From the NCBI GenBank assembly GCA_965207065.1, contig OZ242260.1, positions 416,001 through 480,000 on the forward strand: a DNA stretch of 64,000 nucleotides, given 5' to 3'. This DNA comes from a bacterium (GTDB lineage Bacteria > UBA8248). The position numbers and the translations under genes were made by a program. Positions 1-64,000 of the stretch are shown here, piece by piece (within the stretch, counting starts at the first letter, position 1; every line of letters begins with the position of its first letter). The notes below the pieces were generated by a model that had not been told where the DNA came from, did not search any database, and saw only the letters and a list, made by a program, of their open reading frames with translations.

Positions 1-942
1 TTCGGCGTGCGTGAAATCTGCATGCAGGGGGGGCTGAACCCCCAGATATCGATCGACCGCTACGAGGAAGTGCTCAGGCTCGCGCGGGAAGTCATCCCCG
101 GCGTCCACATGCACGCCTATTCACCCGCGGAAGTCGACCACATCCAGCGAAAAACCAGGCTTCCGCTCGAAGTGGTGCTCACCAGGCTCAAAGAAGCGGG
201 GCTCGGCTCCGTCCCCGGGACGGCGGCAGAGATACTCGTGGAGAGGGTGAAGAAGCTCATCAGCCCGGGAAGAATCCCCGTCGAGAGATGGTGCGAGATC
301 ATCCGGACCGCTCACGCCGTGGGCATCCCGACGACGTCCACCGTCATGTACGGCCACATCGAGAGCAGCGCCGATCTGGCCGAGCACATGGATATTCTCC
401 GGAAGATGCAAAAAGACTCGCTCAAGACGGACAGTGAGGGCCGGTTCACGGAGTTCGTTCCCCTGCCCTTCATCCCCTACGACAACAAGATGGGCGAGGA
501 GTTCGGCATCGAGAAAATGGCGGACCTGGAAACCATCTTCAGACTTCACGCCGTGGCCCGGCTCTTCTTCCGGGGGATGATCGCCAACATTCAGGTGGCA
601 TGGCCCAAGATCGGAATCGACGCCGCGAAGAAGGCGCTCTCCCTCGGGGTGAACGACCTGGGCGGAACGCTGATCGAGGAGAACATCTCCCGCGAATCGG
701 GTTCCGAATACGGACAAAGCCTGAGCCCCAAACAATTCAACGACGCCATCCTGGGAGCGGGACGCATTCCCGTCCAGCGCACCACTACCTACGACATCAT
801 CAGAGAAGACGATCCGAGATACCGACCTCCACGTGCGGATGACGAAGCGCTGCTCGGCGCCGGCTTCTCGGGCGGGCAAAAGACGGGCGACTTCATCCCG
901 GATACCCACCTGGGCGTCTCGAATCCCGAACTCCCCCGCTAA
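1..942 (+). CDS. cofH: FO synthase subunit CofH (radical SAM), truncated at the window's left edge
   Basis: PGTAAEIL, MYGHIE, EFVPLPF and NDLGGTLIEENISR motifs of the CofH/MqnC family; first gene seen of the F420 operon. Confidence 0.8.
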   Translation, partial: FGVREICMQGGLNPQISIDRYEEVLRLAREVIPGVHMHAYSPAEVDHIQRKTRLPLEVVLTRLKEAGLGSVPGTAAEILVERVKKLISPGRIPVERWCEIIRTAHAVGIPTTSTVMYGHIESSADLAEHMDILRKMQKDSLKTDSEGRFTEFVPLPFIPYDNKMGEEFGIEKMADLETIFRLHAVARLFFRGMIANIQVAWPKIGIDAAKKALSLGVNDLGGTLIEENISRESGSEYGQSLSPKQFNDAILGAGRIPVQRTTTYDIIREDDPRYRPPRADDEALLGAGFSGGQKTGDFIPDTHLGVSNPELPR

Positions 943-961
943 CAGGCCGGAGAAAGAATCC

Positions 962-2404
962 TTGAACGAACTTCACCATCATTCCTTCAAAGACATGATG
1001 AACGACGTGGTAGACGCGGGCAGTTGCTGCGAGTGCGGAAGCTGCGTCCTCGTCTGCCCGCACAACGTCATCGAATACATCAATTCCAAGCCCAAGCAGA
1101 CGGCCAAGGCAAAAGCCGATTTCGATTACTGCGGCATCAGCGAAGGGGTGGGCTGCGACGTGTGCGCGTCGGTATGCCCGAGGCTCTGGCCAAGAGAGAA
1201 CCACCTGAAAGACGCCACATTCCAGGAAACGAGGAGCGAGACGTACGAGGGCATCTTCGGCGCCTATCAGCACATCTTCATGGCGAGAACCAAGCGCGAC
1301 GACGTGATGGCGCGCGCTCAGGACGGCGGCATCGTCACCGCGCTTTTGGCATGGGCGCTCGAGGCGGGCGTGATCGACGGGGCGGTGGTCTCCGCCGTCG
1401 GGGAGGACGACCCGCCCTGCGACCCGAGCCCCAAGGTCGCCACGACGTACGAGGAGATTCGAGCGAGCGCGGGCAGCTGGTACACCTATTGTCCGAACAA
1501 CCTCGCACTTGAGGAAGTGAAAGAAAGAGACCTGAAAAAGGTCGGCTTCGTGGGCGTCCCCTGTCAGGTCACGCCAATTCGCAAGATGGAGCTCATCGAC
1601 CCCGCCTTTCTGGTCTCGCACAAGAAAAGACCCCAGCACATCGAGAAGCAGCGCGGCTTTCTGAGAGGATTTTCGGAGCGCGTGGCGTTCCAAATCGGGC
1701 TTTTCTGCACCGAGGTCTTCACCTTCGACCTGATGACGGAGAAAATCGAAAAGGACCTCGGCATCCCCCTCACTGATGTGGCGAAGTTCAACGTGAAGGG
1801 CGAGGTGCTCGTGCACAAGAAAGACGGGGAACTCGTCACCTTCTCGCTCCAGGAGGCGATGGAGAACTACCAGCGCCCCGAGTGCCAGCACTGCGCGGAT
1901 TTCTCCGCCGAGCTGGCGGACATCGCCTGCGGCGGCGTGGGCACAAGGGGCTGGACCATCGTGGTACTGAGAACCGAGAAGGGCAAGGAGATCTGGAGCG
2001 AATTCGAAAAAGAGGGACTCGTGGAGATTCAGCCGATGCAGGAGAACCGGCGGGCCTGGAACATCCTGCACATTCTGGCGCGAAGGCAGCGCAACCGCGT
2101 GCCGACCTTAGGACCCAGGAGCGGCACGCCGGAAGGCCTCCCACAATACGACCCGTTCGATGGCGCCGGTTTCGCCGCTCAAAACATGGTCGACAGCCCC
2201 AAGACGCCCGAGGAACTGGAAGAATGCCTCGATACGGCCTACGGGGATGAGGCGCGCCCCGAAGGCGTGCGCGGTTTCCTCGCGGGCCAGCCGATTCCGG
2301 ACACCCCGGCAGACCCGCCCCCCGGGGAGAAGCGCAAACTTCCACCGCCCCCGAGCCCGGCCCAGGGCGGCGCGCCGCCGGGCTGGGAGCCACAAGAGTC
2401 ATAA
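962..2404 (+). CDS. Coenzyme F420 hydrogenase/dehydrogenase beta-subunit (FrhB/FpoF) family protein with N-terminal 4Fe-4S ferredoxin domain
   Basis: CCECGSCVLVCP and CDVCASVCP, QDGGIVTALL, VGVPCQ, IGLFC, CQHCADFSAELADI; start uncertain (TTG 962 or ATG 995). Confidence 0.85.
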   Translation: MNELHHHSFKDMMNDVVDAGSCCECGSCVLVCPHNVIEYINSKPKQTAKAKADFDYCGISEGVGCDVCASVCPRLWPRENHLKDATFQETRSETYEGIFGAYQHIFMARTKRDDVMARAQDGGIVTALLAWALEAGVIDGAVVSAVGEDDPPCDPSPKVATTYEEIRASAGSWYTYCPNNLALEEVKERDLKKVGFVGVPCQVTPIRKMELIDPAFLVSHKKRPQHIEKQRGFLRGFSERVAFQIGLFCTEVFTFDLMTEKIEKDLGIPLTDVAKFNVKGEVLVHKKDGELVTFSLQEAMENYQRPECQHCADFSAELADIACGGVGTRGWTIVVLRTEKGKEIWSEFEKEGLVEIQPMQENRRAWNILHILARRQRNRVPTLGPRSGTPEGLPQYDPFDGAGFAAQNMVDSPKTPEELEECLDTAYGDEARPEGVRGFLAGQPIPDTPADPPPGEKRKLPPPPSPAQGGAPPGWEPQES

Positions 2405-2405
2405 G

Positions 2406-3041
2406 TTGGACACTCCCTCCACCGAAGACAAAAAAACGGCGCTCTCCATTTCGCTGGATGAAGCCTTGCGCAAAAGGCGATCCATCCGGCATTTCACGGC
2501 CGAGCCCGTCCCGATGGAGATACTGAAAACAGCCATCTCCGCCGCGTGCCTCGCCCCCAGCCCGCACGGAACGGGCCCCTGGCGGTTTTGCATCCTCGAT
2601 TCCAAAGAGGCGAAAGAGACCTTAGCCGCCGAGATGGGCGAGGATTTTCTGCGCGACATGAAAGCGGAGGGCGTGCCCGAGGAAGAGCGGACGCGCAGGC
2701 ACCGGGGGAGCATCCGCCTGCTGACGGGCGCGCCGGTTCTCATCATGGCGTCCCTCTCCTTCGCGGACCTGGACGTTTACGAAGAACCCGAAAAACAGGC
2801 CAATGAGTGGATGATGGCCGAACACAGCCTGGGCGGCGCTCTTCAAAATTTGATGCTCGCCCTCGCAGTCCATGAGGTGGGCTCCGTGTGGCGCTGCGCT
2901 CCCCTGTTCTGTCCCGAAACGGCCAGAAAGGCCCTGGAGCTGCCCGCAGACTGGGTGCCCAGGGCCCTCATCGTCGCGGGCTACCCCTCACAGCAGCCCG
3001 CACCCAAAGAAACGCCCGAGCCGGTGTTGATAATCCGATGA
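2406..3041 (+). CDS. Nitroreductase-family protein, probable stand-alone equivalent of the FbiB C-terminal (dehydro-F420 reductase) domain
   Basis: RRSIRHF, APSPHGTGPWRF and WRCAPLFCPE motifs; lies inside the F420 operon. Confidence 0.75.
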   Translation: MDTPSTEDKKTALSISLDEALRKRRSIRHFTAEPVPMEILKTAISAACLAPSPHGTGPWRFCILDSKEAKETLAAEMGEDFLRDMKAEGVPEEERTRRHRGSIRLLTGAPVLIMASLSFADLDVYEEPEKQANEWMMAEHSLGGALQNLMLALAVHEVGSVWRCAPLFCPETARKALELPADWVPRALIVAGYPSQQPAPKETPEPVLIIR

Positions 3042-3994
3042 GCTTTTCCGGCCCTGTCGTTGCGCTCGCAGGAGGGGTGGGAGGCGCCAAGCTCGCCGTC
3101 GGCCTGGCCCATGCACTGCCCGAGGGGGCGCTCACCGTCGTCGTAAACACCGCGGACGACCTGGTGCTTCACGGCCTGCACATCAGCCCGGACATCGACA
3201 CCGTGATGTACAACCTCGCGGGCATGTCGAACCCCGAGACGGGCTGGGGCATCGACGGCGACGGGACGAGCGCGCTCGACCTCCTGGGTCGCTACGGGGG
3301 GCCGACCTGGTTCCGGCTCGGCGACAAAGACCTGGCAACCCACATCCGCAGAACCCAGCGCCTGGCCGAGGGCGCTCGCTTAACAGAAGTGACGCGCGAA
3401 CTCGCCGCATCCCTGGGCATCAAGGCGAACATACTGCCGATGACGGATTCTTCCATCGCCACGCGCGTGAAGACGCCCGAGGGAGAGCTCGAGTTTCAGG
3501 ATTACTTCGTCGCCAGAGGAACGCGGCCGAGCGTATGCGGTGTGCGCTTCCAGGGGGCGGATGAGGCGCGCGCCACGCCCGAGGTCATGCACGCGTTCGA
3601 TGAAGCGCGCGCGATCGTTTTTTGTCCGTCGAACCCGATTGTGAGCATCGGCCCCATTCTCGCGATATCGGACATTCACGAGCGGCTGCGCAGTGCGTCC
3701 GCGCCGCGCGTGGGGGTGAGCCCCATCATCGGGGGCGCGGCCCTGAGAGGCCCCGCCGCCGAGATGCTGAAAAGCCTGGGGCATGAGGTGTCGGCTCTGG
3801 GCGTCGCCCGGATCCTCAAAGACGTGCTCGACGGGTTCGTCGTGGACACCGAAGATGAAGCCCTCGTTCCCGCCATCGAAGATATCGGGCTTAGTAGCAT
3901 CGCGCTGCCCAGCATCATGTCCGACGTTGAATCGAAGAAAAAACTGGCGCAGGGTGTTTTGGCGTTCGCCTCATCGGTGCAAAAGATGGCATAA
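3038..3994 (+). CDS. cofD: 2-phospho-L-lactate transferase CofD/FbiA
   Basis: LAGGVGGAKL, GLHISPDIDTVMY, WFRLGDKDLATH, PSNPIVSIGPIL. Confidence 0.95.
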   Translation: MSFSGPVVALAGGVGGAKLAVGLAHALPEGALTVVVNTADDLVLHGLHISPDIDTVMYNLAGMSNPETGWGIDGDGTSALDLLGRYGGPTWFRLGDKDLATHIRRTQRLAEGARLTEVTRELAASLGIKANILPMTDSSIATRVKTPEGELEFQDYFVARGTRPSVCGVRFQGADEARATPEVMHAFDEARAIVFCPSNPIVSIGPILAISDIHERLRSASAPRVGVSPIIGGAALRGPAAEMLKSLGHEVSALGVARILKDVLDGFVVDTEDEALVPAIEDIGLSSIALPSIMSDVESKKKLAQGVLAFASSVQKMA

Positions 3995-4046
3995 GAGGAT
4001 TCAGGTATACTCAAAAACACGTTTTCTCATTATGACCCCGGGATGG

Positions 4047-4703
4047 ATGATGAGTCTTTCTAGCCATTGCGTCGCCCTGATACCCGTTCGCGATTTCAGA
4101 ACCGGAAACTCGAGGCTCGCGCAGACCCTGGACGAGAACACGAGAAACCTCCTGGGCCGCTGGATGCTGGAACGCGTCCTGAAGGCCGTCGGCAATGCTG
4201 AGCGCATCGACGAAATCGCTGTGCTGAGCGATTCCGCGGAAGTCCTGACGCTCGCCGGTGAATACGGCGCAGTCGGTCTGCTCCAGGAATCAGGCGGCCT
4301 CAACAACGATCTGGAAATCGGACGCTCATGGGCAAGAGAGAGAAACGCTTGTTCTTTGTTGATCGTCCACGGAGATTTGCCGTTTCTGACGACTGAAGAA
4401 GTGAATGAACTTCTCCAAGGACTCGAACCATTAAAAAATCCCGGGCGCGACATACGCATCGCCCGCTCGAAGGACGGCGGAACGACCGCTCTTTTCACCC
4501 GGCCGATCGACGCAATTCCCTTCTTGTTCGGGGAGCAGAGTTTCGAGAAACACATCAACACCGCGCGGGAAAAAGGCTGTTCGGCGCAATCTTATGAATC
4601 TTTCGGCTTCGCGCACGACATCGACTCGCCAGAAGACCTCGAATTCCTGCTCTCCCACGAAAAAGAAACGCCGGAGTGGCTCGCTTCTGCTCCCATGAGA
4701 TGA
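4047..4703 (+). CDS. cofC: 2-phospho-L-lactate/PEP guanylyltransferase CofC/FbiD
   Basis: IPVRDF..NSRLA, GDLPFL, DGGT, FGEQSF..H, DIDSPEDL; start approximate. Confidence 0.9.
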   Translation: MMSLSSHCVALIPVRDFRTGNSRLAQTLDENTRNLLGRWMLERVLKAVGNAERIDEIAVLSDSAEVLTLAGEYGAVGLLQESGGLNNDLEIGRSWARERNACSLLIVHGDLPFLTTEEVNELLQGLEPLKNPGRDIRIARSKDGGTTALFTRPIDAIPFLFGEQSFEKHINTAREKGCSAQSYESFGFAHDIDSPEDLEFLLSHEKETPEWLASAPMR

Positions 4704-5461
4704 AAAACGTCGCAATCATCCCCGTAACCGGATTGCCTGAAATCAAGGCGGGCGACGCGCTCGCACCCCTGATCCTGGAGGCGATTGAGGCGGACGGCCT
4801 GAAAATCCGGGACCGGGACGTCCTCGTCCTCGCGCAGAAGATCGTCAGCAAGTCCGAAGGCAGGCTTTTGGACCTGAAAAGCATTAAGCCATCCAAGGAA
4901 GCGCTTGATATCGCGAACCGCGACGGGCGCGACCCGAGGCTGGTGGAGGCGGTGCTCGGAGAGTCGAAAGAGATCGTCGTCGCCTCGGAACGCGCGCTCA
5001 TCGTGGAGCACCGCACGGGCGCAGTATGCGCCCATGCAGGGATTGATCGCTCGAACGTCGGGGGGGATGAAGACCAGGTGCTGCTGTTGCCCCGCGACGC
5101 CGACCTCTCCGCCCGGAAACTCCATGAAGAGATCAAGAGCGCGACGAACGCCTTCGTTCCCGTCCTCATCGCCGACACCCAGGGGCGCGCATTCCGGCGC
5201 GGCGTCGTCGGCGTAGCGATAGGCTGCGCAGGCCTGGAGCCCCTGGTGGACTTAAGGGGTGAGAAAGACAGAACGGGCCGAATGCTCGAGATCACCATAC
5301 TCGCGCACGCGGATGAAATCGCGGCGGCGGCGAGCCTGGTGATGGGACAGGACAAGCAGGGCGTTCCCGCCGTCTTGATTCGCGGCCTCGAGTACCATGA
5401 GGGAGACCGTCCCGCGCAAACGCTCTACCGCACGAAAGAGGAAGACTTGTTTCGCCCATAA
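4700..5461 (+). CDS. cofE: F420-0:L-glutamate ligase CofE
   Basis: GLPEIKAGD, QKIVSKSEG, AGIDRSN, DTQGRAFRRG. Confidence 0.95.
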   Translation: MKNVAIIPVTGLPEIKAGDALAPLILEAIEADGLKIRDRDVLVLAQKIVSKSEGRLLDLKSIKPSKEALDIANRDGRDPRLVEAVLGESKEIVVASERALIVEHRTGAVCAHAGIDRSNVGGDEDQVLLLPRDADLSARKLHEEIKSATNAFVPVLIADTQGRAFRRGVVGVAIGCAGLEPLVDLRGEKDRTGRMLEITILAHADEIAAAASLVMGQDKQGVPAVLIRGLEYHEGDRPAQTLYRTKEEDLFRP

Positions 5462-5491
5462 AGCCACAACTCTCAATATGAGGATGCGCTC

Positions 5492-5824
5492 ATGGCTATA
5501 CTTCATTGGAACGACGTCGAGGAAAGACAACTGAACGACATCATCCGGGGCAGGATCGTCAAAACCGACAACGTGATGGCGTGCCGGATCACGGCGAAGA
5601 CCGGAAACCCCATCAAAACCCATACCCACGAGTTCGACCAGATAACACACATGATCCGGGGAAAACTGAAGTTCCACTCGGGAGACGGGGATTACCAGGT
5701 CGTTCAGCCGGGAGACGTCATGATCTTTCCGGCGGGAACCCCGCACGGAGGGGAAGTCCTCGAAGATGCGGAATATATCGACATGTTCTCGCCGCCGAAT
5801 CCTGATTTTCAGTGGGACAAATAA
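5492..5824 (+). CDS. Cupin-domain protein
   Basis: HTHEFDQ and PAGTPHG cupin motifs. Confidence 0.85.
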   Translation: MAILHWNDVEERQLNDIIRGRIVKTDNVMACRITAKTGNPIKTHTHEFDQITHMIRGKLKFHSGDGDYQVVQPGDVMIFPAGTPHGGEVLEDAEYIDMFSPPNPDFQWDK

Positions 5825-5878
5825 TACCCGGAATGCAATCGCTCTCTTACCGGGAAAACATCAGGCGCAAAACAAGAT

Positions 5879-5912
5879 GAACCGGCCCTCCCCGAATCGG
5901 GAGAGCCGGTTC
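5879..5912. terminator. Hairpin between the convergent F420/cupin operon and the phage-like tail module
   Basis: gaaccggccctccc / gggagagccggttc inverted repeat. Confidence 0.6.
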
Positions 5913-5913
5913 T

Positions 5914-6120
5914 CTAGCTCTTGAATCGTCTGAGATTCGTGCTTTTCCCCGTCTCCCGCCGGTTCATCCGCTCCAGCGCAAGGCCGGCTTCGAGCACCTC
6001 CTGATTGAAGCGAAACTCCTCCCAGGAGCATCGGGCCAGCAGGTGCGGGGGAAGGCCATAGGTCTTCGCCTGGAAATGAATGACCGCCAGCAGCTCTTTT
6101 CTACGCCGCCGGAAACGCAT
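5914..6120 (-). CDS. Tail assembly chaperone downstream ('T') segment, possibly expressed by frameshift
   Basis: Short ORF overlapping the end of the upstream chaperone gene in the +1 frame, downstream of the tail tube gene. Confidence 0.5.
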   Translation of the reverse strand: MRFRRRRKELLAVIHFQAKTYGLPPHLLARCSWEEFRFNQEVLEAGLALERMNRRETGKSTNLRRFKS

Positions 6121-6535
6121 CGCCTCCCGGCGCGTCCTCCCCGGGAGCAGGGGCCGCCGCCTCGTTCTGAAGCGCCGTGACCGCCGTGAAGATAGCGTCG
6201 GCATCCGCCGGGGCGAGTTCATGGATGCTCAGTTCATCGGGCAGGCAACGCCCCGGTTCTTTTTCCGTCATCGAGCCGCGCCCGGGAACGAAGCAGCGCC
6301 TCAGGATGCAATGCACCCACTCCCCGGTAAGCGCGTATCGCTCCTCCTCGCCCGCAGCGCCGTTAGCGGCCCCTGCGAACAGCTTGGGATACGCCGCCAT
6401 GTCCAGGAGATTCGGTGCGCGTACAAAGCCCTTGAGCCCCGAGGGCAGGGTGATGGGCTTGCGTCCATGGTTCCTGTATTCTGATATTTCCACGATTCCT
6501 CCCGTTCGTTTTTTCTGAATCAATAGCTTAACCAA
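6101..6535 (-). CDS. Phage tail assembly chaperone ('G') candidate
   Basis: Position directly after tail tube gene, size about 130-144 aa, overlapping downstream ORF; start uncertain. Confidence 0.55.
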   Translation of the reverse strand: MVKLLIQKKRTGGIVEISEYRNHGRKPITLPSGLKGFVRAPNLLDMAAYPKLFAGAANGAAGEEERYALTGEWVHCILRRCFVPGRGSMTEKEPGRCLPDELSIHELAPADADAIFTAVTALQNEAAAPAPGEDAPGGDAFPAA

Positions 6536-6565
6536 ATGAAAAAGAAGCCGCTTGTCGAATAACGA

Positions 6566-7705
6566 CTAGGTGAAGACGATTGCTATCTCGTCATCGCCCG
6601 CATCGCGTGCCAGGCGGAAGGGTGCATCGTAGGTCAGCAGGCCGTCGCGATCCGAAAAACCCATATCCGCGTACTGGCATCTGGGCGCGGTGATGGTGCA
6701 GATGTTCCCGGCCCTGTGGCCGACTTGCACTTTCAGAGGGAGCCTCGCGCCATTTTCCCAATTCTTGAACGCATCATTGGTGGCTATGAGTACGGCCTCG
6801 GGATCGAAGGAACCGGAGGGTGCCCGCCCCGTCACGACGGCGTTGACGTGCCCGCCGGATGCGTTGGCGCTTTGGCGCAGCACCACTTCGTTGTTCATGG
6901 CGAAGCGGATGTTCGTCACGTCGAAATGAAACCCGCCGAACGAAAAGCCGCTCATGAGGACGGGTTCGGGCGTCTGGTCGTCGTAGGACGCGCCGTCAAG
7001 GATCGGTGCGTCGCTCACCTCGAAATCGGCCGCCTCGAATTCCCAATCCACCGTGGGAACGCCATCCAGAGGGCAGTTGATGGAAAAACTCCCCATGCAG
7101 CCCAGATACATGACCCGCAATCCATCGATGAACGCCGTCAGGCAGATTCTCGTATAGCCCGATTTATCGGAGGCGGGCGCGTAAGCGACGGAGGTATCCT
7201 CGACGATGGTTTCCTTCATCGCGCACGCCTTGAACAGCAATCCATAATCCGGCGCGACGCCCGCTGCGCCCGAACCGCGCAACTCGGTGGAGAAAGAAAT
7301 CTGCGCGGAGCGCTTCCCGGGAATCGAGGGAAAAGGCGAGAGGCTCGCATCCTCCACCGCGCGTTCCAGCTGCTCTACGCTGACCTCATGAGAGAAGTTG
7401 CCCGCCCGAAACAATTCCGAGGCAGCCGCCGGTCGATCCAGGAGGCAGGCCGTGCCCGCAGCGGGGGTGGTGTCCCAGGCGTCGTCCACCGTGAGCGTGT
7501 CCGAGGTCGCGTCAAAAATACTCACCTTTCTTCTTTGCCCGACGCCCACTCCCCGGATCGTGCGCAGCACCGAGCCATTCCAGAAATCATCATCCTCGGA
7601 AAGCGCGGCGTCCACGAGGGTGGAGGCATCTGCGGAATCCGCCACGAGTTCTTTCTCTTCCGTCGCGCCAATCGTTTGCCGATCCATCAAAATCGTATCG
7701 CCCAT
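6566..7705 (-). CDS. Phage major tail tube protein
   Basis: ELRGSGAAGVAPDYGLLFKAC and C-terminal GDDEIAIVFT typical of tail tube proteins; AGGAGG SD before ATG 7705. Confidence 0.8.
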   Translation of the reverse strand: MGDTILMDRQTIGATEEKELVADSADASTLVDAALSEDDDFWNGSVLRTIRGVGVGQRRKVSIFDATSDTLTVDDAWDTTPAAGTACLLDRPAAASELFRAGNFSHEVSVEQLERAVEDASLSPFPSIPGKRSAQISFSTELRGSGAAGVAPDYGLLFKACAMKETIVEDTSVAYAPASDKSGYTRICLTAFIDGLRVMYLGCMGSFSINCPLDGVPTVDWEFEAADFEVSDAPILDGASYDDQTPEPVLMSGFSFGGFHFDVTNIRFAMNNEVVLRQSANASGGHVNAVVTGRAPSGSFDPEAVLIATNDAFKNWENGARLPLKVQVGHRAGNICTITAPRCQYADMGFSDRDGLLTYDAPFRLARDAGDDEIAIVFT

Positions 7706-7778
7706 CCCTTGTTCTCCTCCTTTCAGTTTTTTGAGGCGAAGGCGCATCCCTCGCCGGTATTCATTCCCCGTTCTCGTA

Positions 7779-8312
7779 TCAATCCCGCCGAATCCGCTCT
7801 ATCGCCCGGAGCCGGATTTCGGCGTAATGGCAAAGCACGTTTCCAAACGTCCTCAGTTCAATCAGGTCCACCTGCGGAGGCTGAAGGCGCTCCAGCGAGC
7901 GGACGCGCGGGGAGCCTGATTCATCGAGGAGGCGGAGCGTCCTGTCGTCCCGGAAGCGGTCGCAAATCTCCTCAAGCAGTTCCTGAAAGGCCACCTCGCT
8001 GCCCACCGCGTCCTCGGCGCTCATGATGCCGAACAGCAAGAACGTGTGGGTTCGCCTGCTGATGCCGGCGGGCGTGAAGCCACCAGCCGCATTCGAGCCG
8101 ACCGATGCAGCCTCCTCCCCTGCTCTCTCGCGCGTCAGCACCCAGCCCCTGATCTGGGCGAGGCCGTCGCCCGTCTGCCACCGGAAATGGTCCAGGTATT
8201 TCCCCAGGTCGGCCGACCAGCGCTGATAGCTGTGAACCCGCCCTGCCCCCGCCACACTCGATATTTCCGCCAAAATGGCGTCGCCGATTTCTCTGTATCG
8301 TGAATTAGCCAC
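7779..8312 (-). CDS. Phage tail terminator / neck protein
   Basis: Position between HK97 gp10-like gene and tail tube gene; overlaps upstream gene. Confidence 0.55.
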   Translation of the reverse strand: MANSRYREIGDAILAEISSVAGAGRVHSYQRWSADLGKYLDHFRWQTGDGLAQIRGWVLTRERAGEEAASVGSNAAGGFTPAGISRRTHTFLLFGIMSAEDAVGSEVAFQELLEEICDRFRDDRTLRLLDESGSPRVRSLERLQPPQVDLIELRTFGNVLCHYAEIRLRAIERIRRD

Positions 8313-8808
8313 TCATTCTCCTCGCAATCTCATCCACCAGTTCAAGAATGCGCCTATCGATTCGGCTCTGGTTCTCCTCGAAGGCGCCCGCGAACATGCG
8401 ACGCCCCGGTATCCCGTGCCGGGCGATTGATCGGGCAACGAGGAAGGACACCCTCTCGATAGACCCATCGGGCGGCCCCAGTTTGTGGGCCACCCAGCGA
8501 TACAGGGACGTGCCCTCCCTCCAGGGCGGCATTCTGCCGCCCGCCCGACGCCCGAATTCCACGTACCTGGCGTATGGGGTGCGTGAGGCGACCACGCCGC
8601 GCAACACGCTTGGGTTCTCTCCTTTGATTTCGGTGTAAATACTGCCCCTGAGGTTTCCGCTCGCGCCGATGGGCGTTCGCGCTATGACCTCGCGCCTGAG
8701 CATTCCGGTAATCTCGGCCATCGACTCGTGCGCGAGGAGAAGAACCCCCTCCCACGCGATAGCCGGCATCTCCGGCAATTCTTCAAGCGTTACATATCGA
8801 CGAAACAC
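8305..8808 (-). CDS. HK97 gp10-like tail completion protein
   Basis: TPIGASGNLRGSI and YARYVEFGR motifs. Confidence 0.75.
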   Translation of the reverse strand: MFRRYVTLEELPEMPAIAWEGVLLLAHESMAEITGMLRREVIARTPIGASGNLRGSIYTEIKGENPSVLRGVVASRTPYARYVEFGRRAGGRMPPWREGTSLYRWVAHKLGPPDGSIERVSFLVARSIARHGIPGRRMFAGAFEENQSRIDRRILELVDEIARRMSG

Positions 8809-8826
8809 TCCGCCTCTCCTATCCGC

Positions 8827-9537
8827 CTAGCGATCTTCGGACGCGCCGTGCGTGAAATACTCACCGCGCGCCAGTGAAAGAAGCACGTCCCAATCGAGAG
8901 ACGCGCCCGCCGGACCCGCCACTTCGCCTTCTTTGCGGCCGAGATGGTTCTGGTATTTGCGCTCGAGTTCCCGCCCCAGGCGCGTGTATTCCGAGGACTT
9001 GCTCTGGTAGTCCACTGAATCCGCCGCGAGGGTCGGGCTCGAGGACTGGGCGAAGCGGCGGGCCAGGAGGTGACAGCCCTCCGCGGCGGCCAGCCAGGCT
9101 ACGGCGGTCCGATCGTTTTCGGGAATGCTCGTGCGCTCGTCATCGGCCGTGTGCTTGATCGTGTAGAACAGGCGAAGCGTGTGGCCCATTTGAGGAGCGA
9201 AGTACATGAGCCTGAACCTCGCCGCCGGCGTCCCCTTGGCATAGATGATCCAGGAACTCCTTCGCAAAAAGGAGGGCTTTCTCTCCCCCTGGGGATATTC
9301 CACCTCCCGGATGAAGGAGAGGGAATCGTCCCAGTCCTCGGGGAGGGGAAAATCGAACGTCTCGCTATCGCCTGAGTAATCGGCGAACGAGACGAGCGGC
9401 ACGTCTTTGCTGTAGCGCGTGAGCGCCGCGTTCACCAGATCGGCGTAGTCCGCCTCCTCGACGCCGAACTCCCGGGGCAGCGCGCCCGCCTTCAACAAGA
9501 CCTTCACCTCTTTGATGATCGTCTGCCTGCTCGCCAT
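8827..9537 (-). CDS. Phage head-tail adaptor protein
   Basis: Position after the capsid genes; SD present; intact ORF. Confidence 0.55.
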   Translation of the reverse strand: MASRQTIIKEVKVLLKAGALPREFGVEEADYADLVNAALTRYSKDVPLVSFADYSGDSETFDFPLPEDWDDSLSFIREVEYPQGERKPSFLRRSSWIIYAKGTPAARFRLMYFAPQMGHTLRLFYTIKHTADDERTSIPENDRTAVAWLAAAEGCHLLARRFAQSSSPTLAADSVDYQSKSSEYTRLGRELERKYQNHLGRKEGEVAGPAGASLDWDVLLSLARGEYFTHGASEDR

Positions 9538-9580
9538 TTCAGTTTTCTCCTCTCCTCTCGCTTCCCGGATGCAGTCGGTC

Positions 9581-9922
9581 TCAAGTCTTCAGCGCGAGCC
9601 TGGCCTCGAACGTGAACAAAGCCTCCTCCCCGCCGACGGACCACGCGAGCCTGAGCCAGGGGCCGATGTTCGCGAGCATTGCGAGGGTTTTTCCGGCCGA
9701 TGTGATTTGCTCAGGCCTGGTATGGACGAAAGCTACTTCATCATCCGCCGGGCCGGTTTGCACCTCGAAATCAAGCGTGGGCGATGCGCCCGAGACCACC
9801 TTCACGTCGATGAACAAGAGCGCCTCGGTGAAGCGGCTCACTTCGAACGCCGTGCTGCCTCCCGCGGCGACGCGGGCCGCGGGAGGAGCGAGGACTATCG
9901 TGTGGGTTCGCCTGTCGGACAT
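9581..9922 (-). CDS. Small beta-rich virion protein (possible capsid decoration)
   Basis: AAGGAG SD; directly follows capsid gene; alternating beta-strand pattern. Confidence 0.5.
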   Translation of the reverse strand: MSDRRTHTIVLAPPAARVAAGGSTAFEVSRFTEALLFIDVKVVSGASPTLDFEVQTGPADDEVAFVHTRPEQITSAGKTLAMLANIGPWLRLAWSVGGEEALFTFEARLALKT

Positions 9923-9955
9923 GGCTTCTCCTTGATAAGGGCAATCGCCATGCCA

Positions 9956-12034
9956 CTAGGCGGGCGCGCCTCGGTAAAAGCCGCGAAAGTCAAGGACGGC
10001 GCCGCCGTAGACGTGTCTGATCTTGTAGCGAATCTTGTCCGCGCTGAATCCGCTGCCTGCGGAGGGGTTGTCCTCGACGAACAGCTCGGGCTCGCGCATG
10101 TCGTCCATGAAGCCGATTTCGATTGTGTCCATGAGGCCCGGATCGGCGATCAAGTACCAATCGTTCGTCTCGGTGAGTTCGGGCACCCACAAGGGTTCGA
10201 TGCCCAGGCGGTTGATGAAGCTCGGCTGATTGGAGTTCCCGTCCGAGACAACCTTGACGGGCGACTGGGTGACGTCGAATGCCTCTTCGAGCAACTCCGT
10301 GGGGTGGACGAGATATTTCGGCCGAGCCTGGGCCGCTATTTCAACGCCTTCCTCTCCATAAAACGTCTGCTGACCCATCGCCTTGATGGCGGCGACGGCG
10401 CCCTCGTACGTGAGCTCGTTCGCGGAGGTGTTGTTGTGGTCAGCGTGGAACAGCGCATGGCCGTCGTATATGTTGGCATTGGACATGAGAAAATCGAATA
10501 CGAAGCCATTCAGGGTGCGCTGGGCCGCTCGGGCGAGACGCTGGGGAATCATGCGAATCGCGCCCATGTCGTCGTTCTGGATCATCTCCCATGTGAGATC
10601 CTCCACGCCGCCGCGCTTGGCTACGGCGTACGTCACTTCCTCATCCGTCGGGGAGGTAAGCGCCGGATAAGTGGCCTGTTCGGCGACTTTTTGCAGATCG
10701 CCGTAGCCGCCCACACGCACCCGGCGGTTCGTACGGAAATCCTTAACGGGCGTCACGGAAGAGGCGATCTTCTTCCACTGGTGAAAGCGCTCGTCCCTGA
10801 AATCGCGCAGCATGGCGCGGCGGATGGAATCTCCAAAAGCCTCGCCCCACGTGCTCGTCTGCAAGGAGGCGGAGAGGCGCCGCACCCCGTTCCAGTCCTC
10901 GGCGGCGCGGTGATAGTGGAACGTCTCTGCGAAGAACTGGCGCGGGGTCAGGCGATGTCCCGTGAAATCCTGAAACGCCTCGCTCATGAAGCGATAGGGG
11001 CGTTCGCCGTCTACCACCTCGTCGCGCGAACCCCAGAGCCCGTCGAGAGCCGCTTTCTTGCGGTCCGCCTCGTCGCGCATTACCTCCGCACGCGCGCCGA
11101 AACCACGGAGCGCGCCGCTCGCCGTGAGTTTTTCCAGCGTGGCCGCCTCAACCCGGATCGCCTCTTCGATCTCCTCTTCTGTAAAACTCCCGTCCCCGAA
11201 CTGGGCGAGCATCTTCTCCTGAACGGCTTCGGGCAACGCGGAGGCCGTCAGTTTCTGAGCGAGCAACCTGCGAGCCGCAGCCCCGGTTTCGGTTCCATCC
11301 TTCATGGTGTTTCCTCCTTTTTCCTTCAAGTCCAGCTCGAGACCAGCGTCTTCACAAGCCGCGAGGAACTGTTGCGGCGTCCAGGCATCGCCGAGCCTCT
11401 TGCCCGATTCGGGCGCCATGCTCTTGAGTTTCTTTCCGAGCTTTTCGAACATTTTCACCTCCGATTGAATGGAATGATTGGCGGCGAGACCCAGAATCCC
11501 GCCCCCGAGCTTGCCTTTGTGCACGACGTCGACGGAGTGGACCGCCAGAATCTTTTCGAAATGCAAAACGAGCCCATCGGCCTCCTCGCGGAACTCCGCC
11601 TGCGCGAGCACGTCGAAGGAAAAGCCAAAGGGCTCCTCAAGACCCCGGGCCAGCGCATCGTGCGCCAGCGCCTGAAACCAGGCCGCTGATCGCGAAACCG
11701 CAAACGTGCTCAGAAGCCCCTCCTCGCCCATGCGGACCTTGCGGTGCCAGCCGACCAGGTTCCTGATGTCGGGACCGCCCGAGGCGGCGTGGTTGGCAAA
11801 GGCTTGCGCACCCTCGAACAGGGGAGCGGCCTCGCGCAGAACGTCGCGGGGCAGGAACCACTCCCCGTCCCTCGAGTAGCCGGCGCGCGCGATCAACACC
11901 TCGAAATCCCAGGCTTCATCCGGCGGCTGCGCTTCTTCCGCAACCGCGCGGATGAGGTGGCCATGCAGCCTTAAGGTATGAGAATCCTTCTGCGCCTCGG
12001 CGCGCGCCCACATACGGTTCAACCATTTTTTCAA
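9956..12034 (-). CDS. Fused prohead protease-scaffold-major capsid protein (Mu-like)
   Basis: N-terminal protease motifs FANH and HSVDVV; C-terminal capsid motifs VKDFR, LTWEMIQNDDMGA, WYLIAD, YKIRHVYGGAVLDFRG; TTG start with AGGAG SD. Confidence 0.85.
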   Translation of the reverse strand: MKKWLNRMWARAEAQKDSHTLRLHGHLIRAVAEEAQPPDEAWDFEVLIARAGYSRDGEWFLPRDVLREAAPLFEGAQAFANHAASGGPDIRNLVGWHRKVRMGEEGLLSTFAVSRSAAWFQALAHDALARGLEEPFGFSFDVLAQAEFREEADGLVLHFEKILAVHSVDVVHKGKLGGGILGLAANHSIQSEVKMFEKLGKKLKSMAPESGKRLGDAWTPQQFLAACEDAGLELDLKEKGGNTMKDGTETGAAARRLLAQKLTASALPEAVQEKMLAQFGDGSFTEEEIEEAIRVEAATLEKLTASGALRGFGARAEVMRDEADRKKAALDGLWGSRDEVVDGERPYRFMSEAFQDFTGHRLTPRQFFAETFHYHRAAEDWNGVRRLSASLQTSTWGEAFGDSIRRAMLRDFRDERFHQWKKIASSVTPVKDFRTNRRVRVGGYGDLQKVAEQATYPALTSPTDEEVTYAVAKRGGVEDLTWEMIQNDDMGAIRMIPQRLARAAQRTLNGFVFDFLMSNANIYDGHALFHADHNNTSANELTYEGAVAAIKAMGQQTFYGEEGVEIAAQARPKYLVHPTELLEEAFDVTQSPVKVVSDGNSNQPSFINRLGIEPLWVPELTETNDWYLIADPGLMDTIEIGFMDDMREPELFVEDNPSAGSGFSADKIRYKIRHVYGGAVLDFRGFYRGAPA

Positions 12035-12131
12035 GGGGAACTCCTTTCTCGCTGGTCTTTCAGAAATTCAACTTCCGGCGATGCGCCGGAGACCGCCGCC
12101 TGGTTAAACAAGGAGCGGGTGCAACGGCGAT

Positions 12132-12182
12132 AATTTAGGGCAAGGAGACTCGAACGCGGGCCGGGCAAATGCGGGGAAATGC
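12132..12182 (-). promoter_or_regulatory. Shared phage-module promoter, copy 1 (head-tail module)
   Basis: Minus strand reads GCATTTCCCC GCATTTGCCC -N25- TAAATT. Confidence 0.75.
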
Positions 12183-12377
12183 GCATCCGGCGTCTTTTTT
12201 TGCGGAATTTTGAAATTGCTAATTGAAAATTTTAAGAAAATGCGGTAAATTACGGAAAATTCTGGAGTTGCGGATGATGCGGGTGGTCCCGGCGTCTACC
12301 AATTCTGGATACTTCGCCCGCCACTCAGGAATAGCCTGAATTCGCCGAGCAAAAAGACCGCCCCTTGAACAGGACGT

Positions 12378-13688
12378 ATGAGGTTTGATCTCATGTGGGG
12401 CGTCGCTCAACCGGTCTTGAATTTCATCCAGAAACTCTCCTGGAACCATATGCTCGACATCGGGATCATGTGGTTCCTGCTTTACCAGGTCTATATTCGC
12501 TTCAAAGGCACCCAGGCGATGCGCCTCCTCGTGCGCGTGTTCGGAGTGTGGCTCATCTATCTCGCCTCCCAGGCCGCGGGTCTGCACCTGACCTCGTTTC
12601 TCCTTTGGGCCATCTGGATCGCCGTGCTCATCCTGTTTCTCATCAATTTCCACGGCGAGATCCAAAAGATATTCTTTCAACTCAACCCGGTGCGCAGAAT
12701 CTCAATCCTGCTGCGCCGGGCGATGCGAATCCGCCTGCCGGACGTAAGCGTCGCCACCATCGCCCAATCCGCTTTTTCGCTCTCGGAGAAGCAGATGGGC
12801 GCCATCATCGTTGTGGAGCGCCGGGATTTGACCGACTCCCTGCTGAGAAGTCCGGGAGAGGAGATCGAGGCGGACATCCAGCCGGCGCTGCTGGAAACCA
12901 TTTTCTTCAAGGGAGCGCCCTACCACGACGGCGCCGCCGTCGTTCGCGAGAACAAGATCTCGCGCGTGGGATGCGTATTGCCCCTTTCAGATAACCGCGC
13001 CCTGCCGCCGGAGTTCGGCACGCGCCACAGGGCGGCGGTCGGCATCACGGAGCGGTCCGACGCCCTGGCGATCGTGATATCCGAGGAACGCGGAGAGATT
13101 ACATGCGTGGAAGGCAGCCAAACAAAGACGATAGATAATGAGGAAGAACTCGCCTCCTGGCTCACGGCGCGGCTGCGCGCGGCCCGCGAGACGGGACAGA
13201 CGATGGGACGCATATCGCTCCGCCACGTTTTCGAGAACTGGCGGCCCAAGCTCGCCGCCCTGGCCGCCGTCATATTCCTCTGGTCGCTCGGCGGGCAGGA
13301 AAACCAGAATCCGCAGAATTTCTTCCCGCAACTCGAAAGCAAGGTGGAGGAGGAATTCCGCGTCCGCGTCCATTATTACAATGTTCCGAGCGGCGTCACC
13401 CTGCCGGCCGATGCGGCGAAAGAAGTCAAAATACGCATCAGGGGCAGGCGCGATCTGCTCAATTACATCGACGCCACCCGCCTGCGCGTGAACGTGAACC
13501 TCGCCAAAATGACGCCCGGCGCGCATTCGCGCACGCTGTCGGGACGCGACATCGACCTGCCAAACGGTCTCGAATTCCTGAGCGCGGAGCCCAAGGCCCT
13601 GGATTTGAATCTCGCCAAGGCGCCGGCGCCTGAGAAAATGACGAAATCGAGCGCCTCCACCGAGACGCCGGAGTCCTCAAACTTTTAA
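12378..13688 (+). CDS. dacA: Membrane diadenylate cyclase (CdaA/DacA) with C-terminal YbbR-like domain
   Basis: Three N-terminal TM helices, HDGA and GTRHRAA DAC motifs, ISEERG. Confidence 0.9.
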   Translation: MRFDLMWGVAQPVLNFIQKLSWNHMLDIGIMWFLLYQVYIRFKGTQAMRLLVRVFGVWLIYLASQAAGLHLTSFLLWAIWIAVLILFLINFHGEIQKIFFQLNPVRRISILLRRAMRIRLPDVSVATIAQSAFSLSEKQMGAIIVVERRDLTDSLLRSPGEEIEADIQPALLETIFFKGAPYHDGAAVVRENKISRVGCVLPLSDNRALPPEFGTRHRAAVGITERSDALAIVISEERGEITCVEGSQTKTIDNEEELASWLTARLRAARETGQTMGRISLRHVFENWRPKLAALAAVIFLWSLGGQENQNPQNFFPQLESKVEEEFRVRVHYYNVPSGVTLPADAAKEVKIRIRGRRDLLNYIDATRLRVNVNLAKMTPGAHSRTLSGRDIDLPNGLEFLSAEPKALDLNLAKAPAPEKMTKSSASTETPESSNF

Positions 13689-13763
13689 GGCCCTTCTTTT
13701 CAGATACTTGAATTTCTACCTTCAGAAAAATTTGCTTTTTTCGCTTAAAATACCGATATTGAA

Positions 13764-13897
13764 TGAACCGGGCTACAGTCGCTGAGACGTCCAGGAGCTT
13801 TGACGAGCACTAAGGGCGAACCATTTTCGATGGTACTTGGCTGGCCCAAGTGAGGCGGCAAGGAGCCGACACAGAAAACGGCTCCGGCCCGGGTTCA
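13764..13897 (+). ncRNA. Candidate structured RNA (riboswitch-like), class unassigned
   Basis: Ends pair (TGAACCGGGC/GCCCGGGTTCA) and enclose several internal stems; intergenic. Confidence 0.4.
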
Positions 13898-14082
13898 AGG
13901 AACCCTTCAACAGAAGGAGGATGCGATGATATCAACGATAAATCGCTTCAGCCGTGCGGAAACGCCACCCTCCCCGGCCCCATCGCGTCAGCCGGGCGGG
14001 GAGGAAGACAAAGGCTGATGCACAAATAAAGGCGACAAAACGCCTTCGTGAGGTGAGACGAGTTCTCACCCTGAAAAAGAGC

Positions 14083-14127
14083 AAAAAAAGAGAGCGGGGT
14101 GCAACGCCCCGCTCTTCTTTTTTTTTC
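14083..14127. terminator. Bidirectional intrinsic terminator
   Basis: A-run, agagcgggg/ccccgctct stem, T-run. Confidence 0.8.
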
Positions 14128-14322
14128 CTAGCTCTTGGCCTCGAGTTTCCGCATCTCGATTTCGAGTTGCTGGAGCCTGTTCTTGATCATGTTGAAGTCG
14201 TACTCGAACCCCTCGGCGAGCAGCGTGAGACCATGATAGAGCTGGTGCTTTTCCGGCTCTTCCTCCGCGTTCACCGAATCGAGCATCTCGGCGAAAACCT
14301 CTCTGGCATGATGAAAGCTCAA
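14128..14322 (-). CDS. Small hypothetical protein with coiled-coil C-terminus
   Basis: ORF with purine-rich SD ending at the terminator. Confidence 0.55.
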   Translation of the reverse strand: MSFHHAREVFAEMLDSVNAEEEPEKHQLYHGLTLLAEGFEYDFNMIKNRLQQLEIEMRKLEAKS

Positions 14323-14457
14323 AACGCCTTCCCCCTTTTTGAATGAGAACGCACATTAAGAAGCCATAAATCTTTTGCAGGAAGAATCCCGCTCCTATCT
14401 TTGCTAGAATCCATCGCACCGACAAATAAACCACATCGCAAACGAGGAGTCATCTTC

Positions 14458-14955
14458 ATGCCGGAAAGACCAAACACGCCGCAAGTCATCCTCCGCCACA
14501 TTCAGGGCACCCAGCTTCAGATGCTCACCACCACGGGCAAACACTCCTACGTGCTCGATGAGCCCGAAACCAGAGGCGGCACGGACCTGGCCGCCACGCC
14601 GTTCGAGTTCTTCATCGCAGGGCACGCGGGCTGAGGCCTCTACACGCTGCTGGGAGCGGCGAAGGCCAAGGGCATCCATATCGACGACGTGGAGGTCCAC
14701 GCGGAGTTCAAACGGAATATTTCACCCAAATTTCATTCGGATTACCACGCGGACCCCGAGCGGAGAAAACTCGCCATCGGCGTCATCCGTACGAGCTATT
14801 ACATCCACGGCGACGTAACCGAAGAGCAAAAGGCGGAACTTCTCGATGAACTTGAGAACTGCCCCATCCACAACACGCTGATGACGCCGCCCAGGCTCGA
14901 GGAGCGGATCGTCGTTCTGGAGAAGGATGAAACCGCGCCCATAGAGATTTCGTAA
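14458..14955 (+). CDS. OsmC-family protein, probable selenoprotein (UGA at 14632-14634)
   Basis: DEPETRGGTD..TPFE..AGHAG-U-G, then in frame to ENCPIHNTL; hairpin follows the UGA. Confidence 0.75.
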
Positions 14956-14984
14956 GGGCGGGGAAAGAGCCGCTCGCTAAATTA

Positions 14985-15224
14985 GGGGTTCTTGAAAAAG
15001 TTCTCATCGGTCGGTCGGAATCGACCACTGCCGTCATTCCGGCGAAAGCCGGAATCCATTTTCGGATGCGGGTGAATGAACGGCGGCGTTTCATTCCCCA
15101 CCAATGCGCGGGAACCCTGACGAAAGGCAAAAGGCGTAAAAATAGATTCCGGCTTTCGCCGGAATGACGGTGAATACTCTCGATGGGGGCAACAACCCCA
15201 TTGAGGGACTTTTTCAACAACCCC
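14985..15224. mobile_element. MITE-like element with IS1182-like ends carrying a CGTCATTCCGGCGAAAGCCGGAATC palindrome pair
   Basis: ggggttcttgaaaaagt ... actttttcaacaacccc; inverted REP copies at 15031-15058 and 15143-15170. Confidence 0.65.
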
Positions 15225-15279
15225 AATAATGGGAGCCTTGAACTTCGGCAGGAAAGGAAGACACCCTTCAAAATGAGTC

Positions 15280-15753
15280 TTAGTAGGAAATCTTGTCTTC
15301 CATCTGAGCCCATAGATTGAAGGATTCGAGGGCTTCATCTTCCAGGAGCCGCGTTGCTTCGAGCTTTCTGTCAGCGACCGGCAGGGCGATTTCCTTGTAG
15401 AGAAATTCATCGGAAAACCCGATGGCGTCAGCCTCGACGATGGAGTTTCCAAAATACATACGGTCGAGTCTCGACCAGTAAATTGCGCTCAAACACATCG
15501 GGCAGGGTTCACAGCTCGTATATATCTCACAGCCTGACAAATCGAAATTCTTCAGTTTCGCGCAGGCCGCCCGTATGGCGATCATCTCGGCATGGGCTGT
15601 GGGATCGCAAGATGACGTCACCCGGTTCGTACCCTCGCCGATGATTTCGCCATCCTTCACGACGACGGACCCGAAAGGCCCGCCGAGTCCTTCCCTCACG
15701 TTTTGAGAAGCGAGCGATATCGCCTTTCTCATAAAAGCTTCCCGTGTCTCCAT
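15280..15753 (-). CDS. guaD: Guanine/nucleoside deaminase (cytidine deaminase fold)
   Basis: GGPFG, DPTAHAE, SCEPCPMC. Confidence 0.8.
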   Translation of the reverse strand: METREAFMRKAISLASQNVREGLGGPFGSVVVKDGEIIGEGTNRVTSSCDPTAHAEMIAIRAACAKLKNFDLSGCEIYTSCEPCPMCLSAIYWSRLDRMYFGNSIVEADAIGFSDEFLYKEIALPVADRKLEATRLLEDEALESFNLWAQMEDKISY

Positions 15754-15959
15754 TTCCGCATCTCCCGTTGAGTTCCACCTTTCCGCCGATGTTTTCTCTT
15801 CTCTGCGTCTATATTTTCCCTGATTCCCCTCATCTTAACTTGTTTTTGGAATGGTTTGCATTTATTTTGCAGGCACTCCATTTATCGTCTCCAAAGAGCG
15901 GAGCCTGAAACGAGAGAAACCCTGCTGCGCGAAATTCGCAATCCAATAAGGATTTGATT

Positions 15960-16865
15960 ATGAAAATCGGATTCATCGGACTGGGAAACATGGGGGCAGG
16001 CATAGCGGCCAACCTCCAGAAAGCGGGCTATGAACTCGTCGTTCACGACATCGTCCGCGATGCCGCGACGGATCACATCGAACGAGGCGCACTCTGGGCG
16101 GACTCCCCTGAAGAGGTGGCCCACGCGAGTGAGATCATCTTCACCTCGCTGCCGGGTCCCAAGGAAGTCGAGAGCGTCGCCACGGGGCCGAACGGGATTC
16201 TCGCAGGCATCAGCGCGGGGAAAGTCTACGTCGACTTGAGCACGGTATATCCTTCCATCGTCCGCCGCATCCACGAGAAATTCTCAGAAGCAGGCGCGCA
16301 CATGCTCGAAGCACCGGTGAGCGGCTCCACAATCGGCGCGAACACGGGGCGACTCGCCATCATGGCGGGAGGTGAGAAGGAGGTATATGAGCGCTGCAAG
16401 CCCCTTCTCGACGCCATTGGAGACAGCCCCTCCTACACGGGTCCCATCGGCACCGGCGCCGTGTGCAAGCTCGCCCACAATTGCCTGAGCTACGGCATCC
16501 AAGCCATCGCGGCGGAATGCTTTACCCTGGGCGTCAAGGCGGGGGCGGACCCCGAGGTATTGGCCGAGGTGATCCGAAACGGCGCGGTGGGCCGGGCCGT
16601 GCACTTCAACTTCATCTTCTACGAGACATTCTTCAAGGGGAAATTCGACGAGCCACACTTTCCCATCAAGGGCGCCGTGAAGGACGTAGGGCTCGCGCTC
16701 CAACTCGCCAGAGAGCACGACGTACCCATGACGATAGGCAACATCGCCTACGGGGAGCTCATCTCGGGCTTGAACCGCGGCTGGGGGGATGATGACGCGA
16801 GGCGCGCCATGACGCTCCAGGAAGAACGCGCGGGCGGCGTGCAGGTGAGAATTCCAGAAAAGTAG
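15960..16865 (+). CDS. NAD(P)-dependent beta-hydroxyacid dehydrogenase (3-hydroxyisobutyrate DH family)
   Basis: GFIGLGNMG, EAPVSG, KLAHN. Confidence 0.9.
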   Translation: MKIGFIGLGNMGAGIAANLQKAGYELVVHDIVRDAATDHIERGALWADSPEEVAHASEIIFTSLPGPKEVESVATGPNGILAGISAGKVYVDLSTVYPSIVRRIHEKFSEAGAHMLEAPVSGSTIGANTGRLAIMAGGEKEVYERCKPLLDAIGDSPSYTGPIGTGAVCKLAHNCLSYGIQAIAAECFTLGVKAGADPEVLAEVIRNGAVGRAVHFNFIFYETFFKGKFDEPHFPIKGAVKDVGLALQLAREHDVPMTIGNIAYGELISGLNRGWGDDDARRAMTLQEERAGGVQVRIPEK

Positions 16866-16874
16866 ATTTTACGC

Positions 16875-17879
16875 ATGAAACACGGAATCGCCATGCTGCC
16901 TCCCGCGCCCGAGACCTACGCGCACTGGTGCCGGCTCTCAGAAGAAGCGGGCTTCGACGTCGTCTGGGTGCCGGACTCACAATCGCTTTACCGGGAGCTT
17001 TACGTCTCGTGCGCCATCTGCGCGGCGAACACCTCGCGTGTCCTGCTGGGTCCCAATGTCACCAACCCGCTCACGCGGCATCCCGCGACAGCGGCGAGCG
17101 CTATCGCCACCGTGGATGAGTATTCGGGTGGTCGCGCGCTGTTCGGAATCGCCACGGGCGACAGCGCCGTCCTGAACCTGGGCCTGCGCCCCGGCCGCGT
17201 GGACGACATGAGAGACTACGTGCTCGCCATGCGCGGGATGCTAGAGGAGGGCACGGCCCACTACCGGGGAAAGCCCTGCACGCTGAACTGGCACAAAAAG
17301 CGGGTTCCGCTCTACATCGCCGCCGAGGGGCCGCGCACCATCCGCCTTGCGGGCGAGATCGCCGACGGCGTCACCATCGGCACAGGCCTCACGCCCGAAG
17401 TGGTGGCCGATTCCCTCACCTGGCTCGAGGAGGGCGCGAGGAAATCGGGCCGCAAGGTGAACGATCTCGACATCTGGTGGCTCGCCAAGGTGAACGTGCG
17501 CGATGACGGCGAACAGGCACGCGAAGAAATCCGCATGGCCCTGGCCGCGAGCGCGCACCACGCCTTTCGCTTCACGCTCGAGGGCAAGCGGATTCCCAAG
17601 GAACTCCTCTCCGCCGTCGAAACCCTCAAAAAAGGGTATGCGTTCCACGAACACGAGATGGTGGACAAGCAGACGAACGCCGAACTCGTGGACAGGCTCG
17701 GCCTCCGCGAGTACCTGCTCGATCGCTTCGCCATCGCGGGCTCGCCTGCCGAATGCAGACAGAAGATAGAGGACATGAATTCGTTCGGCGTGGAGAACTT
17801 GAGGATCGCCGCCCACGTGCACGACAAGCCCGCCTTTATCCGGGCGTGGGGCCGCGAGATAATCAGCCGGAGCAAGTAA
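16875..17879 (+). CDS. LLM-class (probably F420-dependent) oxidoreductase
   Basis: VTNPLTRHP, SGGRALFGIATGDS, AAEGPRT..LAGEIADG. Confidence 0.85.
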   Translation: MKHGIAMLPPAPETYAHWCRLSEEAGFDVVWVPDSQSLYRELYVSCAICAANTSRVLLGPNVTNPLTRHPATAASAIATVDEYSGGRALFGIATGDSAVLNLGLRPGRVDDMRDYVLAMRGMLEEGTAHYRGKPCTLNWHKKRVPLYIAAEGPRTIRLAGEIADGVTIGTGLTPEVVADSLTWLEEGARKSGRKVNDLDIWWLAKVNVRDDGEQAREEIRMALAASAHHAFRFTLEGKRIPKELLSAVETLKKGYAFHEHEMVDKQTNAELVDRLGLREYLLDRFAIAGSPAECRQKIEDMNSFGVENLRIAAHVHDKPAFIRAWGREIISRSK

Positions 17880-17896
17880 CCAAAGAGGCCATCATC

Positions 17897-18898
17897 ATGA
17901 GACACGGCATTTCCTTCAGACCGCCCGACACGGATTCATTCGCCCGCTGGTGCAGGTGCGCGGAAGAGCTCGGTTTCGACGCGGTGTTCATCCCCGATAC
18001 ACAATCCCTCTACCGGGAGGTCTACGTATCGAGCGCGATATGTGCGATGGAGACGAGTGAGATCATTTTCGGCCCTTGCGTCACGAACCCCGTCACGCGG
18101 CACCCGGCGGTTGCCGCGAGCGCCATCGGCACCATCAGCGAGCTATCGGGCGGACGCGCCTTCTGGGGGATCGCCACGGGCGACAGCGCAGTCCTGAATC
18201 TGGGTCTCAGGCCCGCGAAGCTCGCCGAGATGCGCGAGTACATCCTCGCCGTGCGGGGCATGCTCGAAGAAGGAAGCGCCCAGTACAAGGGGAACAACGC
18301 CCGGCTGAGCTGGCATAAATCCCACGTGCCCATCCACATCGCTGCAGAAGGCCCCAAGACCTTAAGCCTGGCGGGCGAGGTGGCCGACGGCGTCATCATC
18401 GGAACGGGCCTCATTCCCGAGGTCATCGCGGACACGCTCTCCTTCATCGACGAGGGCGCCAGGAAGTCCGGCCGAAGGGTGGAAGACCTTGACCTCTGGT
18501 GGCTGGTGGACGCCCATGTGGACGCGGACGGGGAGCGCGCCCGCGCGGACATCCGCACCGCCCTCGCCGCGAGCGCGCATCATTCCTTCTCCTTCACGTT
18601 GGAGAACAAGCGGATTCCCAAGGAACTCGAATCCGGCATCCGCGCGCTGAGGGACGGTTACCAGACTTCGGAGCACGGCTTCATGGATAAATCCAACAAC
18701 GCAGGCTTGGTCGATGAGTACGGACTGAGGGACTACCTGGCGGAGCGCTTCGCCATCGTCGGCACGCCTGAAGAATGCCGGGAGAGACTCCAGCACCTCG
18801 AAAACCTGGGCGTCAGGGGGCTTCGCATCAACAACAACCTGCCCGACAGGACGGTCTTCATGAACGCCTGGGCGAAGGATGTTCGGGGGATCGCTTAA
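17897..18898 (+). CDS. LLM-class (probably F420-dependent) oxidoreductase, tandem paralog
   Basis: Same motifs as the upstream gene and visibly similar sequence. Confidence 0.85.
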   Translation: MRHGISFRPPDTDSFARWCRCAEELGFDAVFIPDTQSLYREVYVSSAICAMETSEIIFGPCVTNPVTRHPAVAASAIGTISELSGGRAFWGIATGDSAVLNLGLRPAKLAEMREYILAVRGMLEEGSAQYKGNNARLSWHKSHVPIHIAAEGPKTLSLAGEVADGVIIGTGLIPEVIADTLSFIDEGARKSGRRVEDLDLWWLVDAHVDADGERARADIRTALAASAHHSFSFTLENKRIPKELESGIRALRDGYQTSEHGFMDKSNNAGLVDEYGLRDYLAERFAIVGTPEECRERLQHLENLGVRGLRINNNLPDRTVFMNAWAKDVRGIA

Positions 18899-19044
18899 AC
18901 TCCGCGCGAGTAAAACGCCAAATTCCCACCGAGTAGACGCAAACCGATAATTTCCCTCGGGACGCCGCTTCGGTTAGAATGGCGGAAATGATCGAGACAG
19001 GCGAAATTCGACCTCCCCGTACAATCTCTCACAGGAGGGTGGGC

Positions 19045-19599
19045 ATGAGCGAAATGACGAAGGAAAAGGAAAAAATTCTCGTCTACGAGCCCGTGGCGGA
19101 GGCTCCGGGCGCGAGCGCCGTCATGGCCGCGCGGCCCGAGAGCTTAAACGGCAAGAGCGTGGGCCTCATCAACAACACCAAGGATTTCACGGACGATATT
19201 TTCGACGTCATGGGCGCCGCGCTCGAAGAGCAATTCCCGGGCGTGCGCGTGGTTCGCTACCGGAAGGAATCCGTGAGCGGCGCATCGCCCGCCCTGATGG
19301 AGCAGGTGGAAGGAGAGTGCGACGCCGTCGTTTCCGCACTCGGCGACTGAGGCTCGTGCACGTCGTGGAGTATCCACGACAGCGTCGCTCTCGAGAAAAG
19401 AGGGCTGGCCACGGTCACCATCGTCACCGACGCTTTTGCGAGCTATGCGAAGCAACTCACCAAGCTGCACAAGATGAACGAGCTTCCCCTCGTTACACTG
19501 CCCCACCCCATCGCTGGCAGAAAGCGCGAGGAGGTGGATGAGATGTCGGCAGAAGCGAGTGCGCATCTGGCAGGCGCCCTGACGCAAACGAGCGGCTAG
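19045..19599 (+). CDS. UGSC-family probable selenoprotein (UGA at 19348-19350)
   Basis: ALGD-U-GSCTSWSIHD; frame open to TAG 19599, 7 nt before the next gene; hairpin follows the UGA. Confidence 0.8.
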
Positions 19600-19606
19600 T
19601 CTATCC

Positions 19607-20707
19607 ATGAGCGAACCAAGTCCCGCCCGCCAGATAGCGCTCGACCAAGACGCCGGCGCGATATACGAGCACTTCTACGAGGAGGGCTGGACAGACGGGC
19701 TGCCCATCATCCCGCCAACCGAGGAGCGCGTCGCGGAAACCCTGCGTTACACGGACTACGCGCCGGGCGATATTATCGCCCATGTTCCGCCACGGAACGC
19801 GCCGGCCACGGCGGAAGTCATCGCCATCAACGCCGTGATGGCGGGCTGCAAGCCTGAATACCTGCCCGTGCTCATCGCCGCCGTCCAGGCCATGACGGAG
19901 CCCGCTTACAACCTATACGGCCGCCAGACGACCACCCATCCGGGCGCGCACCTGATGATCGTCCACGGGCCAGTAAGGAATGAAATCGAAGTCAACTGCC
20001 GCCAGAACGTCTTCGGCCAGGGCTGGCGAGCCAACGCGACGATGGGCCGCGCGGTGCGGCTCCTGATGATGAACGCGGGCGGCGGCATCCCCGGCGTGAC
20101 GGACATGGCCACTCACGGGCATCCGGGAAAATACTCCTACACCATCGGCGAGGATGAGGAGGGAAGCCCCTGGCCGGCATTTCACGTCGACAGGGGTTTT
20201 TCGCCGGATACTTCCGCCGTCACCATGCTCTGCGCCGAGTCGCCCCACAACGTAAACGACCTGGTGAGCAAGACGCCGCATAAATACCTGGGCACGGCGG
20301 CTTCGGCCATGAGCCACCTGGGCGCGAACGGCGTCTACCGGAGCGGGCTGCCGAGTGAGCAGATGCTCGTCCTGACAGCCGAGGCCGCCACGTGGCTATC
20401 GAACCAGGGGTGGACGAAGGCCGACGTATCCCAGTTCATCTACGAGAACGCGCGTCAGCCGATTCGTCTCATGCGTGACCGGGGGGGGTTCGACATGACG
20501 CCGCTCGCTCCTTTCGTGAATCTCGAAGAAGACGAGGACATGGCCCCCATCGTCCCGAGGCCCGAAGACATCCTCATCGTCGTAGCCGGCGGCCACGGCC
20601 GCCACATGCAGGCCGTCCTCACGGCGAGCTACAACCTGAGCGTTACAAAGGCCATCACCAGAAAAGACGGAACGCCGATTGAGTCGGTAAGGGAGTTTGT
20701 GTCGTGA
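19607..20707 (+). CDS. Conserved protein usually linked to UGSC proteins
   Basis: GWTDGLPIIPPT, AINAVMAGCKPEY, RANATMGRA. Confidence 0.7.
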   Translation: MSEPSPARQIALDQDAGAIYEHFYEEGWTDGLPIIPPTEERVAETLRYTDYAPGDIIAHVPPRNAPATAEVIAINAVMAGCKPEYLPVLIAAVQAMTEPAYNLYGRQTTTHPGAHLMIVHGPVRNEIEVNCRQNVFGQGWRANATMGRAVRLLMMNAGGGIPGVTDMATHGHPGKYSYTIGEDEEGSPWPAFHVDRGFSPDTSAVTMLCAESPHNVNDLVSKTPHKYLGTAASAMSHLGANGVYRSGLPSEQMLVLTAEAATWLSNQGWTKADVSQFIYENARQPIRLMRDRGGFDMTPLAPFVNLEEDEDMAPIVPRPEDILIVVAGGHGRHMQAVLTASYNLSVTKAITRKDGTPIESVREFVS

Positions 20708-20773
20708 GGGGGATTGCATTTCCGCTCTGTCTCGCGGAACGATACGGGGGTCCGGGCGGGTTCTCCTCGCAGA

Positions 20774-21064
20774 TTAGGCTACCCTGAACTTATCCACCTT
20801 GATTTCGTCGGCCCGGGCGCGCGCCTTCCAAAGATCGTAAGCCATCTGCAGGCCGAGCCAGGTCTCCGGTGTCGAGCCGAACGCTTTGGACAGGCGAATC
20901 GCCATTTCCACGGAGATGCCGGTGTGTTCGTTGACCAGTTCCGACAAGGTCTGACGCGTGACGCCAATCCCCTCGGCCGCTTTCGTCACGGACAATCCGA
21001 GCGGCTCAAGACATTGCCGTTTCACGATCCCACCCGGATGTGGAGGATTTTGCATCGCCATCAC
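20774..21064 (-). CDS. higA: HigA antitoxin
   Basis: NPPHPG, Xre HTH, EMAIRLSKAFG, WLGLQMAYDL. Confidence 0.9.
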   Translation of the reverse strand: MMAMQNPPHPGGIVKRQCLEPLGLSVTKAAEGIGVTRQTLSELVNEHTGISVEMAIRLSKAFGSTPETWLGLQMAYDLWKARARADEIKVDKFRVA

Positions 21065-21074
21065 AGTACCCTCG

Positions 21075-21353
21075 TCAATGGTAGTCGAGGTAATCTAGAT
21101 CGACTACGTCACCCTCTTCGAATCGAAAGGTTACCCGCCAATTCCCTGAAACCGTCACTGCATAATGACCCTTCAGTTCCCCCTTCAGTCGGTGGAGCCG
21201 AAAACCAGGGAGAGCAACATCTTGCGGCTGCCGACTCCTGTCCAGAACGGCCAGAATATCCCTTAGTTTCTGAACATGCTCCGGCGCGACTCGCCGCGCC
21301 GTTCGACCATCGTAGAGTGCTTTCAGGCCCCGATGTTTGAAAGACGCGATCAT
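21075..21353 (-). CDS. higB: HigB toxin (RelE superfamily)
   Basis: SFKHRGLK, LHRLKG, VSGNWRVTFRF, DYLDYH. Confidence 0.9.
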   Translation of the reverse strand: MIASFKHRGLKALYDGRTARRVAPEHVQKLRDILAVLDRSRQPQDVALPGFRLHRLKGELKGHYAVTVSGNWRVTFRFEEGDVVDLDYLDYH

Positions 21354-21513
21354 CGATGAAGAATAATGCGTCAGGCGTCGCCTGTCAACTGACGAACCGG
21401 CAACGATAACGTCAGGAGGGCGAGGCGGGTGACCCCTCGTTTGAATTTTCGTATGTGAAGACAGAGATAGAATTCAGGCCTAGAAAACGCCCTTGGGCCG
21501 CGTTCTTCCCCCC

Positions 21514-22863
21514 CTACCCCTCCATATCCATACCGAACTGGCCCGCCAAGTGGGTGATGAGCTTGCCGGCGGCATCGTCGCTCATCCAGCCGCGTGAGGT
21601 GGCCGTCTCGAGCGCGGTGCTGACGCGCAAAAGGGCTTCGGACATCTTCTCGGTGTCGCGGACGGAGATATCCGGCAGAACGGGCGATACGCCGGAGCGG
21701 AGCGCTTCTTCTGGCAGCGCGCCCGCGCGGTGGGCTTCTTCCAACTGCTTGTCGGCCATGGCTTGCAGGATATGGCGCACGGTGCGCTGGCGGCGCGTCA
21801 TCTTCTTCAAGGTGGGCTGATCCATCGACTCGGCCGAGGCGCGGTTCACGTCCTCCCCCTGGGCGAACCAGTGGGACGGGATCCCCACGCCGCCTAATAG
21901 AAGCCCCCGCATCATCTTGGCGATGCCCTGCGCGCCGGATTCGCCTCCCTTGAGATCGGGCGAGACGGCCTGCCACTCCTCTTTCTCGTTGTGGACGCGG
22001 ACGCTCGAGGGCTTTGGCGCGACGCCGTTCTCAGCGAGCCACTCGGCTATCTTCTCGGGGCCGGCGCCTTTCAGGGTGACGTCGTAGATGAAGCTGTTCT
22101 GCAGGCGCGCGCGCTCCACGGCGTCGAAGATGAAGCGCTCATACGTGTCTATCCAGTCGATGGCGGCGAGCAGGTCCGAAGCGCCGCGCGCGGCGTCGCT
22201 CGCCTTGTTGATCTGGAACAGGAACGCCTCCCCATCCGTAAAGCGCGCACGCTCCCTCCGGGCGGATGCGCTCAGATAGCCGCGCGGATCGCCGCCCAGC
22301 ACCGTCCGGATTCGCTTGCCCTTTCGTGCAGTTCCACTCGGCCCCCCGGCGCGCAGGACGACCCCGATGGGCAGGGCGCAGTTGTCCGGGTCCGTCACCA
22401 CCTCTTCAATCAGGCGGGGGCTGACGTAGCCCAGCCGAACCCGTCCCTCGAAGCGCGAGACGGCGACGGGCAGCAAGAGTTCCCCGAAGATGCCGAGTTC
22501 AGATACGAGCCGCTCGAAACGGATGTCCATCTGGTTCACGGGATCGCCCCAGAACGCCTTCACCGCGCTCAGGGCGCGCTCATCCTCCCCGTGCCAGCTT
22601 ATTCCCTCGCCCACGACGTGATCCGTCACGATTTCGATCAAGCGCTGGCCCATGAGGTTCGTGAGCCAAAGCTCATACGCCAACGCCTGCATACGCGCGT
22701 GCGTGTAAGGCGAAACTCCGCCGCGCCCCTCTCCCAGGGGACGCCAGATTCTCTCGTCCGGATCAATCTCCGCACTCATTCGCCCTGTACGCTGCGAGCC
22801 CTCTCCTTTTCTCCCTGCTCCCGATTTCCGCCCGGCTGCCTTCACCTTCTTCACACTCTCCAT
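21514..22863 (-). CDS. Phage portal protein
   Basis: 449 aa directly downstream of terminase; GIFGE, RGASDL, GIPSHWF and NRASA portal-type motifs. Confidence 0.8.
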   Translation of the reverse strand: MESVKKVKAAGRKSGAGRKGEGSQRTGRMSAEIDPDERIWRPLGEGRGGVSPYTHARMQALAYELWLTNLMGQRLIEIVTDHVVGEGISWHGEDERALSAVKAFWGDPVNQMDIRFERLVSELGIFGELLLPVAVSRFEGRVRLGYVSPRLIEEVVTDPDNCALPIGVVLRAGGPSGTARKGKRIRTVLGGDPRGYLSASARRERARFTDGEAFLFQINKASDAARGASDLLAAIDWIDTYERFIFDAVERARLQNSFIYDVTLKGAGPEKIAEWLAENGVAPKPSSVRVHNEKEEWQAVSPDLKGGESGAQGIAKMMRGLLLGGVGIPSHWFAQGEDVNRASAESMDQPTLKKMTRRQRTVRHILQAMADKQLEEAHRAGALPEEALRSGVSPVLPDISVRDTEKMSEALLRVSTALETATSRGWMSDDAAGKLITHLAGQFGMDMEG

Positions 22864-22865
22864 GC

Positions 22866-23507
22866 TTATCTCCTCTTTAGAATCCGCTTGTGAAAAGCCT
22901 GCGGGACCACCGTGCCCCCGGCGAGGGGGGCCAGCACTCCCTCGCTCTGCGCCAGGGATTCGGCCAGCCGCGCGTAGGCGCAGGCGAAGCCGAAATGGTT
23001 CTCGTTTCGCTCATACGACAGCACCGTCTCCCCGGAGGAGCGGATGCGCGGCTTTTTCCTCAAATTCATGAGGTGACGCTCCACCTTGCCCAAAAGCGCC
23101 TCCTCCCCTGTATCTCCGGGCTGCGGCAGCAGGACCCGTCCGGCTCCCTCGTGAAACTCCTCCACGAGGTGATCCAGCAGGTCCTCGCGGTTCATCCGCA
23201 CGTGGCGACGCTCCACCCCCAGGAACGAGACTTCCCTGGTCTGCATCTCGCCCTCCGTGTGCCGCCAGATGAAGCCGCCGTCTGGATTCAGGTCGTACAC
23301 CGCGCGCGCCTCCCGGGTGTGGGGACCGCCGTCTATGACGAACGCCTCCACGCCCAGGTCCGAGAACACGGCGCGGCAGCGCTCGATGAGCCGCTCGACG
23401 GGAGGCGCTTCGAAATACATCCACCGGGCGGGCCGGCCCTCCTCGCGCACAGCAAGCGCGCAGACGTCGCCCGTGTCGATCCCGCAGAAGCGATGGCGCG
23501 CGCTCAT
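22866..23507 (-). CDS. Terminase large subunit, C-terminal nuclease half
   Basis: CGIDTG, VIDGGP and ENHFGFACAYA RNase H-like motifs; GGAGG SD and ATGA overlap with upstream gene. Confidence 0.75.
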   Translation of the reverse strand: MSARHRFCGIDTGDVCALAVREEGRPARWMYFEAPPVERLIERCRAVFSDLGVEAFVIDGGPHTREARAVYDLNPDGGFIWRHTEGEMQTREVSFLGVERRHVRMNREDLLDHLVEEFHEGAGRVLLPQPGDTGEEALLGKVERHLMNLRKKPRIRSSGETVLSYERNENHFGFACAYARLAESLAQSEGVLAPLAGGTVVPQAFHKRILKRR

Positions 23508-24562
23508 GCGGGCGCCTCCGCCAGATGGTAGGGCGCAGCGTCGCGCAGCTTGCGGAGAAGTTCGCGCGAGATCGGCTGGGTATCGCCCGCATCGGGGGCG
23601 GCGAGGGCCGAGCAGCGAAAGCGCGCCTTCTCGCTCGGGAGGCGGGCGGCGGCCCATTTCGCCGCGACCCGGTCGAGACGCACCGCGCCGATAGCGAGTT
23701 GGGAGAGGCGATAGCTCCTGTGCCGGGGTCTCTCGCGCGCGGCCTCCCACCGCCCCGCTCCCCTGTCGAGCGCGCCGCCGCAGGCCGGACAGGCGAGCGC
23801 ATCGCCGCTAAAGACTTTCGGCCAGTGCTCCTCCAGGACGCTATCGGCATGGCACGCCTGACACCTCACATGCCAGCGTCTCCGGTCACCCGCCTCAAAC
23901 ATGGCGTGAATGCCCGCGCCCGGGGTTCTGCCGACGGCCAGGTTGAGCGTCAGGGCGAGTGACGAGGCGTCGATGCGGTCGTTAGACCACTTGAGGTTGT
24001 CCGCCGGCAGGTCGTCCACCTCGTCACGGATCAGCACATCGAGCGGGATGGATATGGCGTTGCCGATGTCCCGGAGGCCAAGGATGTAGAGAAATCGTGA
24101 GCCCCCGCGCCCGGGGAATTCCTTCAAACCCCTGGGCGACGCGCCCTTGTATTTCCCATCACGCATGAGCGAGGCGAGTCCCCTGCGCCTGAGCGTGGAG
24201 CGCACGCGCGTCTGGTCGAAGCGGTCGGCGAAATCCTGATCCGGCAGAAAATAGCCCACGTTCAGGCGGTGGATGGTGACGCAGTAGAGCGCAAAACCGA
24301 TGGCGAGGGTGGTCATGCCCACCTGCGCGCCCTTCAGGACGCTGATGGTCTGATCGGGCGTGCGGTTATTCAGAACCTCGTCGAGCGCGGAGACGACCTC
24401 CAGCATCGCCTCTCTTCCCTCGAAGGTGAACGCGCCCTTGTCGGTCGACATCTCGCTCATCAGAAACCGAGCCAACCCGTGCATCTCGCCCGAATAGCGC
24501 GATGAGCCGCCCGACGCGAGAGCCATGGCGGGCGCCCCGATGATTTTCCGGGATTTGCGCAA
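23504..24562 (-). CDS. Terminase large subunit, N-terminal ATPase half (GpA-like)
   Basis: Walker A-like KGAQVGMTT, Walker B LIRDEVD, two CxxC pairs; GGAGGAG SD before TTG. Confidence 0.8.
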   Translation of the reverse strand: MRKSRKIIGAPAMALASGGSSRYSGEMHGLARFLMSEMSTDKGAFTFEGREAMLEVVSALDEVLNNRTPDQTISVLKGAQVGMTTLAIGFALYCVTIHRLNVGYFLPDQDFADRFDQTRVRSTLRRRGLASLMRDGKYKGASPRGLKEFPGRGGSRFLYILGLRDIGNAISIPLDVLIRDEVDDLPADNLKWSNDRIDASSLALTLNLAVGRTPGAGIHAMFEAGDRRRWHVRCQACHADSVLEEHWPKVFSGDALACPACGGALDRGAGRWEAARERPRHRSYRLSQLAIGAVRLDRVAAKWAAARLPSEKARFRCSALAAPDAGDTQPISRELLRKLRDAAPYHLAEAPA

Positions 24563-24612
24563 AGCCGGAACTCCTCCCTATCCAGGATGCCGTGCGCATC
24601 CTCTCGGGGAGG

Positions 24613-24663
24613 AATATAGGGGTTGGTGCCGGCAAACCATGACGCGCAATTGCGGGGAAATGC
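24613..24663 (-). promoter_or_regulatory. Shared phage-module promoter, copy 2 (terminase-portal module)
   Basis: Minus strand reads GCATTTCCCC GCAATTGCGC -N25- TATATT. Confidence 0.75.
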
Positions 24664-24674
24664 GCGCTCAGGTT

Positions 24675-25160
24675 CTAGTCGCGCATGTTCTCGAACTGAA
24701 GCGCGAGTTTGAGGTCGAGCTCCCGGCAGAGGGTGATCACCTGCTGCAAGTCGTCGCGCTTCTTGCCGGTCACTCTCAACTGGTCACCCTGAATCGCGAC
24801 CTGCACCTTCATTTTCGTCGCCTTCACCTTCTTGACGATCTCACGCGCCGCGTCCTGATCCACGCCTTGTTTCACCAATAGGGTCTGCCTGAGCGCGCCG
24901 CCTGCGGCGGATTCGGGTTCCTTGAAGTCGAGCGCGCGCAGATCCACCTTCCGTCTCGTGAAATGGGTATGCACCAGATCGTGCATCTGCCTGAGCTTGA
25001 AATCATCGTCAGCCAGCAGGGTGACCTCCGTATCATTTCGCTCAAGCGCGCATTTCGACCCCTTGAAATCAAACCGCTGGGCGATTTCCCGACGCACCCC
25101 GTTGATCGCGTTGTCGACTTCCTGTAAATCCGTCCTTGAAACAATGTCGAATGAAGGCAT
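24675..25160 (-). CDS. yajQ: YajQ-family nucleotide-binding protein
   Basis: MPSFDIVS, RFDFKGS, IQGDQLRVTGKKRDDLQ. Confidence 0.95.
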   Translation of the reverse strand: MPSFDIVSRTDLQEVDNAINGVRREIAQRFDFKGSKCALERNDTEVTLLADDDFKLRQMHDLVHTHFTRRKVDLRALDFKEPESAAGGALRQTLLVKQGVDQDAAREIVKKVKATKMKVQVAIQGDQLRVTGKKRDDLQQVITLCRELDLKLALQFENMRD

Positions 25161-25558
25161 GGTAATCGCAAAGCTCCTCTTGAAATCGAGCGCACGCTAC
25201 ACATCCGGCGCTCCTGATGGTATAGTGGGGGTAGCTCATCCAACGCCCAGGATTGTTCTGGAGACGATTGGGGGTTTCCCCCGAAAGGAATCCCTATTTT
25301 CCTTGACTCAATGACCGGTTCCGACGCCCACCGGGGCGCGAGACCATCTCAAGGAGACTCGTGTATGCGTCGAAATGCGACGAGAATCAAGTCCGAAGAC
25401 GTCGGGTGAGCACCGCTCTGGCGCGACGGGACTGATGAGATTTCCATCCGCGCGTCGGGAGACGGCGCCCGGATCGGCGAGCGGGCGAAGCCGCCGCTTC
25501 AGATCTGAGTAAACATTTTTCGCATTATTGCTTCAATTTCTAAAGGAGGTTCAAAAAG

Positions 25559-26842
25559 ATGAAACGCTTCATGTTGGTCCTTTGGGCCACGGCGCTCACC
25601 TTGGCCCCGGGGGTCGCATTCGCGGCCGATAAGCTCGACACCGGGAACACGGCCTGGATCCTGACGTCTACCGCCCTCGTCCTGTTCATGACGCTTCCGG
25701 GCCTCTCGCTGTTCTATGGCGGCCTCGTGCGCGCGAAAAACGTGCTCTCGGTGCTGATGCAGTGCTTCACCATCGCCTGCGCCGTATCCATCGTCTGGCT
25801 CATCGTGGGCTACAGCCTGGTGTTCGAGTCCGGCAACGCCTTCATCGGCGGTCTGGGCAAGGCGTTTTTCGCGGGCGTGGGCGTGGATTCTCTCTCGGGC
25901 AACATACCCGAGACGGTCTTCGCCATGTTCCAGCTCACTTTCGCCATCATCACGCCCGCGCTGATCGTGGGCAGCTTCGCCGAACGGATGCGGTTTTCGG
26001 CACTGTTCATCTTCTCGGTAGCGTGGGTAATCCTCGTCTATGCACCGGTGGCCCACTGGGTGTGGGGCGGCGGATGGCTCGGCGCGATGGGCGCGCTCGA
26101 TTTCGCGGGCGGCACCGTGGTGCACATCAACTCAGGAATAGCGGCCCTGGTAGCCGCCAAGATGATCGGCCCGAGGCACGGCTTTCCCAACACGGCCATG
26201 CCGCCCCATAACCTGCCCATGGCGGTGACGGGCGCGGGCATCCTGTGGGTGGGCTGGTTCGGCTTCAACGCGGGCAGCGCATTGGCGGCCGACGGCGCGG
26301 CGGGTATGGCCATGCTCGTGACCCACATCTCCTCGGCGGCAGGCGCCCTCGCGTGGATGTTCGCGGAGTGGGCGAAACACGGCAAGGCGAGCGTGCTCGG
26401 CATCGTGACGGGCATGGTGGCCGGCCTCGTCGGCATCACGCCGGCCTCGGGCTTCGTGGGTCCGGTGGGCGCGCTGCTGCTCGGCGCGATAGCGGGCCTG
26501 GGCTGCTACGCCGCCACCAACTACATGAAACAGGTGCTGAAGATAGACGATTCGCTCGACGTGTTCACCGTGCACGGCGTGGGCGGCATCATCGGCGCGA
26601 TACTGACCGGCGTGTTCGTCGCCAAGGGATTCGGCGGCATGGGCCTCGCCGAGGGCGTCGGCATGGGCAAGCAGGTCTGGGTACAGATCGTGAGCGTCGT
26701 CGCCACGCTCGTCTATTCGGGCGTCGTCTCCTTCATCCTGTTCAAAATCGTGGACGCCATGGTGGGCTTAAGAGCCGACGCCAACGAGGAGTCGGGCGGT
26801 CTCGACCTCATGATGCACAACGAATCGGCCTACGAACGCTAG
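25559..26842 (+). CDS. amtB: Ammonium transporter
   Basis: FYGGLVR, DFAGGTVVHI, GWFGFNAGS, DDSLDVFTVHG. Confidence 0.97.
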   Translation: MKRFMLVLWATALTLAPGVAFAADKLDTGNTAWILTSTALVLFMTLPGLSLFYGGLVRAKNVLSVLMQCFTIACAVSIVWLIVGYSLVFESGNAFIGGLGKAFFAGVGVDSLSGNIPETVFAMFQLTFAIITPALIVGSFAERMRFSALFIFSVAWVILVYAPVAHWVWGGGWLGAMGALDFAGGTVVHINSGIAALVAAKMIGPRHGFPNTAMPPHNLPMAVTGAGILWVGWFGFNAGSALAADGAAGMAMLVTHISSAAGALAWMFAEWAKHGKASVLGIVTGMVAGLVGITPASGFVGPVGALLLGAIAGLGCYAATNYMKQVLKIDDSLDVFTVHGVGGIIGAILTGVFVAKGFGGMGLAEGVGMGKQVWVQIVSVVATLVYSGVVSFILFKIVDAMVGLRADANEESGGLDLMMHNESAYER

Positions 26843-26859
26843 GCCGTAAGACCAAAGCG

Positions 26860-26895
26860 AAAAAGACCCCGGGGCTGAGTCCCCGGGGTCTTTTT
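26860..26895. terminator. Intrinsic terminator after amtB
   Basis: aaaagaccccgggg / ccccggggtctttt hairpin. Confidence 0.8.
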
Positions 26896-26998
26896 CGTTC
26901 ACGCGAAAGCGCAGTCTCTCCTGTTCGGAGTTGTTGAAAAAGTCCTCAGGAGTGATTTTGGTTGCGCGCACGCCTTTGAAGTTCACTCCCCCCTTGAG

Positions 26999-28518
26999 GG
27001 GTCTGTTGAAAAACCCCCGGCATTGTGATTGGGTGTAAGGACACTATCTCGCCCGAGATGGGAGTTCCCTCGATGATAGGCAGCAAGAGGCGCGAGCAGA
27101 TGGATTTGTTCGTGGCGGGCTCGCTGGATCGGCTGATCCCCGAGGATCACGTTCTGTACCGCGTGCATCAGGTGCTGGATTTGAGTTGGCTTCGGGAGGA
27201 GGTGGCGGATTGCTATTGCGCGGACAACGGTCGTCCGGGGATCGACCCGGAGGTGGCGGTTCGCCTGATGCTGGCGGGTCTTCTGCTGGGCTACGTTCAC
27301 GACCGCCGTCTGCTTCGCGAGGCGCGGGCGCACCTGGCGATCCGGTGGTTCATCGGGTACGGGCTGCACGAGGAGTTGCCGGACCATTCGAGCCTGACGC
27401 GGATTCGTCAGCGCTGGGGGGAGGCGCGCTTCCGGGCGATATTCCGCCGGACGGTGCAGGCGTGCCTGGAGGCGAAGGTGGCGAAGGGGGAGGTGGTTCA
27501 CGTGGACGCTTCCCTGATCCGTGCGGACGTGAGCTGGGAGAGTCTGGCGGCGCACCACGCGGACGAGGTGATTCGGGAGAATCCCGTGGAGGATAAGCCT
27601 GAGAAGAAGGGGCGTGGCCGCGGCGGCGGGGGACCGGTGAGCCGGACGGACCCCGACGCGCGGCTTGCGCGCAAGAGCGCGCGGGCGAGGTTCGAGCCGA
27701 GCTACAAGCACCACGCGGTGGTGGACGATGAGGGGGGTGTGGTTCTCGACGTGTCGGTGACGGAGGGGACGCTGAACGAGCGGGAGATGATGGCGTCCCA
27801 TATAGAGGCGGTAAGCGAGTTGTCGGGCCGCGCGCCGGAGATGGTGACGGCGGATTCGGGGTATGCGTATTCGAAGGTGTACGCGGCATTGGAGGGTCGG
27901 GGCGTGTCCGCGCTCATCCCGGCGAAGAAAGAACCCTCGCAGAGCCGGGTTCCGTTGCGGCTGTTCCGCTACGATGCGCGCCACGGGATCGTGAAGTGTC
28001 CGGGTGGCAAGACGCTGCGTCCCCGGCGGAGCGAGGAGCGGGGGCGCTACTATGGTTCGAGGACGCGGGATTGCGCGGGCTGCGCGCTCAGGTCCGATTG
28101 TCTGCCGAAGTCGCAAACGAGCAAGGAGGTTTTGATTCCCAACGAGTACCCGGCGCTGTTGCGCGCGCGCCGGCGCCATGCGCGGTGGGGAGGGGACGAG
28201 CGCCGGCTGTGGCGTCGGCACATGGGGCGCTCGGAGGGTTATCACGGGGAAGCGAAGAGTTGGCACGGACTGGGGCGGGCGATGCGCCGCGGTCTGGAGA
28301 ACGTGCGGATCCAGTCCTACCTGACGGCGATGGCGGTGAACCTCAAGCGGCTGGCCGCCGCCCTTGCGGCGCGTATATTCGCCCTGTGGAGGGCCTGTGC
28401 CGCCCGGAAACGCCGTCTGCGCGCACATGGCGCCCTCACGCGCCGATGGGGCTCCCTCTCCGCCGCCGCGTGAACCGCCATACCGCCCGCTTCAAAAACG
28501 GAGTTTTTCAACAGGCCC
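26999..28518 (+). mobile_element. IS1182-family insertion sequence
   Basis: 16-bp TIRs gggtctgttgaaaaac / gtttttcaacaggccc (one mismatch); TTGAG duplicated on both sides. Confidence 0.85.
27073..28473 (+). CDS. IS1182-family DDE transposase
   Basis: LIPEDH, GRPGIDP, PDHSSLTRIRQR, VDAS, TDPDA, ADSGY. Confidence 0.9.
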   Translation: MIGSKRREQMDLFVAGSLDRLIPEDHVLYRVHQVLDLSWLREEVADCYCADNGRPGIDPEVAVRLMLAGLLLGYVHDRRLLREARAHLAIRWFIGYGLHEELPDHSSLTRIRQRWGEARFRAIFRRTVQACLEAKVAKGEVVHVDASLIRADVSWESLAAHHADEVIRENPVEDKPEKKGRGRGGGGPVSRTDPDARLARKSARARFEPSYKHHAVVDDEGGVVLDVSVTEGTLNEREMMASHIEAVSELSGRAPEMVTADSGYAYSKVYAALEGRGVSALIPAKKEPSQSRVPLRLFRYDARHGIVKCPGGKTLRPRRSEERGRYYGSRTRDCAGCALRSDCLPKSQTSKEVLIPNEYPALLRARRRHARWGGDERRLWRRHMGRSEGYHGEAKSWHGLGRAMRRGLENVRIQSYLTAMAVNLKRLAAALAARIFALWRACAARKRRLRAHGALTRRWGSLSAAA

Positions 28519-28797
28519 TTGAGGGTCTGGCTTCCCGAGGGGAAAGCCAGACGGCAAGACGAGGGCGAAGCCCGAAGTCGCGCCGGTGGGGGGTATAATT
28601 CGGAGTGGCGATAAAACGCGATTCACCCCCCACCGCATCAGCCTTCGCAAAAAACGCTCGGCTTCTGTCGGGCTTTCCCCTCGGGAAGCCCGACCCCCTC
28701 CAGGGGGGAGTGATTGGTTGGCGCTCTGCAAGACGGGAGTGGTTCAGTTTTCTCGGACTTTCTCAACAACCCCTGTCCGGTGTGAAAGGGGAATACC

Positions 28798-30651
28798 CTA
28801 CGCGCTCGATTGCGCGGCGGATTCCCTGACCTTTTCGAAATACGCCTTGGCGTCATCGGGCAGGGATGTGAAGCGAAGCATCAGCCGGCTCCCGTCCGCC
28901 TCCACGACCTTCGCGTAGACGTCTGAAACGTCGGTTTCCTCACCCACCCGCAGCATGAGGTTCGCGTTCCTCTCGAAGGGGGTTTCCGCCTCCACGTCCA
29001 GGCAGTTCTCGGAAGCCCGCTCTATCGCAGCATCTACCGCTTCTTCCGACACCGTCTTGCCCTCTACCGCGAACACCAGCACCTCGATCGGCGAGGCGAG
29101 GTCCACGAACGTCTCGGGCGCGGCTTCGGGCATCTCGCACGCATAAGGCCCCGACATGCCCCGCACCTCGTAGACGCGAACCGGCTCATCCAGCCCCTTG
29201 AAGCGAAGGTCCTGCGTATCGCCCACCTGAACGAATTCTGCCATTTTCTCATACGTATCCATGCTGATGAGCACCTGCCCGCTCACGGTGTAGGACTCGA
29301 TGCGGTAGGCCATGTTGATGGCCGTGCCCATCGCGCCGTACTTGGTGCGTTTCTCCGAACCGATGTTGCCGACGATCACCTCGCCCGTGTTGATGGCGAC
29401 CCCCATGTGAAGATCGGGCATGCCCCGCGCGCGCTGCTCCTCGTTGATCTCGACGAGGGCGCGCTGCATCTCCACGGCGCAGGCCACGGCCCGGGCGGAG
29501 TCGTCGGGCTCGGCGAGCGGCGCTCCGAAGAACGCGAGAATGCCGTCGCCCTGGAACTCGTCCACCGTGCCCCGGTGTCTGGTGATGATATCCACCATCG
29601 GCTCCAGGAAACGGTTCACCACATCGATGACTTCGCCCGGTTCAAGGCGCGAGGAGAGGGCGGTGAACCCCCTGAGATCCGATACCAGAAAAGTCACCTC
29701 GCGCACCTCGCCGCCGAGCTTGAGGCCATCGGGCGAGTTCAGGAGTTCGTCCACGATCTCCTTGCTGATGTAGCGCCCGAAGGTGTCGCGGATAAAATCG
29801 CGCTGTTTCAGGCCATCGATCATGCCCTCGAAAGAGGTGGCCAGGCGGCCCACCTCGTCGCGGCTCCTCTTCTCGGGAACAGTGACGTCGAGGTTGCCCC
29901 GGCTCACCTCTTCCGCCGCGCTCGTCAGGTTCCTAATCAGGCGCAGCATCCGGGAGGAGATGACCCAGAAAAGGATGAGGCCCAGGGCGACCAGGATGAT
30001 CGTAAAGCGCAGCAGCTTGAAGGTGTTCGTCGCCACCTGCTCGGCCACGGGGTTCGCAATCTTGTTGAGCACGAGGATGGCCACTACCTTGCCGCCCAGC
30101 TTGAGCGGCGTGTTGAGCTGCAGGAACTGGTCGAACTCGCGATCCCCCACCTTTCCGCCGAAGAGCCGGGAGCGCATCATCTCGCCCTTGTTCCAGGTGT
30201 CGTTCGTGGCCTTGTAGGTGGCGGGGAAGAGCTTGTGGATGTGGGCGTCCTGGCCGATTTGGAACCCGTCGTGAGCGGCGGCGACGTATCCGTAGCTTCC
30301 ATCGGCGCGCCGGCGCATGATGATGGCGTTGTCCACGCCCGAGTTCTGCTTGATGCGCCGAAGGGCGGCGAGCACCTCCCTGTACTCGGCGGTGTTCTTG
30401 TCGCCGGGAACCCTCAGGCTGTGGACGGCTTCCGCATCAATCAAGGCGGAGCCGCGCTCGGCGATGAACTCGAGTCTGGCCGATAGCACGTTGAGCTCGT
30501 AATTGTAGCTCGACTGATAATACCGATAGGACATCGGAACGATGGCGACGATGAGAATGATCAGGACGAGGACGAGGCTCTTGAAGGCGATAGAGCAGTA
30601 AAAACCCTGCCTTGCTTCGGCGCCCGGTTCGGGATTGCTGGATTGGGACAT
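28798..30651 (-). CDS. Membrane class III adenylate/guanylate cyclase with HAMP domain
   Basis: Two TM helices, HAMP (RDEVGRLA), SDLRGFT, FQGDG, GNIGS. Confidence 0.9.
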   Translation of the reverse strand: MSQSSNPEPGAEARQGFYCSIAFKSLVLVLIILIVAIVPMSYRYYQSSYNYELNVLSARLEFIAERGSALIDAEAVHSLRVPGDKNTAEYREVLAALRRIKQNSGVDNAIIMRRRADGSYGYVAAAHDGFQIGQDAHIHKLFPATYKATNDTWNKGEMMRSRLFGGKVGDREFDQFLQLNTPLKLGGKVVAILVLNKIANPVAEQVATNTFKLLRFTIILVALGLILFWVISSRMLRLIRNLTSAAEEVSRGNLDVTVPEKRSRDEVGRLATSFEGMIDGLKQRDFIRDTFGRYISKEIVDELLNSPDGLKLGGEVREVTFLVSDLRGFTALSSRLEPGEVIDVVNRFLEPMVDIITRHRGTVDEFQGDGILAFFGAPLAEPDDSARAVACAVEMQRALVEINEEQRARGMPDLHMGVAINTGEVIVGNIGSEKRTKYGAMGTAINMAYRIESYTVSGQVLISMDTYEKMAEFVQVGDTQDLRFKGLDEPVRVYEVRGMSGPYACEMPEAAPETFVDLASPIEVLVFAVEGKTVSEEAVDAAIERASENCLDVEAETPFERNANLMLRVGEETDVSDVYAKVVEADGSRLMLRFTSLPDDAKAYFEKVRESAAQSSA

Positions 30652-30827
30652 GTCGCGCCTCCGGCGGCGGCTCCAGAGGCCAGTATACACCAGCGGCTCG
30701 TGAGGAAAAGCCAAAAACGTGGGGGATTTCCACCCCTAAATGCGGGCGGCGGCCAGCGCTCCCCGGCGCGCAAGGACAACTAAGAAGCCCTCCGTACGCG
30801 GGGCTGTAGATGAAGCCCCCCTGACAA

Positions 30828-31090
30828 GGAGCTGTTGAAAAAATACCCTTTTCAAGGGATGGAGGGGACGCACCTCTCCACTGGAAACCCAACCCCCCCT
30901 ACCCCCCCTTGTCGGGGGGTAAGAAAGAGCAAAGCCCTCTCTACCCGGCGGGGCGCATCGCCTTTTTATACCCCCCTGACAAGGGGGGGGTAGGGGGGGT
31001 TGCTTCCGACATGGGAGGTCGGGGGTTCGCGCGAAAGCGGCCTTCCCGCTAAAGGCAATGTCCCCCGACGAGGATTTTTTCAACAACCGC
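30828..31090. mobile_element. MITE-like element with IS1182-like ends carrying a poly-C/poly-G palindrome pair
   Basis: ggagctgttgaaaaaat ... attttttcaacaacc; inverted CCCCCCTACCCCCCCTT units inside. Confidence 0.6.
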
Positions 31091-31091
31091 C

Positions 31092-32099
31092 TCAAGCCGT
31101 GCGCTTTTTTCCCACGTAGTCGAGCAGGACGGCGAGGATGATGATCGCCCCCACGGCCAGGAGCTGCCAGTCGGCGGCTATCCCTAAGAGGTTCAGGCCG
31201 TTTCGGATACACGCGATGATGAGCGTGCCGATGACGGTGCCGATGATGCGCCCCTCGCCGCCCAGCAGCGAGGCGCCGCCGATGACGACCGCGGCGATGA
31301 CGTCCATCAAGTCGAACATGCCCATAATGGCCTGGGCGGCCATGAGGCGCGAGGCCATCACCACGCCCGCGAGCGCGCCGCAGAAGCCGCTGAAGACGAG
31401 CACGAACAGCTTGACGGCGAAGACGTTCACGCCGGCGACGCGGGCGGCCTCCTTGTTGCCGCCGACGGCGTAGATGTTCGTGCCCAGGACGGTGCGCGAG
31501 AGGATGAGGTGCGCGGCCAGGAAGACGACGCCCATGATGACGGCGGCCATGGGAAACGGACCCAGGTAGCCCTGCCCCACCACGCTGAACGCCTCGGGCA
31601 GGCCGAAGATGGACTGCTCGCCCGTGAGGATGAGCGCGCCGCCGCGTGCGAGGCTGTCCATCGCCAGGGTGAGGATGAAGGCGGGAATCGCGAACCAGCC
31701 CACGAACACCCCGCTCACCCCGCCCAGGATCACCCCGAGAATCAGCGTGGCGATCACCGCCGGGACGATGGGCACGCCGTATTCCTTGAGCAGCAGGGCG
31801 ACAACAACCGCGCCCATCGACTGGATGGAGGCCACCGAGAGGTCGATCTCTGCACAGATGATGACCAGCGTGAGGCCCGCCGCCATGATGCCGATGTTAG
31901 ACGACTGGAGCAGGATGTTCATCATGTTCGAGACGGTGAAGAAGTTCTCCGCCGTGATGGAGAGAAAGACGATCAGCAGGATGAGCGCAAGGTTCAAGCC
32001 GTACTTCGAAAAACCGGACGCGATGAGGGAGGAGATGCTGTATCCCCCGCTCTGCGCGGCAGAACCCCGCCCGCTATCCGCCTTTCCTTCACCGCTCAT
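31092..32099 (-). CDS. Sugar ABC transporter permease (RbsC-like)
   Basis: IDLSV, YAVGGN, IAAVVIGG; multiple TM helices. Confidence 0.9.
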   Translation of the reverse strand: MSGEGKADSGRGSAAQSGGYSISSLIASGFSKYGLNLALILLIVFLSITAENFFTVSNMMNILLQSSNIGIMAAGLTLVIICAEIDLSVASIQSMGAVVVALLLKEYGVPIVPAVIATLILGVILGGVSGVFVGWFAIPAFILTLAMDSLARGGALILTGEQSIFGLPEAFSVVGQGYLGPFPMAAVIMGVVFLAAHLILSRTVLGTNIYAVGGNKEAARVAGVNVFAVKLFVLVFSGFCGALAGVVMASRLMAAQAIMGMFDLMDVIAAVVIGGASLLGGEGRIIGTVIGTLIIACIRNGLNLLGIAADWQLLAVGAIIILAVLLDYVGKKRTA

Positions 32100-32124
32100 T
32101 GCTCCCCTCCCTTACCGAACCACC

Positions 32125-33711
32125 TTACGCCGCTATGCCCGTCGCGTAGCGCATGATGGTTTCCGCATCGGCGTCCTCACGAAGCACCTCGCCGGTGATG
32201 CGGCCTTCGTTCATCACGATGATCCGGTTGCAGATCGCCGTGACTTCGGGCAACTCCGAGGATATCACGATGATCGCCACCCCGAGCTGCGCCAGTTCTT
32301 CAAGAATCCGGTAAATTTCCACCTTGGCGCCCGCGTCGACGCCCTTGGTGGGCTCGTCGAGAATGACGATGCGCGCGCCCGTGGATATGCCCCGCGCGAG
32401 GAGCACCTTCTGCTGGTTCCCGCCGCTGAGTTGGGCGATCTGGTCCGTCAAGGAGGCGACCTTGATGCTCAGCCGCTCCACGTAGTCGCGCGAGAGGTCC
32501 GTTGCGCCCGATCCGTTGACCCAGCCCAGAAGGCGCGTGAGCTTGCGTGAGCGGCTCTCCCGGCCGAAGTTGAACAGGGTGATCAGCAGGTTCTCCAACA
32601 CCGATAAGAGCGGGAACACGCCCTGATTCTTGCGATCCTCAGTCAGAAAGGAAAGCCCGTGGCGGATGGCGTCCCGGGGTTTCCTGATTCTCACCGGCTC
32701 GCCGTCGATGAACACCTCGCCGCCATCGGGCCGCTCCAGGCCGAAGAGCGCGCGGAACAAATCCGTACGCCCTGCGCCGACCAAGCCCGCGAAGCCCAGA
32801 ATCTCGCCCCCCTTCACCCTGAAACTCACGTCGCTGAACACACCCGTTTGCGTGAAATTCCTGACTTCGAGAACCTCCTCGCCCATCTTGCCCGAAATCC
32901 TGGGGTAGCGCTCGCTGAAGGTTCGCCCCGTCATCATGCGGATCAGGGTGTCGATATCGGTGTTCTCGGCGCCGATGGTCCCGACGTGGCGGCCGTCGCG
33001 CAGGACGGAGATGCGATCGCCGATAGCGAGGCAATCCTCCAGCGTGTGGGAGACGTAGACGACCCCGATGCCGCGCTCCGTCAAGCGCTCGATGACGCCA
33101 AAGAGCGCTTCTTTTTCCCCGGGGCCCAGGGAAGAGGTAGGCTCGTCCATCAGGATGACTTTCGCATCGAAGGCGACCGCCTTGGCGATTTCGAGAAACT
33201 GCATGTCCGAGAGGCTCAAATTCAACACCTCGGCGTTCGGGTCGACCTCGATCCCCAGTTCGGTGAAAATCTCCCGGCAGCGCCGCTCCATCGCCGCCTC
33301 ATCGCGCACGCCCAGCCGCCCGAGCAGACGGTTTGCGCTCCTCAAATCGCGGCCCAGGAAGAGATTGCTCTTCACGTCCATCAGCCGCACGAGGCTCAGT
33401 TCCTGGTGGATGACGCTGATGCCGAGCTCCCGCGTGAGCGCAGGCGAGCACCTCTCGATAACGCCGCCTTCGAACACCATCTCGCCGGTATCTTTTTCAA
33501 CGACGCCCGCGATGATCTTGATCATGGTCGACTTGCCGGCCCCGTTCTCGCCCAGAAGCACGTGGACCTCGCCGGGGCGGACGCCAAAATCCACACCGTC
33601 GAGCGCCACGACGCCCGGAAAACGCTTGCCGATACCGCGCATGTCGAGAATGAGGCGCTCCGCCGCGCCCTCAGGGGGAGATTCGGGTGGATTGGAGGGG
33701 GATGACGTCAT
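32125..33711 (-). CDS. Sugar ABC transporter ATP-binding protein (RbsA-like)
   Basis: GENGAGKST, LSGGNQQK, two DEPT motifs. Confidence 0.93.
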   Translation of the reverse strand: MTSSPSNPPESPPEGAAERLILDMRGIGKRFPGVVALDGVDFGVRPGEVHVLLGENGAGKSTMIKIIAGVVEKDTGEMVFEGGVIERCSPALTRELGISVIHQELSLVRLMDVKSNLFLGRDLRSANRLLGRLGVRDEAAMERRCREIFTELGIEVDPNAEVLNLSLSDMQFLEIAKAVAFDAKVILMDEPTSSLGPGEKEALFGVIERLTERGIGVVYVSHTLEDCLAIGDRISVLRDGRHVGTIGAENTDIDTLIRMMTGRTFSERYPRISGKMGEEVLEVRNFTQTGVFSDVSFRVKGGEILGFAGLVGAGRTDLFRALFGLERPDGGEVFIDGEPVRIRKPRDAIRHGLSFLTEDRKNQGVFPLLSVLENLLITLFNFGRESRSRKLTRLLGWVNGSGATDLSRDYVERLSIKVASLTDQIAQLSGGNQQKVLLARGISTGARIVILDEPTKGVDAGAKVEIYRILEELAQLGVAIIVISSELPEVTAICNRIIVMNEGRITGEVLREDADAETIMRYATGIAA

Positions 33712-33842
33712 GGGCGAGTCTTCCAGTTGGGAAATCGGGCGGCGCAGACGTGCACCACGTTCGCCTCCGGGGGTTGTTGAAAAACCCTTGTTCTTGTAAT
33801 TCGGCGTTTACAGCCGACTAGAGAGGGAATTCGACTCCGATT

Positions 33843-33977
33843 TGTAGGGGTCGCATACATGCGACCCATGCGGATGAACCAAAACCACGCTCATCGGCAA
33901 TCCCCTCGCCCGAATCGCGCCAATGACCCAAAAGGGGCGAATATCAAATCTTGGGTCGCATGTATGCGACCCCTACA
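33843..33977. repeat. GTAG-type REP doublet, preceded by a lone IS1182-like end at 33770
   Basis: tgtaggggtcgcatacatgcgaccc and its inverted copy gggtcgcatgtatgcgacccctaca. Confidence 0.7.
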
Positions 33978-34087
33978 CTCCTCCCTCGTTCTTTCCGGCC
34001 AATCGGGCGACTGCGGGGGCCGGACAGACCCCGTGCCTGTCCGACGTCGTTCATTCATCAATCGTGTTTGATCCTCCGCGCGCGCCG

Positions 34088-35293
34088 CTATATCTCCAGC
34101 GGCTCTCTCGGGAAAGACGTAAAGGAGACGCCGCCTTCTTTCGTGACGTGCACCATGTCCTCGTTGCCGAACAGATAGGTGTTGTCGACGGCGATGCGCG
34201 GCTCGACGGCGAGCACCATGTTCTCCTCGAGAGGGAGTGTCTCGATTCCCATGTCGGGGCGCTCGTGGATGTCCCATCCCAGGCCGTGGCCCAGGAACCT
34301 GTCCCACAAATCGAACCCGGCGTCGCGGGCCATCGCCTCGGCCGTGTCGACGAGCCCGCTCGCTAAGACGCCCGGCTTCGCCTCCTCGATGACCGTCCGC
34401 TGAATTTCCAGAATCGTCTCATAAGCGCGGCGGTGGGCCTCCGTCACCGGCCCCATGGCGCGCGTGCGCGAGGAGTCGACCGGGTAGCCCTCGAACCGCA
34501 TGCAGATATCCCAGTGCACGACGTTGCCGCGCTCGATGGCCTTGCCCGGATTCGGCATGTGCAAAAGCGCGCCCGCCACCGGATAGCCGCTGCAGATGAG
34601 GCTCGGCGAAGAACTGCACGAATCCTCGTAAATCGGGTCGGCGGAACGCATCGCGTGATCGGCGGCGCGGATGAGTTCAAGCTCCGTCGTGCCGACGCCC
34701 TCCGTGCTCAGGATGGCGGCGACGGTCTCATGGCCCAAGTCCGCGACCCGGCCCGCCTTGCGCATCATCTCCAGGTCGAAATCGCTCTTCACCATCCGGA
34801 GTTCTTCGACGATGGTCGAGCGCACGATTTCGAGGTCCGGGAACGTCTCCCGCATCCCGGCGTAGAGGGGCGCGGGGAATTTGTCGAACGTCTCGATTCC
34901 GACGCGCTTCACGTCGCCGGTGTCGCGGATGAGCATCTCCAGGTTCTCGACGGAGAGGCCGTCTCCTTTTTTCGCCGAGAACCCCTCCCCCGCCACGATG
35001 CGCGGGACGCACACCTCGCGCGTCGGCATGAGGCCCGGATCGACCATGAGCGCGGGGTCGTCGGTTTGCGTGATGAAGGCCGCGCCCCCGTCGACGATGG
35101 CGGTCTCCGTGGTCGTCAAGCTGATCCACCCCGCCCGGTCGGGAAAGTAGTCGGTGAGATAGCGCAGGCTGCCGGAGAGCTTGTTGTTGCCGTAGACGAT
35201 CAGGGCGTCGTATTCGCGCTCCGCCATCAGCCGCCGGGTGTTCGCCAGTCGCCTGTCGATTTCGGCCTGGAGCACGTCGCGTGGAATGGGCAT
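34088..35293 (-). CDS. M24 (Xaa-Pro peptidase/creatinase) family protein
   Basis: GHGLGWDIHERP, AVEP, EDMV. Confidence 0.85.
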   Translation of the reverse strand: MPIPRDVLQAEIDRRLANTRRLMAEREYDALIVYGNNKLSGSLRYLTDYFPDRAGWISLTTTETAIVDGGAAFITQTDDPALMVDPGLMPTREVCVPRIVAGEGFSAKKGDGLSVENLEMLIRDTGDVKRVGIETFDKFPAPLYAGMRETFPDLEIVRSTIVEELRMVKSDFDLEMMRKAGRVADLGHETVAAILSTEGVGTTELELIRAADHAMRSADPIYEDSCSSSPSLICSGYPVAGALLHMPNPGKAIERGNVVHWDICMRFEGYPVDSSRTRAMGPVTEAHRRAYETILEIQRTVIEEAKPGVLASGLVDTAEAMARDAGFDLWDRFLGHGLGWDIHERPDMGIETLPLEENMVLAVEPRIAVDNTYLFGNEDMVHVTKEGGVSFTSFPREPLEI

Positions 35294-35376
35294 GAAAATC
35301 CCCCTGGGCGAGCGGACGCGCGCAGAGACGGGGCGTTAAAGCCCTGCCTCCGCCGCGCGGCCTCGCGTTTGTACTC

Positions 35377-36327
35377 TTACTTGATGCCGGCTTTCAGATT
35401 CTTTCCGACCGCCTGAAGCAGCCTCGTGTCGAGCGGAATCGTGCCGGTGTCGATCGTGTACTTGGACTTGTCGTCCTTATCCATCGCCACGTCGACGCCC
35501 GTGCGAACGAGCTGCTTGCCGACGGAGTCGCAAAAAGTCAGCACTGTCGCCAGCATGTTGCCGCGATAGACTTCCTGCATCGCCTCTTCGACGCCGTTGA
35601 AGCCAGTGACGATGATCTTGCCGAGCTTGCCGCGCGCCTTGACGGCCTGGAGCGCGCCGAGGGCCATGTCGTCGTTCACGGCGACGATGGCCGAGATGTC
35701 GGGATGCGCCGTCAGGATGTCCTCGGCCTTCTTGAGCCCCTGCGCGCGGTCCCAGTTGGCCGCCCAGACGCCGACCACCTTGATGCCCTTGTACTTGGCC
35801 AGCGTGTCCCTGGCGCCCCTTTTCCGCAGGATGCTGGACATGTTGCCCGGCACGCCCTCCATGAGCGCGACCTTGCCCTTGCCGCCCAGTTCCTCGGCGA
35901 CGGCCTTGGCGACTGCCGACTGCCCGTAGTACTGGTCCGGCCCGACGAAATGCCGCGCCACCTGCTTGGCCAGGTCGTCGGAATGGATGAGCACACGGAT
36001 GCCGCTTTTCTGCACCTTCTTGACAGTCTGCACCATCGCGTTCGGGTCGATGGCGCTGAAAGCGAGGACGTGCACGCGCTTCTGGATCATGTCGTCGATC
36101 ATCTTGGTCACGCCGATCAAATCGGTGCCCAGGGCGCCGCTCAACACCGTGAGCTTGACGTTGGGATGGTTCTTGGCTTCCGCCTCGGCGGAACGCTTGA
36201 GACACGCGAAGTAGGGGTTCCCCAGCGTTTCCACCACGATGCCTATCTTGATGTCCTTCGCGAACGCGGGCGACGTAAACCCGGCGAACGCCAGTGCCAC
36301 GATAACGATGCCGATCATGCGCTTCAT
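35377..36327 (-). CDS. Sugar ABC transporter substrate-binding protein
   Basis: Signal peptide, NPYF, ANWD, NDDMALGA. Confidence 0.9.
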   Translation of the reverse strand: MKRMIGIVIVALAFAGFTSPAFAKDIKIGIVVETLGNPYFACLKRSAEAEAKNHPNVKLTVLSGALGTDLIGVTKMIDDMIQKRVHVLAFSAIDPNAMVQTVKKVQKSGIRVLIHSDDLAKQVARHFVGPDQYYGQSAVAKAVAEELGGKGKVALMEGVPGNMSSILRKRGARDTLAKYKGIKVVGVWAANWDRAQGLKKAEDILTAHPDISAIVAVNDDMALGALQAVKARGKLGKIIVTGFNGVEEAMQEVYRGNMLATVLTFCDSVGKQLVRTGVDVAMDKDDKSKYTIDTGTIPLDTRLLQAVGKNLKAGIK

Positions 36328-36486
36328 AGACTTTCCTCCCCGGTTAGATCTATGGCCCAGTGTGCAATCGCATTCTTTGAAATGTGGTGATGGGAAAATC
36401 ATCACACACAAGGCTTCGGCGCGTCAAGAAAGAAGACCGGCGGCGATGGGCCGAAGAAACGCGTCCGCGGTGAGTACTTCCTGCTT

Positions 36487-36772
36487 GGGATTCTTGAAAA
36501 AGCCCTAAAGATTAGCAGCCTTCTAAATACCTTTGTCGATAAGAAATCACTCCCCCTTTGAGGGTCGGTCTATCCTCCTCGGGTAGACCGACGAAGAGGC
36601 CGAGCCCTTGGGCGAAGGCCGATTCGGTGGGGGGACATGCCACAGAAAAGCTCCCCCCACCGACTCGCTTGCGGGCTTACGCCCTTATCTCGTCGACTCC
36701 CCCTCAAGGGGGAGTGAACTTCAAAAGCGTGCGCACAATCTAAATTCGCTTCCCAGGCTTTATCAACATCCC
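36487..36772. mobile_element. MITE-like element with IS1182-like ends carrying a TCACTCCCCC..GGGGGAGTGA palindrome
   Basis: gggattcttgaaaaagcc ... ggctttatcaacatccc; internal repeat of the same family as at 26983-28712. Confidence 0.6.
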
Positions 36773-36797
36773 GGCCCCCGCCGCCGGTGGAATCTCC

Positions 36798-38543
36798 CTA
36801 CTTGGGCGGGATAATCGGCAGGAGCACGTGGGAGGGATGATCGGGGCCGGTATGGATCGTCACCTCGCCGCCGAAGACCTCGGGCGGCCTGTCCACCGGG
36901 TCGTTATGCCGGAACGGCCCCACGCCCGAGAAGACGGCGGGCATGTTCGGAAGCCCCTGGGTGATTCCGCCCGGGTAGACGTAGTCGCAACCCCGGACGC
37001 TCAAGGCGATGCGATGGCCCTTTGGAACCACGATGGAGGTCGGCCAGATCTCGACGTCGAGTTCATATATCCCGCCTGGCGTCAGCGGCTGCACCTCGTC
37101 ATGCGCGTGGTAGGGCCGGTAGGGCAGCGTGAGTGATTCATCGAGCTTCCGGTGCGAGGCCCTGAGCCAGCCCTGGGCCACCGGGGTTTTGGGGTCGAGC
37201 GCGCCCTGGAAAGTGACTTCCCTGAAATCGGGCGTGAAAACACGAAGGACGAGGAACAGATCGGCGTCCTGGGTTTCAGATGACACCCACAGCTTGGACG
37301 CCAGGGGGCCCGTGAGCTCGGTTTCGCGCTTCAAGGGGGGCGAGACGAACGTCACCCCGTCGCTCAAGCCGGCGTAAGTGGCCGAACCCGCCTCCTCTGG
37401 CGCGGCCTCGCCGAGCAGGTGGCCTTCGGTGTGGAGGTAGAGCTTCGTCCAGTTCGTACGCGCGATGGGCCACTCGTTCTCCGCGCGCTCCACGAACTTC
37501 TCGCCGGGGTGGCGCACCTGGAGCAGGACCCTCGGCTGATCCTGCCAGCCGGTGTCCTCGCCCTTGAGGTAATGGCCGAAGAATTTCTTCTGCAGCGCCA
37601 CGCCGTAATCGGTGTAAAACTCCGTCCAGTGCTCGATGCCGTGGCTCTCCAGCCATTTCTCCTCAGACGCCGCGCGCATGAAGGCCTCGCAGTTGCCCCT
37701 CGGGTGAAGCCCCTGCCCGCCCCAGTTGTTGGAGGAGAGAAAGGGCACCTCAACCAGGGACCAGTCCGGCGTTTTCGCCTGCCAGTATTCATCATCCAAG
37801 GGATGCGCGCGCATCTCCGCACCCAGGCGGCAGCGGTTCGCCCCGAGTTCTTCTTCGCTCAGCGTGTCCGGCCCGGATACCCAATCGCCCGTCACCCGGC
37901 TCTTGTAGCCGCGCTCGCCCAGGCCGTGCTGCTTGGAACGCCCCCTGTTCTGATACCAGTTCTCCGTGAAGGTGCAGTAGATGCCGCCGTGGTAGTTCAT
38001 GTCGCGGTAGAAATCCGCCGCCCCCTCCCAGGCGCACATGGCGACGAGATGAGGCGGCTTCAGGCAGGCGACCTGCCACTGGTTGATGGCGTAATAGGAG
38101 ATGCCGTTGATCCCCACCTTCCCGTTGCTCCAGGGCTGAGCGCCCGCCCACTCGATGCACTCGTAGAAATCGCGCGTTTCGCGATCCGAAAACGGGTCCA
38201 TATACCCCGGCGATCGGCCCGCGCCCCTCGAATCCACCCGCAGGCAGACGTAGCCGTCCGGCACCCATTTCTCGGGGTCCACCACCTCCCAGTTCTGGTA
38301 TTTGTTCGAGGAACCCGCGGCGACGTCGGGGTGTTGCTCCACCATGCGCCGCCACTGTTCGGGATAGCCGTCCTCGAAATGGAGCCACTTCCCGTAAATC
38401 CCGTAGGTGATAATCACGGGATAGCGGCCCTCATCTATGGGCCGGTAGACGTCGCAGCGAAGCACGAGTCCATCGTCCATCTCGACCGGTACCTCCCAGT
38501 CGATCCGCATGCCGTCGGCTATTTCGGATTTACGCCCTCTCAT
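36798..38543 (-). CDS. CocE/NonD-family hydrolase
   Basis: DSRGAGRSPG, WSNGKVG, GISYY nucleophile motif, GWLRASHR. Confidence 0.9.
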   Translation of the reverse strand: MRGRKSEIADGMRIDWEVPVEMDDGLVLRCDVYRPIDEGRYPVIITYGIYGKWLHFEDGYPEQWRRMVEQHPDVAAGSSNKYQNWEVVDPEKWVPDGYVCLRVDSRGAGRSPGYMDPFSDRETRDFYECIEWAGAQPWSNGKVGINGISYYAINQWQVACLKPPHLVAMCAWEGAADFYRDMNYHGGIYCTFTENWYQNRGRSKQHGLGERGYKSRVTGDWVSGPDTLSEEELGANRCRLGAEMRAHPLDDEYWQAKTPDWSLVEVPFLSSNNWGGQGLHPRGNCEAFMRAASEEKWLESHGIEHWTEFYTDYGVALQKKFFGHYLKGEDTGWQDQPRVLLQVRHPGEKFVERAENEWPIARTNWTKLYLHTEGHLLGEAAPEEAGSATYAGLSDGVTFVSPPLKRETELTGPLASKLWVSSETQDADLFLVLRVFTPDFREVTFQGALDPKTPVAQGWLRASHRKLDESLTLPYRPYHAHDEVQPLTPGGIYELDVEIWPTSIVVPKGHRIALSVRGCDYVYPGGITQGLPNMPAVFSGVGPFRHNDPVDRPPEVFGGEVTIHTGPDHPSHVLLPIIPPK

Positions 38544-38570
38544 CGCGCACCTCTCGTGTTTTGTCGGGAA

Positions 38571-40319
38571 TCATCCTTTCTGTGGAATCACAGGCAGCAA
38601 CACGTGGGACGGACACGACGGGCCGGTGTGAAGCGTCACCTTCCCGCCGAAGAGTTCCGTCGGCCTGTCTTCTTTCAGGTCGTGCTTGAAGGGCCCGACG
38701 CCGTAATAGACGCGGCCCGATATCTTGGGCGCGGACGGTTCATAACCCGGCCAGACGTAATCGCGCCCCCGGACGCTGATCGCCAGGCGGTATTCCTTCG
38801 GAATGACGATGGAGGTGGGCCAGATTTCCACATCCAGTTCGTATATCTCGCCCGGCGTCAAAGGCTGAATCTCATCGTGCGTGTGGTAAGGCCGGTAGGG
38901 CAGCGTGAGTGATTCGTCGAGCTTTCGGTGCGAGGCCCTCAGCCAGCCGATGGCCACGGGCGTGTGCGGGTCGTTCGCGCCCCGGTAGACGATCTCGGTC
39001 ATGTCCGGCGTAAAGACGCGCAGGGTGAGGAACAAATCGGCGTCCGCCGTATCCGATGAGACGAATAGCTTGGCCGCCACGGGGCCGGTGATCTCGGTTT
39101 CCTCGGCAAAGGGCGGCGAGATGTAGATTAAGCCGTCGCCCAGGGCATCATAGGTCTTCGTCCGTTCGTTGGTCTGGGGTTCCGCCCGGAAGGTGCCGGA
39201 GCCGGAATGGAGATAATACTTCGTCCACTCCGTGCGCGCGATGGGCCACTCGCTCTCGGCGCGCGGCACGAATTTCTCGCCGGGATGCCGCACCAGAAGC
39301 TGGACTTTCGGCTGCTCCGCCCAACCGGTGTCCTCGCCCTTCAGGAAATGCCCAAAGAATTTCTTCTGAAGCGCGACGCCGTAATCGGTATAAAACTCCG
39401 TGAAGTGTTCCAGCCCGTGCATCTCCAGCCATTTCTGGTCGGTGGCCGATTGCACGAAGCCCTCCGTGTTGCCCCTGGGGTGCAGACCAACACCGCCCCA
39501 GTTGCCCGAGGATAAGAGCGGCACGTTGATTTTCGAGTAATCGGGCATGCGCGCGCGCCAGTAATCATCCACGAGGGGATGATCGATGATGTCCTGTCCG
39601 AAATCGCTACGGTTGGAAGCCAGTTCCTCTTCGCTCAGGTTGGCGGGGCCGGAAATCCAGTCGCCGTTGATGCGGCTCTTGATGCCTCGGTTTCCCTTTC
39701 CGTGCTGACGGGGGACGACGGCCTGGCGGTACCAGGTGTCCGAGAAGCGGCAGGCGATGCCGCCGTGGTGGGCGAGATCGCGGTAGAAATCGGCCGCCCC
39801 CTCCCAGACGCACATGGCGGCCAGGTGCGGCGGCTGGAGCGAGGCCACCTGCCACTGGTTCATCCCGTAGTAGGAGATGCCGTTCAGACCCACCTTCCCG
39901 TTGCTCCAGGACTGCACGCCCGCCCACTCGATGCAGTCGTAAAAATCCCTGGTCTCGCGCGGCGACCACACTTCCAGATAGCCCGGCGAGCGGCCGGCGC
40001 CCCGTGAGTCCACACGCACGCAGGCGTAGCCGTCGGGCACCCATTTCTCGGGGTCCACGAGCTCCCAGTTCTGGTATTTGTTGGTGGTGCCCATGACGGT
40101 CTCGGGATAGTCGTTCACCATCAGGCTCCACTGGTGGGGATAGCCGTCCTGCAGATGCAGCCATTTGCAGTAGGGGCCGTAGCTCATGATGACGGGGTAT
40201 TCGCCGTCGTCGTCGGGCCGGTAGACGTCGCAGCGCAGCACCACGCCGTCGTCCATCTCGATAGGCACGTCCCAGTCGATGCGCATTCCGTCTCTTGCCT
40301 CGCTCCTGTACTCGCTCAT
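38571..40319 (-). CDS. CocE/NonD-family hydrolase, tandem paralog
   Basis: Same motifs and long identical stretches with the neighbouring gene. Confidence 0.9.
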   Translation of the reverse strand: MSEYRSEARDGMRIDWDVPIEMDDGVVLRCDVYRPDDDGEYPVIMSYGPYCKWLHLQDGYPHQWSLMVNDYPETVMGTTNKYQNWELVDPEKWVPDGYACVRVDSRGAGRSPGYLEVWSPRETRDFYDCIEWAGVQSWSNGKVGLNGISYYGMNQWQVASLQPPHLAAMCVWEGAADFYRDLAHHGGIACRFSDTWYRQAVVPRQHGKGNRGIKSRINGDWISGPANLSEEELASNRSDFGQDIIDHPLVDDYWRARMPDYSKINVPLLSSGNWGGVGLHPRGNTEGFVQSATDQKWLEMHGLEHFTEFYTDYGVALQKKFFGHFLKGEDTGWAEQPKVQLLVRHPGEKFVPRAESEWPIARTEWTKYYLHSGSGTFRAEPQTNERTKTYDALGDGLIYISPPFAEETEITGPVAAKLFVSSDTADADLFLTLRVFTPDMTEIVYRGANDPHTPVAIGWLRASHRKLDESLTLPYRPYHTHDEIQPLTPGEIYELDVEIWPTSIVIPKEYRLAISVRGRDYVWPGYEPSAPKISGRVYYGVGPFKHDLKEDRPTELFGGKVTLHTGPSCPSHVLLPVIPQKG

Positions 40320-40466
40320 GTTTCGCCTTTCCGTGAAAAAGGTGGATCACCGTCGGTGATGTATTTGGGATTGGGGGAATATAACCGAGGGGGACTTAGG
40401 CGTCCAGATGGGGGGTATAAAAACTACAAATCAGGAGAATCAGCGGCGAAGGGATGAGACGCTGGT

Positions 40467-40706
40467 CTAATTCTCATCAAAAAATCCTTCTCGCAGACCA
40501 AATATGCGGATGATGTCCTTTTGATAACCTGGGAATATGGGAGTCTTCCCGCCATGATACGGAAGTGGGAAATGACGCTCCATACCGTCAATATCTGGAT
40601 GGTAAAGCATCCGATGACTACCCTTGCCGCGTCTTGAATAGACATTGAATCTGGGGTCAAAATCTCGCAGCAGCTTCAATAACTTCCTGTACTCAATCGT
40701 TCGCAA
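40467..40706 (-). CDS. hicA: HicA-family toxin
   Basis: GKGSHRML and LPYHG motifs; 79 aa, basic. Confidence 0.75.
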   Translation of the reverse strand: MRTIEYRKLLKLLRDFDPRFNVYSRRGKGSHRMLYHPDIDGMERHFPLPYHGGKTPIFPGYQKDIIRIFGLREGFFDEN

Positions 40707-40709
40707 AGG

Positions 40710-41054
40710 CTATACCTCTGCGAATTTTTGCGGATCCACCCGGGGCAAGGGGACATCACAAGAAATGATGTCCGGGAGGCTTTGCGGGGGCTTCGATTTC
40801 AGGTGTCGCTTCACGCTATCACGTTTAACCGACTCATAGAGCGCATGATAGGAAGGCTCGGCGGGCACGAAAATCTCATCCAGGGTGTCGTGCTGCACGG
40901 CGAAAGATATCTGTGCCTCGACCGCTTCGGTGAGACTTTCCACCGCCTGATCTTGCGTTTCCCCATAGCCCCTGAGGCTCATATCCAGCGCGATCGCGCA
41001 CCACATCCCGTCTTCACGTACGACCAGAACACGGAGGGTATGGTTGAAATTCAT
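40710..41054 (-). CDS. HicB-like antitoxin
   Basis: EDGMWCA...GYGETQDQAVESLTEAV HicB N-terminal pattern; adjacent to hicA. Confidence 0.7.
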   Translation of the reverse strand: MNFNHTLRVLVVREDGMWCAIALDMSLRGYGETQDQAVESLTEAVEAQISFAVQHDTLDEIFVPAEPSYHALYESVKRDSVKRHLKSKPPQSLPDIISCDVPLPRVDPQKFAEV

Positions 41055-41189
41055 TCGTGCGTGAACTCCTCAATTTTGTTCGTTGATCGTTTGTAGAAAC
41101 CGCCAATACCATTGCGGCTCATACAGGCGCATAGCTTACATGGTTTTATGAAGGTTCGCACCCGTCGCAATTTTGGCCCTCCCCCCCCA

Positions 41190-41762
41190 TCACTCCACCT
41201 GCTCCTCGAGCTTCCGGGTCGCCTCCTCGACGATTTCGCATACCTTGTCCATAATCTCGGGGTGCTCGCGGAACGACTCGCGCACCTCTTTCACGATCGC
41301 CAGCTTGGCGGCGGCGAAACCGTCCTCGTACTGGAGCCTCAGCTTCTCGGCCGATATACGGCTGCGCTCGAGCCCGTTCACCATCCGGGCGAGTTTCTCC
41401 GGCGTCAGGCGCTCGAAGGATTCCTTCCCCATCTGCGAGACGGCCTCGACCGCCTGCGTCATCAGCATCCGCCGCGCGGCCGCGGCCACCTTCTCTCCCG
41501 GGTCCCTGCCCTCGCCATCGTACGCCATGACTTCCTCGATCAGCTCATCCACCATGGCTTCCACCCGCCTGGTCTTGCGGATACCCTCTAGCAGGCGATT
41601 GTTGCGCGTCCCGATGGAGCCGAGCGTTATCTTCTCCCCGGTCTCCTTCTCGAAAGCCTCGGCCACTTCCTGGTAGGTCTTCCCCTCAGCGAGCATGGTA
41701 TCGACGATTTTCTCCGCGCCATATTCCACTACTTTCGATCTGCGCCCCCGCCTCCTCTCCAT
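41190..41762 (-). CDS. Mu gp27/DUF3486-like protein (probable small terminase)
   Basis: RGRRSKV N-terminus, TYQEVAE helix-turn-helix, helical C-terminus. Confidence 0.7.
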   Translation of the reverse strand: MERRRGRRSKVVEYGAEKIVDTMLAEGKTYQEVAEAFEKETGEKITLGSIGTRNNRLLEGIRKTRRVEAMVDELIEEVMAYDGEGRDPGEKVAAAARRMLMTQAVEAVSQMGKESFERLTPEKLARMVNGLERSRISAEKLRLQYEDGFAAAKLAIVKEVRESFREHPEIMDKVCEIVEEATRKLEEQVE

Positions 41763-42094
41763 TACAGATCCCCCACGAGGATGTCCGGCGAGGCGGATAC
41801 GGCGCCTTCGAGCAGGCCGCGCCCCTTGCGGGTCAGGTGCGCCTCGTAATCCGTCAGCAGGCGGCCGAACCCGCCCGGGGTGCGCTTTTCCACCAAACCC
41901 CGCCCGGCCAGATCGTCCACGAAGGCCTCGAGCGTCTCGCGGCCGAGGGGCGCGCCGTCCTCATGGTGGCCCGCCTCGCGCAGCGCGCTCCAAAGGAGAA
42001 GGCTCCCCACACTCGATTTCTCCTGAAATGCATTCTGGTAATAAAGCGTCTTCAAAATGTCGCCGCGCAGGACGCGGGCCGCCAGTTCGTTCAC
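41762..42094 (-). CDS. Mu gp26-like winged-helix protein
   Basis: RGDILKTL, LAGRGLV, AHLTRKGRGLLEG; coupled to the gp27-like gene. Confidence 0.6.
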   Translation of the reverse strand: MNELAARVLRGDILKTLYYQNAFQEKSSVGSLLLWSALREAGHHEDGAPLGRETLEAFVDDLAGRGLVEKRTPGGFGRLLTDYEAHLTRKGRGLLEGAVSASPDILVGDL

Positions 42095-42239
42095 GATAAG
42101 ACACCTCCTCGATAACTTTCATTCCGGCGCGCCGGACGCCATCCGCCGTAAGCCAGGCCTCTTCCACCCACTGAAACATCTCCTCGATGACTTTCACCCT
42201 GAAATGCCAAACATCCCCCCGTGCGCGGGGACATCCGGC

Positions 42240-42290
42240 AGTATAGAAGGCGGCGCGGGTTCGGGGGGTGCGGCAAATGCGGGCAAATGC
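42240..42290 (-). promoter_or_regulatory. Shared phage-module promoter, copy 3 (gp26/gp27 module)
   Basis: Minus strand reads GCATTTGCCC GCATTTGCCG -N25- TATACT. Confidence 0.75.
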
Positions 42291-42352
42291 AGGGCCTTTG
42301 CATTGAGAAAAAGACTTGCGGGTTGCACAATGCCGCCCGAGGAGGACGTACG

Positions 42353-42757
42353 ATGCGCTCCAGCGCGCCGACAACCGCCGCACTCGCCATACTCGCGCTA
42401 TGGTCCCTGGGACTTTCAGTCGCGCCGGCCTTCGGCCACGGGGAGGAGGAAATCCTCCTGTTCGCCTATCTGGCGGAAGAACGCAACCTGCTCAGGATCT
42501 CGACCGCCATCGTGGGCGGCATCATCCTGTCGATGGGCGCCTTCATCATCCAGCAATCACGCGCCGAGGCGAGGGAGAGCGACCGGGCCGAATTCACGGG
42601 CTTCCGGGTGATATTGCCGGGGCTGCTCGTCACCTGCCTGGGCGTCGGCGTGCTGTTCACGGCCGCCTTCATCCTGCCCGAGCAGATCAAGATCGTGCAC
42701 GACCATCCCCTGGAGCACGTCGAGACGAAAACCACGAAAAAAAGAAGCGGCCCGTGA
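42353..42757 (+). CDS. Small hypothetical membrane protein
   Basis: GGAGG SD, signal peptide, two TM helices. Confidence 0.65.
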   Translation: MRSSAPTTAALAILALWSLGLSVAPAFGHGEEEILLFAYLAEERNLLRISTAIVGGIILSMGAFIIQQSRAEARESDRAEFTGFRVILPGLLVTCLGVGVLFTAAFILPEQIKIVHDHPLEHVETKTTKKRSGP

Positions 42758-42773
42758 GGGTCGGGCATCCCCA

Positions 42774-42972
42774 GGGGAATGCCCGATGAAAGGGGCCTCT
42801 TTATTAGGGGTGGAGGGGACGCCCCTCTCTGCTGAAAAAAGCAACCCCCCCTACCCCCCCTTAACAGGGGGGTAAAGGCGATACCCCCCCGACGAGGGGG
42901 GTGGAAGAAAAGCCCCCCTGACAAGGGGGGTTGGGGGGTTACTCCTTTGACAAAGACTTTTCAACAACCCCC
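42774..42972. repeat. Degenerate MITE/REP related to the 30828-31090 element
   Basis: Shared tggaggggacgc.cctct and poly-C/poly-G palindromes; right end actttttcaacaacccc. Confidence 0.55.
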
Positions 42973-42996
42973 AGGCCCTCCCCGCGCAAGCGTTTC

Positions 42997-43422
42997 TCAC
43001 CGCGTCTTTCCCGTGAGTTTCTCGACGGTGCGAAACGCGCCCAGACCCAGCATCCCCAGGGTGAGTTCGAGAAGTCCCTCCGCCGAGACGGGATAGGGCG
43101 CGAGCTCGCCGCTCATCAGCACCTGCCGCGTCCAGAGCCAGGCGCCCAGGGCGTACTGGGGGATGAAATAAAACGCGAGCGATACCCCGCAGGTCCACAG
43201 GATGAACGGCCTGCCGCCTGCGACGAACACGCTGCGGTGGGCGGCTTCGATTTTATTGATCTCGTTCTGGGCCTCTAAGGGCCGCATCATCAGCTTTTGC
43301 TTGATCGCCTCGGCCGCGCGCCGCTCATCGGGCGTTTCGACGAACCTGTCGATGACGTTGGCGACGCCCTCCGCCGCCGTGACGACGCCGCCGCCGATGA
43401 GCTTTTCCAAAAAGGCCATCAC
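42997..43422 (-). CDS. 3TM holin-family protein
   Basis: EINKIEAAHRSVFVAGGRPFI and GMLGLGAFRTVEK; adjacent to lysozyme. Confidence 0.8.
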   Translation of the reverse strand: MMAFLEKLIGGGVVTAAEGVANVIDRFVETPDERRAAEAIKQKLMMRPLEAQNEINKIEAAHRSVFVAGGRPFILWTCGVSLAFYFIPQYALGAWLWTRQVLMSGELAPYPVSAEGLLELTLGMLGLGAFRTVEKLTGKTR

Positions 43423-43832
43423 GCGCTCCTCATGCTATCGGCGACCCTTCCCGCCCGCGCGGGGAGGTCCCTCGCGTAAACCGAATCGAGCGCCTCCGAT
43501 GCCGCGCGCGCATAATCCCCCTCCGCGAGCGCGGCCCACATCTTCCTGAACCCCAGGAGGTTCGGCACGCCCATGTTGTAGGCCATGTTCAAGACGGCGC
43601 GCCGTGCTCCGGGCCTCAGATTCTCGTACACCTCCCCCACACGCGAGTTTTCGAGTTCGCGCCCCATCAGAGACAGCCGATGCCGGAGGAGCAGTTCGGC
43701 TTCGGCTTCCGATATCCCGTCTTCGAGCAGCGTTCCGTAGCCGATGGTCTTCTTGCTCCTGGCGTCGAGATACACCACCGGCACGAAACCCTCCTCGCGC
43801 TTGATCTCCTCTACGAGCACGTCGGTGAGCAT
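43419..43832 (-). CDS. Phage lysozyme (T4-like, GH24)
   Basis: EEG..VYLD..TIGYG, NMAYNMG, FRKM. Confidence 0.85.
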   Translation of the reverse strand: MLTDVLVEEIKREEGFVPVVYLDARSKKTIGYGTLLEDGISEAEAELLLRHRLSLMGRELENSRVGEVYENLRPGARRAVLNMAYNMGVPNLLGFRKMWAALAEGDYARAASEALDSVYARDLPARAGRVADSMRSA

Positions 43833-44050
43833 GATTTCTCCTCATTCACAAGCGAATCCCCGGCTTTGGCCACCTGTTGCAGGACGCGCAGGAGCGCCGC
43901 CGCGCCCTTGCGCGCGCCCGAGCGTTGCGCATAAGCCTGACTCGAGGCCAGGACCCGTCCGTTCCTCGCACGAACGCGGAAGCGATGCCGACCGGATCTG
44001 TCCCGGAAAATCTCGACGGGGCGATGCTTCGCGTTCTTTACGGCCGCCAT
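43811..44050 (-). CDS. DUF1508/YegP-family protein
   Basis: EIFRDRSGRHRFRVRARNGRVLASSQAY. Confidence 0.75.
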   Translation of the reverse strand: MAAVKNAKHRPVEIFRDRSGRHRFRVRARNGRVLASSQAYAQRSGARKGAAALLRVLQQVAKAGDSLVNEEKSCSPTCS

Positions 44051-44187
44051 ACATAACCCCCCAGGAAAAAGCCCAGGCTCACGAGAAATGCGCCCACGGC
44101 GATGAGGCGCAGGACGGTATGTTTCTCCTTCGCCCAGCGCCACAGGAAGGCGTCCGTTCTTTTTTCGATTTCATTTTTCTCTGACAT
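44038..44187 (-). CDS. 49-aa single-TM protein, first gene of the lysis module (not in the ORF track)
   Basis: GAGGAG SD; MSEKNEIEKRTDAFLWRWAKEKHTVLRLIAVGAFLVSLGFFLGGYVWRP. Confidence 0.6.
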   Translation of the reverse strand: MSEKNEIEKRTDAFLWRWAKEKHTVLRLIAVGAFLVSLGFFLGGYVWRP

Positions 44188-44253
44188 GACTCTCCTCTCT
44201 CAGATAGCGAAATCCCGCGCGCCGCCCGTGGGCGATGCGTCTCGACGTGAGAG

Positions 44254-44314
44254 ATTCTAGGCCTTGATCCCGCCGGGCCGATGACGGAAAATGCGGGCAA
44301 CTGCGGGGTGATGC
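44254..44314 (-). promoter_or_regulatory. Shared phage-module promoter, copy 4 (lysis module)
   Basis: Minus strand reads GCATCACCCC GCAGTTGCCC GCATTTTCCG -N25- TAGAAT. Confidence 0.72.
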
Positions 44315-44465
44315 GCGTTCGCCCGCCCGCGACAGGAAAAGAACGCGTCCCCCCGCGCCGGATGCGCCTCTCGACACCTTCATTCGTGACGCGCGAGGGA
44401 CGTTTGAACCCGTTAAGAAGACGATGCGCCAAGCAGCGCATGCCGCCAAGCACAGGAGATGAACC

Positions 44466-44954
44466 ATGAAAAAACTGACCGCCATCGCCCTCATCGCCGT
44501 ATTCAGCCTGGGACTCGCCGGGTGCCGCACCGATGGAAGCATGGACAAACAGACCGGCGGAGCGATTCTCGGCGGAATCGCGGGCGGTCTGATCGGCTCG
44601 AAGGTCGGCAAGGGCCGGGGCCGCAAGGCGGCAACCTTCGCAGGCGCGGTTCTCGGCGCCCTCGTGGGCAGCTCCATCGGAGCGCAACTCGACGAGCGCG
44701 ACCGCCTGCTGATGGGGCGCAACACGCAAAAAACCCTCGATCGCGGCAAGACGAACGTGGCCGGCGCATGGGTGAACCCCGACACGGGCAACCGGGGAAC
44801 CATTACGCCCAAGCGCACCTACCGGGTGCAGAGGGGCTCGACCACCCGCTATTGCCGCGAGTTCCAGCAGACCATCACGGTGGGCGGCAAGACCGAGCGC
44901 GCCTATGGCCGCGCCTGCCGGCAGCCCGACGGAAGCTGGAAAATCGTCAACTAG
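44466..44954 (+). CDS. Glycine-zipper lipoprotein, 17-kDa surface antigen family
   Basis: Lipobox LAGC, Gly zipper, WVNPDTG, YCREFQQ, ACRQPDGSW. Confidence 0.9.
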   Translation: MKKLTAIALIAVFSLGLAGCRTDGSMDKQTGGAILGGIAGGLIGSKVGKGRGRKAATFAGAVLGALVGSSIGAQLDERDRLLMGRNTQKTLDRGKTNVAGAWVNPDTGNRGTITPKRTYRVQRGSTTRYCREFQQTITVGGKTERAYGRACRQPDGSWKIVN

Positions 44955-45005
44955 GCCCGCGCCGCTCAAGGAATTACATTCGGTTTCGCCGGTGAGGTGC
45001 GTCTC

Positions 45006-45404
45006 ATGAAGAAGCGTATCTGCGCGAGCGTGGCGTTCATGTTCTTCGTATCCGGTTGCGCGGGTTCGGGGCCCAACCCGGTGGCGCGCTACACGCCTGC
45101 CGATGAGAAGCGAAACTGCGCCTCGCTCAAGTCGGAAATCAAGGCCATCAAGAAGGACATCGCGAAAAAGACGACCGAGCGAGAGAACAAGACGTTCCAG
45201 AACCTCACCCTGGGCGCTGCAGGCGTATTCCTGGTCGTTCCGTGGTTCTTCATGGATCTGAAGGGCAAGGAAGCGGGCGAGGCCGAAGCGCTCGAACACC
45301 GAAACGCCGCACTACGCCGGGTCGCCTTCGTCAAGGGTTGCAACGAGCCGCTTCCGGTCGTCACGCATCAGAGAAAGCCCAAAACGGAAGGAAAAGCGAA
45401 ATAG
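45006..45404 (+). CDS. Hypothetical lipoprotein
   Basis: Lipobox VSGC. Confidence 0.7.
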   Translation: MKKRICASVAFMFFVSGCAGSGPNPVARYTPADEKRNCASLKSEIKAIKKDIAKKTTERENKTFQNLTLGAAGVFLVVPWFFMDLKGKEAGEAEALEHRNAALRRVAFVKGCNEPLPVVTHQRKPKTEGKAK

Positions 45405-45487
45405 ACGCAAGCGCGGTTCGAGCCCCCTTTTCTGCTTTGCCTTATACCCTAGAAACATATTCGCCGCCGTACTACAGGGGTCACGTC

Positions 45488-46339
45488 ATGCCCAGAAACA
45501 ACTCAAAAAATCTTTTCATCAAGTCAATTTTCATCGCCGCCTTGATGCTCAGTTCAGTAAGTATCCCTCGCGCGGACGCCAGAGAATGCACCTATGGCCC
45601 CTACACGGGGCGCTGCCGCGACATCGGGCTCATGCGCTCGGTCAAGCGCGACGCGGAAAAACGCGTCTCCGCACGCTCCATCCTCTGGGTGGAGGCGGGC
45701 TATCTCTCGGCTGACGAGGCGAGCGATCTGCACCAAAGAATCGACGCAGGGATAGTGGCCGTCGAGAAGTTTCTGGGATTCAAGTTCTCACGCGAGGCCT
45801 ACGGGCAGGAGAAAATCGAGTTCTTCGTCCACAGCCGGCGCGCGCCCTCCCACACCATCACGGCCTACAGTCCGCGAAAATACATGCACCCCGTGGTGTT
45901 TCTCTCCTACGCCAAAGGAAAGAGAACGCCCTATCTCCACGAGACGGTCCACATCATCGCCTGGGACTGGAACACGCTCTGGTTGAAAGAAGGCCTGGCG
46001 GTTCACCTGAACGACCGCCTGGGCGGCTACGCCGCCTTCCCCAACTTCGGCGAGTCCGTGGATGTATTCGCGGGCCGGGTGCTCGCGCGCGAGTTTCCGC
46101 CCGCTACGAACGCGCTCGACCTGGTGGGCGAGAACGGAATTCCAAAATTCGGGGACCGGCGCGTGCGCCGCATGTTCTACATTCTCTCGGGCTCTTATGT
46201 GGCCTATCTCCTGCGCGAGTGGGGGGTGAGTAAGTTCATGCGCGTCTACGCCGCCAAGGACGCGGAGGCCGCGATCCTCAAAGAGACGGGAAAACCCGCG
46301 TGGCAGTGGAAGGAGGCGTGGCTGGGCGGGGTGAAGTAG
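45488..46339 (+). CDS. Secreted gluzincin-like protein
   Basis: Signal peptide; HETVH followed by WLKEGLA. Confidence 0.6.
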   Translation: MPRNNSKNLFIKSIFIAALMLSSVSIPRADARECTYGPYTGRCRDIGLMRSVKRDAEKRVSARSILWVEAGYLSADEASDLHQRIDAGIVAVEKFLGFKFSREAYGQEKIEFFVHSRRAPSHTITAYSPRKYMHPVVFLSYAKGKRTPYLHETVHIIAWDWNTLWLKEGLAVHLNDRLGGYAAFPNFGESVDVFAGRVLAREFPPATNALDLVGENGIPKFGDRRVRRMFYILSGSYVAYLLREWGVSKFMRVYAAKDAEAAILKETGKPAWQWKEAWLGGVK

Positions 46340-46428
46340 GTCAATCCCGACCGGGGAGGGATTGTGAGTATCGAGAGAGGAATTGCGAATTCACCAAAAG
46401 AAAAGCCCCCCGGATTTCCCGAGGGGCT

Positions 46429-47169
46429 TTATTTCATATCGGTCTTCTCTGCTAGAAGCCGGGGTCCTCGTCGTGTGTGTGGAGCATCGCTTGGTCTCCT
46501 TTCAGCGGCCAGGTAATTACAAAACCACCTAAGTGGTTGAAGTATTCCACTTCCGAGATAAATTTCAAGACCTTTGTAGAGACGGTTGCCCCTTCGGTTT
46601 CTCAGGTCTGCAATCCATGGCTCGAATACGTCATAATAGCGTAAGACATTTGTCTGAAACAGTTCGCGGATGATGGCTTCATTGACAAAGCCTTTATCGA
46701 CCAACACCGCCAAGTCTTCGAGATAATTCAAAACATTCGTTATGTTCAATTCGAGAATTTCATCATCCTTGATTTTCTCCTGTATTATTCTCAGCCTCTC
46801 CTCTCTCGGCTTGGCCGCTATGGGTTTGATCAGCCCGATGACGGCTTTTTTCGAGTCGAAAAAACTTGCGGTGTTCCATTCAGAGGTAAGGGACATCGTG
46901 CGGGTCATTTGCTCGGATTCCACATTCGCATAAACGCTTTGGGCAATATAAAAGGCGCTGACAATCGCGGCTGCGGCGCCGACGGCAATGGCGATAAACG
47001 TCGCCAACTCCTTATGAGCAGGCAAGAAGAAATAGACACCTACAATCACACCGACGAAGATAAAGGCAACCACGCCAATATGAACCGTGAACCTGCGCTC
47101 GAATTTAAGATTGAAATCGAATGCCTTGGAAACTTCTCTCGCCAATTGCGGACCCTCACACGGACACAA
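46429..47169 (-). CDS. DUF4760-like membrane protein, lower GC, possible 3' frameshift
   Basis: Two TM helices; VLNYLEDLA..VDKG..E and PWI..LR motifs; start uncertain. Confidence 0.55.
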   Translation of the reverse strand: MCPCEGPQLAREVSKAFDFNLKFERRFTVHIGVVAFIFVGVIVGVYFFLPAHKELATFIAIAVGAAAAIVSAFYIAQSVYANVESEQMTRTMSLTSEWNTASFFDSKKAVIGLIKPIAAKPREERLRIIQEKIKDDEILELNITNVLNYLEDLAVLVDKGFVNEAIIRELFQTNVLRYYDVFEPWIADLRNRRGNRLYKGLEIYLGSGILQPLRWFCNYLAAERRPSDAPHTRRGPRLLAEKTDMK

Positions 47170-47298
47170 CCATCCGCCAACTAATTCGGGTCCTCTGGCA
47201 ACTCGTTTGAGTGGTTAATCGTGCGTCAACTATACCTTTTCGTCCGAAATCTCAACCTCACCCTGCATTGCTCCTGCCCAATAGCGATGGAATGGATT

Positions 47299-47403
47299 GT
47301 TGCTCCCTATCCATCAGCCACAACTCCACCTTGAGCAGTTGCAGCCCCTCCCTCATCAGCCGCAATCCCTCCCTGATCAGTCGCAACCCCTCCCTGATCA
47401 GTC
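47299..47403. repeat. 21-bp tandem repeat, three good and two degenerate copies
   Basis: gcaacccctccctgatcagtc-like units at 47341, 47362 and 47383. Confidence 0.75.
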
Positions 47404-47411
47404 GGGATTGA

Positions 47412-47801
47412 CTACTCCCGCATGCCGCCGAACTTCCATTCCAGATCGAGCGGGAAATCCTCCGTCATCTTCTCGACGTAGGCGAGCACGTCCTCGCGGC
47501 GGAAGCGCGCGCTTTTGAAGGAGGGGTGGTTCCCGGGCTGCCGGACGCCCGCGCGCGGTGGCGGGCGGCGCAGGTAGACGGGCCGGAGGCAGGGCGCGTC
47601 GCTCGCGCAGTCCTCGGCGATGATGGCGTCGAGCGTGCGGTAGCTCTTATAACCGAGCACCCTGGCGAGCATGGGCTTGGTGAGAAACGCCTCTTCCTCG
47701 AGAATGCGGCGCGGGGTTCTCGGATCGAGCGGGGCGTGTTTCGTTCGCCTCTTGCGCCGCTTGCCCGCAGTCGTCTTGTCGCGGGGCTTTCCGGGCGGCA
47801 T
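47412..47801 (-). CDS. Xis/MerR-like winged-HTH DNA-binding protein
   Basis: FLTKPMLARVLG..YRTL helix-turn-helix and ARFRREDVLAYVE wing/helix. Confidence 0.6.
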   Translation of the reverse strand: MPPGKPRDKTTAGKRRKRRTKHAPLDPRTPRRILEEEAFLTKPMLARVLGYKSYRTLDAIIAEDCASDAPCLRPVYLRRPPPRAGVRQPGNHPSFKSARFRREDVLAYVEKMTEDFPLDLEWKFGGMRE

Positions 47802-48046
47802 CAGCAGAGCGCCTCTGTGAGCGGCGTGAGAGATACGTCGCGGCGGCGGGTTCTCCTGGCCCTGATGAGGGCGTCGGCGCGGGCGCGGGCGGATTCTACG
47901 TTCGGGAAGATGAGGCTTACGCTTCTCTCGCGTGCGAGGTCGCGGTAGACGAGAAGCGCCGCCTCTTCGGGGACGCCGAAGCCCTCGTCCACCAGATCGG
48001 CCGGCGTGCGCTCATGGGTTCCGATGAAGGAGACGGCCTCGTTCAT
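47801..48046 (-). CDS. Small hypothetical protein coupled to the HTH gene
   Basis: GGAGG SD; TGATG stop/start overlap. Confidence 0.55.
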   Translation of the reverse strand: MNEAVSFIGTHERTPADLVDEGFGVPEEAALLVYRDLARERSVSLIFPNVESARARADALIRARRTRRRDVSLTPLTEALC

Positions 48047-48494
48047 GAAGACGCCCCTCCCGGGAACAGATGTGGCGCACTGCCGATGCGGCGCAATAAA
48101 AACCCGGATGACCCGCGCGGTCTTGAAGTTGCGATGGTTTCGGAGGGGGGCGCCTCGCGGGCGGTTCGAGACGCCGCGTTCGGTGGGGAAGAAGGTGGGG
48201 TATTGCGGGACGGATCATCCGGGCGAAGCGAAATTCCGAAAATATCGATAAATTTAGATAAATTGGCGGGGTTTTTCGATATATTCACGTGATCTCCTTA
48301 ATTCCTTATAAGTAGCTCATAATAAAAGAGATAACCTGTTCATCCGCCTGTTCGCGATATTCTTATTCACATATCAGGCATCGGCAATATATCTATATAT
48401 AACTATAATGTCAACAAAATTATTCAGAAATAATTATTCGAGGAGTACGAACGGATAAATCATTGATCAGAAAGGAGATATGGAGGGAGTGGGG

Positions 48495-49379
48495 TTAGTC
48501 GAGTTCCCTGCCCAGAAGATCGATGAAGCGCCTCACGCCGCCGTGGAGGGGCTTGTCGCGCCTGTGGACGAGGCCCAAAGGCCGGATGATGCGCTCCCCC
48601 TCGAAGGGCAGCACCGCCAGCGTGTTCATGGCCCGCTCATTATGAACCGCCGAACCGGGCAGAATGCTCACCCAGGTGTCGATGAAGAGCGCTTCCTTGA
48701 TGCTCTCCACGTTGTCGAACTCCATCACGACTTCCACGCCCACACCCGCCTTGCGCAAGACCCTGTCAATCGCGTTTCGTATAGCGAGATCGGCATCGAA
48801 CGCCACGAAGGGCTCGCCCGCGAGGTCGGAAACCCTTACTGCGTGGCGAAATGCGAGCTGGTGCCCCGGATGCGAGACGAAGAACATGGGCTCCTCCTTG
48901 AAGGGCACGACCCGGAGCGCCTTGTCCCGCGGGGGGTAAGAGAGGATTCCGATGTCCGCCGTATCGTCCAGAACGGATTGCACCACCTTCTCGGGGTGGA
49001 GGCATTCAAGGCGAACACGCGCCTGGGGATACAGGGATCGGAACCGCTGCATGTAGGCGCCCATCTGGTGAAGCCCCACCGAGTAAATGGCAGCGACGTG
49101 CACATGGCCGTGCACCTCGCCGATGCCGTGTGATATTTCCGCGCAGACCTGGTCGAATTCCCCCAGCATCTTTCGGCACGCCTCGTAGAAGCGCGCGCCT
49201 TCTTCGGTGATGCCGAAGGGCCGCTTGCTCCTGTCGAGCAACACGACGCTCAAATCCCCCTCGAGCTGGCGAAGCGCCTGACTCGCTGCGGACTGGGTTA
49301 CGCCGCTTTGAGCGGCTCCCTTGGAAAAGCTTCTCTCCTGGATGATGCGACAATAAAGCCTCAAGGTTTCGGTATTCAT
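48495..49379 (-). CDS. LysR-family regulator divergent from gltB (GltC-like arrangement)
   Basis: SFSKGA..TQSAASQ..LE HTH plus substrate-binding domain. Confidence 0.9.
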   Translation of the reverse strand: MNTETLRLYCRIIQERSFSKGAAQSGVTQSAASQALRQLEGDLSVVLLDRSKRPFGITEEGARFYEACRKMLGEFDQVCAEISHGIGEVHGHVHVAAIYSVGLHQMGAYMQRFRSLYPQARVRLECLHPEKVVQSVLDDTADIGILSYPPRDKALRVVPFKEEPMFFVSHPGHQLAFRHAVRVSDLAGEPFVAFDADLAIRNAIDRVLRKAGVGVEVVMEFDNVESIKEALFIDTWVSILPGSAVHNERAMNTLAVLPFEGERIIRPLGLVHRRDKPLHGGVRRFIDLLGRELD

Positions 49380-49564
49380 GAAAAAAGACTACAGTATAAA
49401 TAAATCTAATGCAATATATTAAAAATTTTAGTTTGTCTTATTATTTAATGCGTGTTATACTCAAAGTCCGTTTCATGGAAATCATCATGCGAGGTCCATA
49501 AGACGCTCTCAGGAGTTCCCCGGAGAATGGGCAAACGGGGAGTTTTCCTGAAATTTCTCTCAGA

Positions 49565-54131
<4,567 letters not shown>

Positions 54132-54139
<8 letters not shown>

Positions 54140-55583
54140 GCCGACGGGATTTGTGGAATTCGGCAGGGAAGCGCCCAAGACGAGGCCCGTGGAAGAGCGC
54201 GTCCACGACTGGGACGTCGTCTATCTCCCAACGCCGCACGAGACGCTCCAGCGCCAGGGCGCGAGGTGCATGGACTGCGGCATTCCCTTCTGCCATGAGG
54301 GATGCCCGCTGGGAAACCTGATTCCCGACTGGAACGATTTGGTCTACCGCGATTTATGGAAAGACGCCATCGATCGGCTCCATGCGACGAACAATTTCCC
54401 CGAGTTCACCGGCTGGCTTTGCCCTGCTCCGTGCGAGGATTCCTGCGTTCTCACGATCAACGACTCTCCGGTAACAATCAAGGAGATCGAAAAATCCGTC
54501 ATCGAGCACGCCTTCGAACAAGGCTGGGTGAAGGCAACCCCGCCTGCAGTGCGCACCGGCAAGAAAGTCGCCGTCGTGGGGTCGGGGCCTGCGGGACTGG
54601 CCGCCGCTCAGCAACTCAACTGGGCGGGGCACCATGTGACCGTATTCGAGCGCGACGATAAGCTCGGCGGCCTCATGCGCTACGGCATACCGGATTTCAA
54701 GATGGACAAGACCTACATCGACCGCCGTACACAGCAGATGGAAGAAGAGGGCGTAGCGTTCCGCGTAAACGCGAACGTGGGCGTCGATCCCAAGGTCTCC
54801 GAATTACAGGAGGAATTCGACGCAATCGTGCTGGCGGCTGGCGCTCTGCAGCACAGGGATCTGCAGATTCCGGGCCGTGAACTGGATGGCATCCACTTCG
54901 GCATGCGCTACCTCACCATACAGAACCGAAGGCTCGCGGGCGAGGATATACCGGAGGAGGAGTTTATTACCGCGAAGGACAAGCATGTGGTCGTCATCGG
55001 AGGCGGTGATACGGGGGCGGACTGCGTGGGCACCGCGCACAGGCAGGGGGCGAAATCCGTCCGGCAGTTCCAGTATCACCCGCGTCCGCCCGACAAACGA
55101 GACCCGCTGAGCGACCCCTGGCCGAACTACGCCAACATTTTCCGCACCGCGCCCATATATGAAGAGGGCGGGGAGCGCATCTTCCAGATTCAAACCCGCC
55201 AGTTCCTGGGCGAAAACGGCCGCGTCAAGAAAATCGATACTGTAAAGGTGAACGAATCCCATGGCGAAAACGGAAGAGTCGTCTTCACCGAGATTCCAGG
55301 CACGGAAGAAGAAATCGATGCGGACCTCGTTCTCCTGGCAATCGGCTTCCATGGTCCCGACTGCCATCCCCTGCTAAATGAACTGGCGCTCGAGCGCACG
55401 GGACGCGGCGCGGTGAGCCGCGATGAGCAATGGATGACGAGCGCGTCCGGCGTCTTCGTTGCGGGCGACATGATGCGTGGCGCATCCCTGGTGGTGTGGG
55501 CAATAGCGGATGGACGCTCCTGCGCCCGCGCCGTGGACGAATACCTGATGGGAGAATCCTACCTGCCCGCCCCGCTGGATTAG
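54132..55583 (+). CDS. gltD: Glutamate synthase small subunit
   Basis: [26 protein letters not shown]. Confidence 0.97.
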
Positions 55584-55756
55584 GACACACGGACGCTAGC
55601 CGAATTCCAACAAAATCCCCTCTCGTAACAGCGCCTCCAAGGTGAGCAAAAGGCTTATTTGAACGAACAGATAATATAGTTGACACATCTGGTATTTCAG
55701 TTTATTGTTGGCGTAATGCGAATGCAATACGAATATTGCGCGAACGGAGTGTAATC

Positions 55757-56074
55757 ATGACTCAAGAAATCCTCACCGCAATCGCCAACCTCGAAGAAAA
55801 AACAACTACAGCCATTGCCAAGCTCGACGAAAGAACAACCAATGCATTTTCGGAAGTAAGGAGCGAGGTTGCTGCTTTCAGGAAAGAAAACAACCGGAGA
55901 TTCGAGTCTATAGACCAGCAATTCGAGTCTATTGAACAACGGCTCGAGGTGGTGGAACAGCGGCTCGACAAACTCGAAACGGAGATGGGAGAAGGCTTCG
56001 AACTTCTCGATGGGCGCTTGGTGAGTCTGGAGGCGAAAGTTGAAGCCCTCAGAGAAAACAAGGAGTGGGAGTAA
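55757..56074 (+). CDS. Small heptad-repeat coiled-coil protein
   Basis: RFESIDQ QFESIEQ RLEVVEQ RLDKLET heptads. Confidence 0.65.
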   Translation: MTQEILTAIANLEEKTTTAIAKLDERTTNAFSEVRSEVAAFRKENNRRFESIDQQFESIEQRLEVVEQRLDKLETEMGEGFELLDGRLVSLEAKVEALRENKEWE

Positions 56075-56345
56075 GAAAATCGTCAAGAAATCCTGTCCGG
56101 AATACAGCGCACACATAAGGAGCCTTATACCCGCATCTCTCGATGCGTAGGCCAGGTCCTTCACCCATCAAGCTGCACGGGAACCGAAAGGGGAGCCCAT
56201 AGACTCTCCTCTTTTTTTATCGCTTCCGATTCAGACCATCATGCAGATAGCAATTTCAAGACAAAACCCGGCGAAATTGTGCTCCGCCGGGCATAGTATT
56301 TAATCTCTTTTCTGTTGCGGAACTGCCTGAAAAAACCATAACGCC

Positions 56346-57341
56346 CTAATTCGCCAGCGCCTTGTTCTTGATGGGCTGGATGTCGAAAACCGCAGGCTTC
56401 ACGGTGTCCACCGTTACCTTGACGGCGTGCATCTGCTTGGCGCCGAAGACCTGAAGTGCAAGCACGTTCGGCGCTTTTTTCGAGAGCGGGCGCGTAATCT
56501 GGTACTTGTGGCTGTCGCCATAGATCAGAAGGATCGGCTTTTTGAACGCGGCGGCCTTTTTGAGCAGCGCATCGCCGAACCGCTTGAAGCCCGACGCGCC
56601 CGAGAACGCCTCTTTTTTCTTGGAGAAAAAGCCGGGCTTGAAGATATTGGCGTGAATCGCGAGTACGAGCGCCTTGGCCTTTGCGGCGACGGCCTTATCG
56701 AATCCCGCGTTCAGCCAGGCGACGTTCGCCGCATCGCGCGCGAAGAACTCCGCGATGGCGCGCCTGTCGCGTACCTCGAAGTTGTTGTTCGAACCCACGA
56801 CGTGCGCCGCCACGAAATGGACGCCCTCTTTCACAAAACGCGCGTTCTCGGGATATGCGGCATATTCCTTCATCAGGTCCGACTGGCGTTCGATCTTCAT
56901 GGGAACCTTACCGAGCGAGCGCGGGCCGTGAGAGAAATAGTGCTTCCGCACGAAAGCGAGCCTCTCAATCGGATCGAAGCGGCCGGCCTTTTTGCGGTGA
57001 CAGTCGGTCCATTCGTTGTCGCCGGGCGTATAGACGAGCGGGGCGTCGAAGGTGTTCATGAAATTGAGTTGGTCCAGCAGCATCTTGTCCGAGCACGGAG
57101 TGGAGCCTGATTTCGTGTCCCCGATATGGATCGTGAAGGCGGGGTTCAGCGCGTTCACCTGACCGATCAACGCCTTGAAGGGTGCATAAACCTTCGCGGG
57201 CTCGCCGTATGGCATATCGCCGAGCGCCACGAACGTGAAGGCCGAGGCGGCGCCTGCCGTCAGCGCGAGCAGCGTCGTCGCGCTGAGCAACGCGCTAAGG
57301 CATCTCTTCAAATTTGAAGCGGTATTTTTCATCGAGCCCAT
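56346..57341 (-). CDS. Secreted calcineurin-like metallophosphoesterase
   Basis: GDMPY, HIGD, PGDNEW, GDSH; signal peptide. Confidence 0.8.
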   Translation of the reverse strand: MGSMKNTASNLKRCLSALLSATTLLALTAGAASAFTFVALGDMPYGEPAKVYAPFKALIGQVNALNPAFTIHIGDTKSGSTPCSDKMLLDQLNFMNTFDAPLVYTPGDNEWTDCHRKKAGRFDPIERLAFVRKHYFSHGPRSLGKVPMKIERQSDLMKEYAAYPENARFVKEGVHFVAAHVVGSNNNFEVRDRRAIAEFFARDAANVAWLNAGFDKAVAAKAKALVLAIHANIFKPGFFSKKKEAFSGASGFKRFGDALLKKAAAFKKPILLIYGDSHKYQITRPLSKKAPNVLALQVFGAKQMHAVKVTVDTVKPAVFDIQPIKNKALAN

Positions 57342-57576
57342 CCCATCCGTCTCCTATGGATTACAAGTAAAGAATAGCATCTCCCAAGGCTCAAGAAGAC
57401 GCCTGCCAATAGCTGGAGCACGCACTCCATTCGGAAGCCTGATTTTGCACTCACACTCGTGGTTCGCGACGAGATGGAATATAGAGAAAATATCTTCGGG
57501 AGGTGTTACAAAAAGGTGGCGATTCTATGTTTTTTCGATAAAACGAGGGTGGATGGTCGCGTCCCTGCGCCAAAAC

Positions 57577-58467
57577 CTACCTGCGCCAGCCCAGCCTGTC
57601 CGCGATGCGCAGGACGATATCCGAACGGTTGAGGGCGTAGACGTGGAAATGACTAACGCCCAGTTCCATCAACTCCCAAATCTGGAACGCCGCCAGGTCG
57701 GCCGCGCTTTCCTGAAAGGCCTCGGGGTCATTCTCGTAGGGAGCCAACGCATCGACGACGCTTCTCGGTACGCTCGCCCCGCATTTTTTTGCAAATCGCT
57801 GTACCTGGCCCAGGTCGCGCACGGGCAGAATGCCGGGCGACAGGGGAATCCCCACGCTCCGCATCGCCATCTGCTCCCTGAACCGCTCCCAGACGTGCGC
57901 TTCAAAGAAAAACTGCGAAACCGCGTAGTTGGCCCCTTCATCGACCTTGCGGACGAAGTGATCCATGTCTTTGGCTTTATCGGGCGTTTCGGGGTGGCCC
58001 TCGGGATAACACGCCACGCCGATGGAGTGGAGTCCGTCGAATTTACAGAGCCAGCGCACGAGATCCGCGGCGTAGCGGAATCCGCCGGCCACGGCCTCTT
58101 CGCGCGTCATGCCCTCGGGGATGTCTCCACGAAGCGCGAGGATGTCGCGCACCCGGTTATCCTGGTACTCCTCCATCAGGCGCGAGATTTCCGCCTTGTT
58201 CGCGCCCACGCAGGTGAGGTGCGCCACCACGCGGCGCGGATAGCGGCGGGCCAACTCCAGCACGAGTTCGAGCGTGCCCTCCTGCGTGGAGCCGCCCGCT
58301 CCGTATGTCACCGAGATGAAGGCGACGTCCATCGCGTCATGTATGGCCGCCACCTCGCGCAGGGTACGCTCCACCGCCTTGCGCCCCTTGGGCGGATAGA
58401 GCTCGATGGATACGCTAACTGGATCTGAGACGATGCCATCAATGACGGCTGACAACCCGTTCACCAC
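57577..58467 (-). CDS. metF: Methylenetetrahydrofolate reductase
   Basis: ELYPPK, SVTYGAGGS, HLTC, LALRGD, YPEGHP. Confidence 0.93.
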   Translation of the reverse strand: MVNGLSAVIDGIVSDPVSVSIELYPPKGRKAVERTLREVAAIHDAMDVAFISVTYGAGGSTQEGTLELVLELARRYPRRVVAHLTCVGANKAEISRLMEEYQDNRVRDILALRGDIPEGMTREEAVAGGFRYAADLVRWLCKFDGLHSIGVACYPEGHPETPDKAKDMDHFVRKVDEGANYAVSQFFFEAHVWERFREQMAMRSVGIPLSPGILPVRDLGQVQRFAKKCGASVPRSVVDALAPYENDPEAFQESAADLAAFQIWELMELGVSHFHVYALNRSDIVLRIADRLGWRR

Positions 58468-58569
58468 TTCCCTGCTCCCTCAGGTGGACGCCGGCAGTAT
58501 GCGAGACGTAAAAAAACGGGCGCGGGGCATGTCCACCCCGCGCCCAGAAACACGAACTCCAAAACAGGC

Positions 58570-59034
58570 CTAGCCCAGACCCTCGACCGCCGCGAAGAGC
58601 TTATCGTCGTCCGGCTTCTCGGGAGGAGCGGCTGTCACTTCCATATAGGCGACGTTCCCGTCCTTGTTGACGAGAACCACCGCGCGGTTGCTGAACCCCT
58701 TGTCGTTCAGAAAACCGTAGGCCGCGCACGTTCCCTTGCCGAAAAAATCGCTCAGCAACGGGAATTCGATGCCGTATTTCTCGGCCCAGGCGGCGTGCGC
58801 GAACGGGCTGTCCACGCTGATGCCGATGACCTCGCAGTCGGCGGCATCGAACTTCGCCTTCTCCGCCTGATAGGCGGGCAGCTGCTCGCTGCACACGGAG
58901 GAAAAATCGAACGGATAGAAGCAGAGCAGAACGTTTTTCTTTCCGCGAAAATCGCTCAGCTTGACCGTATCGCCCTCGGCGAGGGTTCTCGGCAATTCAA
59001 AATCTGGCGCTGCATCACCAACGCTCAAAGCCAT
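58570..59034 (-). CDS. Peroxiredoxin (AhpC/TSA family, AhpE-like)
   Basis: [23 protein letters not shown]. Confidence 0.88.
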
Positions 59035-59046
59035 GATATCGCCCCC

Positions 59047-59634
<588 letters not shown>

Positions 59635-59887
59635 TTCGTTTTCTCCTTGATGGGAATGGAATGTTCCGATTCAGGTGGTCAAAATCAAACTACCGGGGCA
59701 GCGGCCCCGAAAATCATTAAAATCAGGCCTGCTCGCATGGAAGGCGACGAACGAGACCTTGCCGGAAAACTTTACATTTTTGCGCAAACTTAAAGATTTT
59801 GGCCCTGGTTCACAAGCGCACGTATTCTACTTTCAGGGATCGGCCCCCGTCAAATCTCATCCTGAGCGGCATCCACTCGAGTATCGC

Positions 59888-60787
59888 CTATTCGGGCGCG
59901 TCCATCTTCTGGATCTGGTCGAAATCGCGGTAGAGAAGCGTCAGGTCCTCCTCTATCATCCCGCGATCTACGGCCTTTCTCAAAAACGAGAGCGTATGCT
60001 CGGCGAGCTCGATGTCCGCGCCGCGTTTTCGCCCGATCCCGACGGCGAGGCCGACGTCTTTTTGCAGGTTGTAGATGCGCGCCTGGCCGTTCCACGTGCC
60101 CGAGAGGATGTTGTTCGGAAAACGATGCCGGGTCGCGTAGCTGTACGCCGTCGATGCGTTGAAGATGTCGATCATGTCCTCGACGCGCATCCCGAGGCGC
60201 TCGACGAGGCGCGCCCCCTCGCAAGTGGCCAGGAACGTCGTGTGGAGCACCATGTTGTGGATGAGCTTCATCGTGTGGCCCGAACCCAGCGCGCCCAGAT
60301 GGAAGGTGTGATCCACGAAGGGTTTGAGATAGCGCCTCGTGCGCTTTAAGAGTTTCTCGTCTCCTCCGATCATGAGCGTCAGCTTACCTTCCAGGATGTT
60401 GCCGGGGCCGCCGCTCATGCCGGCGTCGAGATAGCCCAGTCCCGCGCGCTCGGCGCGCTTGGCGAGGCGCTTGGTCTTCGCCGGGTCCGAAGTCGTAAGG
60501 TCGTAGACCACGAGACCTTTCTTCGGATTATTGAGCAGTCCGTCTTTTCCCTTGAAGCACGCCGCTATCTCACTTGAGGAGGGAACGACGAAGAAGACGA
60601 CAGCGCAGGATTCGCCTATCTCGCGGGGCGTGGCGACCGTGACGCCCTCTGTTTCCTCGAACGGTTTCCGCCTTTCCTCTGAAACGTCCCAGAGCATCAA
60701 GGGCATCTTCGCCCCGATGAACCGCTGCGCCACGGGATTCCCCATGCGTCCCAGGCCGATGACGCCCACGCTGTTTCGTTTCGCCAT
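59888..60787 (-). CDS. NAD(P)-dependent beta-hydroxyacid dehydrogenase family protein
   Basis: GVIGLGRMG, DAGMSGG, KLIHN. Confidence 0.85.
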   Translation of the reverse strand: MAKRNSVGVIGLGRMGNPVAQRFIGAKMPLMLWDVSEERRKPFEETEGVTVATPREIGESCAVVFFVVPSSSEIAACFKGKDGLLNNPKKGLVVYDLTTSDPAKTKRLAKRAERAGLGYLDAGMSGGPGNILEGKLTLMIGGDEKLLKRTRRYLKPFVDHTFHLGALGSGHTMKLIHNMVLHTTFLATCEGARLVERLGMRVEDMIDIFNASTAYSYATRHRFPNNILSGTWNGQARIYNLQKDVGLAVGIGRKRGADIELAEHTLSFLRKAVDRGMIEEDLTLLYRDFDQIQKMDAPE

Positions 60788-60824
60788 GAAACACCTCGGA
60801 TGGAGTAACCGGAAAAAAATTTGA

Positions 60825-60901
60825 TGGAGCCGACGACCGGACTTGAACCGGTGACCTGCTGATTACGAATCAGCTGCTCTACCTGTCTGAGCTACGTCGG
60901 C
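60825..60901 (-). tRNA. tRNA-Thr(CGT)
   Basis: Cloverleaf GCCGACG..CGTCGGC, anticodon arm GCTGA-TTCGTAA-TCAGC, encoded CCA. Confidence 0.93.
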
Positions 60902-61086
60902 AAGAAGGAGCATGCAACCCTGGTGAGGTTCCGCGTTCCTCATGAGGGTGGTATTGAACACACCGCCCCCGCCTTCGTCAAGCGTAAAGAAGACCGGGCG
61001 GCCCGAACCCGGGATTCCGCCGCTGTCTCGATCTGGTTTGTAGGCTTGACTTACGAGCCGACGCATCGTAAACCTCTTTTCTCCTT

Positions 61087-61159
<73 letters not shown>

Positions 61160-61334
61160 CTACAATCCACCCCGAATCCGTTCGGGTTTCATAGTGTTTC
61201 TCACAGGAACGCCCGGTCGATAGCATTTGAAGCCGGGCGTTTTTGCGGGCAAGGAGCCCGCCGGCAGACGGGGGAGGCCGGTTCGAGCGCCTGAAGGCCA
61301 GCCCGCTCCCGCATCACCACGATGGAGACCGAAC

Positions 61335-61718
61335 ATGGACGACGCCGAGAAGAAGGCCCTGATCGAGAAGACCGTCGCCGATCGCGGCTGGGTGCTGCCC
61401 GAGCAGGAGTTCTACATCAACAAAGACCCCGAATACCATGTGCGCCAAAGCGCGCTCTATAACCACGTCATCAAGCGCGAGGGCGCGCTGTCTGAAAAGA
61501 TGCGGGAACTCATCATCATCACCGCCCTTTGCGTGCGCCTGCCGGGCACGGAAGTGGAGACCTACGTCAAAAACCACATCCATCGCGCGCTGGACCTGGG
61601 CGCGAGCGAAGATGAGATATTCGAGGCCGTGCAATGCCTGATCTTTCCAGCCGGTGGCCCCTCGCTGATGATGGGCATCAAATGCCTCCGCGCCGTCCTT
61701 GAGGAGCGGAAGGCTTAA
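61335..61718 (+). CDS. Carboxymuconolactone decarboxylase (CMD)-family protein
   Basis: LSEKMRELI and HIHRALDLGASEDEI. Confidence 0.8.
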   Translation: MDDAEKKALIEKTVADRGWVLPEQEFYINKDPEYHVRQSALYNHVIKREGALSEKMRELIIITALCVRLPGTEVETYVKNHIHRALDLGASEDEIFEAVQCLIFPAGGPSLMMGIKCLRAVLEERKA

Positions 61719-61751
61719 GCTTTTTTTCGATTCTCCTGGGGGACACAACAC

Positions 61752-62489
61752 ATGGACAGAAGCATCTGGGCGACCTGGTACGATCTGCCGAAAGAAGACG
61801 AGGCGGAATACAACAACTGGCTGCACCACACCCACATCAAGGACGCGCTCAAGCGCCCCGGCTACATGTGGGCGGCCCATTATGAACTCGTGGACAGGGA
61901 ATCGCCCAAATCCAAGAAAAAAGAACACCTGGCCTACACGGATGACCCCTCGATCCCGAATGGCACCGAGTTTTTGCTCTTATTCGGAGGAACGAGCGCG
62001 GAGGTGTTCCTGAGTCCCAACCCTGCGCAGCTTGCGGAAACCTATTCCGATGAGACGAAGGCGATGATCGCCAAGCGAATCGGCGAGCGCACGGGCATAT
62101 TTACCGAAGTCGACCGGGTGAACGGCCCCGCCGCCTCGACGCGCGCCGTGGGCGGCGTGCCCGCGCCGATAGTCCAGATGGGCACGTTCAACTGCTTTAC
62201 GCCCGAGGATGATTTCGACCTGAGTTCGTGGTACGCGCAGGACCGCCTGCCCGCGATGAAGTACATGCGCGGCTGCGTGGGAACGCGCAAGCTGGTCTCT
62301 GTGGCGGGATGGGCGAAGCACAGCATTTTTTATGAGTTCGCCTCGCTGGAAAAAGTCCTCGAGCATTTCCCGCGCGCGGACAAGCTCTTCCCGGGTGAGA
62401 ACGACTGGTCGTACCACGTATGCCAGCGCCTGCTCCACACGCCCGGCTCGCCGACGCGCGGCAAGCGCATCTGGCCGCCGGTAGAATGA
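61752..62489 (+). CDS. Hypothetical protein with two EthD-like alpha/beta barrel repeats
   Basis: YNNWLHHTH..PG and SWYAQDRLP..G duplicated pattern. Confidence 0.55.
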   Translation: MDRSIWATWYDLPKEDEAEYNNWLHHTHIKDALKRPGYMWAAHYELVDRESPKSKKKEHLAYTDDPSIPNGTEFLLLFGGTSAEVFLSPNPAQLAETYSDETKAMIAKRIGERTGIFTEVDRVNGPAASTRAVGGVPAPIVQMGTFNCFTPEDDFDLSSWYAQDRLPAMKYMRGCVGTRKLVSVAGWAKHSIFYEFASLEKVLEHFPRADKLFPGENDWSYHVCQRLLHTPGSPTRGKRIWPPVE

Positions 62490-62505
62490 GCAAGGGGGCG
62501 CAAGA

Positions 62506-63183
62506 ATGAGTTATATGAAACCTATCCAGGTCGAGGAAGCCGAAGGCGAGGCCGCGAAACTATTCGAAGGCGTGACGAAGATGCTCGGCCGCGTGGCGAA
62601 CTCCTTCGCCGTCATGGCCTACCAGCCTCACGTCGCCAAGGTCATCCTGCCGCTCACCGTCACCCTCATGCGTGAGGGGCTGGGTACGGTGCTGTCCACA
62701 AAGATCAAGGAAATCGCCGTCATCAAGACGAGCCACCTGAACGGGTGCGACTACTGACTCGGGCACAATACGGCGCTCGGTCGAGACGCCGGAGTCACCG
62801 AGGAGCAGGTGCAGGAAATCTGCTCGGACGCCTATATGGATTCGGTGACGATGAACGCACGCGAGAAGGCAGCCGTCCTGTGGGCGGAGCACGTGACGAA
62901 GAACACCGCCAAGACGCGCGACGATGTTTTCGAGGAGGTGCGGCGTCACTTCGATGACCAAGAATTCGTGGAACTCACCATGGTCATCACCTATTTCAAC
63001 ATGAGAAACCGCTTCCAGGACGCCCTGCGCATTCCGCTCGATGAACCGAAAACGATATCGGGCATCACCATCGGACGCAGGCAGGACCCCGAGAATCTCA
63101 AGAACTACCTCGCCGATGTCGTGGCGGGGTGGCCCGAGAGTTTCCCGGGGCCAGAGAAGGGCGAGAAAGGGGAGCATGTTTGA
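62506..63183 (+). CDS. AhpD/CMD-family probable selenoprotein (CxxU, UGA at 62755-62757)
   Basis: SHLNGCDY-U-LGH matches AhpD CxxC..H; downstream ORF is in frame; hairpin follows the UGA. Confidence 0.8.
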
Positions 63184-63626
63184 TGAGCGAAAAACCCGAT
63201 TTCGTCTGGGAGAATTTGGAAGTCGGCATGACTATCGGCGAGCGCAGCGTCTTGGTGACGCAGGAGATGGTGGACACGCACTGCGACGCCGTGGGCGCTA
63301 AGCGGGAATGGTACCAGGGTGATTCCCCCGCGGGCGGTCCCATCGCGCCGCCGATGATCTTCATCAACGACCTGCTCGCCATTTATGATGAGAACTACAA
63401 GCGATTCGGCACCATCCACGCCAAGCTCGGCTACCGCTTCCACAGGCCCGTGCGGGTCGGCGAGACGGTGAACCAGAAGGTCACGGTGAAGAACCTGTAC
63501 GTAAAGCGAGAGAAGGGCTGGATCGTGAGCGAGCTCGCCGTCACGAACGAGACGGGAGAGTTGCTGCTCACTTCTTCGCACACATCCGTATTGAGCCTCA
63601 CGAGAAAGCACGGGAAAGATGGCTAA
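63183..63626 (+). CDS. MaoC-like hot-dog-fold protein
   Basis: GPIAPP and FHRPVRVGE. Confidence 0.75.
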   Translation: MSEKPDFVWENLEVGMTIGERSVLVTQEMVDTHCDAVGAKREWYQGDSPAGGPIAPPMIFINDLLAIYDENYKRFGTIHAKLGYRFHRPVRVGETVNQKVTVKNLYVKREKGWIVSELAVTNETGELLLTSSHTSVLSLTRKHGKDG

Positions 63627-64000
63627 TACACGCGCAGAAATCGAAAATATGAATATCGGCGACACTCTGCCCGAGCGGACGCACAAGGTGGATTGGGAGG
63701 ACATCCTCAAATTCAACCGCTACGTCACCGGCGGCGTGGATACGAAGAACATCCACACGGACGATGAGGTGGCCAGAAAGGCGGGTCTCCCCCGCGCGTT
63801 GGCGACGGGCCGCCACCCGGTGTCGTTCATCACCGAACTCATGGTCGATTACCTGGGGATGGGCTTCATCGCGAGTGGAGAGATCGATGTTTCCTTCGTG
63901 AAACCCATCTTCCCGGGCGACGTTCTGACGCTTATGGCTGTGCTCAGGGAGAAATCGCCTGATGAGGGCGCGATGCGCTATCTCTTCGACGTTTCGCTTG
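63619..64000 (+). CDS. MaoC-family dehydratase, truncated at the window's right edge
   Basis: NIHTDDEVARKAGLP and FVKPIFPGD. Confidence 0.8.
   Translation, partial: MANTRAEIENMNIGDTLPERTHKVDWEDILKFNRYVTGGVDTKNIHTDDEVARKAGLPRALATGRHPVSFITELMVDYLGMGFIASGEIDVSFVKPIFPGDVLTLMAVLREKSPDEGAMRYLFDVSL

Follow-up and report, generated by a model that had tools for sequence, protein, structure and literature searches.

Phage head, tail, DNA-packaging and lysis genes are present as a full set in the genome of an uncultured marine bacterium (G000), where they lie in pieces among host genes. The pieces occupy at least six chromosomal sites, five within the window analysed here (the whole stretch of 64,000 nucleotides) and one, carrying tail-tip and tape-measure genes, at a distance of 2.0 Mb. 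Four minus-strand islands were identified in the window, namely A (lysis), B (small terminase), C (large terminase and portal) and D (capsid to tail tube), and a sixth unit, also in the window, encodes a 129-aa DNA-binding-like protein, P0074 (47412-47801). An earlier sequence-only reading had drawn four islands on this strand, and their positions held; the complete set, however, includes at least two more units (tail tip and tape measure; 47412-47801). That the islands are separated by host genes was borne out by identification of the intervening genes, which encode a DAC/YbbR cyclase, a deaminase, two luciferase-like monooxygenases, a DUF520 protein, an ammonium transporter, an adenylate cyclase, ABC transporter parts, an M24 peptidase and two S15 peptidases. 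The genes for DAC cyclase, DUF520 and CofE are single-copy in the G000 genome. Integrase or rve transposase matches were found neither in the window, as the reading had also noted, nor around the fifth island, and the phage-derived gene set includes no integration, replication or repressor genes.

All genes of island A are on the minus strand. The first, read from the sequence and preceded by the SD-like GAGAGGAGAG, encodes a small membrane protein of 49 aa (44038..44187), followed by a 79-aa DUF1508 (YegP-like) protein (43811..44050; PF07411, E 6.9e-9), an endolysin of the phage lysozyme family (43419..43832; PF00959, E 9.5e-11) and a holin with three transmembrane segments (42997..43422; PF11351 GTA_holin_3TM, E 3.1e-11). 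Conservation was assessed against metagenome-assembled genomes only, including four complete relatives with collinear sequence (G001, G002, G007 and G020), and dN/dS was estimated by NG86, which at this codon bias gives rough values. Conservation of the lysis genes is among the best (dN/dS 0.19-0.27 for lysozyme and 0.09-0.20 for holin). Lysozyme is present in 18 of the 22 other genomes of the genus, and searches for it returned none in G016 and none in G019. Constraint on DUF1508 is weak (dN/dS 0.73 vs G002), and the gene was undetected in G001, G007 and G020.

The packaging genes are divided between islands B and C, again on the minus strand. The small terminase subunit (41190..41762; PF11985 Phage_Mu_Gp27, E 7e-7; phrog_426 terminase small subunit, E 8e-11) lies downstream of a gene for a 110-aa protein (41762..42094), which the sequence-only reading called gp26-like. 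This protein has no Pfam or PHROG match and is 80-90% conserved in G002, G007 and G020 and 73% in the more distant complete genome G041 (dN/dS 0.16-0.22). Island C opens with the ATPase half of the large terminase, a gene of its own encoding 352 aa (23504..24562; PF05876 GpA_ATPase, E 2.6e-15) and the only PF05876 match in the G000 genome, other terminase families being outside the search. The nuclease half, 213 aa (22866..23507; phrog_675 positions 358-549 of 576, E 6.5e-10), has a start codon that overlaps the ATPase-half stop codon (ATGA). This overlap (ATGA or GTGA), with GGAGG 7 bases upstream, is kept in G000 and all four complete relatives. Among 71 matches to the ATPase half, homologs with at least 52% identity and full coverage are 338-393 aa long (five partial-coverage matches of 194-408 aa aside), and those with at most 47% identity are 541-596 aa long. 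Judged from these sequences, two genes with coupled translation encode the large terminase in the whole lineage, down to 52% identity; the terminase is thus not one intact frame, which corrects the sequence-only reading. Island C ends with the portal gene (21514..22863; phrog_10963, E 3e-46), whose dN/dS is 0.10-0.22. Portal was detected in 21 of the 22 other genus genomes, in 19 of them intact; it is broken in G016, and in G010 only a remnant of about 26-27 aa is left.

Island D, likewise on the minus strand, starts with a 692-aa fusion protein (9956..12034) whose residues 391-688 form the major capsid protein (PF25209 Phage_capsid_4, E 7.4e-47), with a borderline match to Mu gpT. The N-terminal 390 aa match phrog_29592 and are probably a prohead protease plus scaffold. 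A resemblance of these 390 aa to Peptidase_S78 clusters in the Atlas is no more than a lead. The fusion gene is single-copy in the G000 genome (dN/dS 0.15-0.19). It is followed by genes for a 113-aa head or neck protein of unassigned family (9581..9922; no Pfam or PHROG match; conserved 66-84% in the genus, dN/dS 0.26-0.38), a candidate head-tail connector of 236 aa (8827..9537), a tail completion or neck protein (8305..8808; PF04883 HK97-gp10_like, E 2e-6; phrog_5, E 8e-13), a 177-aa candidate neck protein or tail terminator (7779..8312) and a 393-aa tail tube protein (6566..7747; PF18906 Phage_tube_2, E 3.3e-14; phrog_290, E 1.8e-21; dN/dS 0.11-0.21). Neither the connector nor the terminator candidate matched a Pfam or PHROG family. 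Homologs of the former come after the capsid gene in 18 of 80 viral contigs as well as in the contiguous G027 and G032 clusters, and those of the latter occupy the equal position in G027, G032 and 11 of the 80 contigs. Two overlapping reading frames (5914..6535), one of 144 aa (6101-6535) and one of 102 aa in the +1 frame (5914-6222), have no Pfam or PHROG match and are named tail-assembly chaperones from their place after the tube gene. In G001, G007 and G020 the second is conserved only beyond the overlap (residues 33 or 43 to 100-102), the pattern expected for a frameshift extension. Altogether, six tail-tip and neck genes without family assignment have roles given by position alone.

The remaining tail genes were found in the fifth island, 2.0 Mb from the window (C1:2480133-2486976), where the same promoter as in the window recurs; the sequence-only reading had proposed a search for such islands elsewhere in the genome. 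Three genes of this island have their homologs after the tape measure in the G027 and G032 clusters. Its last gene, encoding 559 aa with two GEAGPE motifs, matches phrog_1535 (E 9.4e-8), and its C-terminus resembles (E 1.2e-4) a 485-aa gene in the canonical tape-measure position of G041; on this sequence evidence, it is the tape measure. In all complete genomes this island is unlinked, and the same Ppx/GppA gene flanks it.

At the right end of the system, P0074 (129 aa, 47412..47801, minus strand) is 79-92% identical in the 20 of 22 other genus genomes that have it (dN/dS 0.24-0.25) and was not found in G009 and G010, both of which are without any island. It has no Pfam or PHROG family, and Foldseek returned nothing at E <= 1e-3. 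The best structural matches of its AF2 model (mean pLDDT 68) are winged helices of the excisionase/MerR/BldC type, which are weak (Z 4.7-5.4). P0074 is therefore only a candidate regulator of the system, its role being inferred from co-occurrence with the islands and from the weak fold match (Z 5.4). The stop of an 81-aa reading frame without assigned function (47801..48046, minus strand) overlaps the P0074 gene start by one base. This frame, which has no Pfam or PHROG match, is conserved in G002 (78%), G020 (66%) and G041 (49%); no copy was found in either G010 or G009. Another frame, 48043-48288, was rejected as a gene because it is a translated AT-rich repeat.

The motif GCATTTSCCCGCATTTGC, followed by 27 bases and a -10-like hexamer, precedes each of the five structural blocks. 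It comprises two direct repeats 10 bases apart, ending 27 bases before the hexamer, and no -35 element is conserved; we infer a promoter of the activator type, without binding data. The copies in the window, all on the minus strand, are at 44254..44304 for island A (GCAGTTGCCCGCATTTTC, 27 bases, TAGAAT), 42240..42290 for island B (GCATTTGCCCGCATTTGC, 27 bases, TATACT), 24613..24663 for island C (GCATTTCCCCGCAATTGC, 27 bases, TATATT) and 12132..12182 for island D (GCATTTCCCCGCATTTGC, 27 bases, TAAATT). As each structural block has its own copy, one signal could switch all blocks together. In relatives, the motif and the -10 element are retained and the intervening spacers have diverged. The arrangement at island A, with a diverged 27-base spacer, is kept in all four complete relatives, and the promoters of islands C and D are kept in these and in G016. 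Among the relatives compared, the island B promoter is shared with G002 only, and none was found at <=3 mismatches in G001, G007 or G020. In the distant lineages L045, L047, L052 and L053, the place of the island D promoter, before the capsid gene, is taken by variant forms. In the 8 Mb of G016, sites with <=2 mismatches number only three, all at islands: one precedes the capsid gene by 132 nt, one precedes the terminase ATPase half by 85 nt, and one lies where the tail-tip island starts. In G000, the motif has spread to 94 sites (<=2 mismatches), about 27 of them inside a composite intergenic repeat and others near ordinary genes, e.g., pyruvate dehydrogenase E1, and is not specific to the particle system; it could thus belong to a wider host regulon. 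The claim of one promoter per island was upheld (4 matches in the window vs 0.02 expected), but in this genome the promoter motif is not private to the islands.

The split layout is inherited with the host chromosome. Capsid, terminase ATPase half, small terminase, tail-tip protein and P0074 each occur in 20 of the 22 other genus genomes in the same split order. The whole 46-kb region, with host and phage genes interleaved, is collinear in the four complete relatives, and further complete genomes agree by coordinates. Ranked by bit score, the unlinked markers correlate with one another (rho 0.55-0.86), an outcome in favour of the sequence-only reading, as were those of most checks that it had proposed. 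Given that G000 is a metagenome-assembled genome with an estimated contamination of 4.95%, an assembly artefact or a mix of unrelated prophage fragments might be suspected, an explanation to which we attach almost no weight. The same interleaved order recurs in at least seven independent single-contig assemblies, which excludes misassembly at the island borders; moreover, one promoter is common to the islands, whose homologs sit together both in viral contigs and in G041. In the latter genome (capsid 68% identical), the host genes to the left and right are unchanged, and between them lie all blocks detected there, with tube, capsid and portal not yet separated from tail tip and tape measure; no lysozyme or holin homologs were found in it at the 40% filter. 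The portal gene adjoins the capsid gene in 62 of the 80 viral contigs with this capsid family. Since G041 keeps head and tail blocks joined between the same flanks, its gene order fits one prophage fragmented in place, as the sequence-only reading had proposed.

Phage genes have diverged about as far as their host neighbours and under similar constraint, well below a dN/dS of 1. Median dS for phage vs host genes was 0.31 vs 0.35 (G002), 0.67 vs 0.63 (G001), 0.65 vs 0.63 (G007) and 0.75 vs 0.71 (G020), and the corresponding dN/dS medians were 0.205 vs 0.118, 0.254 vs 0.251, 0.260 vs 0.256 and 0.257 vs 0.244. A functionless old prophage in slow decay, whose pieces persist because deletion is slow, could account for the scattered genes, the missing integrase and replication genes, and the broken genes of some lineages (the G016 portal, several genes in G023, and possibly some in G041). 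Two genomes have also lost everything: G010 has a collinear backbone (host genes 77-95% identical) from which every window island is removed, leaving remnants of 26 aa (portal), 25 aa (small terminase) and 31 aa (DUF1508) and, beside the portal remnant, a degraded copy of the island C promoter; G009 (host genes 70-88% identical, collinear backbone) has no islands and no remnant. This loss, however, is all-or-none, not piecemeal. Decay is also difficult to reconcile with reading frames intact in about 20 species at synonymous divergence from G000 of up to 0.6-0.75, phage-gene dN/dS of 0.1-0.45 as in host genes, a motif and -10 element conserved across diverged spacers, and the conserved coupled start of the second terminase gene. 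We consider it very improbable and already hard to hold.

We therefore favour, as the probable explanation, a gene set of phage origin retained by the host lineage for a use of its own, i.e., a domesticated particle system of GTA-like or PBSX-like type. GTAs are defined by particle production and packaging of host DNA, and PBSX-type particles carry host DNA in their heads but do not deliver it. One tailed phage, its tail non-contractile, appears to be the source of the virion, packaging and lysis genes. The evidence suggests that the host uses these genes to make phage-like particles, perhaps moving DNA between cells, although both production and transfer are inferred from sequence alone, and no listed RNA run contained the region. 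In the proposed mechanism, a small DNA-binding protein, possibly P0074, would bind the repeats in a subpopulation of cells; the identity of the binder is itself an inference. Heads, tails and terminase would then be produced, and DNA would be packaged. The packaged DNA, likewise inferred, must be mostly host DNA because the genes are spread over 2 Mb and are not packageable as one unit. Finally, the particles would be released by holin and lysozyme.

Whether such particles deliver DNA or only kill or lyse is a matter of inference as well. The remnant may have been domesticated for a purpose other than gene transfer, such as PBSX-type killer or lysis particles, programmed lysis freeing DNA or cell contents inside the animal host, or interference with infecting phages. 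This possibility, which we regard as unlikely yet worth keeping, shares the core of a domesticated particle system and differs only in final use, so that the evidence of selection and co-regulation holds for it equally; the strong constraint on holin and the other lysis genes is in its favour, and DNA delivery has no evidence here. On the other hand, purifying selection acts on both terminase halves, the small terminase, portal and capsid, which would be needless if the system served only as a tail-type bacteriocin or only for lysis, and the tail-tip genes, needed for adsorption, are also retained.

The sequence-only reading of a prophage fragmented in place and kept by the host is supported, with particle production and host-DNA packaging inferred, and its label Mu-like is supported only weakly. 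Likeness to phage Mu is confined to the family of the small terminase (Mu Gp27), the borderline gpT match and a generic gene order; the tail has no sheath, and the large terminase resembles GpA of lambda.

The source genome (G000) is a 4.48-Mb single contig of about 61% G+C, and a search with its capsid gene retrieved metagenome-assembled genomes of relatives, which carry the labels Nitrospinota, Nitrospinaceae or Candidatus Tectomicrobia. The four minus-strand islands of virion and lysis genes described in the sequence-only reading lie in the window as it had stated, and families were assigned to their products by Pfam and PHROG searches. Island A carries a three-transmembrane holin (PF11351, a family named for gene transfer agent (GTA) release), a phage lysozyme and a DUF1508 protein, and island B a small terminase (TerS) of the Mu Gp27 family. 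Island C encodes a GpA-type terminase ATPase (TerL-N), the C-terminal part of the terminase and the portal. In island D, a 692-aa protein whose C-terminal 300 residues form a Phage_capsid_4 domain (PF25209), fused to a probable protease/scaffold part, is accompanied by an HK97 gp10-like neck protein and a Phage_tube_2 tail tube. The Pfam and PHROG searches assigned no family to several small ORFs of the neck and chaperone group. Of the two tail-chaperone ORFs (window 5914-6535, minus strand), the second is shifted to the +1 frame with respect to the first, where -1 would be usual.

The ORFs scanned between and beside the islands are ordinary cellular genes, as had been proposed; the DAC-domain cyclase, the DUF520 gene and cofE each have one copy in G000, and the 0.9-kb gap between islands A and B holds a plus-strand gene for a membrane protein, which island-free relatives have as well. 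Integrases and phage transposases, none of which had been visible on inspection, were likewise not detected by family search: PF00589 and PF00665 had no match in the window or within approximately 100 kb of a fifth island described below, and the only rve match in G000, at 921 kb, is distant from every island. As expected of a GTA, virion, packaging and lysis genes are therefore chromosomal without integration or excision genes nearby, although replication genes were not covered by the family search. The blocks of the system cover 42 kb of the window, interleaved with host genes, and one further block lies 2.0 Mb off. Scattered in this way, the coding genes cannot be packaged as one unit (head capacity is unknown), which is a further hallmark of GTAs.

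A few other features of the window and genome were recorded. A 1.5-kb stretch between amtB and the adenylate cyclase gene (window 26983-28473), with long ORFs on both strands, no Pfam match and strong positive GC skew (0.14-0.15), is missing at the same place in six relatives (G002, G001, G007, G020, G010, and G009) and is a G000-specific insertion. Two lower-GC patches (0.53-0.57; window 13700-15800 and 45242-47169) carry a cytidine deaminase-like gene, a DUF4760 protein with a GC3 as low as 0.53, and a 365-aa ORF of no assigned family. Relatives conserve these patches poorly or lack them, and they were likely acquired recently. The 366-aa protein encoded at window 19607-20707 (plus strand) has no Pfam family and has 14 paralogs in G000 at 36-46% identity, several of them in tandem at 1.43 Mb. 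Genome-wide, tyrosine recombinases had 54 matches, many as trios of adjacent genes, and trios with identical scores recur at four or more places (e.g., G000:C1 34559-36935, 902899-905275, 1151174-1153550, and 2323717-2326093), a pattern that points to a recombinase-trio element in multiple copies.

Two genomes of another family in the same class (G027 and G032) have portal, capsid and neck homologs in contiguous phage-like clusters. When the downstream genes of these clusters were used as queries, three homologs were found in G000 at 2,484,026-2,486,976, 2.0 Mb from the window, revealing a separate tail-tip and tape-measure island of the kind anticipated from the window alone. This fifth island (island E) comprises six minus-strand genes without Pfam match. 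The last of them, a 559-aa gene, has matches among tape-measure PHROGs (best E 9.4e-8), and the product is Ala/Gly-rich with two GEAGPE motifs; the five tail-tip proteins had no Pfam or PHROG match. Searches of G000 for a tape measure with PF10145 and PF20155 gave no match, and phmmer with the G027 and G032 tape measures returned nothing under E 0.068. Because the fifth island supplies the 559-aa putative tape measure, the gene set is, by predicted function, complete for a long non-contractile tail. The island is unlinked in every complete genome, at 0.26 to 2.4 Mb from the main region, and the same Ppx/GppA gene flanks it in all four genomes examined. In G001 (locus L055, approximately 12100-14790) and G007 (L056, approximately 12400-15050), the tape-measure gene lies about 2.4 kb from the tail-tip genes with its own copy of the promoter motif, a further split of this island. 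A D12-class adenine methyltransferase of G000 (C1:3678675-3679550; L068 675-1550, minus strand) shows similarity (E 1e-6) to a gene that closes the phage-like cluster of G027; no island is linked to it, and there is no evidence of its membership in the system.

A common set of 40 relatives, of which 22 belong to the genus, was searched for every marker, and the counts here refer to these 22 other genus genomes. Capsid, TerL-N, TerS and tail-tip protein were each present in 20 of the 22, the portal in 21 (including a 27-aa remnant in G010 and three pieces in G016), and the lysozyme in 18 (not found in G009, G010, G016, and G019). The split arrangement is itself conserved, as the GTA proposal had predicted: from approximately 2.9 to 49 kb the window is collinear in four complete relatives fetched whole, with phage and host genes alternating in identical order. 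Also in line with that proposal, dN/dS was below 1, at 0.1-0.45 for phage genes and close to that of host neighbours (pairwise Nei-Gojobori estimates, ten ambiguous or overlapping ORFs excluded). Against G002, G001, G007 and G020, respectively, median dN/dS was 0.205, 0.254, 0.260 and 0.257 for phage genes and 0.118, 0.251, 0.256 and 0.244 for host genes, while median dS was 0.31, 0.67, 0.65 and 0.75 for phage genes and 0.35, 0.63, 0.63 and 0.71 for host genes. The exception among phage genes was DUF1508 (0.73). Bit-score rank correlations between unlinked markers ranged from 0.55 to 0.86, which is descriptive only given that kin are not independent. Synteny, dS, dN/dS and presence in 20 of 22 genomes together meet the GTA criterion of vertical inheritance with purifying selection on structural genes.

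The system has also been lost. G010 has a collinear backbone whose host genes are 77-95% identical to those of G000, and the four window islands and the genes at 47412-48046 are gone; what remains are short stretches of the portal (26 aa), TerS (25 aa) and DUF1508 (31 aa), together with part of DUF520 and a degenerate copy of the island C motif. G009 has the backbone (host genes 70-88% identical) without any island, and no island remnants were detected at the thresholds used. The fifth island was not found in either genome. The two losses look independent, because G001, G007 and G020, which are as distant as G009, keep all islands and G010 is far closer to G000; this inference does not rest on a species tree. 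In G023, of a sister genus, the portal, the nuclease part of the terminase and a tail-tip gene are in pieces, and the capsid was not found.

The origin of the split layout is informed by G041, a complete genome with a capsid 68% identical to that of G000. Its region is bounded by the same left flank (cofE and a 110-aa gene) and right flank (LysR and a 1524-aa gene) as in G000. Between them lie, in order, the tail-tip genes, a 485-aa tape-measure-like gene, a single run of chaperones, tube, neck, capsid and portal, 10.4 kb of unrelated genes, the terminase, 9.5 kb of other genes, the small terminase block and a homolog of P0074, a 129-aa protein of G000 (discussed below). With a 40% identity filter, G041 yielded no homolog of the lysozyme or the holin, and some of its genes appear in two pieces, for which decay and assembly error could not be distinguished. 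In viral contigs with the same capsid family, the portal adjoins the capsid in 62 of 80, and neck and tube follow in order in subsets. Given this adjacency and the joined blocks in G041, the split layout of the genus is inferred to be the derived state: host genes would have come to separate portal and capsid, and the tail-tip and tape-measure block relocated. The earlier suggestion of a prophage fragmented in place is thereby supported, as G041 has the same flanks with head and tail blocks still joined. Successive stages of domestication appear to be visible, from contiguous (viral contigs, G027, and G032) through partly split (G041) to fully scattered (the genus) and decayed or deleted (G023, G010, and G009).

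A single motif, GCATTTSCCCGCATTTGC, made of two direct repeats 10 bases apart, is found upstream of all five blocks, followed after exactly 27 bases by TAAATT, TATATT, TATACT, TAGAAT or TATATT. The claim that one promoter was copied at every island held up, with four matches in the window against 0.02 expected. In G002, G007, G001 and G020, motif and hexamer are kept at islands A, C, D and E while the 27-base spacer has diverged; the island B copy was detected only in G000 and G002. Variant motifs (e.g., GAATTTCCCCGAATTTCC followed by 27 bases and TAGATT) lie upstream of the capsid in distant lineages, and of the seven copies in the G041 region, six closely precede parts of the system, namely the capsid run, the blocks for tape measure and tail tip, the terminase and the small terminase block.

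In G000, the motif also occurs outside the system. This genome has 94 sites at ≤2 mismatches, 67 of them with an nAnnnT hexamer at the same spacing; approximately 27 are inside a composite intergenic repeat of about 300 bp, and some lie no more than a few hundred bases from ordinary genes, one of them encoding pyruvate dehydrogenase E1. Copy number varies sharply among relatives. At ≤1 mismatch we counted 67 copies in G002, 33 in G001, one in G010, and none in G009 or G032; exact copies numbered 33 in G007, one in G020, and none in G016, G023 or G024; and at ≤2 mismatches there were eight in G010, six in G020, three in G016, one in G009, and none in G024. The three sites of G016 are at homologous positions ahead of the capsid gene, TerL-N and the tail-tip island. 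An initial view of the motif as a general host promoter was revised, since G009 and G010 have no more than one site at ≤1 mismatch and G016 has island sites only. Copy number as a strict correlate of the islands was ruled out as well, because G020 and G024 have islands with few or no consensus copies. We read the motif as originally belonging to phage late promoters and later multiplied in some genomes, a reading from its distribution that does not exclude the reverse, in which a host regulon captured the islands. Host control of expression is compatible with a common motif ahead of every block, yet many sites in G000 are non-phage, and whether the factor is host- or phage-derived is unknown.

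One end of the composite repeat, which could be a mobile element, a binding array or convergent promoters, has a GCATTT...GCATTTGC motif with CAGAAT, and the opposite end has an inverted copy with TATGAT or TATGCT; both face an AT-rich core of repeated ATTTATCGAA units (approximately 27 copies genome-wide, e.g., G000 C1:2145595-2145836, 1863729-1864047, and 2573428-2573858). The core occurs alone at window 48200-48290, and the few copies in G020 have a different core of GGGAAAACCC repeats. The 81-aa ORF at window 48043-48288 (minus strand) is a translation of the core, with the same peptide-like strings recurring at other copies, and is probably no gene.

P0074 (window 47412-47801, minus strand) has the distribution of the islands: it is present in 20 of the other 22 genomes of the genus, and the two in which it was not found are G009 and G010. 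Within the genus, it is 79-92% identical and usually beside the lysis island, and its G041 homolog is at the right end of the region. Pfam and PHROG gave no family, and a database search recovered no more than 26 clusters, each either without a name or annotated as hypothetical. The structural model of P0074 (mean pLDDT 68) had no Foldseek match against the PDB at E ≤ 1e-3; with VIA-align the nearest domains were of the excisionase, MerR and BldC winged-helix types (Z 4.7-5.4, a range that can reflect a common arrangement only). That P0074 binds the promoter repeats is a hypothesis.

The large terminase is encoded by two genes. The ATPase ORF ends at window 23504, with the nuclease part in the -1 frame, and in an alignment of five species start and stop codons always overlap at the join (ATGA or GTGA), with GGAGG lying seven bases upstream each time. 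In a protein search with 71 hits, full-coverage TerL-N homologs at ≥52% identity are 338-393 aa long (five partial-coverage hits of 194-408 aa excepted), whereas full-coverage ones at ≤47% identity are 541-596 aa and fused forms are confined to this range. A frameshifted terminase as a sign of decay was ruled out by the conserved overlap with its Shine-Dalgarno sequence in five species and by the ATPase-only lengths of close full-coverage homologs. Because of the same overlap and of homolog lengths by identity class, the split is an old, conserved feature of the lineage. The lambda GpA-type criterion of ATPase and nuclease in one polypeptide is thus not met, although both halves are present. 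Among titles and abstract openings, a literature search found nothing relevant on a two-gene large terminase.

RcGTA of Rhodobacter capsulatus consists of one structural core of about 15 kb plus accessory loci, is controlled through CtrA boxes, and has a small dedicated DNA-binding activator, GafA, encoded apart from the structural genes. The present system resembles it in the phage origin of its head, tail, packaging and lysis genes, in their spread over several loci of the chromosome, in the absence of integration and replication genes (the latter not family-searched here), in vertical inheritance, purifying selection and occasional loss, and in its PF11351 holin; by inference, P0074 as a dedicated activator would parallel GafA. 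It differs in host phylum (Nitrospinota/Tectomicrobia-labelled genomes against Alphaproteobacteria), in capsid family (the PF25209 fusion), lambda GpA-type terminase and tail genes, in a structural core that is itself in pieces, in a large terminase in two genes, and in a direct-repeat motif in place of CtrA boxes. Experimental evidence of particles or transfer is also lacking here. Beyond the holin family, no relation to RcGTA is apparent in the genes. PBSX of Bacillus is a conserved, non-replicating phage-derived element as well, whose particle heads hold host DNA and whose producer cell is lysed (particles and lysis are only inferred in our case). PBSX occupies a single contiguous locus, encodes its own repressor and sigma-like factor and has a contractile tail, whereas the genes here are dispersed over 2 Mb and have no sequence relationship to it.

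The label "Mu-like" is fair for gene order and one or two families but not for terminase and tail. The order (regulator, lysis, small terminase, large terminase, portal, protease/scaffold, capsid, and tail) is that of Mu, and the Gp27-family small terminase is the only Mu family to pass its Pfam cut-off (30.2 vs 28 bits). More weakly, the capsid matches gpT at cut-off (20.3 vs 20.1 bits) beside a far stronger PF25209 match, and its closest solved chain by sequence is a Mu GpT-domain protein (E 0.019). The Mu late region has several C/Mor-dependent late promoters that lack a -35 element and rely on a dyad binding site just upstream. The predicted promoters here share the missing -35 and a presumed dependence on an upstream site, with a direct repeat in place of the dyad; several such promoters would explain how the pieces could have stayed expressed after separation. 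Unlike Mu, there is no transposase (the MuA/B criterion is not met), the terminase belongs to the GpA-like family PF05876, and the tail consists of tube, chaperones and tape measure alone, without sheath or baseplate genes (sheath families were not searched genome-wide). No similarity between P0074 and Mor/C could be detected. The same capsid fusion is carried by free phages and prophages (IMG/VR contigs of approximately 40-45 kb, G027, and G032), whose portal, capsid, neck, tube and some tail-tip genes are homologous at 24-44% identity and follow the same order. Theirs are contiguous on virus-sized contigs, whereas here housekeeping genes intervene and the set is kept across the genus without the rest of the phage genome.

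On every count that sequence can test, the system appears to work like a GTA; experimental criteria are lacking, with particle production, release, host-DNA content and delivery untested in this uncultured organism, for which no RNA run covering the region was listed. We know of no described GTA with a dispersed structural core, a two-gene terminase or comparable promoter logic, and the titles and abstract openings seen in a literature search contained no report of a GTA in Nitrospinota or Tectomicrobia. A more far-reaching reading would be an independent, undescribed GTA lineage in uncultured Nitrospinota/Tectomicrobia-type bacteria, many from sponge-type metagenome bins, with at least six co-regulated pieces, motif escape and a terminase split; we offer this combination tentatively, as a possibility that falls somewhat short of an even chance. 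Under it, the ancestral phage would already have carried several copies of an activator-dependent late promoter, which would have made it possible to cut the particle genome into at least six co-regulated pieces. The activator site may then have escaped into the host genome, giving dozens of copies in the repeat element and near ordinary genes, and the large terminase would have been divided between two genes, one for the ATPase subunit and one for the nuclease subunit, a change that may have made packaging less specific. Only a handful of independent GTA lineages are known, and nearly all understanding comes from Alphaproteobacteria; if true, the reading would add one from a different phylum of uncultured, largely host-associated bacteria. 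The findings also suggest a rule for how coordinate control can survive the dispersal of a phage late region, namely through multiple pre-existing activator-dependent promoters. Two testable oddities accompany them: a two-gene large terminase conserved down to 52% identity, and a short direct-repeat promoter element present in three to approximately 100 copies per genome among close relatives.

Follow-up and report, generated by a model that had tools for sequence, protein, structure and literature searches.

The four direct-repeat sites on the minus strand of the window (the 64,000-nt stretch of DNA analyzed here) probably represent a single class of activator-dependent promoters that lack a -35 box and serve an old, domesticated phage remnant resembling a gene transfer agent. 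On the basis of sequence comparisons, we assign this reading a probability of about 0.6. The host group is a family of Nitrospinota bacteria, in which the phage operons are scattered among host genes. All four sites given in the preliminary description were found in place, as follows.

12132 to 12182, minus strand: promoter 1, with two 10-mers (12182-12163), a 25-nt spacer, and the -10 hexamer TAAATT (12137-12132); read from 12182 to 12132, GCATTTCCCC GCATTTGCCC-N25-TAAATT
24613 to 24663, minus strand: promoter 2, GCATTTCCCC GCAATTGCGC-N25-TATATT
42240 to 42290, minus strand: promoter 3, GCATTTGCCC GCATTTGCCG-N25-TATACT
44254 to 44314, minus strand: promoter 4, with three 10-mers, a 25-nt spacer, and the -10 hexamer TAGAAT
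12189 to 12270, no strand assigned: AT-rich stretch with degenerate units around an ATTT core, directly upstream of promoter 1 and conserved in the closer species only

As first described, the repeat period is 10 bp and the spacer exactly 25 nt at all four sites; the repeats are direct, end 25 bp upstream of the -10 hexamer, and form no dyad. The described lack of a -35 box was confirmed, since no TTGACA-like box is common to the four spacers, and a TTGACA-like hexamer positioned 16 to 18 bp before TAnnnT is absent from all four and likewise across species. In the genus, the unit consensus is GCATTTSCCC, and two, at times three, 10-bp units are arranged head to tail. A degenerate pattern, circular in that it was derived from the same four sites, matched with at most one mismatch exactly four places in the window, namely these sites, and the shuffle control was clean (0 matches in 100 dinucleotide-preserving shuffles of the window). 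The sites of the phage operons lie 45 to 140 nt upstream of the first gene, and each site in the window heads one of the operons listed below.

5914 to 12034, minus strand: head, neck, and tail-tube operon, headed by promoter 1 (Pfam, PHROGs)
8305-8808, minus strand: Neck1/HK97-gp10-like ORF of the promoter 1 operon
6566-7747, minus strand: tail tube, promoter 1 operon
6101-6535 and 5914-6222, minus strand: two overlapping small ORFs, the last in the promoter 1 operon
21514 to 24562, minus strand: TerL and portal operon, headed by promoter 2; large terminase encoded by two overlapping frames and followed by the portal
23504-24562, minus strand: TerL ATPase part (Pfam GpA_ATPase, 2.6e-15)
22866-23750, minus strand: TerL nuclease part
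21514-22863, minus strand: portal
20774 to 21353, minus strand: toxin-antitoxin pair (HigB-like toxin, HTH antitoxin), last in the terminase/portal island (Pfam)
40710 to 42094, minus strand: small-terminase operon, headed by promoter 3; 110-aa ORF, TerS, 114-aa ORF
41190-41762, minus strand: TerS, Mu gp27-like (Pfam PF11985, 7e-7; phrog_426, 8e-11)
42851 to 44187, minus strand: lysis operon, headed by promoter 4 (Pfam and ORF scan)
43811-44143, minus strand: DUF1508 protein, lysis operon
43419-43832, minus strand: phage lysozyme, lysis operon
42997-43422, minus strand: three-transmembrane (3-TM) holin of the GTA_holin_3TM family, lysis operon; a 115-aa ORF also follows the lysozyme
42221 to 42757, plus strand: host gene without a Pfam family, between the lysis and TerS operons

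In the promoter 1 operon, a 692-aa protein contains a Phage_capsid_4 domain (residues 391 to 688), ORFs of 113 and 236 aa follow the capsid gene, and a 177-aa ORF separates the Neck1/HK97-gp10-like ORF from the tail tube. PHROGs matches in the TerL/portal island were phrog_675 and phrog_10963, at 3e-46, and the first ORF of the lysis operon encodes a possible 49-aa membrane protein. The islands also encode tape-measure-like and TipJ-like proteins, and many of their ORFs belong to no family. The host gene at 42221 to 42757 is outside the element and is kept in genomes G009 and G010 of the same genus (61% to 77% identity over 109 to 111 aa). It had been predicted that further matches in a matrix scan of the genome would mark tail islands, and such a scan led to a fifth operon at genome position 2,486,971, 2.07 Mb away, the phage genes of which weakly resemble those for tail proteins (tail-tip-like).

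The promoters are conserved across species. The capsid promoter is kept in all 20 species loci, ungapped from the repeats to the -10 hexamer, the TerL promoter in all 21 loci, always with N25 and TATATT, and the fifth-operon promoter in 20 of 20, with a spacer of 25 nt in 15 and 24 nt in 5. Among 19 relatives, the lysis promoter was present in 17 loci (TAGAAT, TAAACT, or TAGATT at N25) and the TerS promoter in 13 (TATACT, TATATT, or TATGTT at N25); of the remaining TerS loci, several are cut short. The spacer sequence drifts among the ~20 species and diverges in distant ones; the repeats, the spacer length, and the -10 hexamer are retained. Seven of eight distant capsid loci (53% to 73% protein identity) have the units GAAnnTnCnG GAATTTnnnG, exactly 25 nt, and then TAGATT or TACATT, and all five distant TerL loci keep the geometry with the drifted half-site GAAnTT. 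The promoter geometry thus appears to predate the genus, as distant genomes retain it. The earlier interpretation of the sites as functional late promoters is favored by their position before phage operons, by the missing -35 box, and by a geometry kept in ~20 species.

Several features point to domestication of the phage genes. The capsid gene is present in 20 of 22 other genomes of the genus (78% to 91% identity), with a dN/dS ratio of 0.10 to 0.19 against seven species. No replication, integration, or lysogeny genes lie beside the head, packaging, tail, and lysis genes of the islands, the island positions are syntenic, and ~13 kb separate capsid and TerL in this genome as in G016 and the distant G035. 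Vertical inheritance, purifying selection, and fixed chromosomal sites are what is expected of a gene transfer agent, and the element may produce particles and package DNA; particles of gene transfer agents carry random host DNA, in a head that is too small for the agent's own genes.

G009 and G010 are without the capsid, TerL, the first fifth-operon gene, and the lysozyme. The capsid/neck/tail-tube block is missing from its syntenic place in both genomes, the TerL/portal island is absent together with the HigB-like/HTH pair, the TerS and lysis operons are missing, and the flanking host genes are retained. Fragments of the portal (26 aa), TerS (25 aa), and the lysis operon (31 aa) persist in G010. 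The motif follows the same distribution, with 0 matches in G009, 4 in G010, and 33 to 118 in 15 of the 18 genus genomes searched.

A weight matrix for the 20-mer, built from 87 genome-wide seeds and applied at a threshold of at least 16 bits, gave 193 matches in the 4.48-Mb genome (both strands) versus 3 in a third-order Markov copy. The matches merge into 117 loci, where ~3 would be expected. Within the window, the matrix loci are the four described sites only, and plus-strand matches arise from the half-palindromic unit read as its reverse complement. The observation that the pattern does not precede host genes stands inside the window but fails genome-wide, where there are 113 further loci; similarly, the proposed regulon of phage islands was right in that the sites head phage operons but too narrow, as the 117 loci are not confined to islands. 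Two units are present at 103 of the 117 loci and three at 14. With A at -11 and T at -7 required, the N25 spacer is found at 76 of the 117 loci, and every other spacer from 15 to 35 nt at no more than 8 loci each. Fully intergenic positions account for 101 of the 117 loci, in a genome with a coding share of at least 80% by the same crude gene caller.

Most of these loci are associated with a dispersed repeat of ~320 bp, 93 of the 117 being located within 500 nt of its AT-rich core. In this genus, the promoter is carried by about a hundred such repeats, and ~60 AT-rich cores were counted in this genome. In most of the repeats two such promoters converge on the core, which in the alignment consists of roughly 10.5-bp iterons with a common ATTT center, a core also present in the 10-bp promoter unit. 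Because these loci are carried by dispersed repeats, the genome-wide spacing signal is due in part to shared ancestry and not to independent selection. BLAST searches gave 52 to 70 matches per relative in five relatives (70% to 84% identity) with a 5-kb query that also holds a second repeat family. The copies sit at synteny breaks, and type-B copies have 10-mers at both ends in direct, not inverted, orientation (one alignment of eight copies).

The 10-mer pairs could accordingly be primarily the ends or binding sites of a MITE-like mobile repeat, bound by a recombinase, a transposase, or a nucleoid protein, with the promoter likeness and the location at phage operons being secondary. The 93 repeat-borne loci are indeed short, noncoding, and many-copy, without a transposase of their own, and the iteron core, the multiple copies at synteny breaks, and the same-orientation flanking 10-mers all suit such an element. 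We nevertheless consider this explanation unlikely. In ~20 species, the motif with a -10 hexamer at N24 to N25 precedes five single-copy phage operons, and the repeat body is absent around four of the five. In G016, only three clear sites were found, all before phage operons (capsid, TerL, and the first fifth-operon gene), and distant lineages retain the geometry. Neither a transposase nor any other gene family was found to recur beside the repeats. The repeats are nearly gone in G009 and G010, the genus members without islands, and one lineage has islands and no repeats. Both distributions would fit a further reading, possible at long odds, in which the repeats are working parts of the element: induction of the particle genes would fire transcription into sites chromosome-wide, as starts of distributed packaging or local replication, and the host would have assembled a pac-site network of its own, serving gene transfer across the genome.

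Under the activator reading, with transcription starting ~7 nt past the -10 hexamer, the units would occupy -57 to -38, centered near -47. A putative DNA-binding activator would contact both units, with one subunit per helical turn on the same face of the DNA, and would recruit the sigma70 polymerase via the alpha C-terminal domain, sigma region 4, or both, thereby replacing the missing -35 box. The family-wide core regulon would comprise the head and tail-tube, TerL and portal, TerS, lysis, and tail-tip-like operons, and in this genus the promoter unit has also multiplied on the ~320-bp repeats. The only RNA run containing this DNA yielded scraps of contigs. The position from -57 to -38 also suits a repressor or an architectural protein.

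Were the repeats instead a repressor or silencer operator, the promoters would fire by themselves through the -10 hexamer, in part an extended -10, after release of the repressor. G is overrepresented at -14 and -13 (62% and 55%), the commonest repeat promoters have TGG before CAGAAT (an extended -10), and lytic elements require silence. However, a repressor bound at -57 to -38 would not need an exact distance to the -10 hexamer, yet the spacer is 25 nt, rarely 24, and most phage-operon promoters lack both TGn before the -10 hexamer and a -35 box. Repression is thus distinctly unlikely, and activation is the more plausible mode.

It is more doubtful still that the repeats act as a UP element peculiar to the lineage, recognized directly by the two alpha C-terminal domains of RNA polymerase with no dedicated factor. 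The inferred position from -57 to -38 matches the two UP subsites, as known from Escherichia coli rrnB P1, and the sole rRNA promoter has a weak pair, GCATTTTCAG GCATTTCCCG, directly upstream of TTGACA. That match is not conserved in G009, G010, or G016, however, with only one unit kept in G001 and G007, and the rRNA upstream region is otherwise merely T-rich. The tandem pair was found in none of 47 regions inspected upstream of tRNA and tmRNA genes, many of which have TTGACA-N17-TAnnnT, and an element of this kind should not be lacking in the same-genus G009 and G010 or have a half-site that drifts among lineages. Very improbable, finally, is a dedicated sigma-like factor or polymerase-bound phage protein reading the repeats and the -10 hexamer as a two-part promoter, since the rigid spacing does resemble sigma-type recognition but no sigma region 4 to region 2 span is known to be as long as the 25 bp between the elements, the -10 hexamer is of the ordinary TAnnnT type, and the search for sigma70-family genes gave just four, all of them away from the islands.

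Candidates for the putative activator were sought in the genome, which is 96% complete. No match to the Mor/C family (Pfam PF08765) was obtained at E values up to 1 when the whole genome was searched in six frames. Six Trans_reg_C matches (three frames the size of a response regulator, two long fusions of kinase and receiver, and one fragment) resemble ordinary two-component parts, and none is near an island. Among the GerE, HTH_17, and sigma proteins listed, no link to the motif was seen, the HTH_17 search giving 13 scattered proteins. YajQ, encoded next door, was rejected because its distribution does not follow that of the capsid.

In phage Mu, the late promoters (Plys, PI, PP, and Pmom) are activated by C, which binds a dyad overlapping -35. 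The analogy to Mu drawn in the preliminary description holds functionally: several late operons (lysis, head, and tail) share one design, with a -10 hexamer, no usable -35 box, and a putative activator site upstream, and some genes are Mu-like (TerS resembles gp27, and the capsid weakly matches gpT). It does not extend to the site or the activator, as the two 10-bp units here are direct repeats, centered near -47 and separated by 25 bp from the -10 hexamer, and the genome search for a Mor/C family protein gave none. The element is also a set of fixed islands, unlike the transposable prophage.

Response regulators of the OmpR/PhoB type recognize tandem half-sites of 10 to 11 bp and activate promoters with a poor -35 box. 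The sites here are similar in being 20 bp long, with two direct, head-to-tail 10-bp half-sites one helical turn apart that end near -40 beside a promoter without a -35 box, but the half-site sequence is unrelated, and none of the six Trans_reg_C (winged-helix) matches could be tied to the motif.

The genes of RcGTA, the gene transfer agent of Rhodobacter capsulatus, are located in several loci. According to the available portions of two reports, a dedicated activator, GafA, acts at the RcGTA promoters (PMC9638019, PMC6363796). Like RcGTA, the element is a domesticated phage, but the available portion of PMC9638019 describes nothing comparable to its binding-site architecture or to the promoter copies on about a hundred dispersed repeats. 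The phylum differs as well; the holin of the GTA_holin_3TM family is a shared feature.

The P2 Ogr and P4 Delta proteins act at late promoters without a -35 box that are common to the helper phage and its satellites, and their site is a dyad near -55, unlike the direct repeats here. P2 Cox is a small protein that oligomerizes on direct-repeat "cox boxes" one helical turn apart. As in P2 and P4, other mobile elements share the motif, which precedes genes at two loci with paired P4-type integrases.

The preliminary description had proposed that a single class of activator-dependent promoters lacking a -35 box, similar to the C-activated promoters of phage Mu, precedes the scattered phage operons of the window. 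The four minus-strand sites that it gave all read exactly as claimed, with two or three 10-mers, 25 free bases and a -10 element of the form TAnnnT. The sites, their operons and three further genes referred to below are as follows:

12182-12132, minus strand: promoter 1, preceding genes for a 692-aa capsid protein (Phage_capsid_4 at residues 391-688), a Neck1/HK97-gp10-like protein and a tail tube protein, and small ORFs
24663-24613, minus strand: promoter 2, preceding the large terminase in two overlapping frames and then the portal protein (phrog_10963, 3e-46)
42290-42240, minus strand: promoter 3, preceding a 110-aa ORF, a small terminase of the Mu gp27 type and a 114-aa ORF
44314-44254, minus strand: promoter 4, preceding genes for a DUF1508 protein, a phage lysozyme and a holin of the GTA_holin_3TM family
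22866-24562, minus strand: large terminase, with the ATPase part at 23504-24562 and the nuclease part at 22866-23750
24675-25160, minus strand: YajQ (DUF520), ending 12 nt before promoter 2
27025-28473, plus strand: IS-type DDE transposase (DUF772 with DDE_Tnp_1)

A degenerate pattern (the two proximal 10-mers, then N25 and TAnAnT) matched the window at these four sites and nowhere else, and it found no match in 100 shuffles; since the pattern was derived from the four sites themselves, only the shuffle control is informative. A 20-mer weight matrix was built on 87 seeds from the whole genome of 4,476,866 bases, of which the window represents bases 416001-480000. On both strands, it gave 193 positions of at least 16 bits, compared with 3 in a third-order Markov copy. 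The 10-mer unit is half-palindromic (GCAWWTGC), so that many matches cast a weaker shadow on the opposite strand, and merging yielded 117 loci, 4 of which are in the window and correspond to promoters 1 to 4. An A at -11 combined with a T at -7 was found in 76 of the 117 loci when the spacer was set to exactly 25 nt and in 1 to 8 loci for each other length from 15 to 35 nt; over all loci, A reached 69% at +27 and T 69% at +31. The loci were fully intergenic in 101 cases, partly so in 5 and within called ORFs in 11, according to a crude ORF caller by which 80% of the genome counts as coding.

No tandem 10-mer pair was present in any of the 47 tRNA/tmRNA upstream regions read, many of which have TTGACA-N17-TAnnnT. 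The promoter of the sole rRNA operon (genome 1913916-1913966, plus strand, in stretch L002) has a canonical TTGACA and TACTCT ~160 nt before the 16S start, and a weak 10-mer pair lies beside this good TTGACA in the position of an UP element. In five relatives, the corresponding stretch is merely T-rich and keeps one unit at most, and the rRNA promoter was not accepted as a safe member of the class.

Between the islands lie host genes, including those for a diadenylate cyclase, YajQ, two S15 peptidases, a sugar-binding protein and the IS transposase. One opposite-strand host gene separates the lysis operon from the small terminase operon, and a HigBA pair is located at the end of the terminase island. 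No genes for replication, integration or a repressor were seen within or beside the islands. A match to the entire first terminase frame (352 aa) is found in almost all of 21 species, most of whose open frames measure 357 to 365 aa, and the split, or a programmed frameshift, thus looks conserved. Directly after the tail tube gene are two small overlapping minus-strand ORFs in different frames (6101-6535 and 5914-6222). This is the usual place of a frameshift-made pair of tail-assembly chaperones. No tape-measure gene follows these ORFs; a tape-measure-like gene is found in a distant fifth operon. Comparison with solved structures gave no match for island ORFs 41762-42094 and 40710-41054.

The fifth operon, 2.07 Mb away, was found through the promoter. 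It had been predicted that further matches would mark the missing tail islands, and the match at genome position 2,486,971 (minus strand), with TATATT at N25, heads seven ORFs, some of them with weak resemblance to tail proteins. The first ORF is similar to a protein cluster with 78% viral members (score, 0.98), the third resembles TipJ/Phage-tail_3 host-specificity clusters (0.95 to 0.97), and the last weakly matches tape-measure proteins (phrog_1535, 9e-8). These resemblances are leads to tail-related identities, not proofs. Neither Pfam nor PHROGs matched the remaining ORFs of the operon, and ten more ORFs of the same stretch, most of which are spurious opposite-strand frames or flanking genes, had no match. 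The operon terminates at a copy of a dispersed repeat. Two loci near 3,329,360 and 3,506,775 were considered as extra islands and rejected, both being variant repeats.

The reading of the motif as a phage-island regulon holds in that five phage operons are headed by it, but 93 of the 117 loci are within 500 nt of the AT-rich core CCCCGTGAATTTATC of the dispersed repeat, a core with 71 matches in the genome at up to 2 mismatches. In the common repeat form (~320 bp), the unit on one flank ends in CAGAAT, with TGG before it (an extended -10), and the unit on the other flank ends in TATGAT or TATGCT; the two are directed inward at the core. A longer form has a TATCGT promoter at its start and, past the core, three 10-mers of the same orientation without a -10. 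The core itself is an array of ~10.5-bp iterons, (A/T)ATTTAYCGR, which in alignment share the ATTT center with the 10-mer. Five relatives have tens of copies each, with 70 to 84% identity, at synteny breaks, and no gene family recurs beside the repeats. Small-RNA genes or two-way terminators were not supported as explanations of the repeats: a single copy folded on both strands gave z-scores of -1.95 and 0.04, the consensus fold of 20 copies contained a short 5' hairpin only, and no Rfam family matched.

Of the 24 loci without a core nearby, five are the phage operon promoters, one lies 343 nt upstream of a DEAD-box helicase gene, some are inside ORFs and have no -10, and two precede tandem pairs of P4-type tyrosine integrases (genome 1555240-1557626 and 2368899-2371246, both minus strand) with TATGAT and CAGAAT, respectively. 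The second integrase locus also encodes relaxase-like and repressor-like proteins. On the basis of these promoters, this promoter class seems to serve other mobile elements as well.

Some further repeats were noted. A lone iteron core (GATAAATTGGCGGGGTTTTTCGATATAT; window 48238-48288) without flanking 10-mer pairs lies inside a low-GC stretch (~46.4 to 48.5 kb) that is missing from two genomes of the genus, G009 and G010. Another repeat family, of ~63 nt (stretch L124, 3013-3075; genome ~1864513-1864575), has many copies with 92 to 98% identity in all five relatives searched, and its conservation far exceeds that of the repeat with the promoters. A long near-perfect hairpin at 2470-2580 of stretch L125 (genome ~2573970-2574080) is probably a palindromic repeat; several microRNA-precursor models hit both of its strands with scores below the gathering level.

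Of the 18 other genus genomes searched, 15 have 33 to 118 occurrences of the motif pattern, and G009, G010 and G016 have 0, 4 and 3, respectively. The pattern is absent from each of 12 genomes of other families, and a reversed-pattern control gave 0 to 1 matches. The same 20 of the 22 other genus genomes carry the capsid gene, the large terminase gene and the opening gene of the fifth operon, and 18 of the 22 carry the lysozyme gene; with the queries used, none of the four was detected in G009 or G010. The capsid promoter is ungapped at 20 of 20 loci, with TAGATT, TAAATT or TAGTTT, a count that leaves out one locus with only 54 nt of upstream DNA. At all 21 large terminase loci, N25 and TATATT are invariant, and the spacer sequence is widely different in G001, G007, G016 and G033. 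The promoter of the first fifth-operon gene is present at 20 of 20 loci, with a spacer of 25 nt in 15 and 24 nt in 5; those of the lysis operon (17 of 19 loci) and the small terminase operon (13 of 19, several incomplete) have N25. G016 has clear sites only before the capsid gene, the large terminase gene and the first gene of the fifth operon.

G009 and G010 retain the host genes of the window in the same order, with the islands cleanly missing. The IS transposase, which has a second copy near genome position 2,083,650, is also absent from its syntenic place in both. Short remnants of the portal, small terminase and DUF1508 genes in G010 indicate that the absence is a secondary loss. The capsid gene has dN/dS values of 0.10 to 0.19 against seven species. 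At the sequence level, the element has the features expected of a gene transfer agent.

A profile from six capsids was used to find relatives in public metagenome-assembled genomes (MAGs), which were labeled Nitrospinota bacterium, uncultured Nitrospinaceae or Candidatus Tectomicrobia. At 7 of 8 distant capsid loci (identity, 53 to 73%), GAAnnTnCnG GAATTTnnnG is followed after exactly 25 nt by TAGATT or TACATT; no such promoter was seen at the eighth (L160). The large terminase promoter was read in five such genomes and follows this design in each, four having been recognized by pattern and the fifth by eye; the distance between the capsid and large terminase genes is again ~13 to 15 kb. A capsid homologue is present in 37 of the 51 phylum genomes examined, including the one studied, and in 32 of 41 other genomes of the same family. 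In the four genomes examined outside the family, the homologue directly follows another ORF, and none has the promoter. Judging from these loci, promoter geometry and scattering are features of the family, in which the half-site sequence has drifted and the spacer length has not.

The promoters have a common anatomy and a fixed geometry, lack a -35 box, face the phage genes, co-occur with them and are conserved under sequence drift. We propose that a protein would bind the two 10-mer units, one per helical turn, and from about -57 to -38 would recruit the sigma70 polymerase. Repression at the 10-mers is the alternative, but a repressor at -57 to -38 needs no exact distance to the -10, which favors activation. 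As for the activator, a search of the genome for the Mor/C family found none, and the six Trans_reg_C matches all resemble ordinary two-component parts. Four genes have sigma70 region 2, none of them linked to an island; HTH_17 has 13 scattered matches and GerE six. According to Pfam, the other window genes missing from G009 and G010 include no regulator. YajQ was lost along with the island in both genomes, but it was rejected as the activator when its distribution was checked across 41 family genomes: all four genomes of the capsid-less genus g17 have it, and in many capsid-bearing species it is fragmentary. In the genus studied, about half of the genomes have only YajQ fragments of 40 to 80 residues, and the gene is thus decaying there.

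With activation as the preferred reading, the system would work like the phage late-promoter regulons of Mu C and P2 Ogr and like the GafA-controlled RcGTA (PMC9638019). The closer analogy with Mu C stands in one of three features of the Mu type, the sigma70-type -10 without a usable -35: the Mu site is a dyad, whereas direct repeats are found here, and no Mor/C protein was found in the genome. What is added to the known systems is the spread of the promoter onto ~100 dispersed repeats in one genus, that is, the growth of a phage late regulon via mobile DNA. The motif string was not found in the literature searched, nor was any relevant work on gene transfer agents in Nitrospinota, Nitrospinae, Tectomicrobia or Entotheonella. 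If the interpretation is true, this is a gene-transfer-agent-like element in a new lineage, a family of uncultivated bacteria. The promoter rule (2 x 10 bp, 25 bp and -10) offers a simple diagnostic for all scattered parts of the element in a genome, as with the fifth operon, and a DNA bait for finding the activator, and the half-site drift from GAAnTT to GCATTT (genus consensus, GCATTTSCCC) can be compared with changes in candidate recognition helices.

Metatranscriptome run X1 (6% of sampled words), compared with two DNA runs, gave eight short pieces over window positions 5000-24900, from which starts, strand and level were unreadable. At window ~15040-15190, the summed contig depth was 484 and 1831 in two DNA runs, versus ~16 to 25 and 80 to 100 alongside, with many alternative joints; this looks like a very abundant short repeat of the organism or its community.
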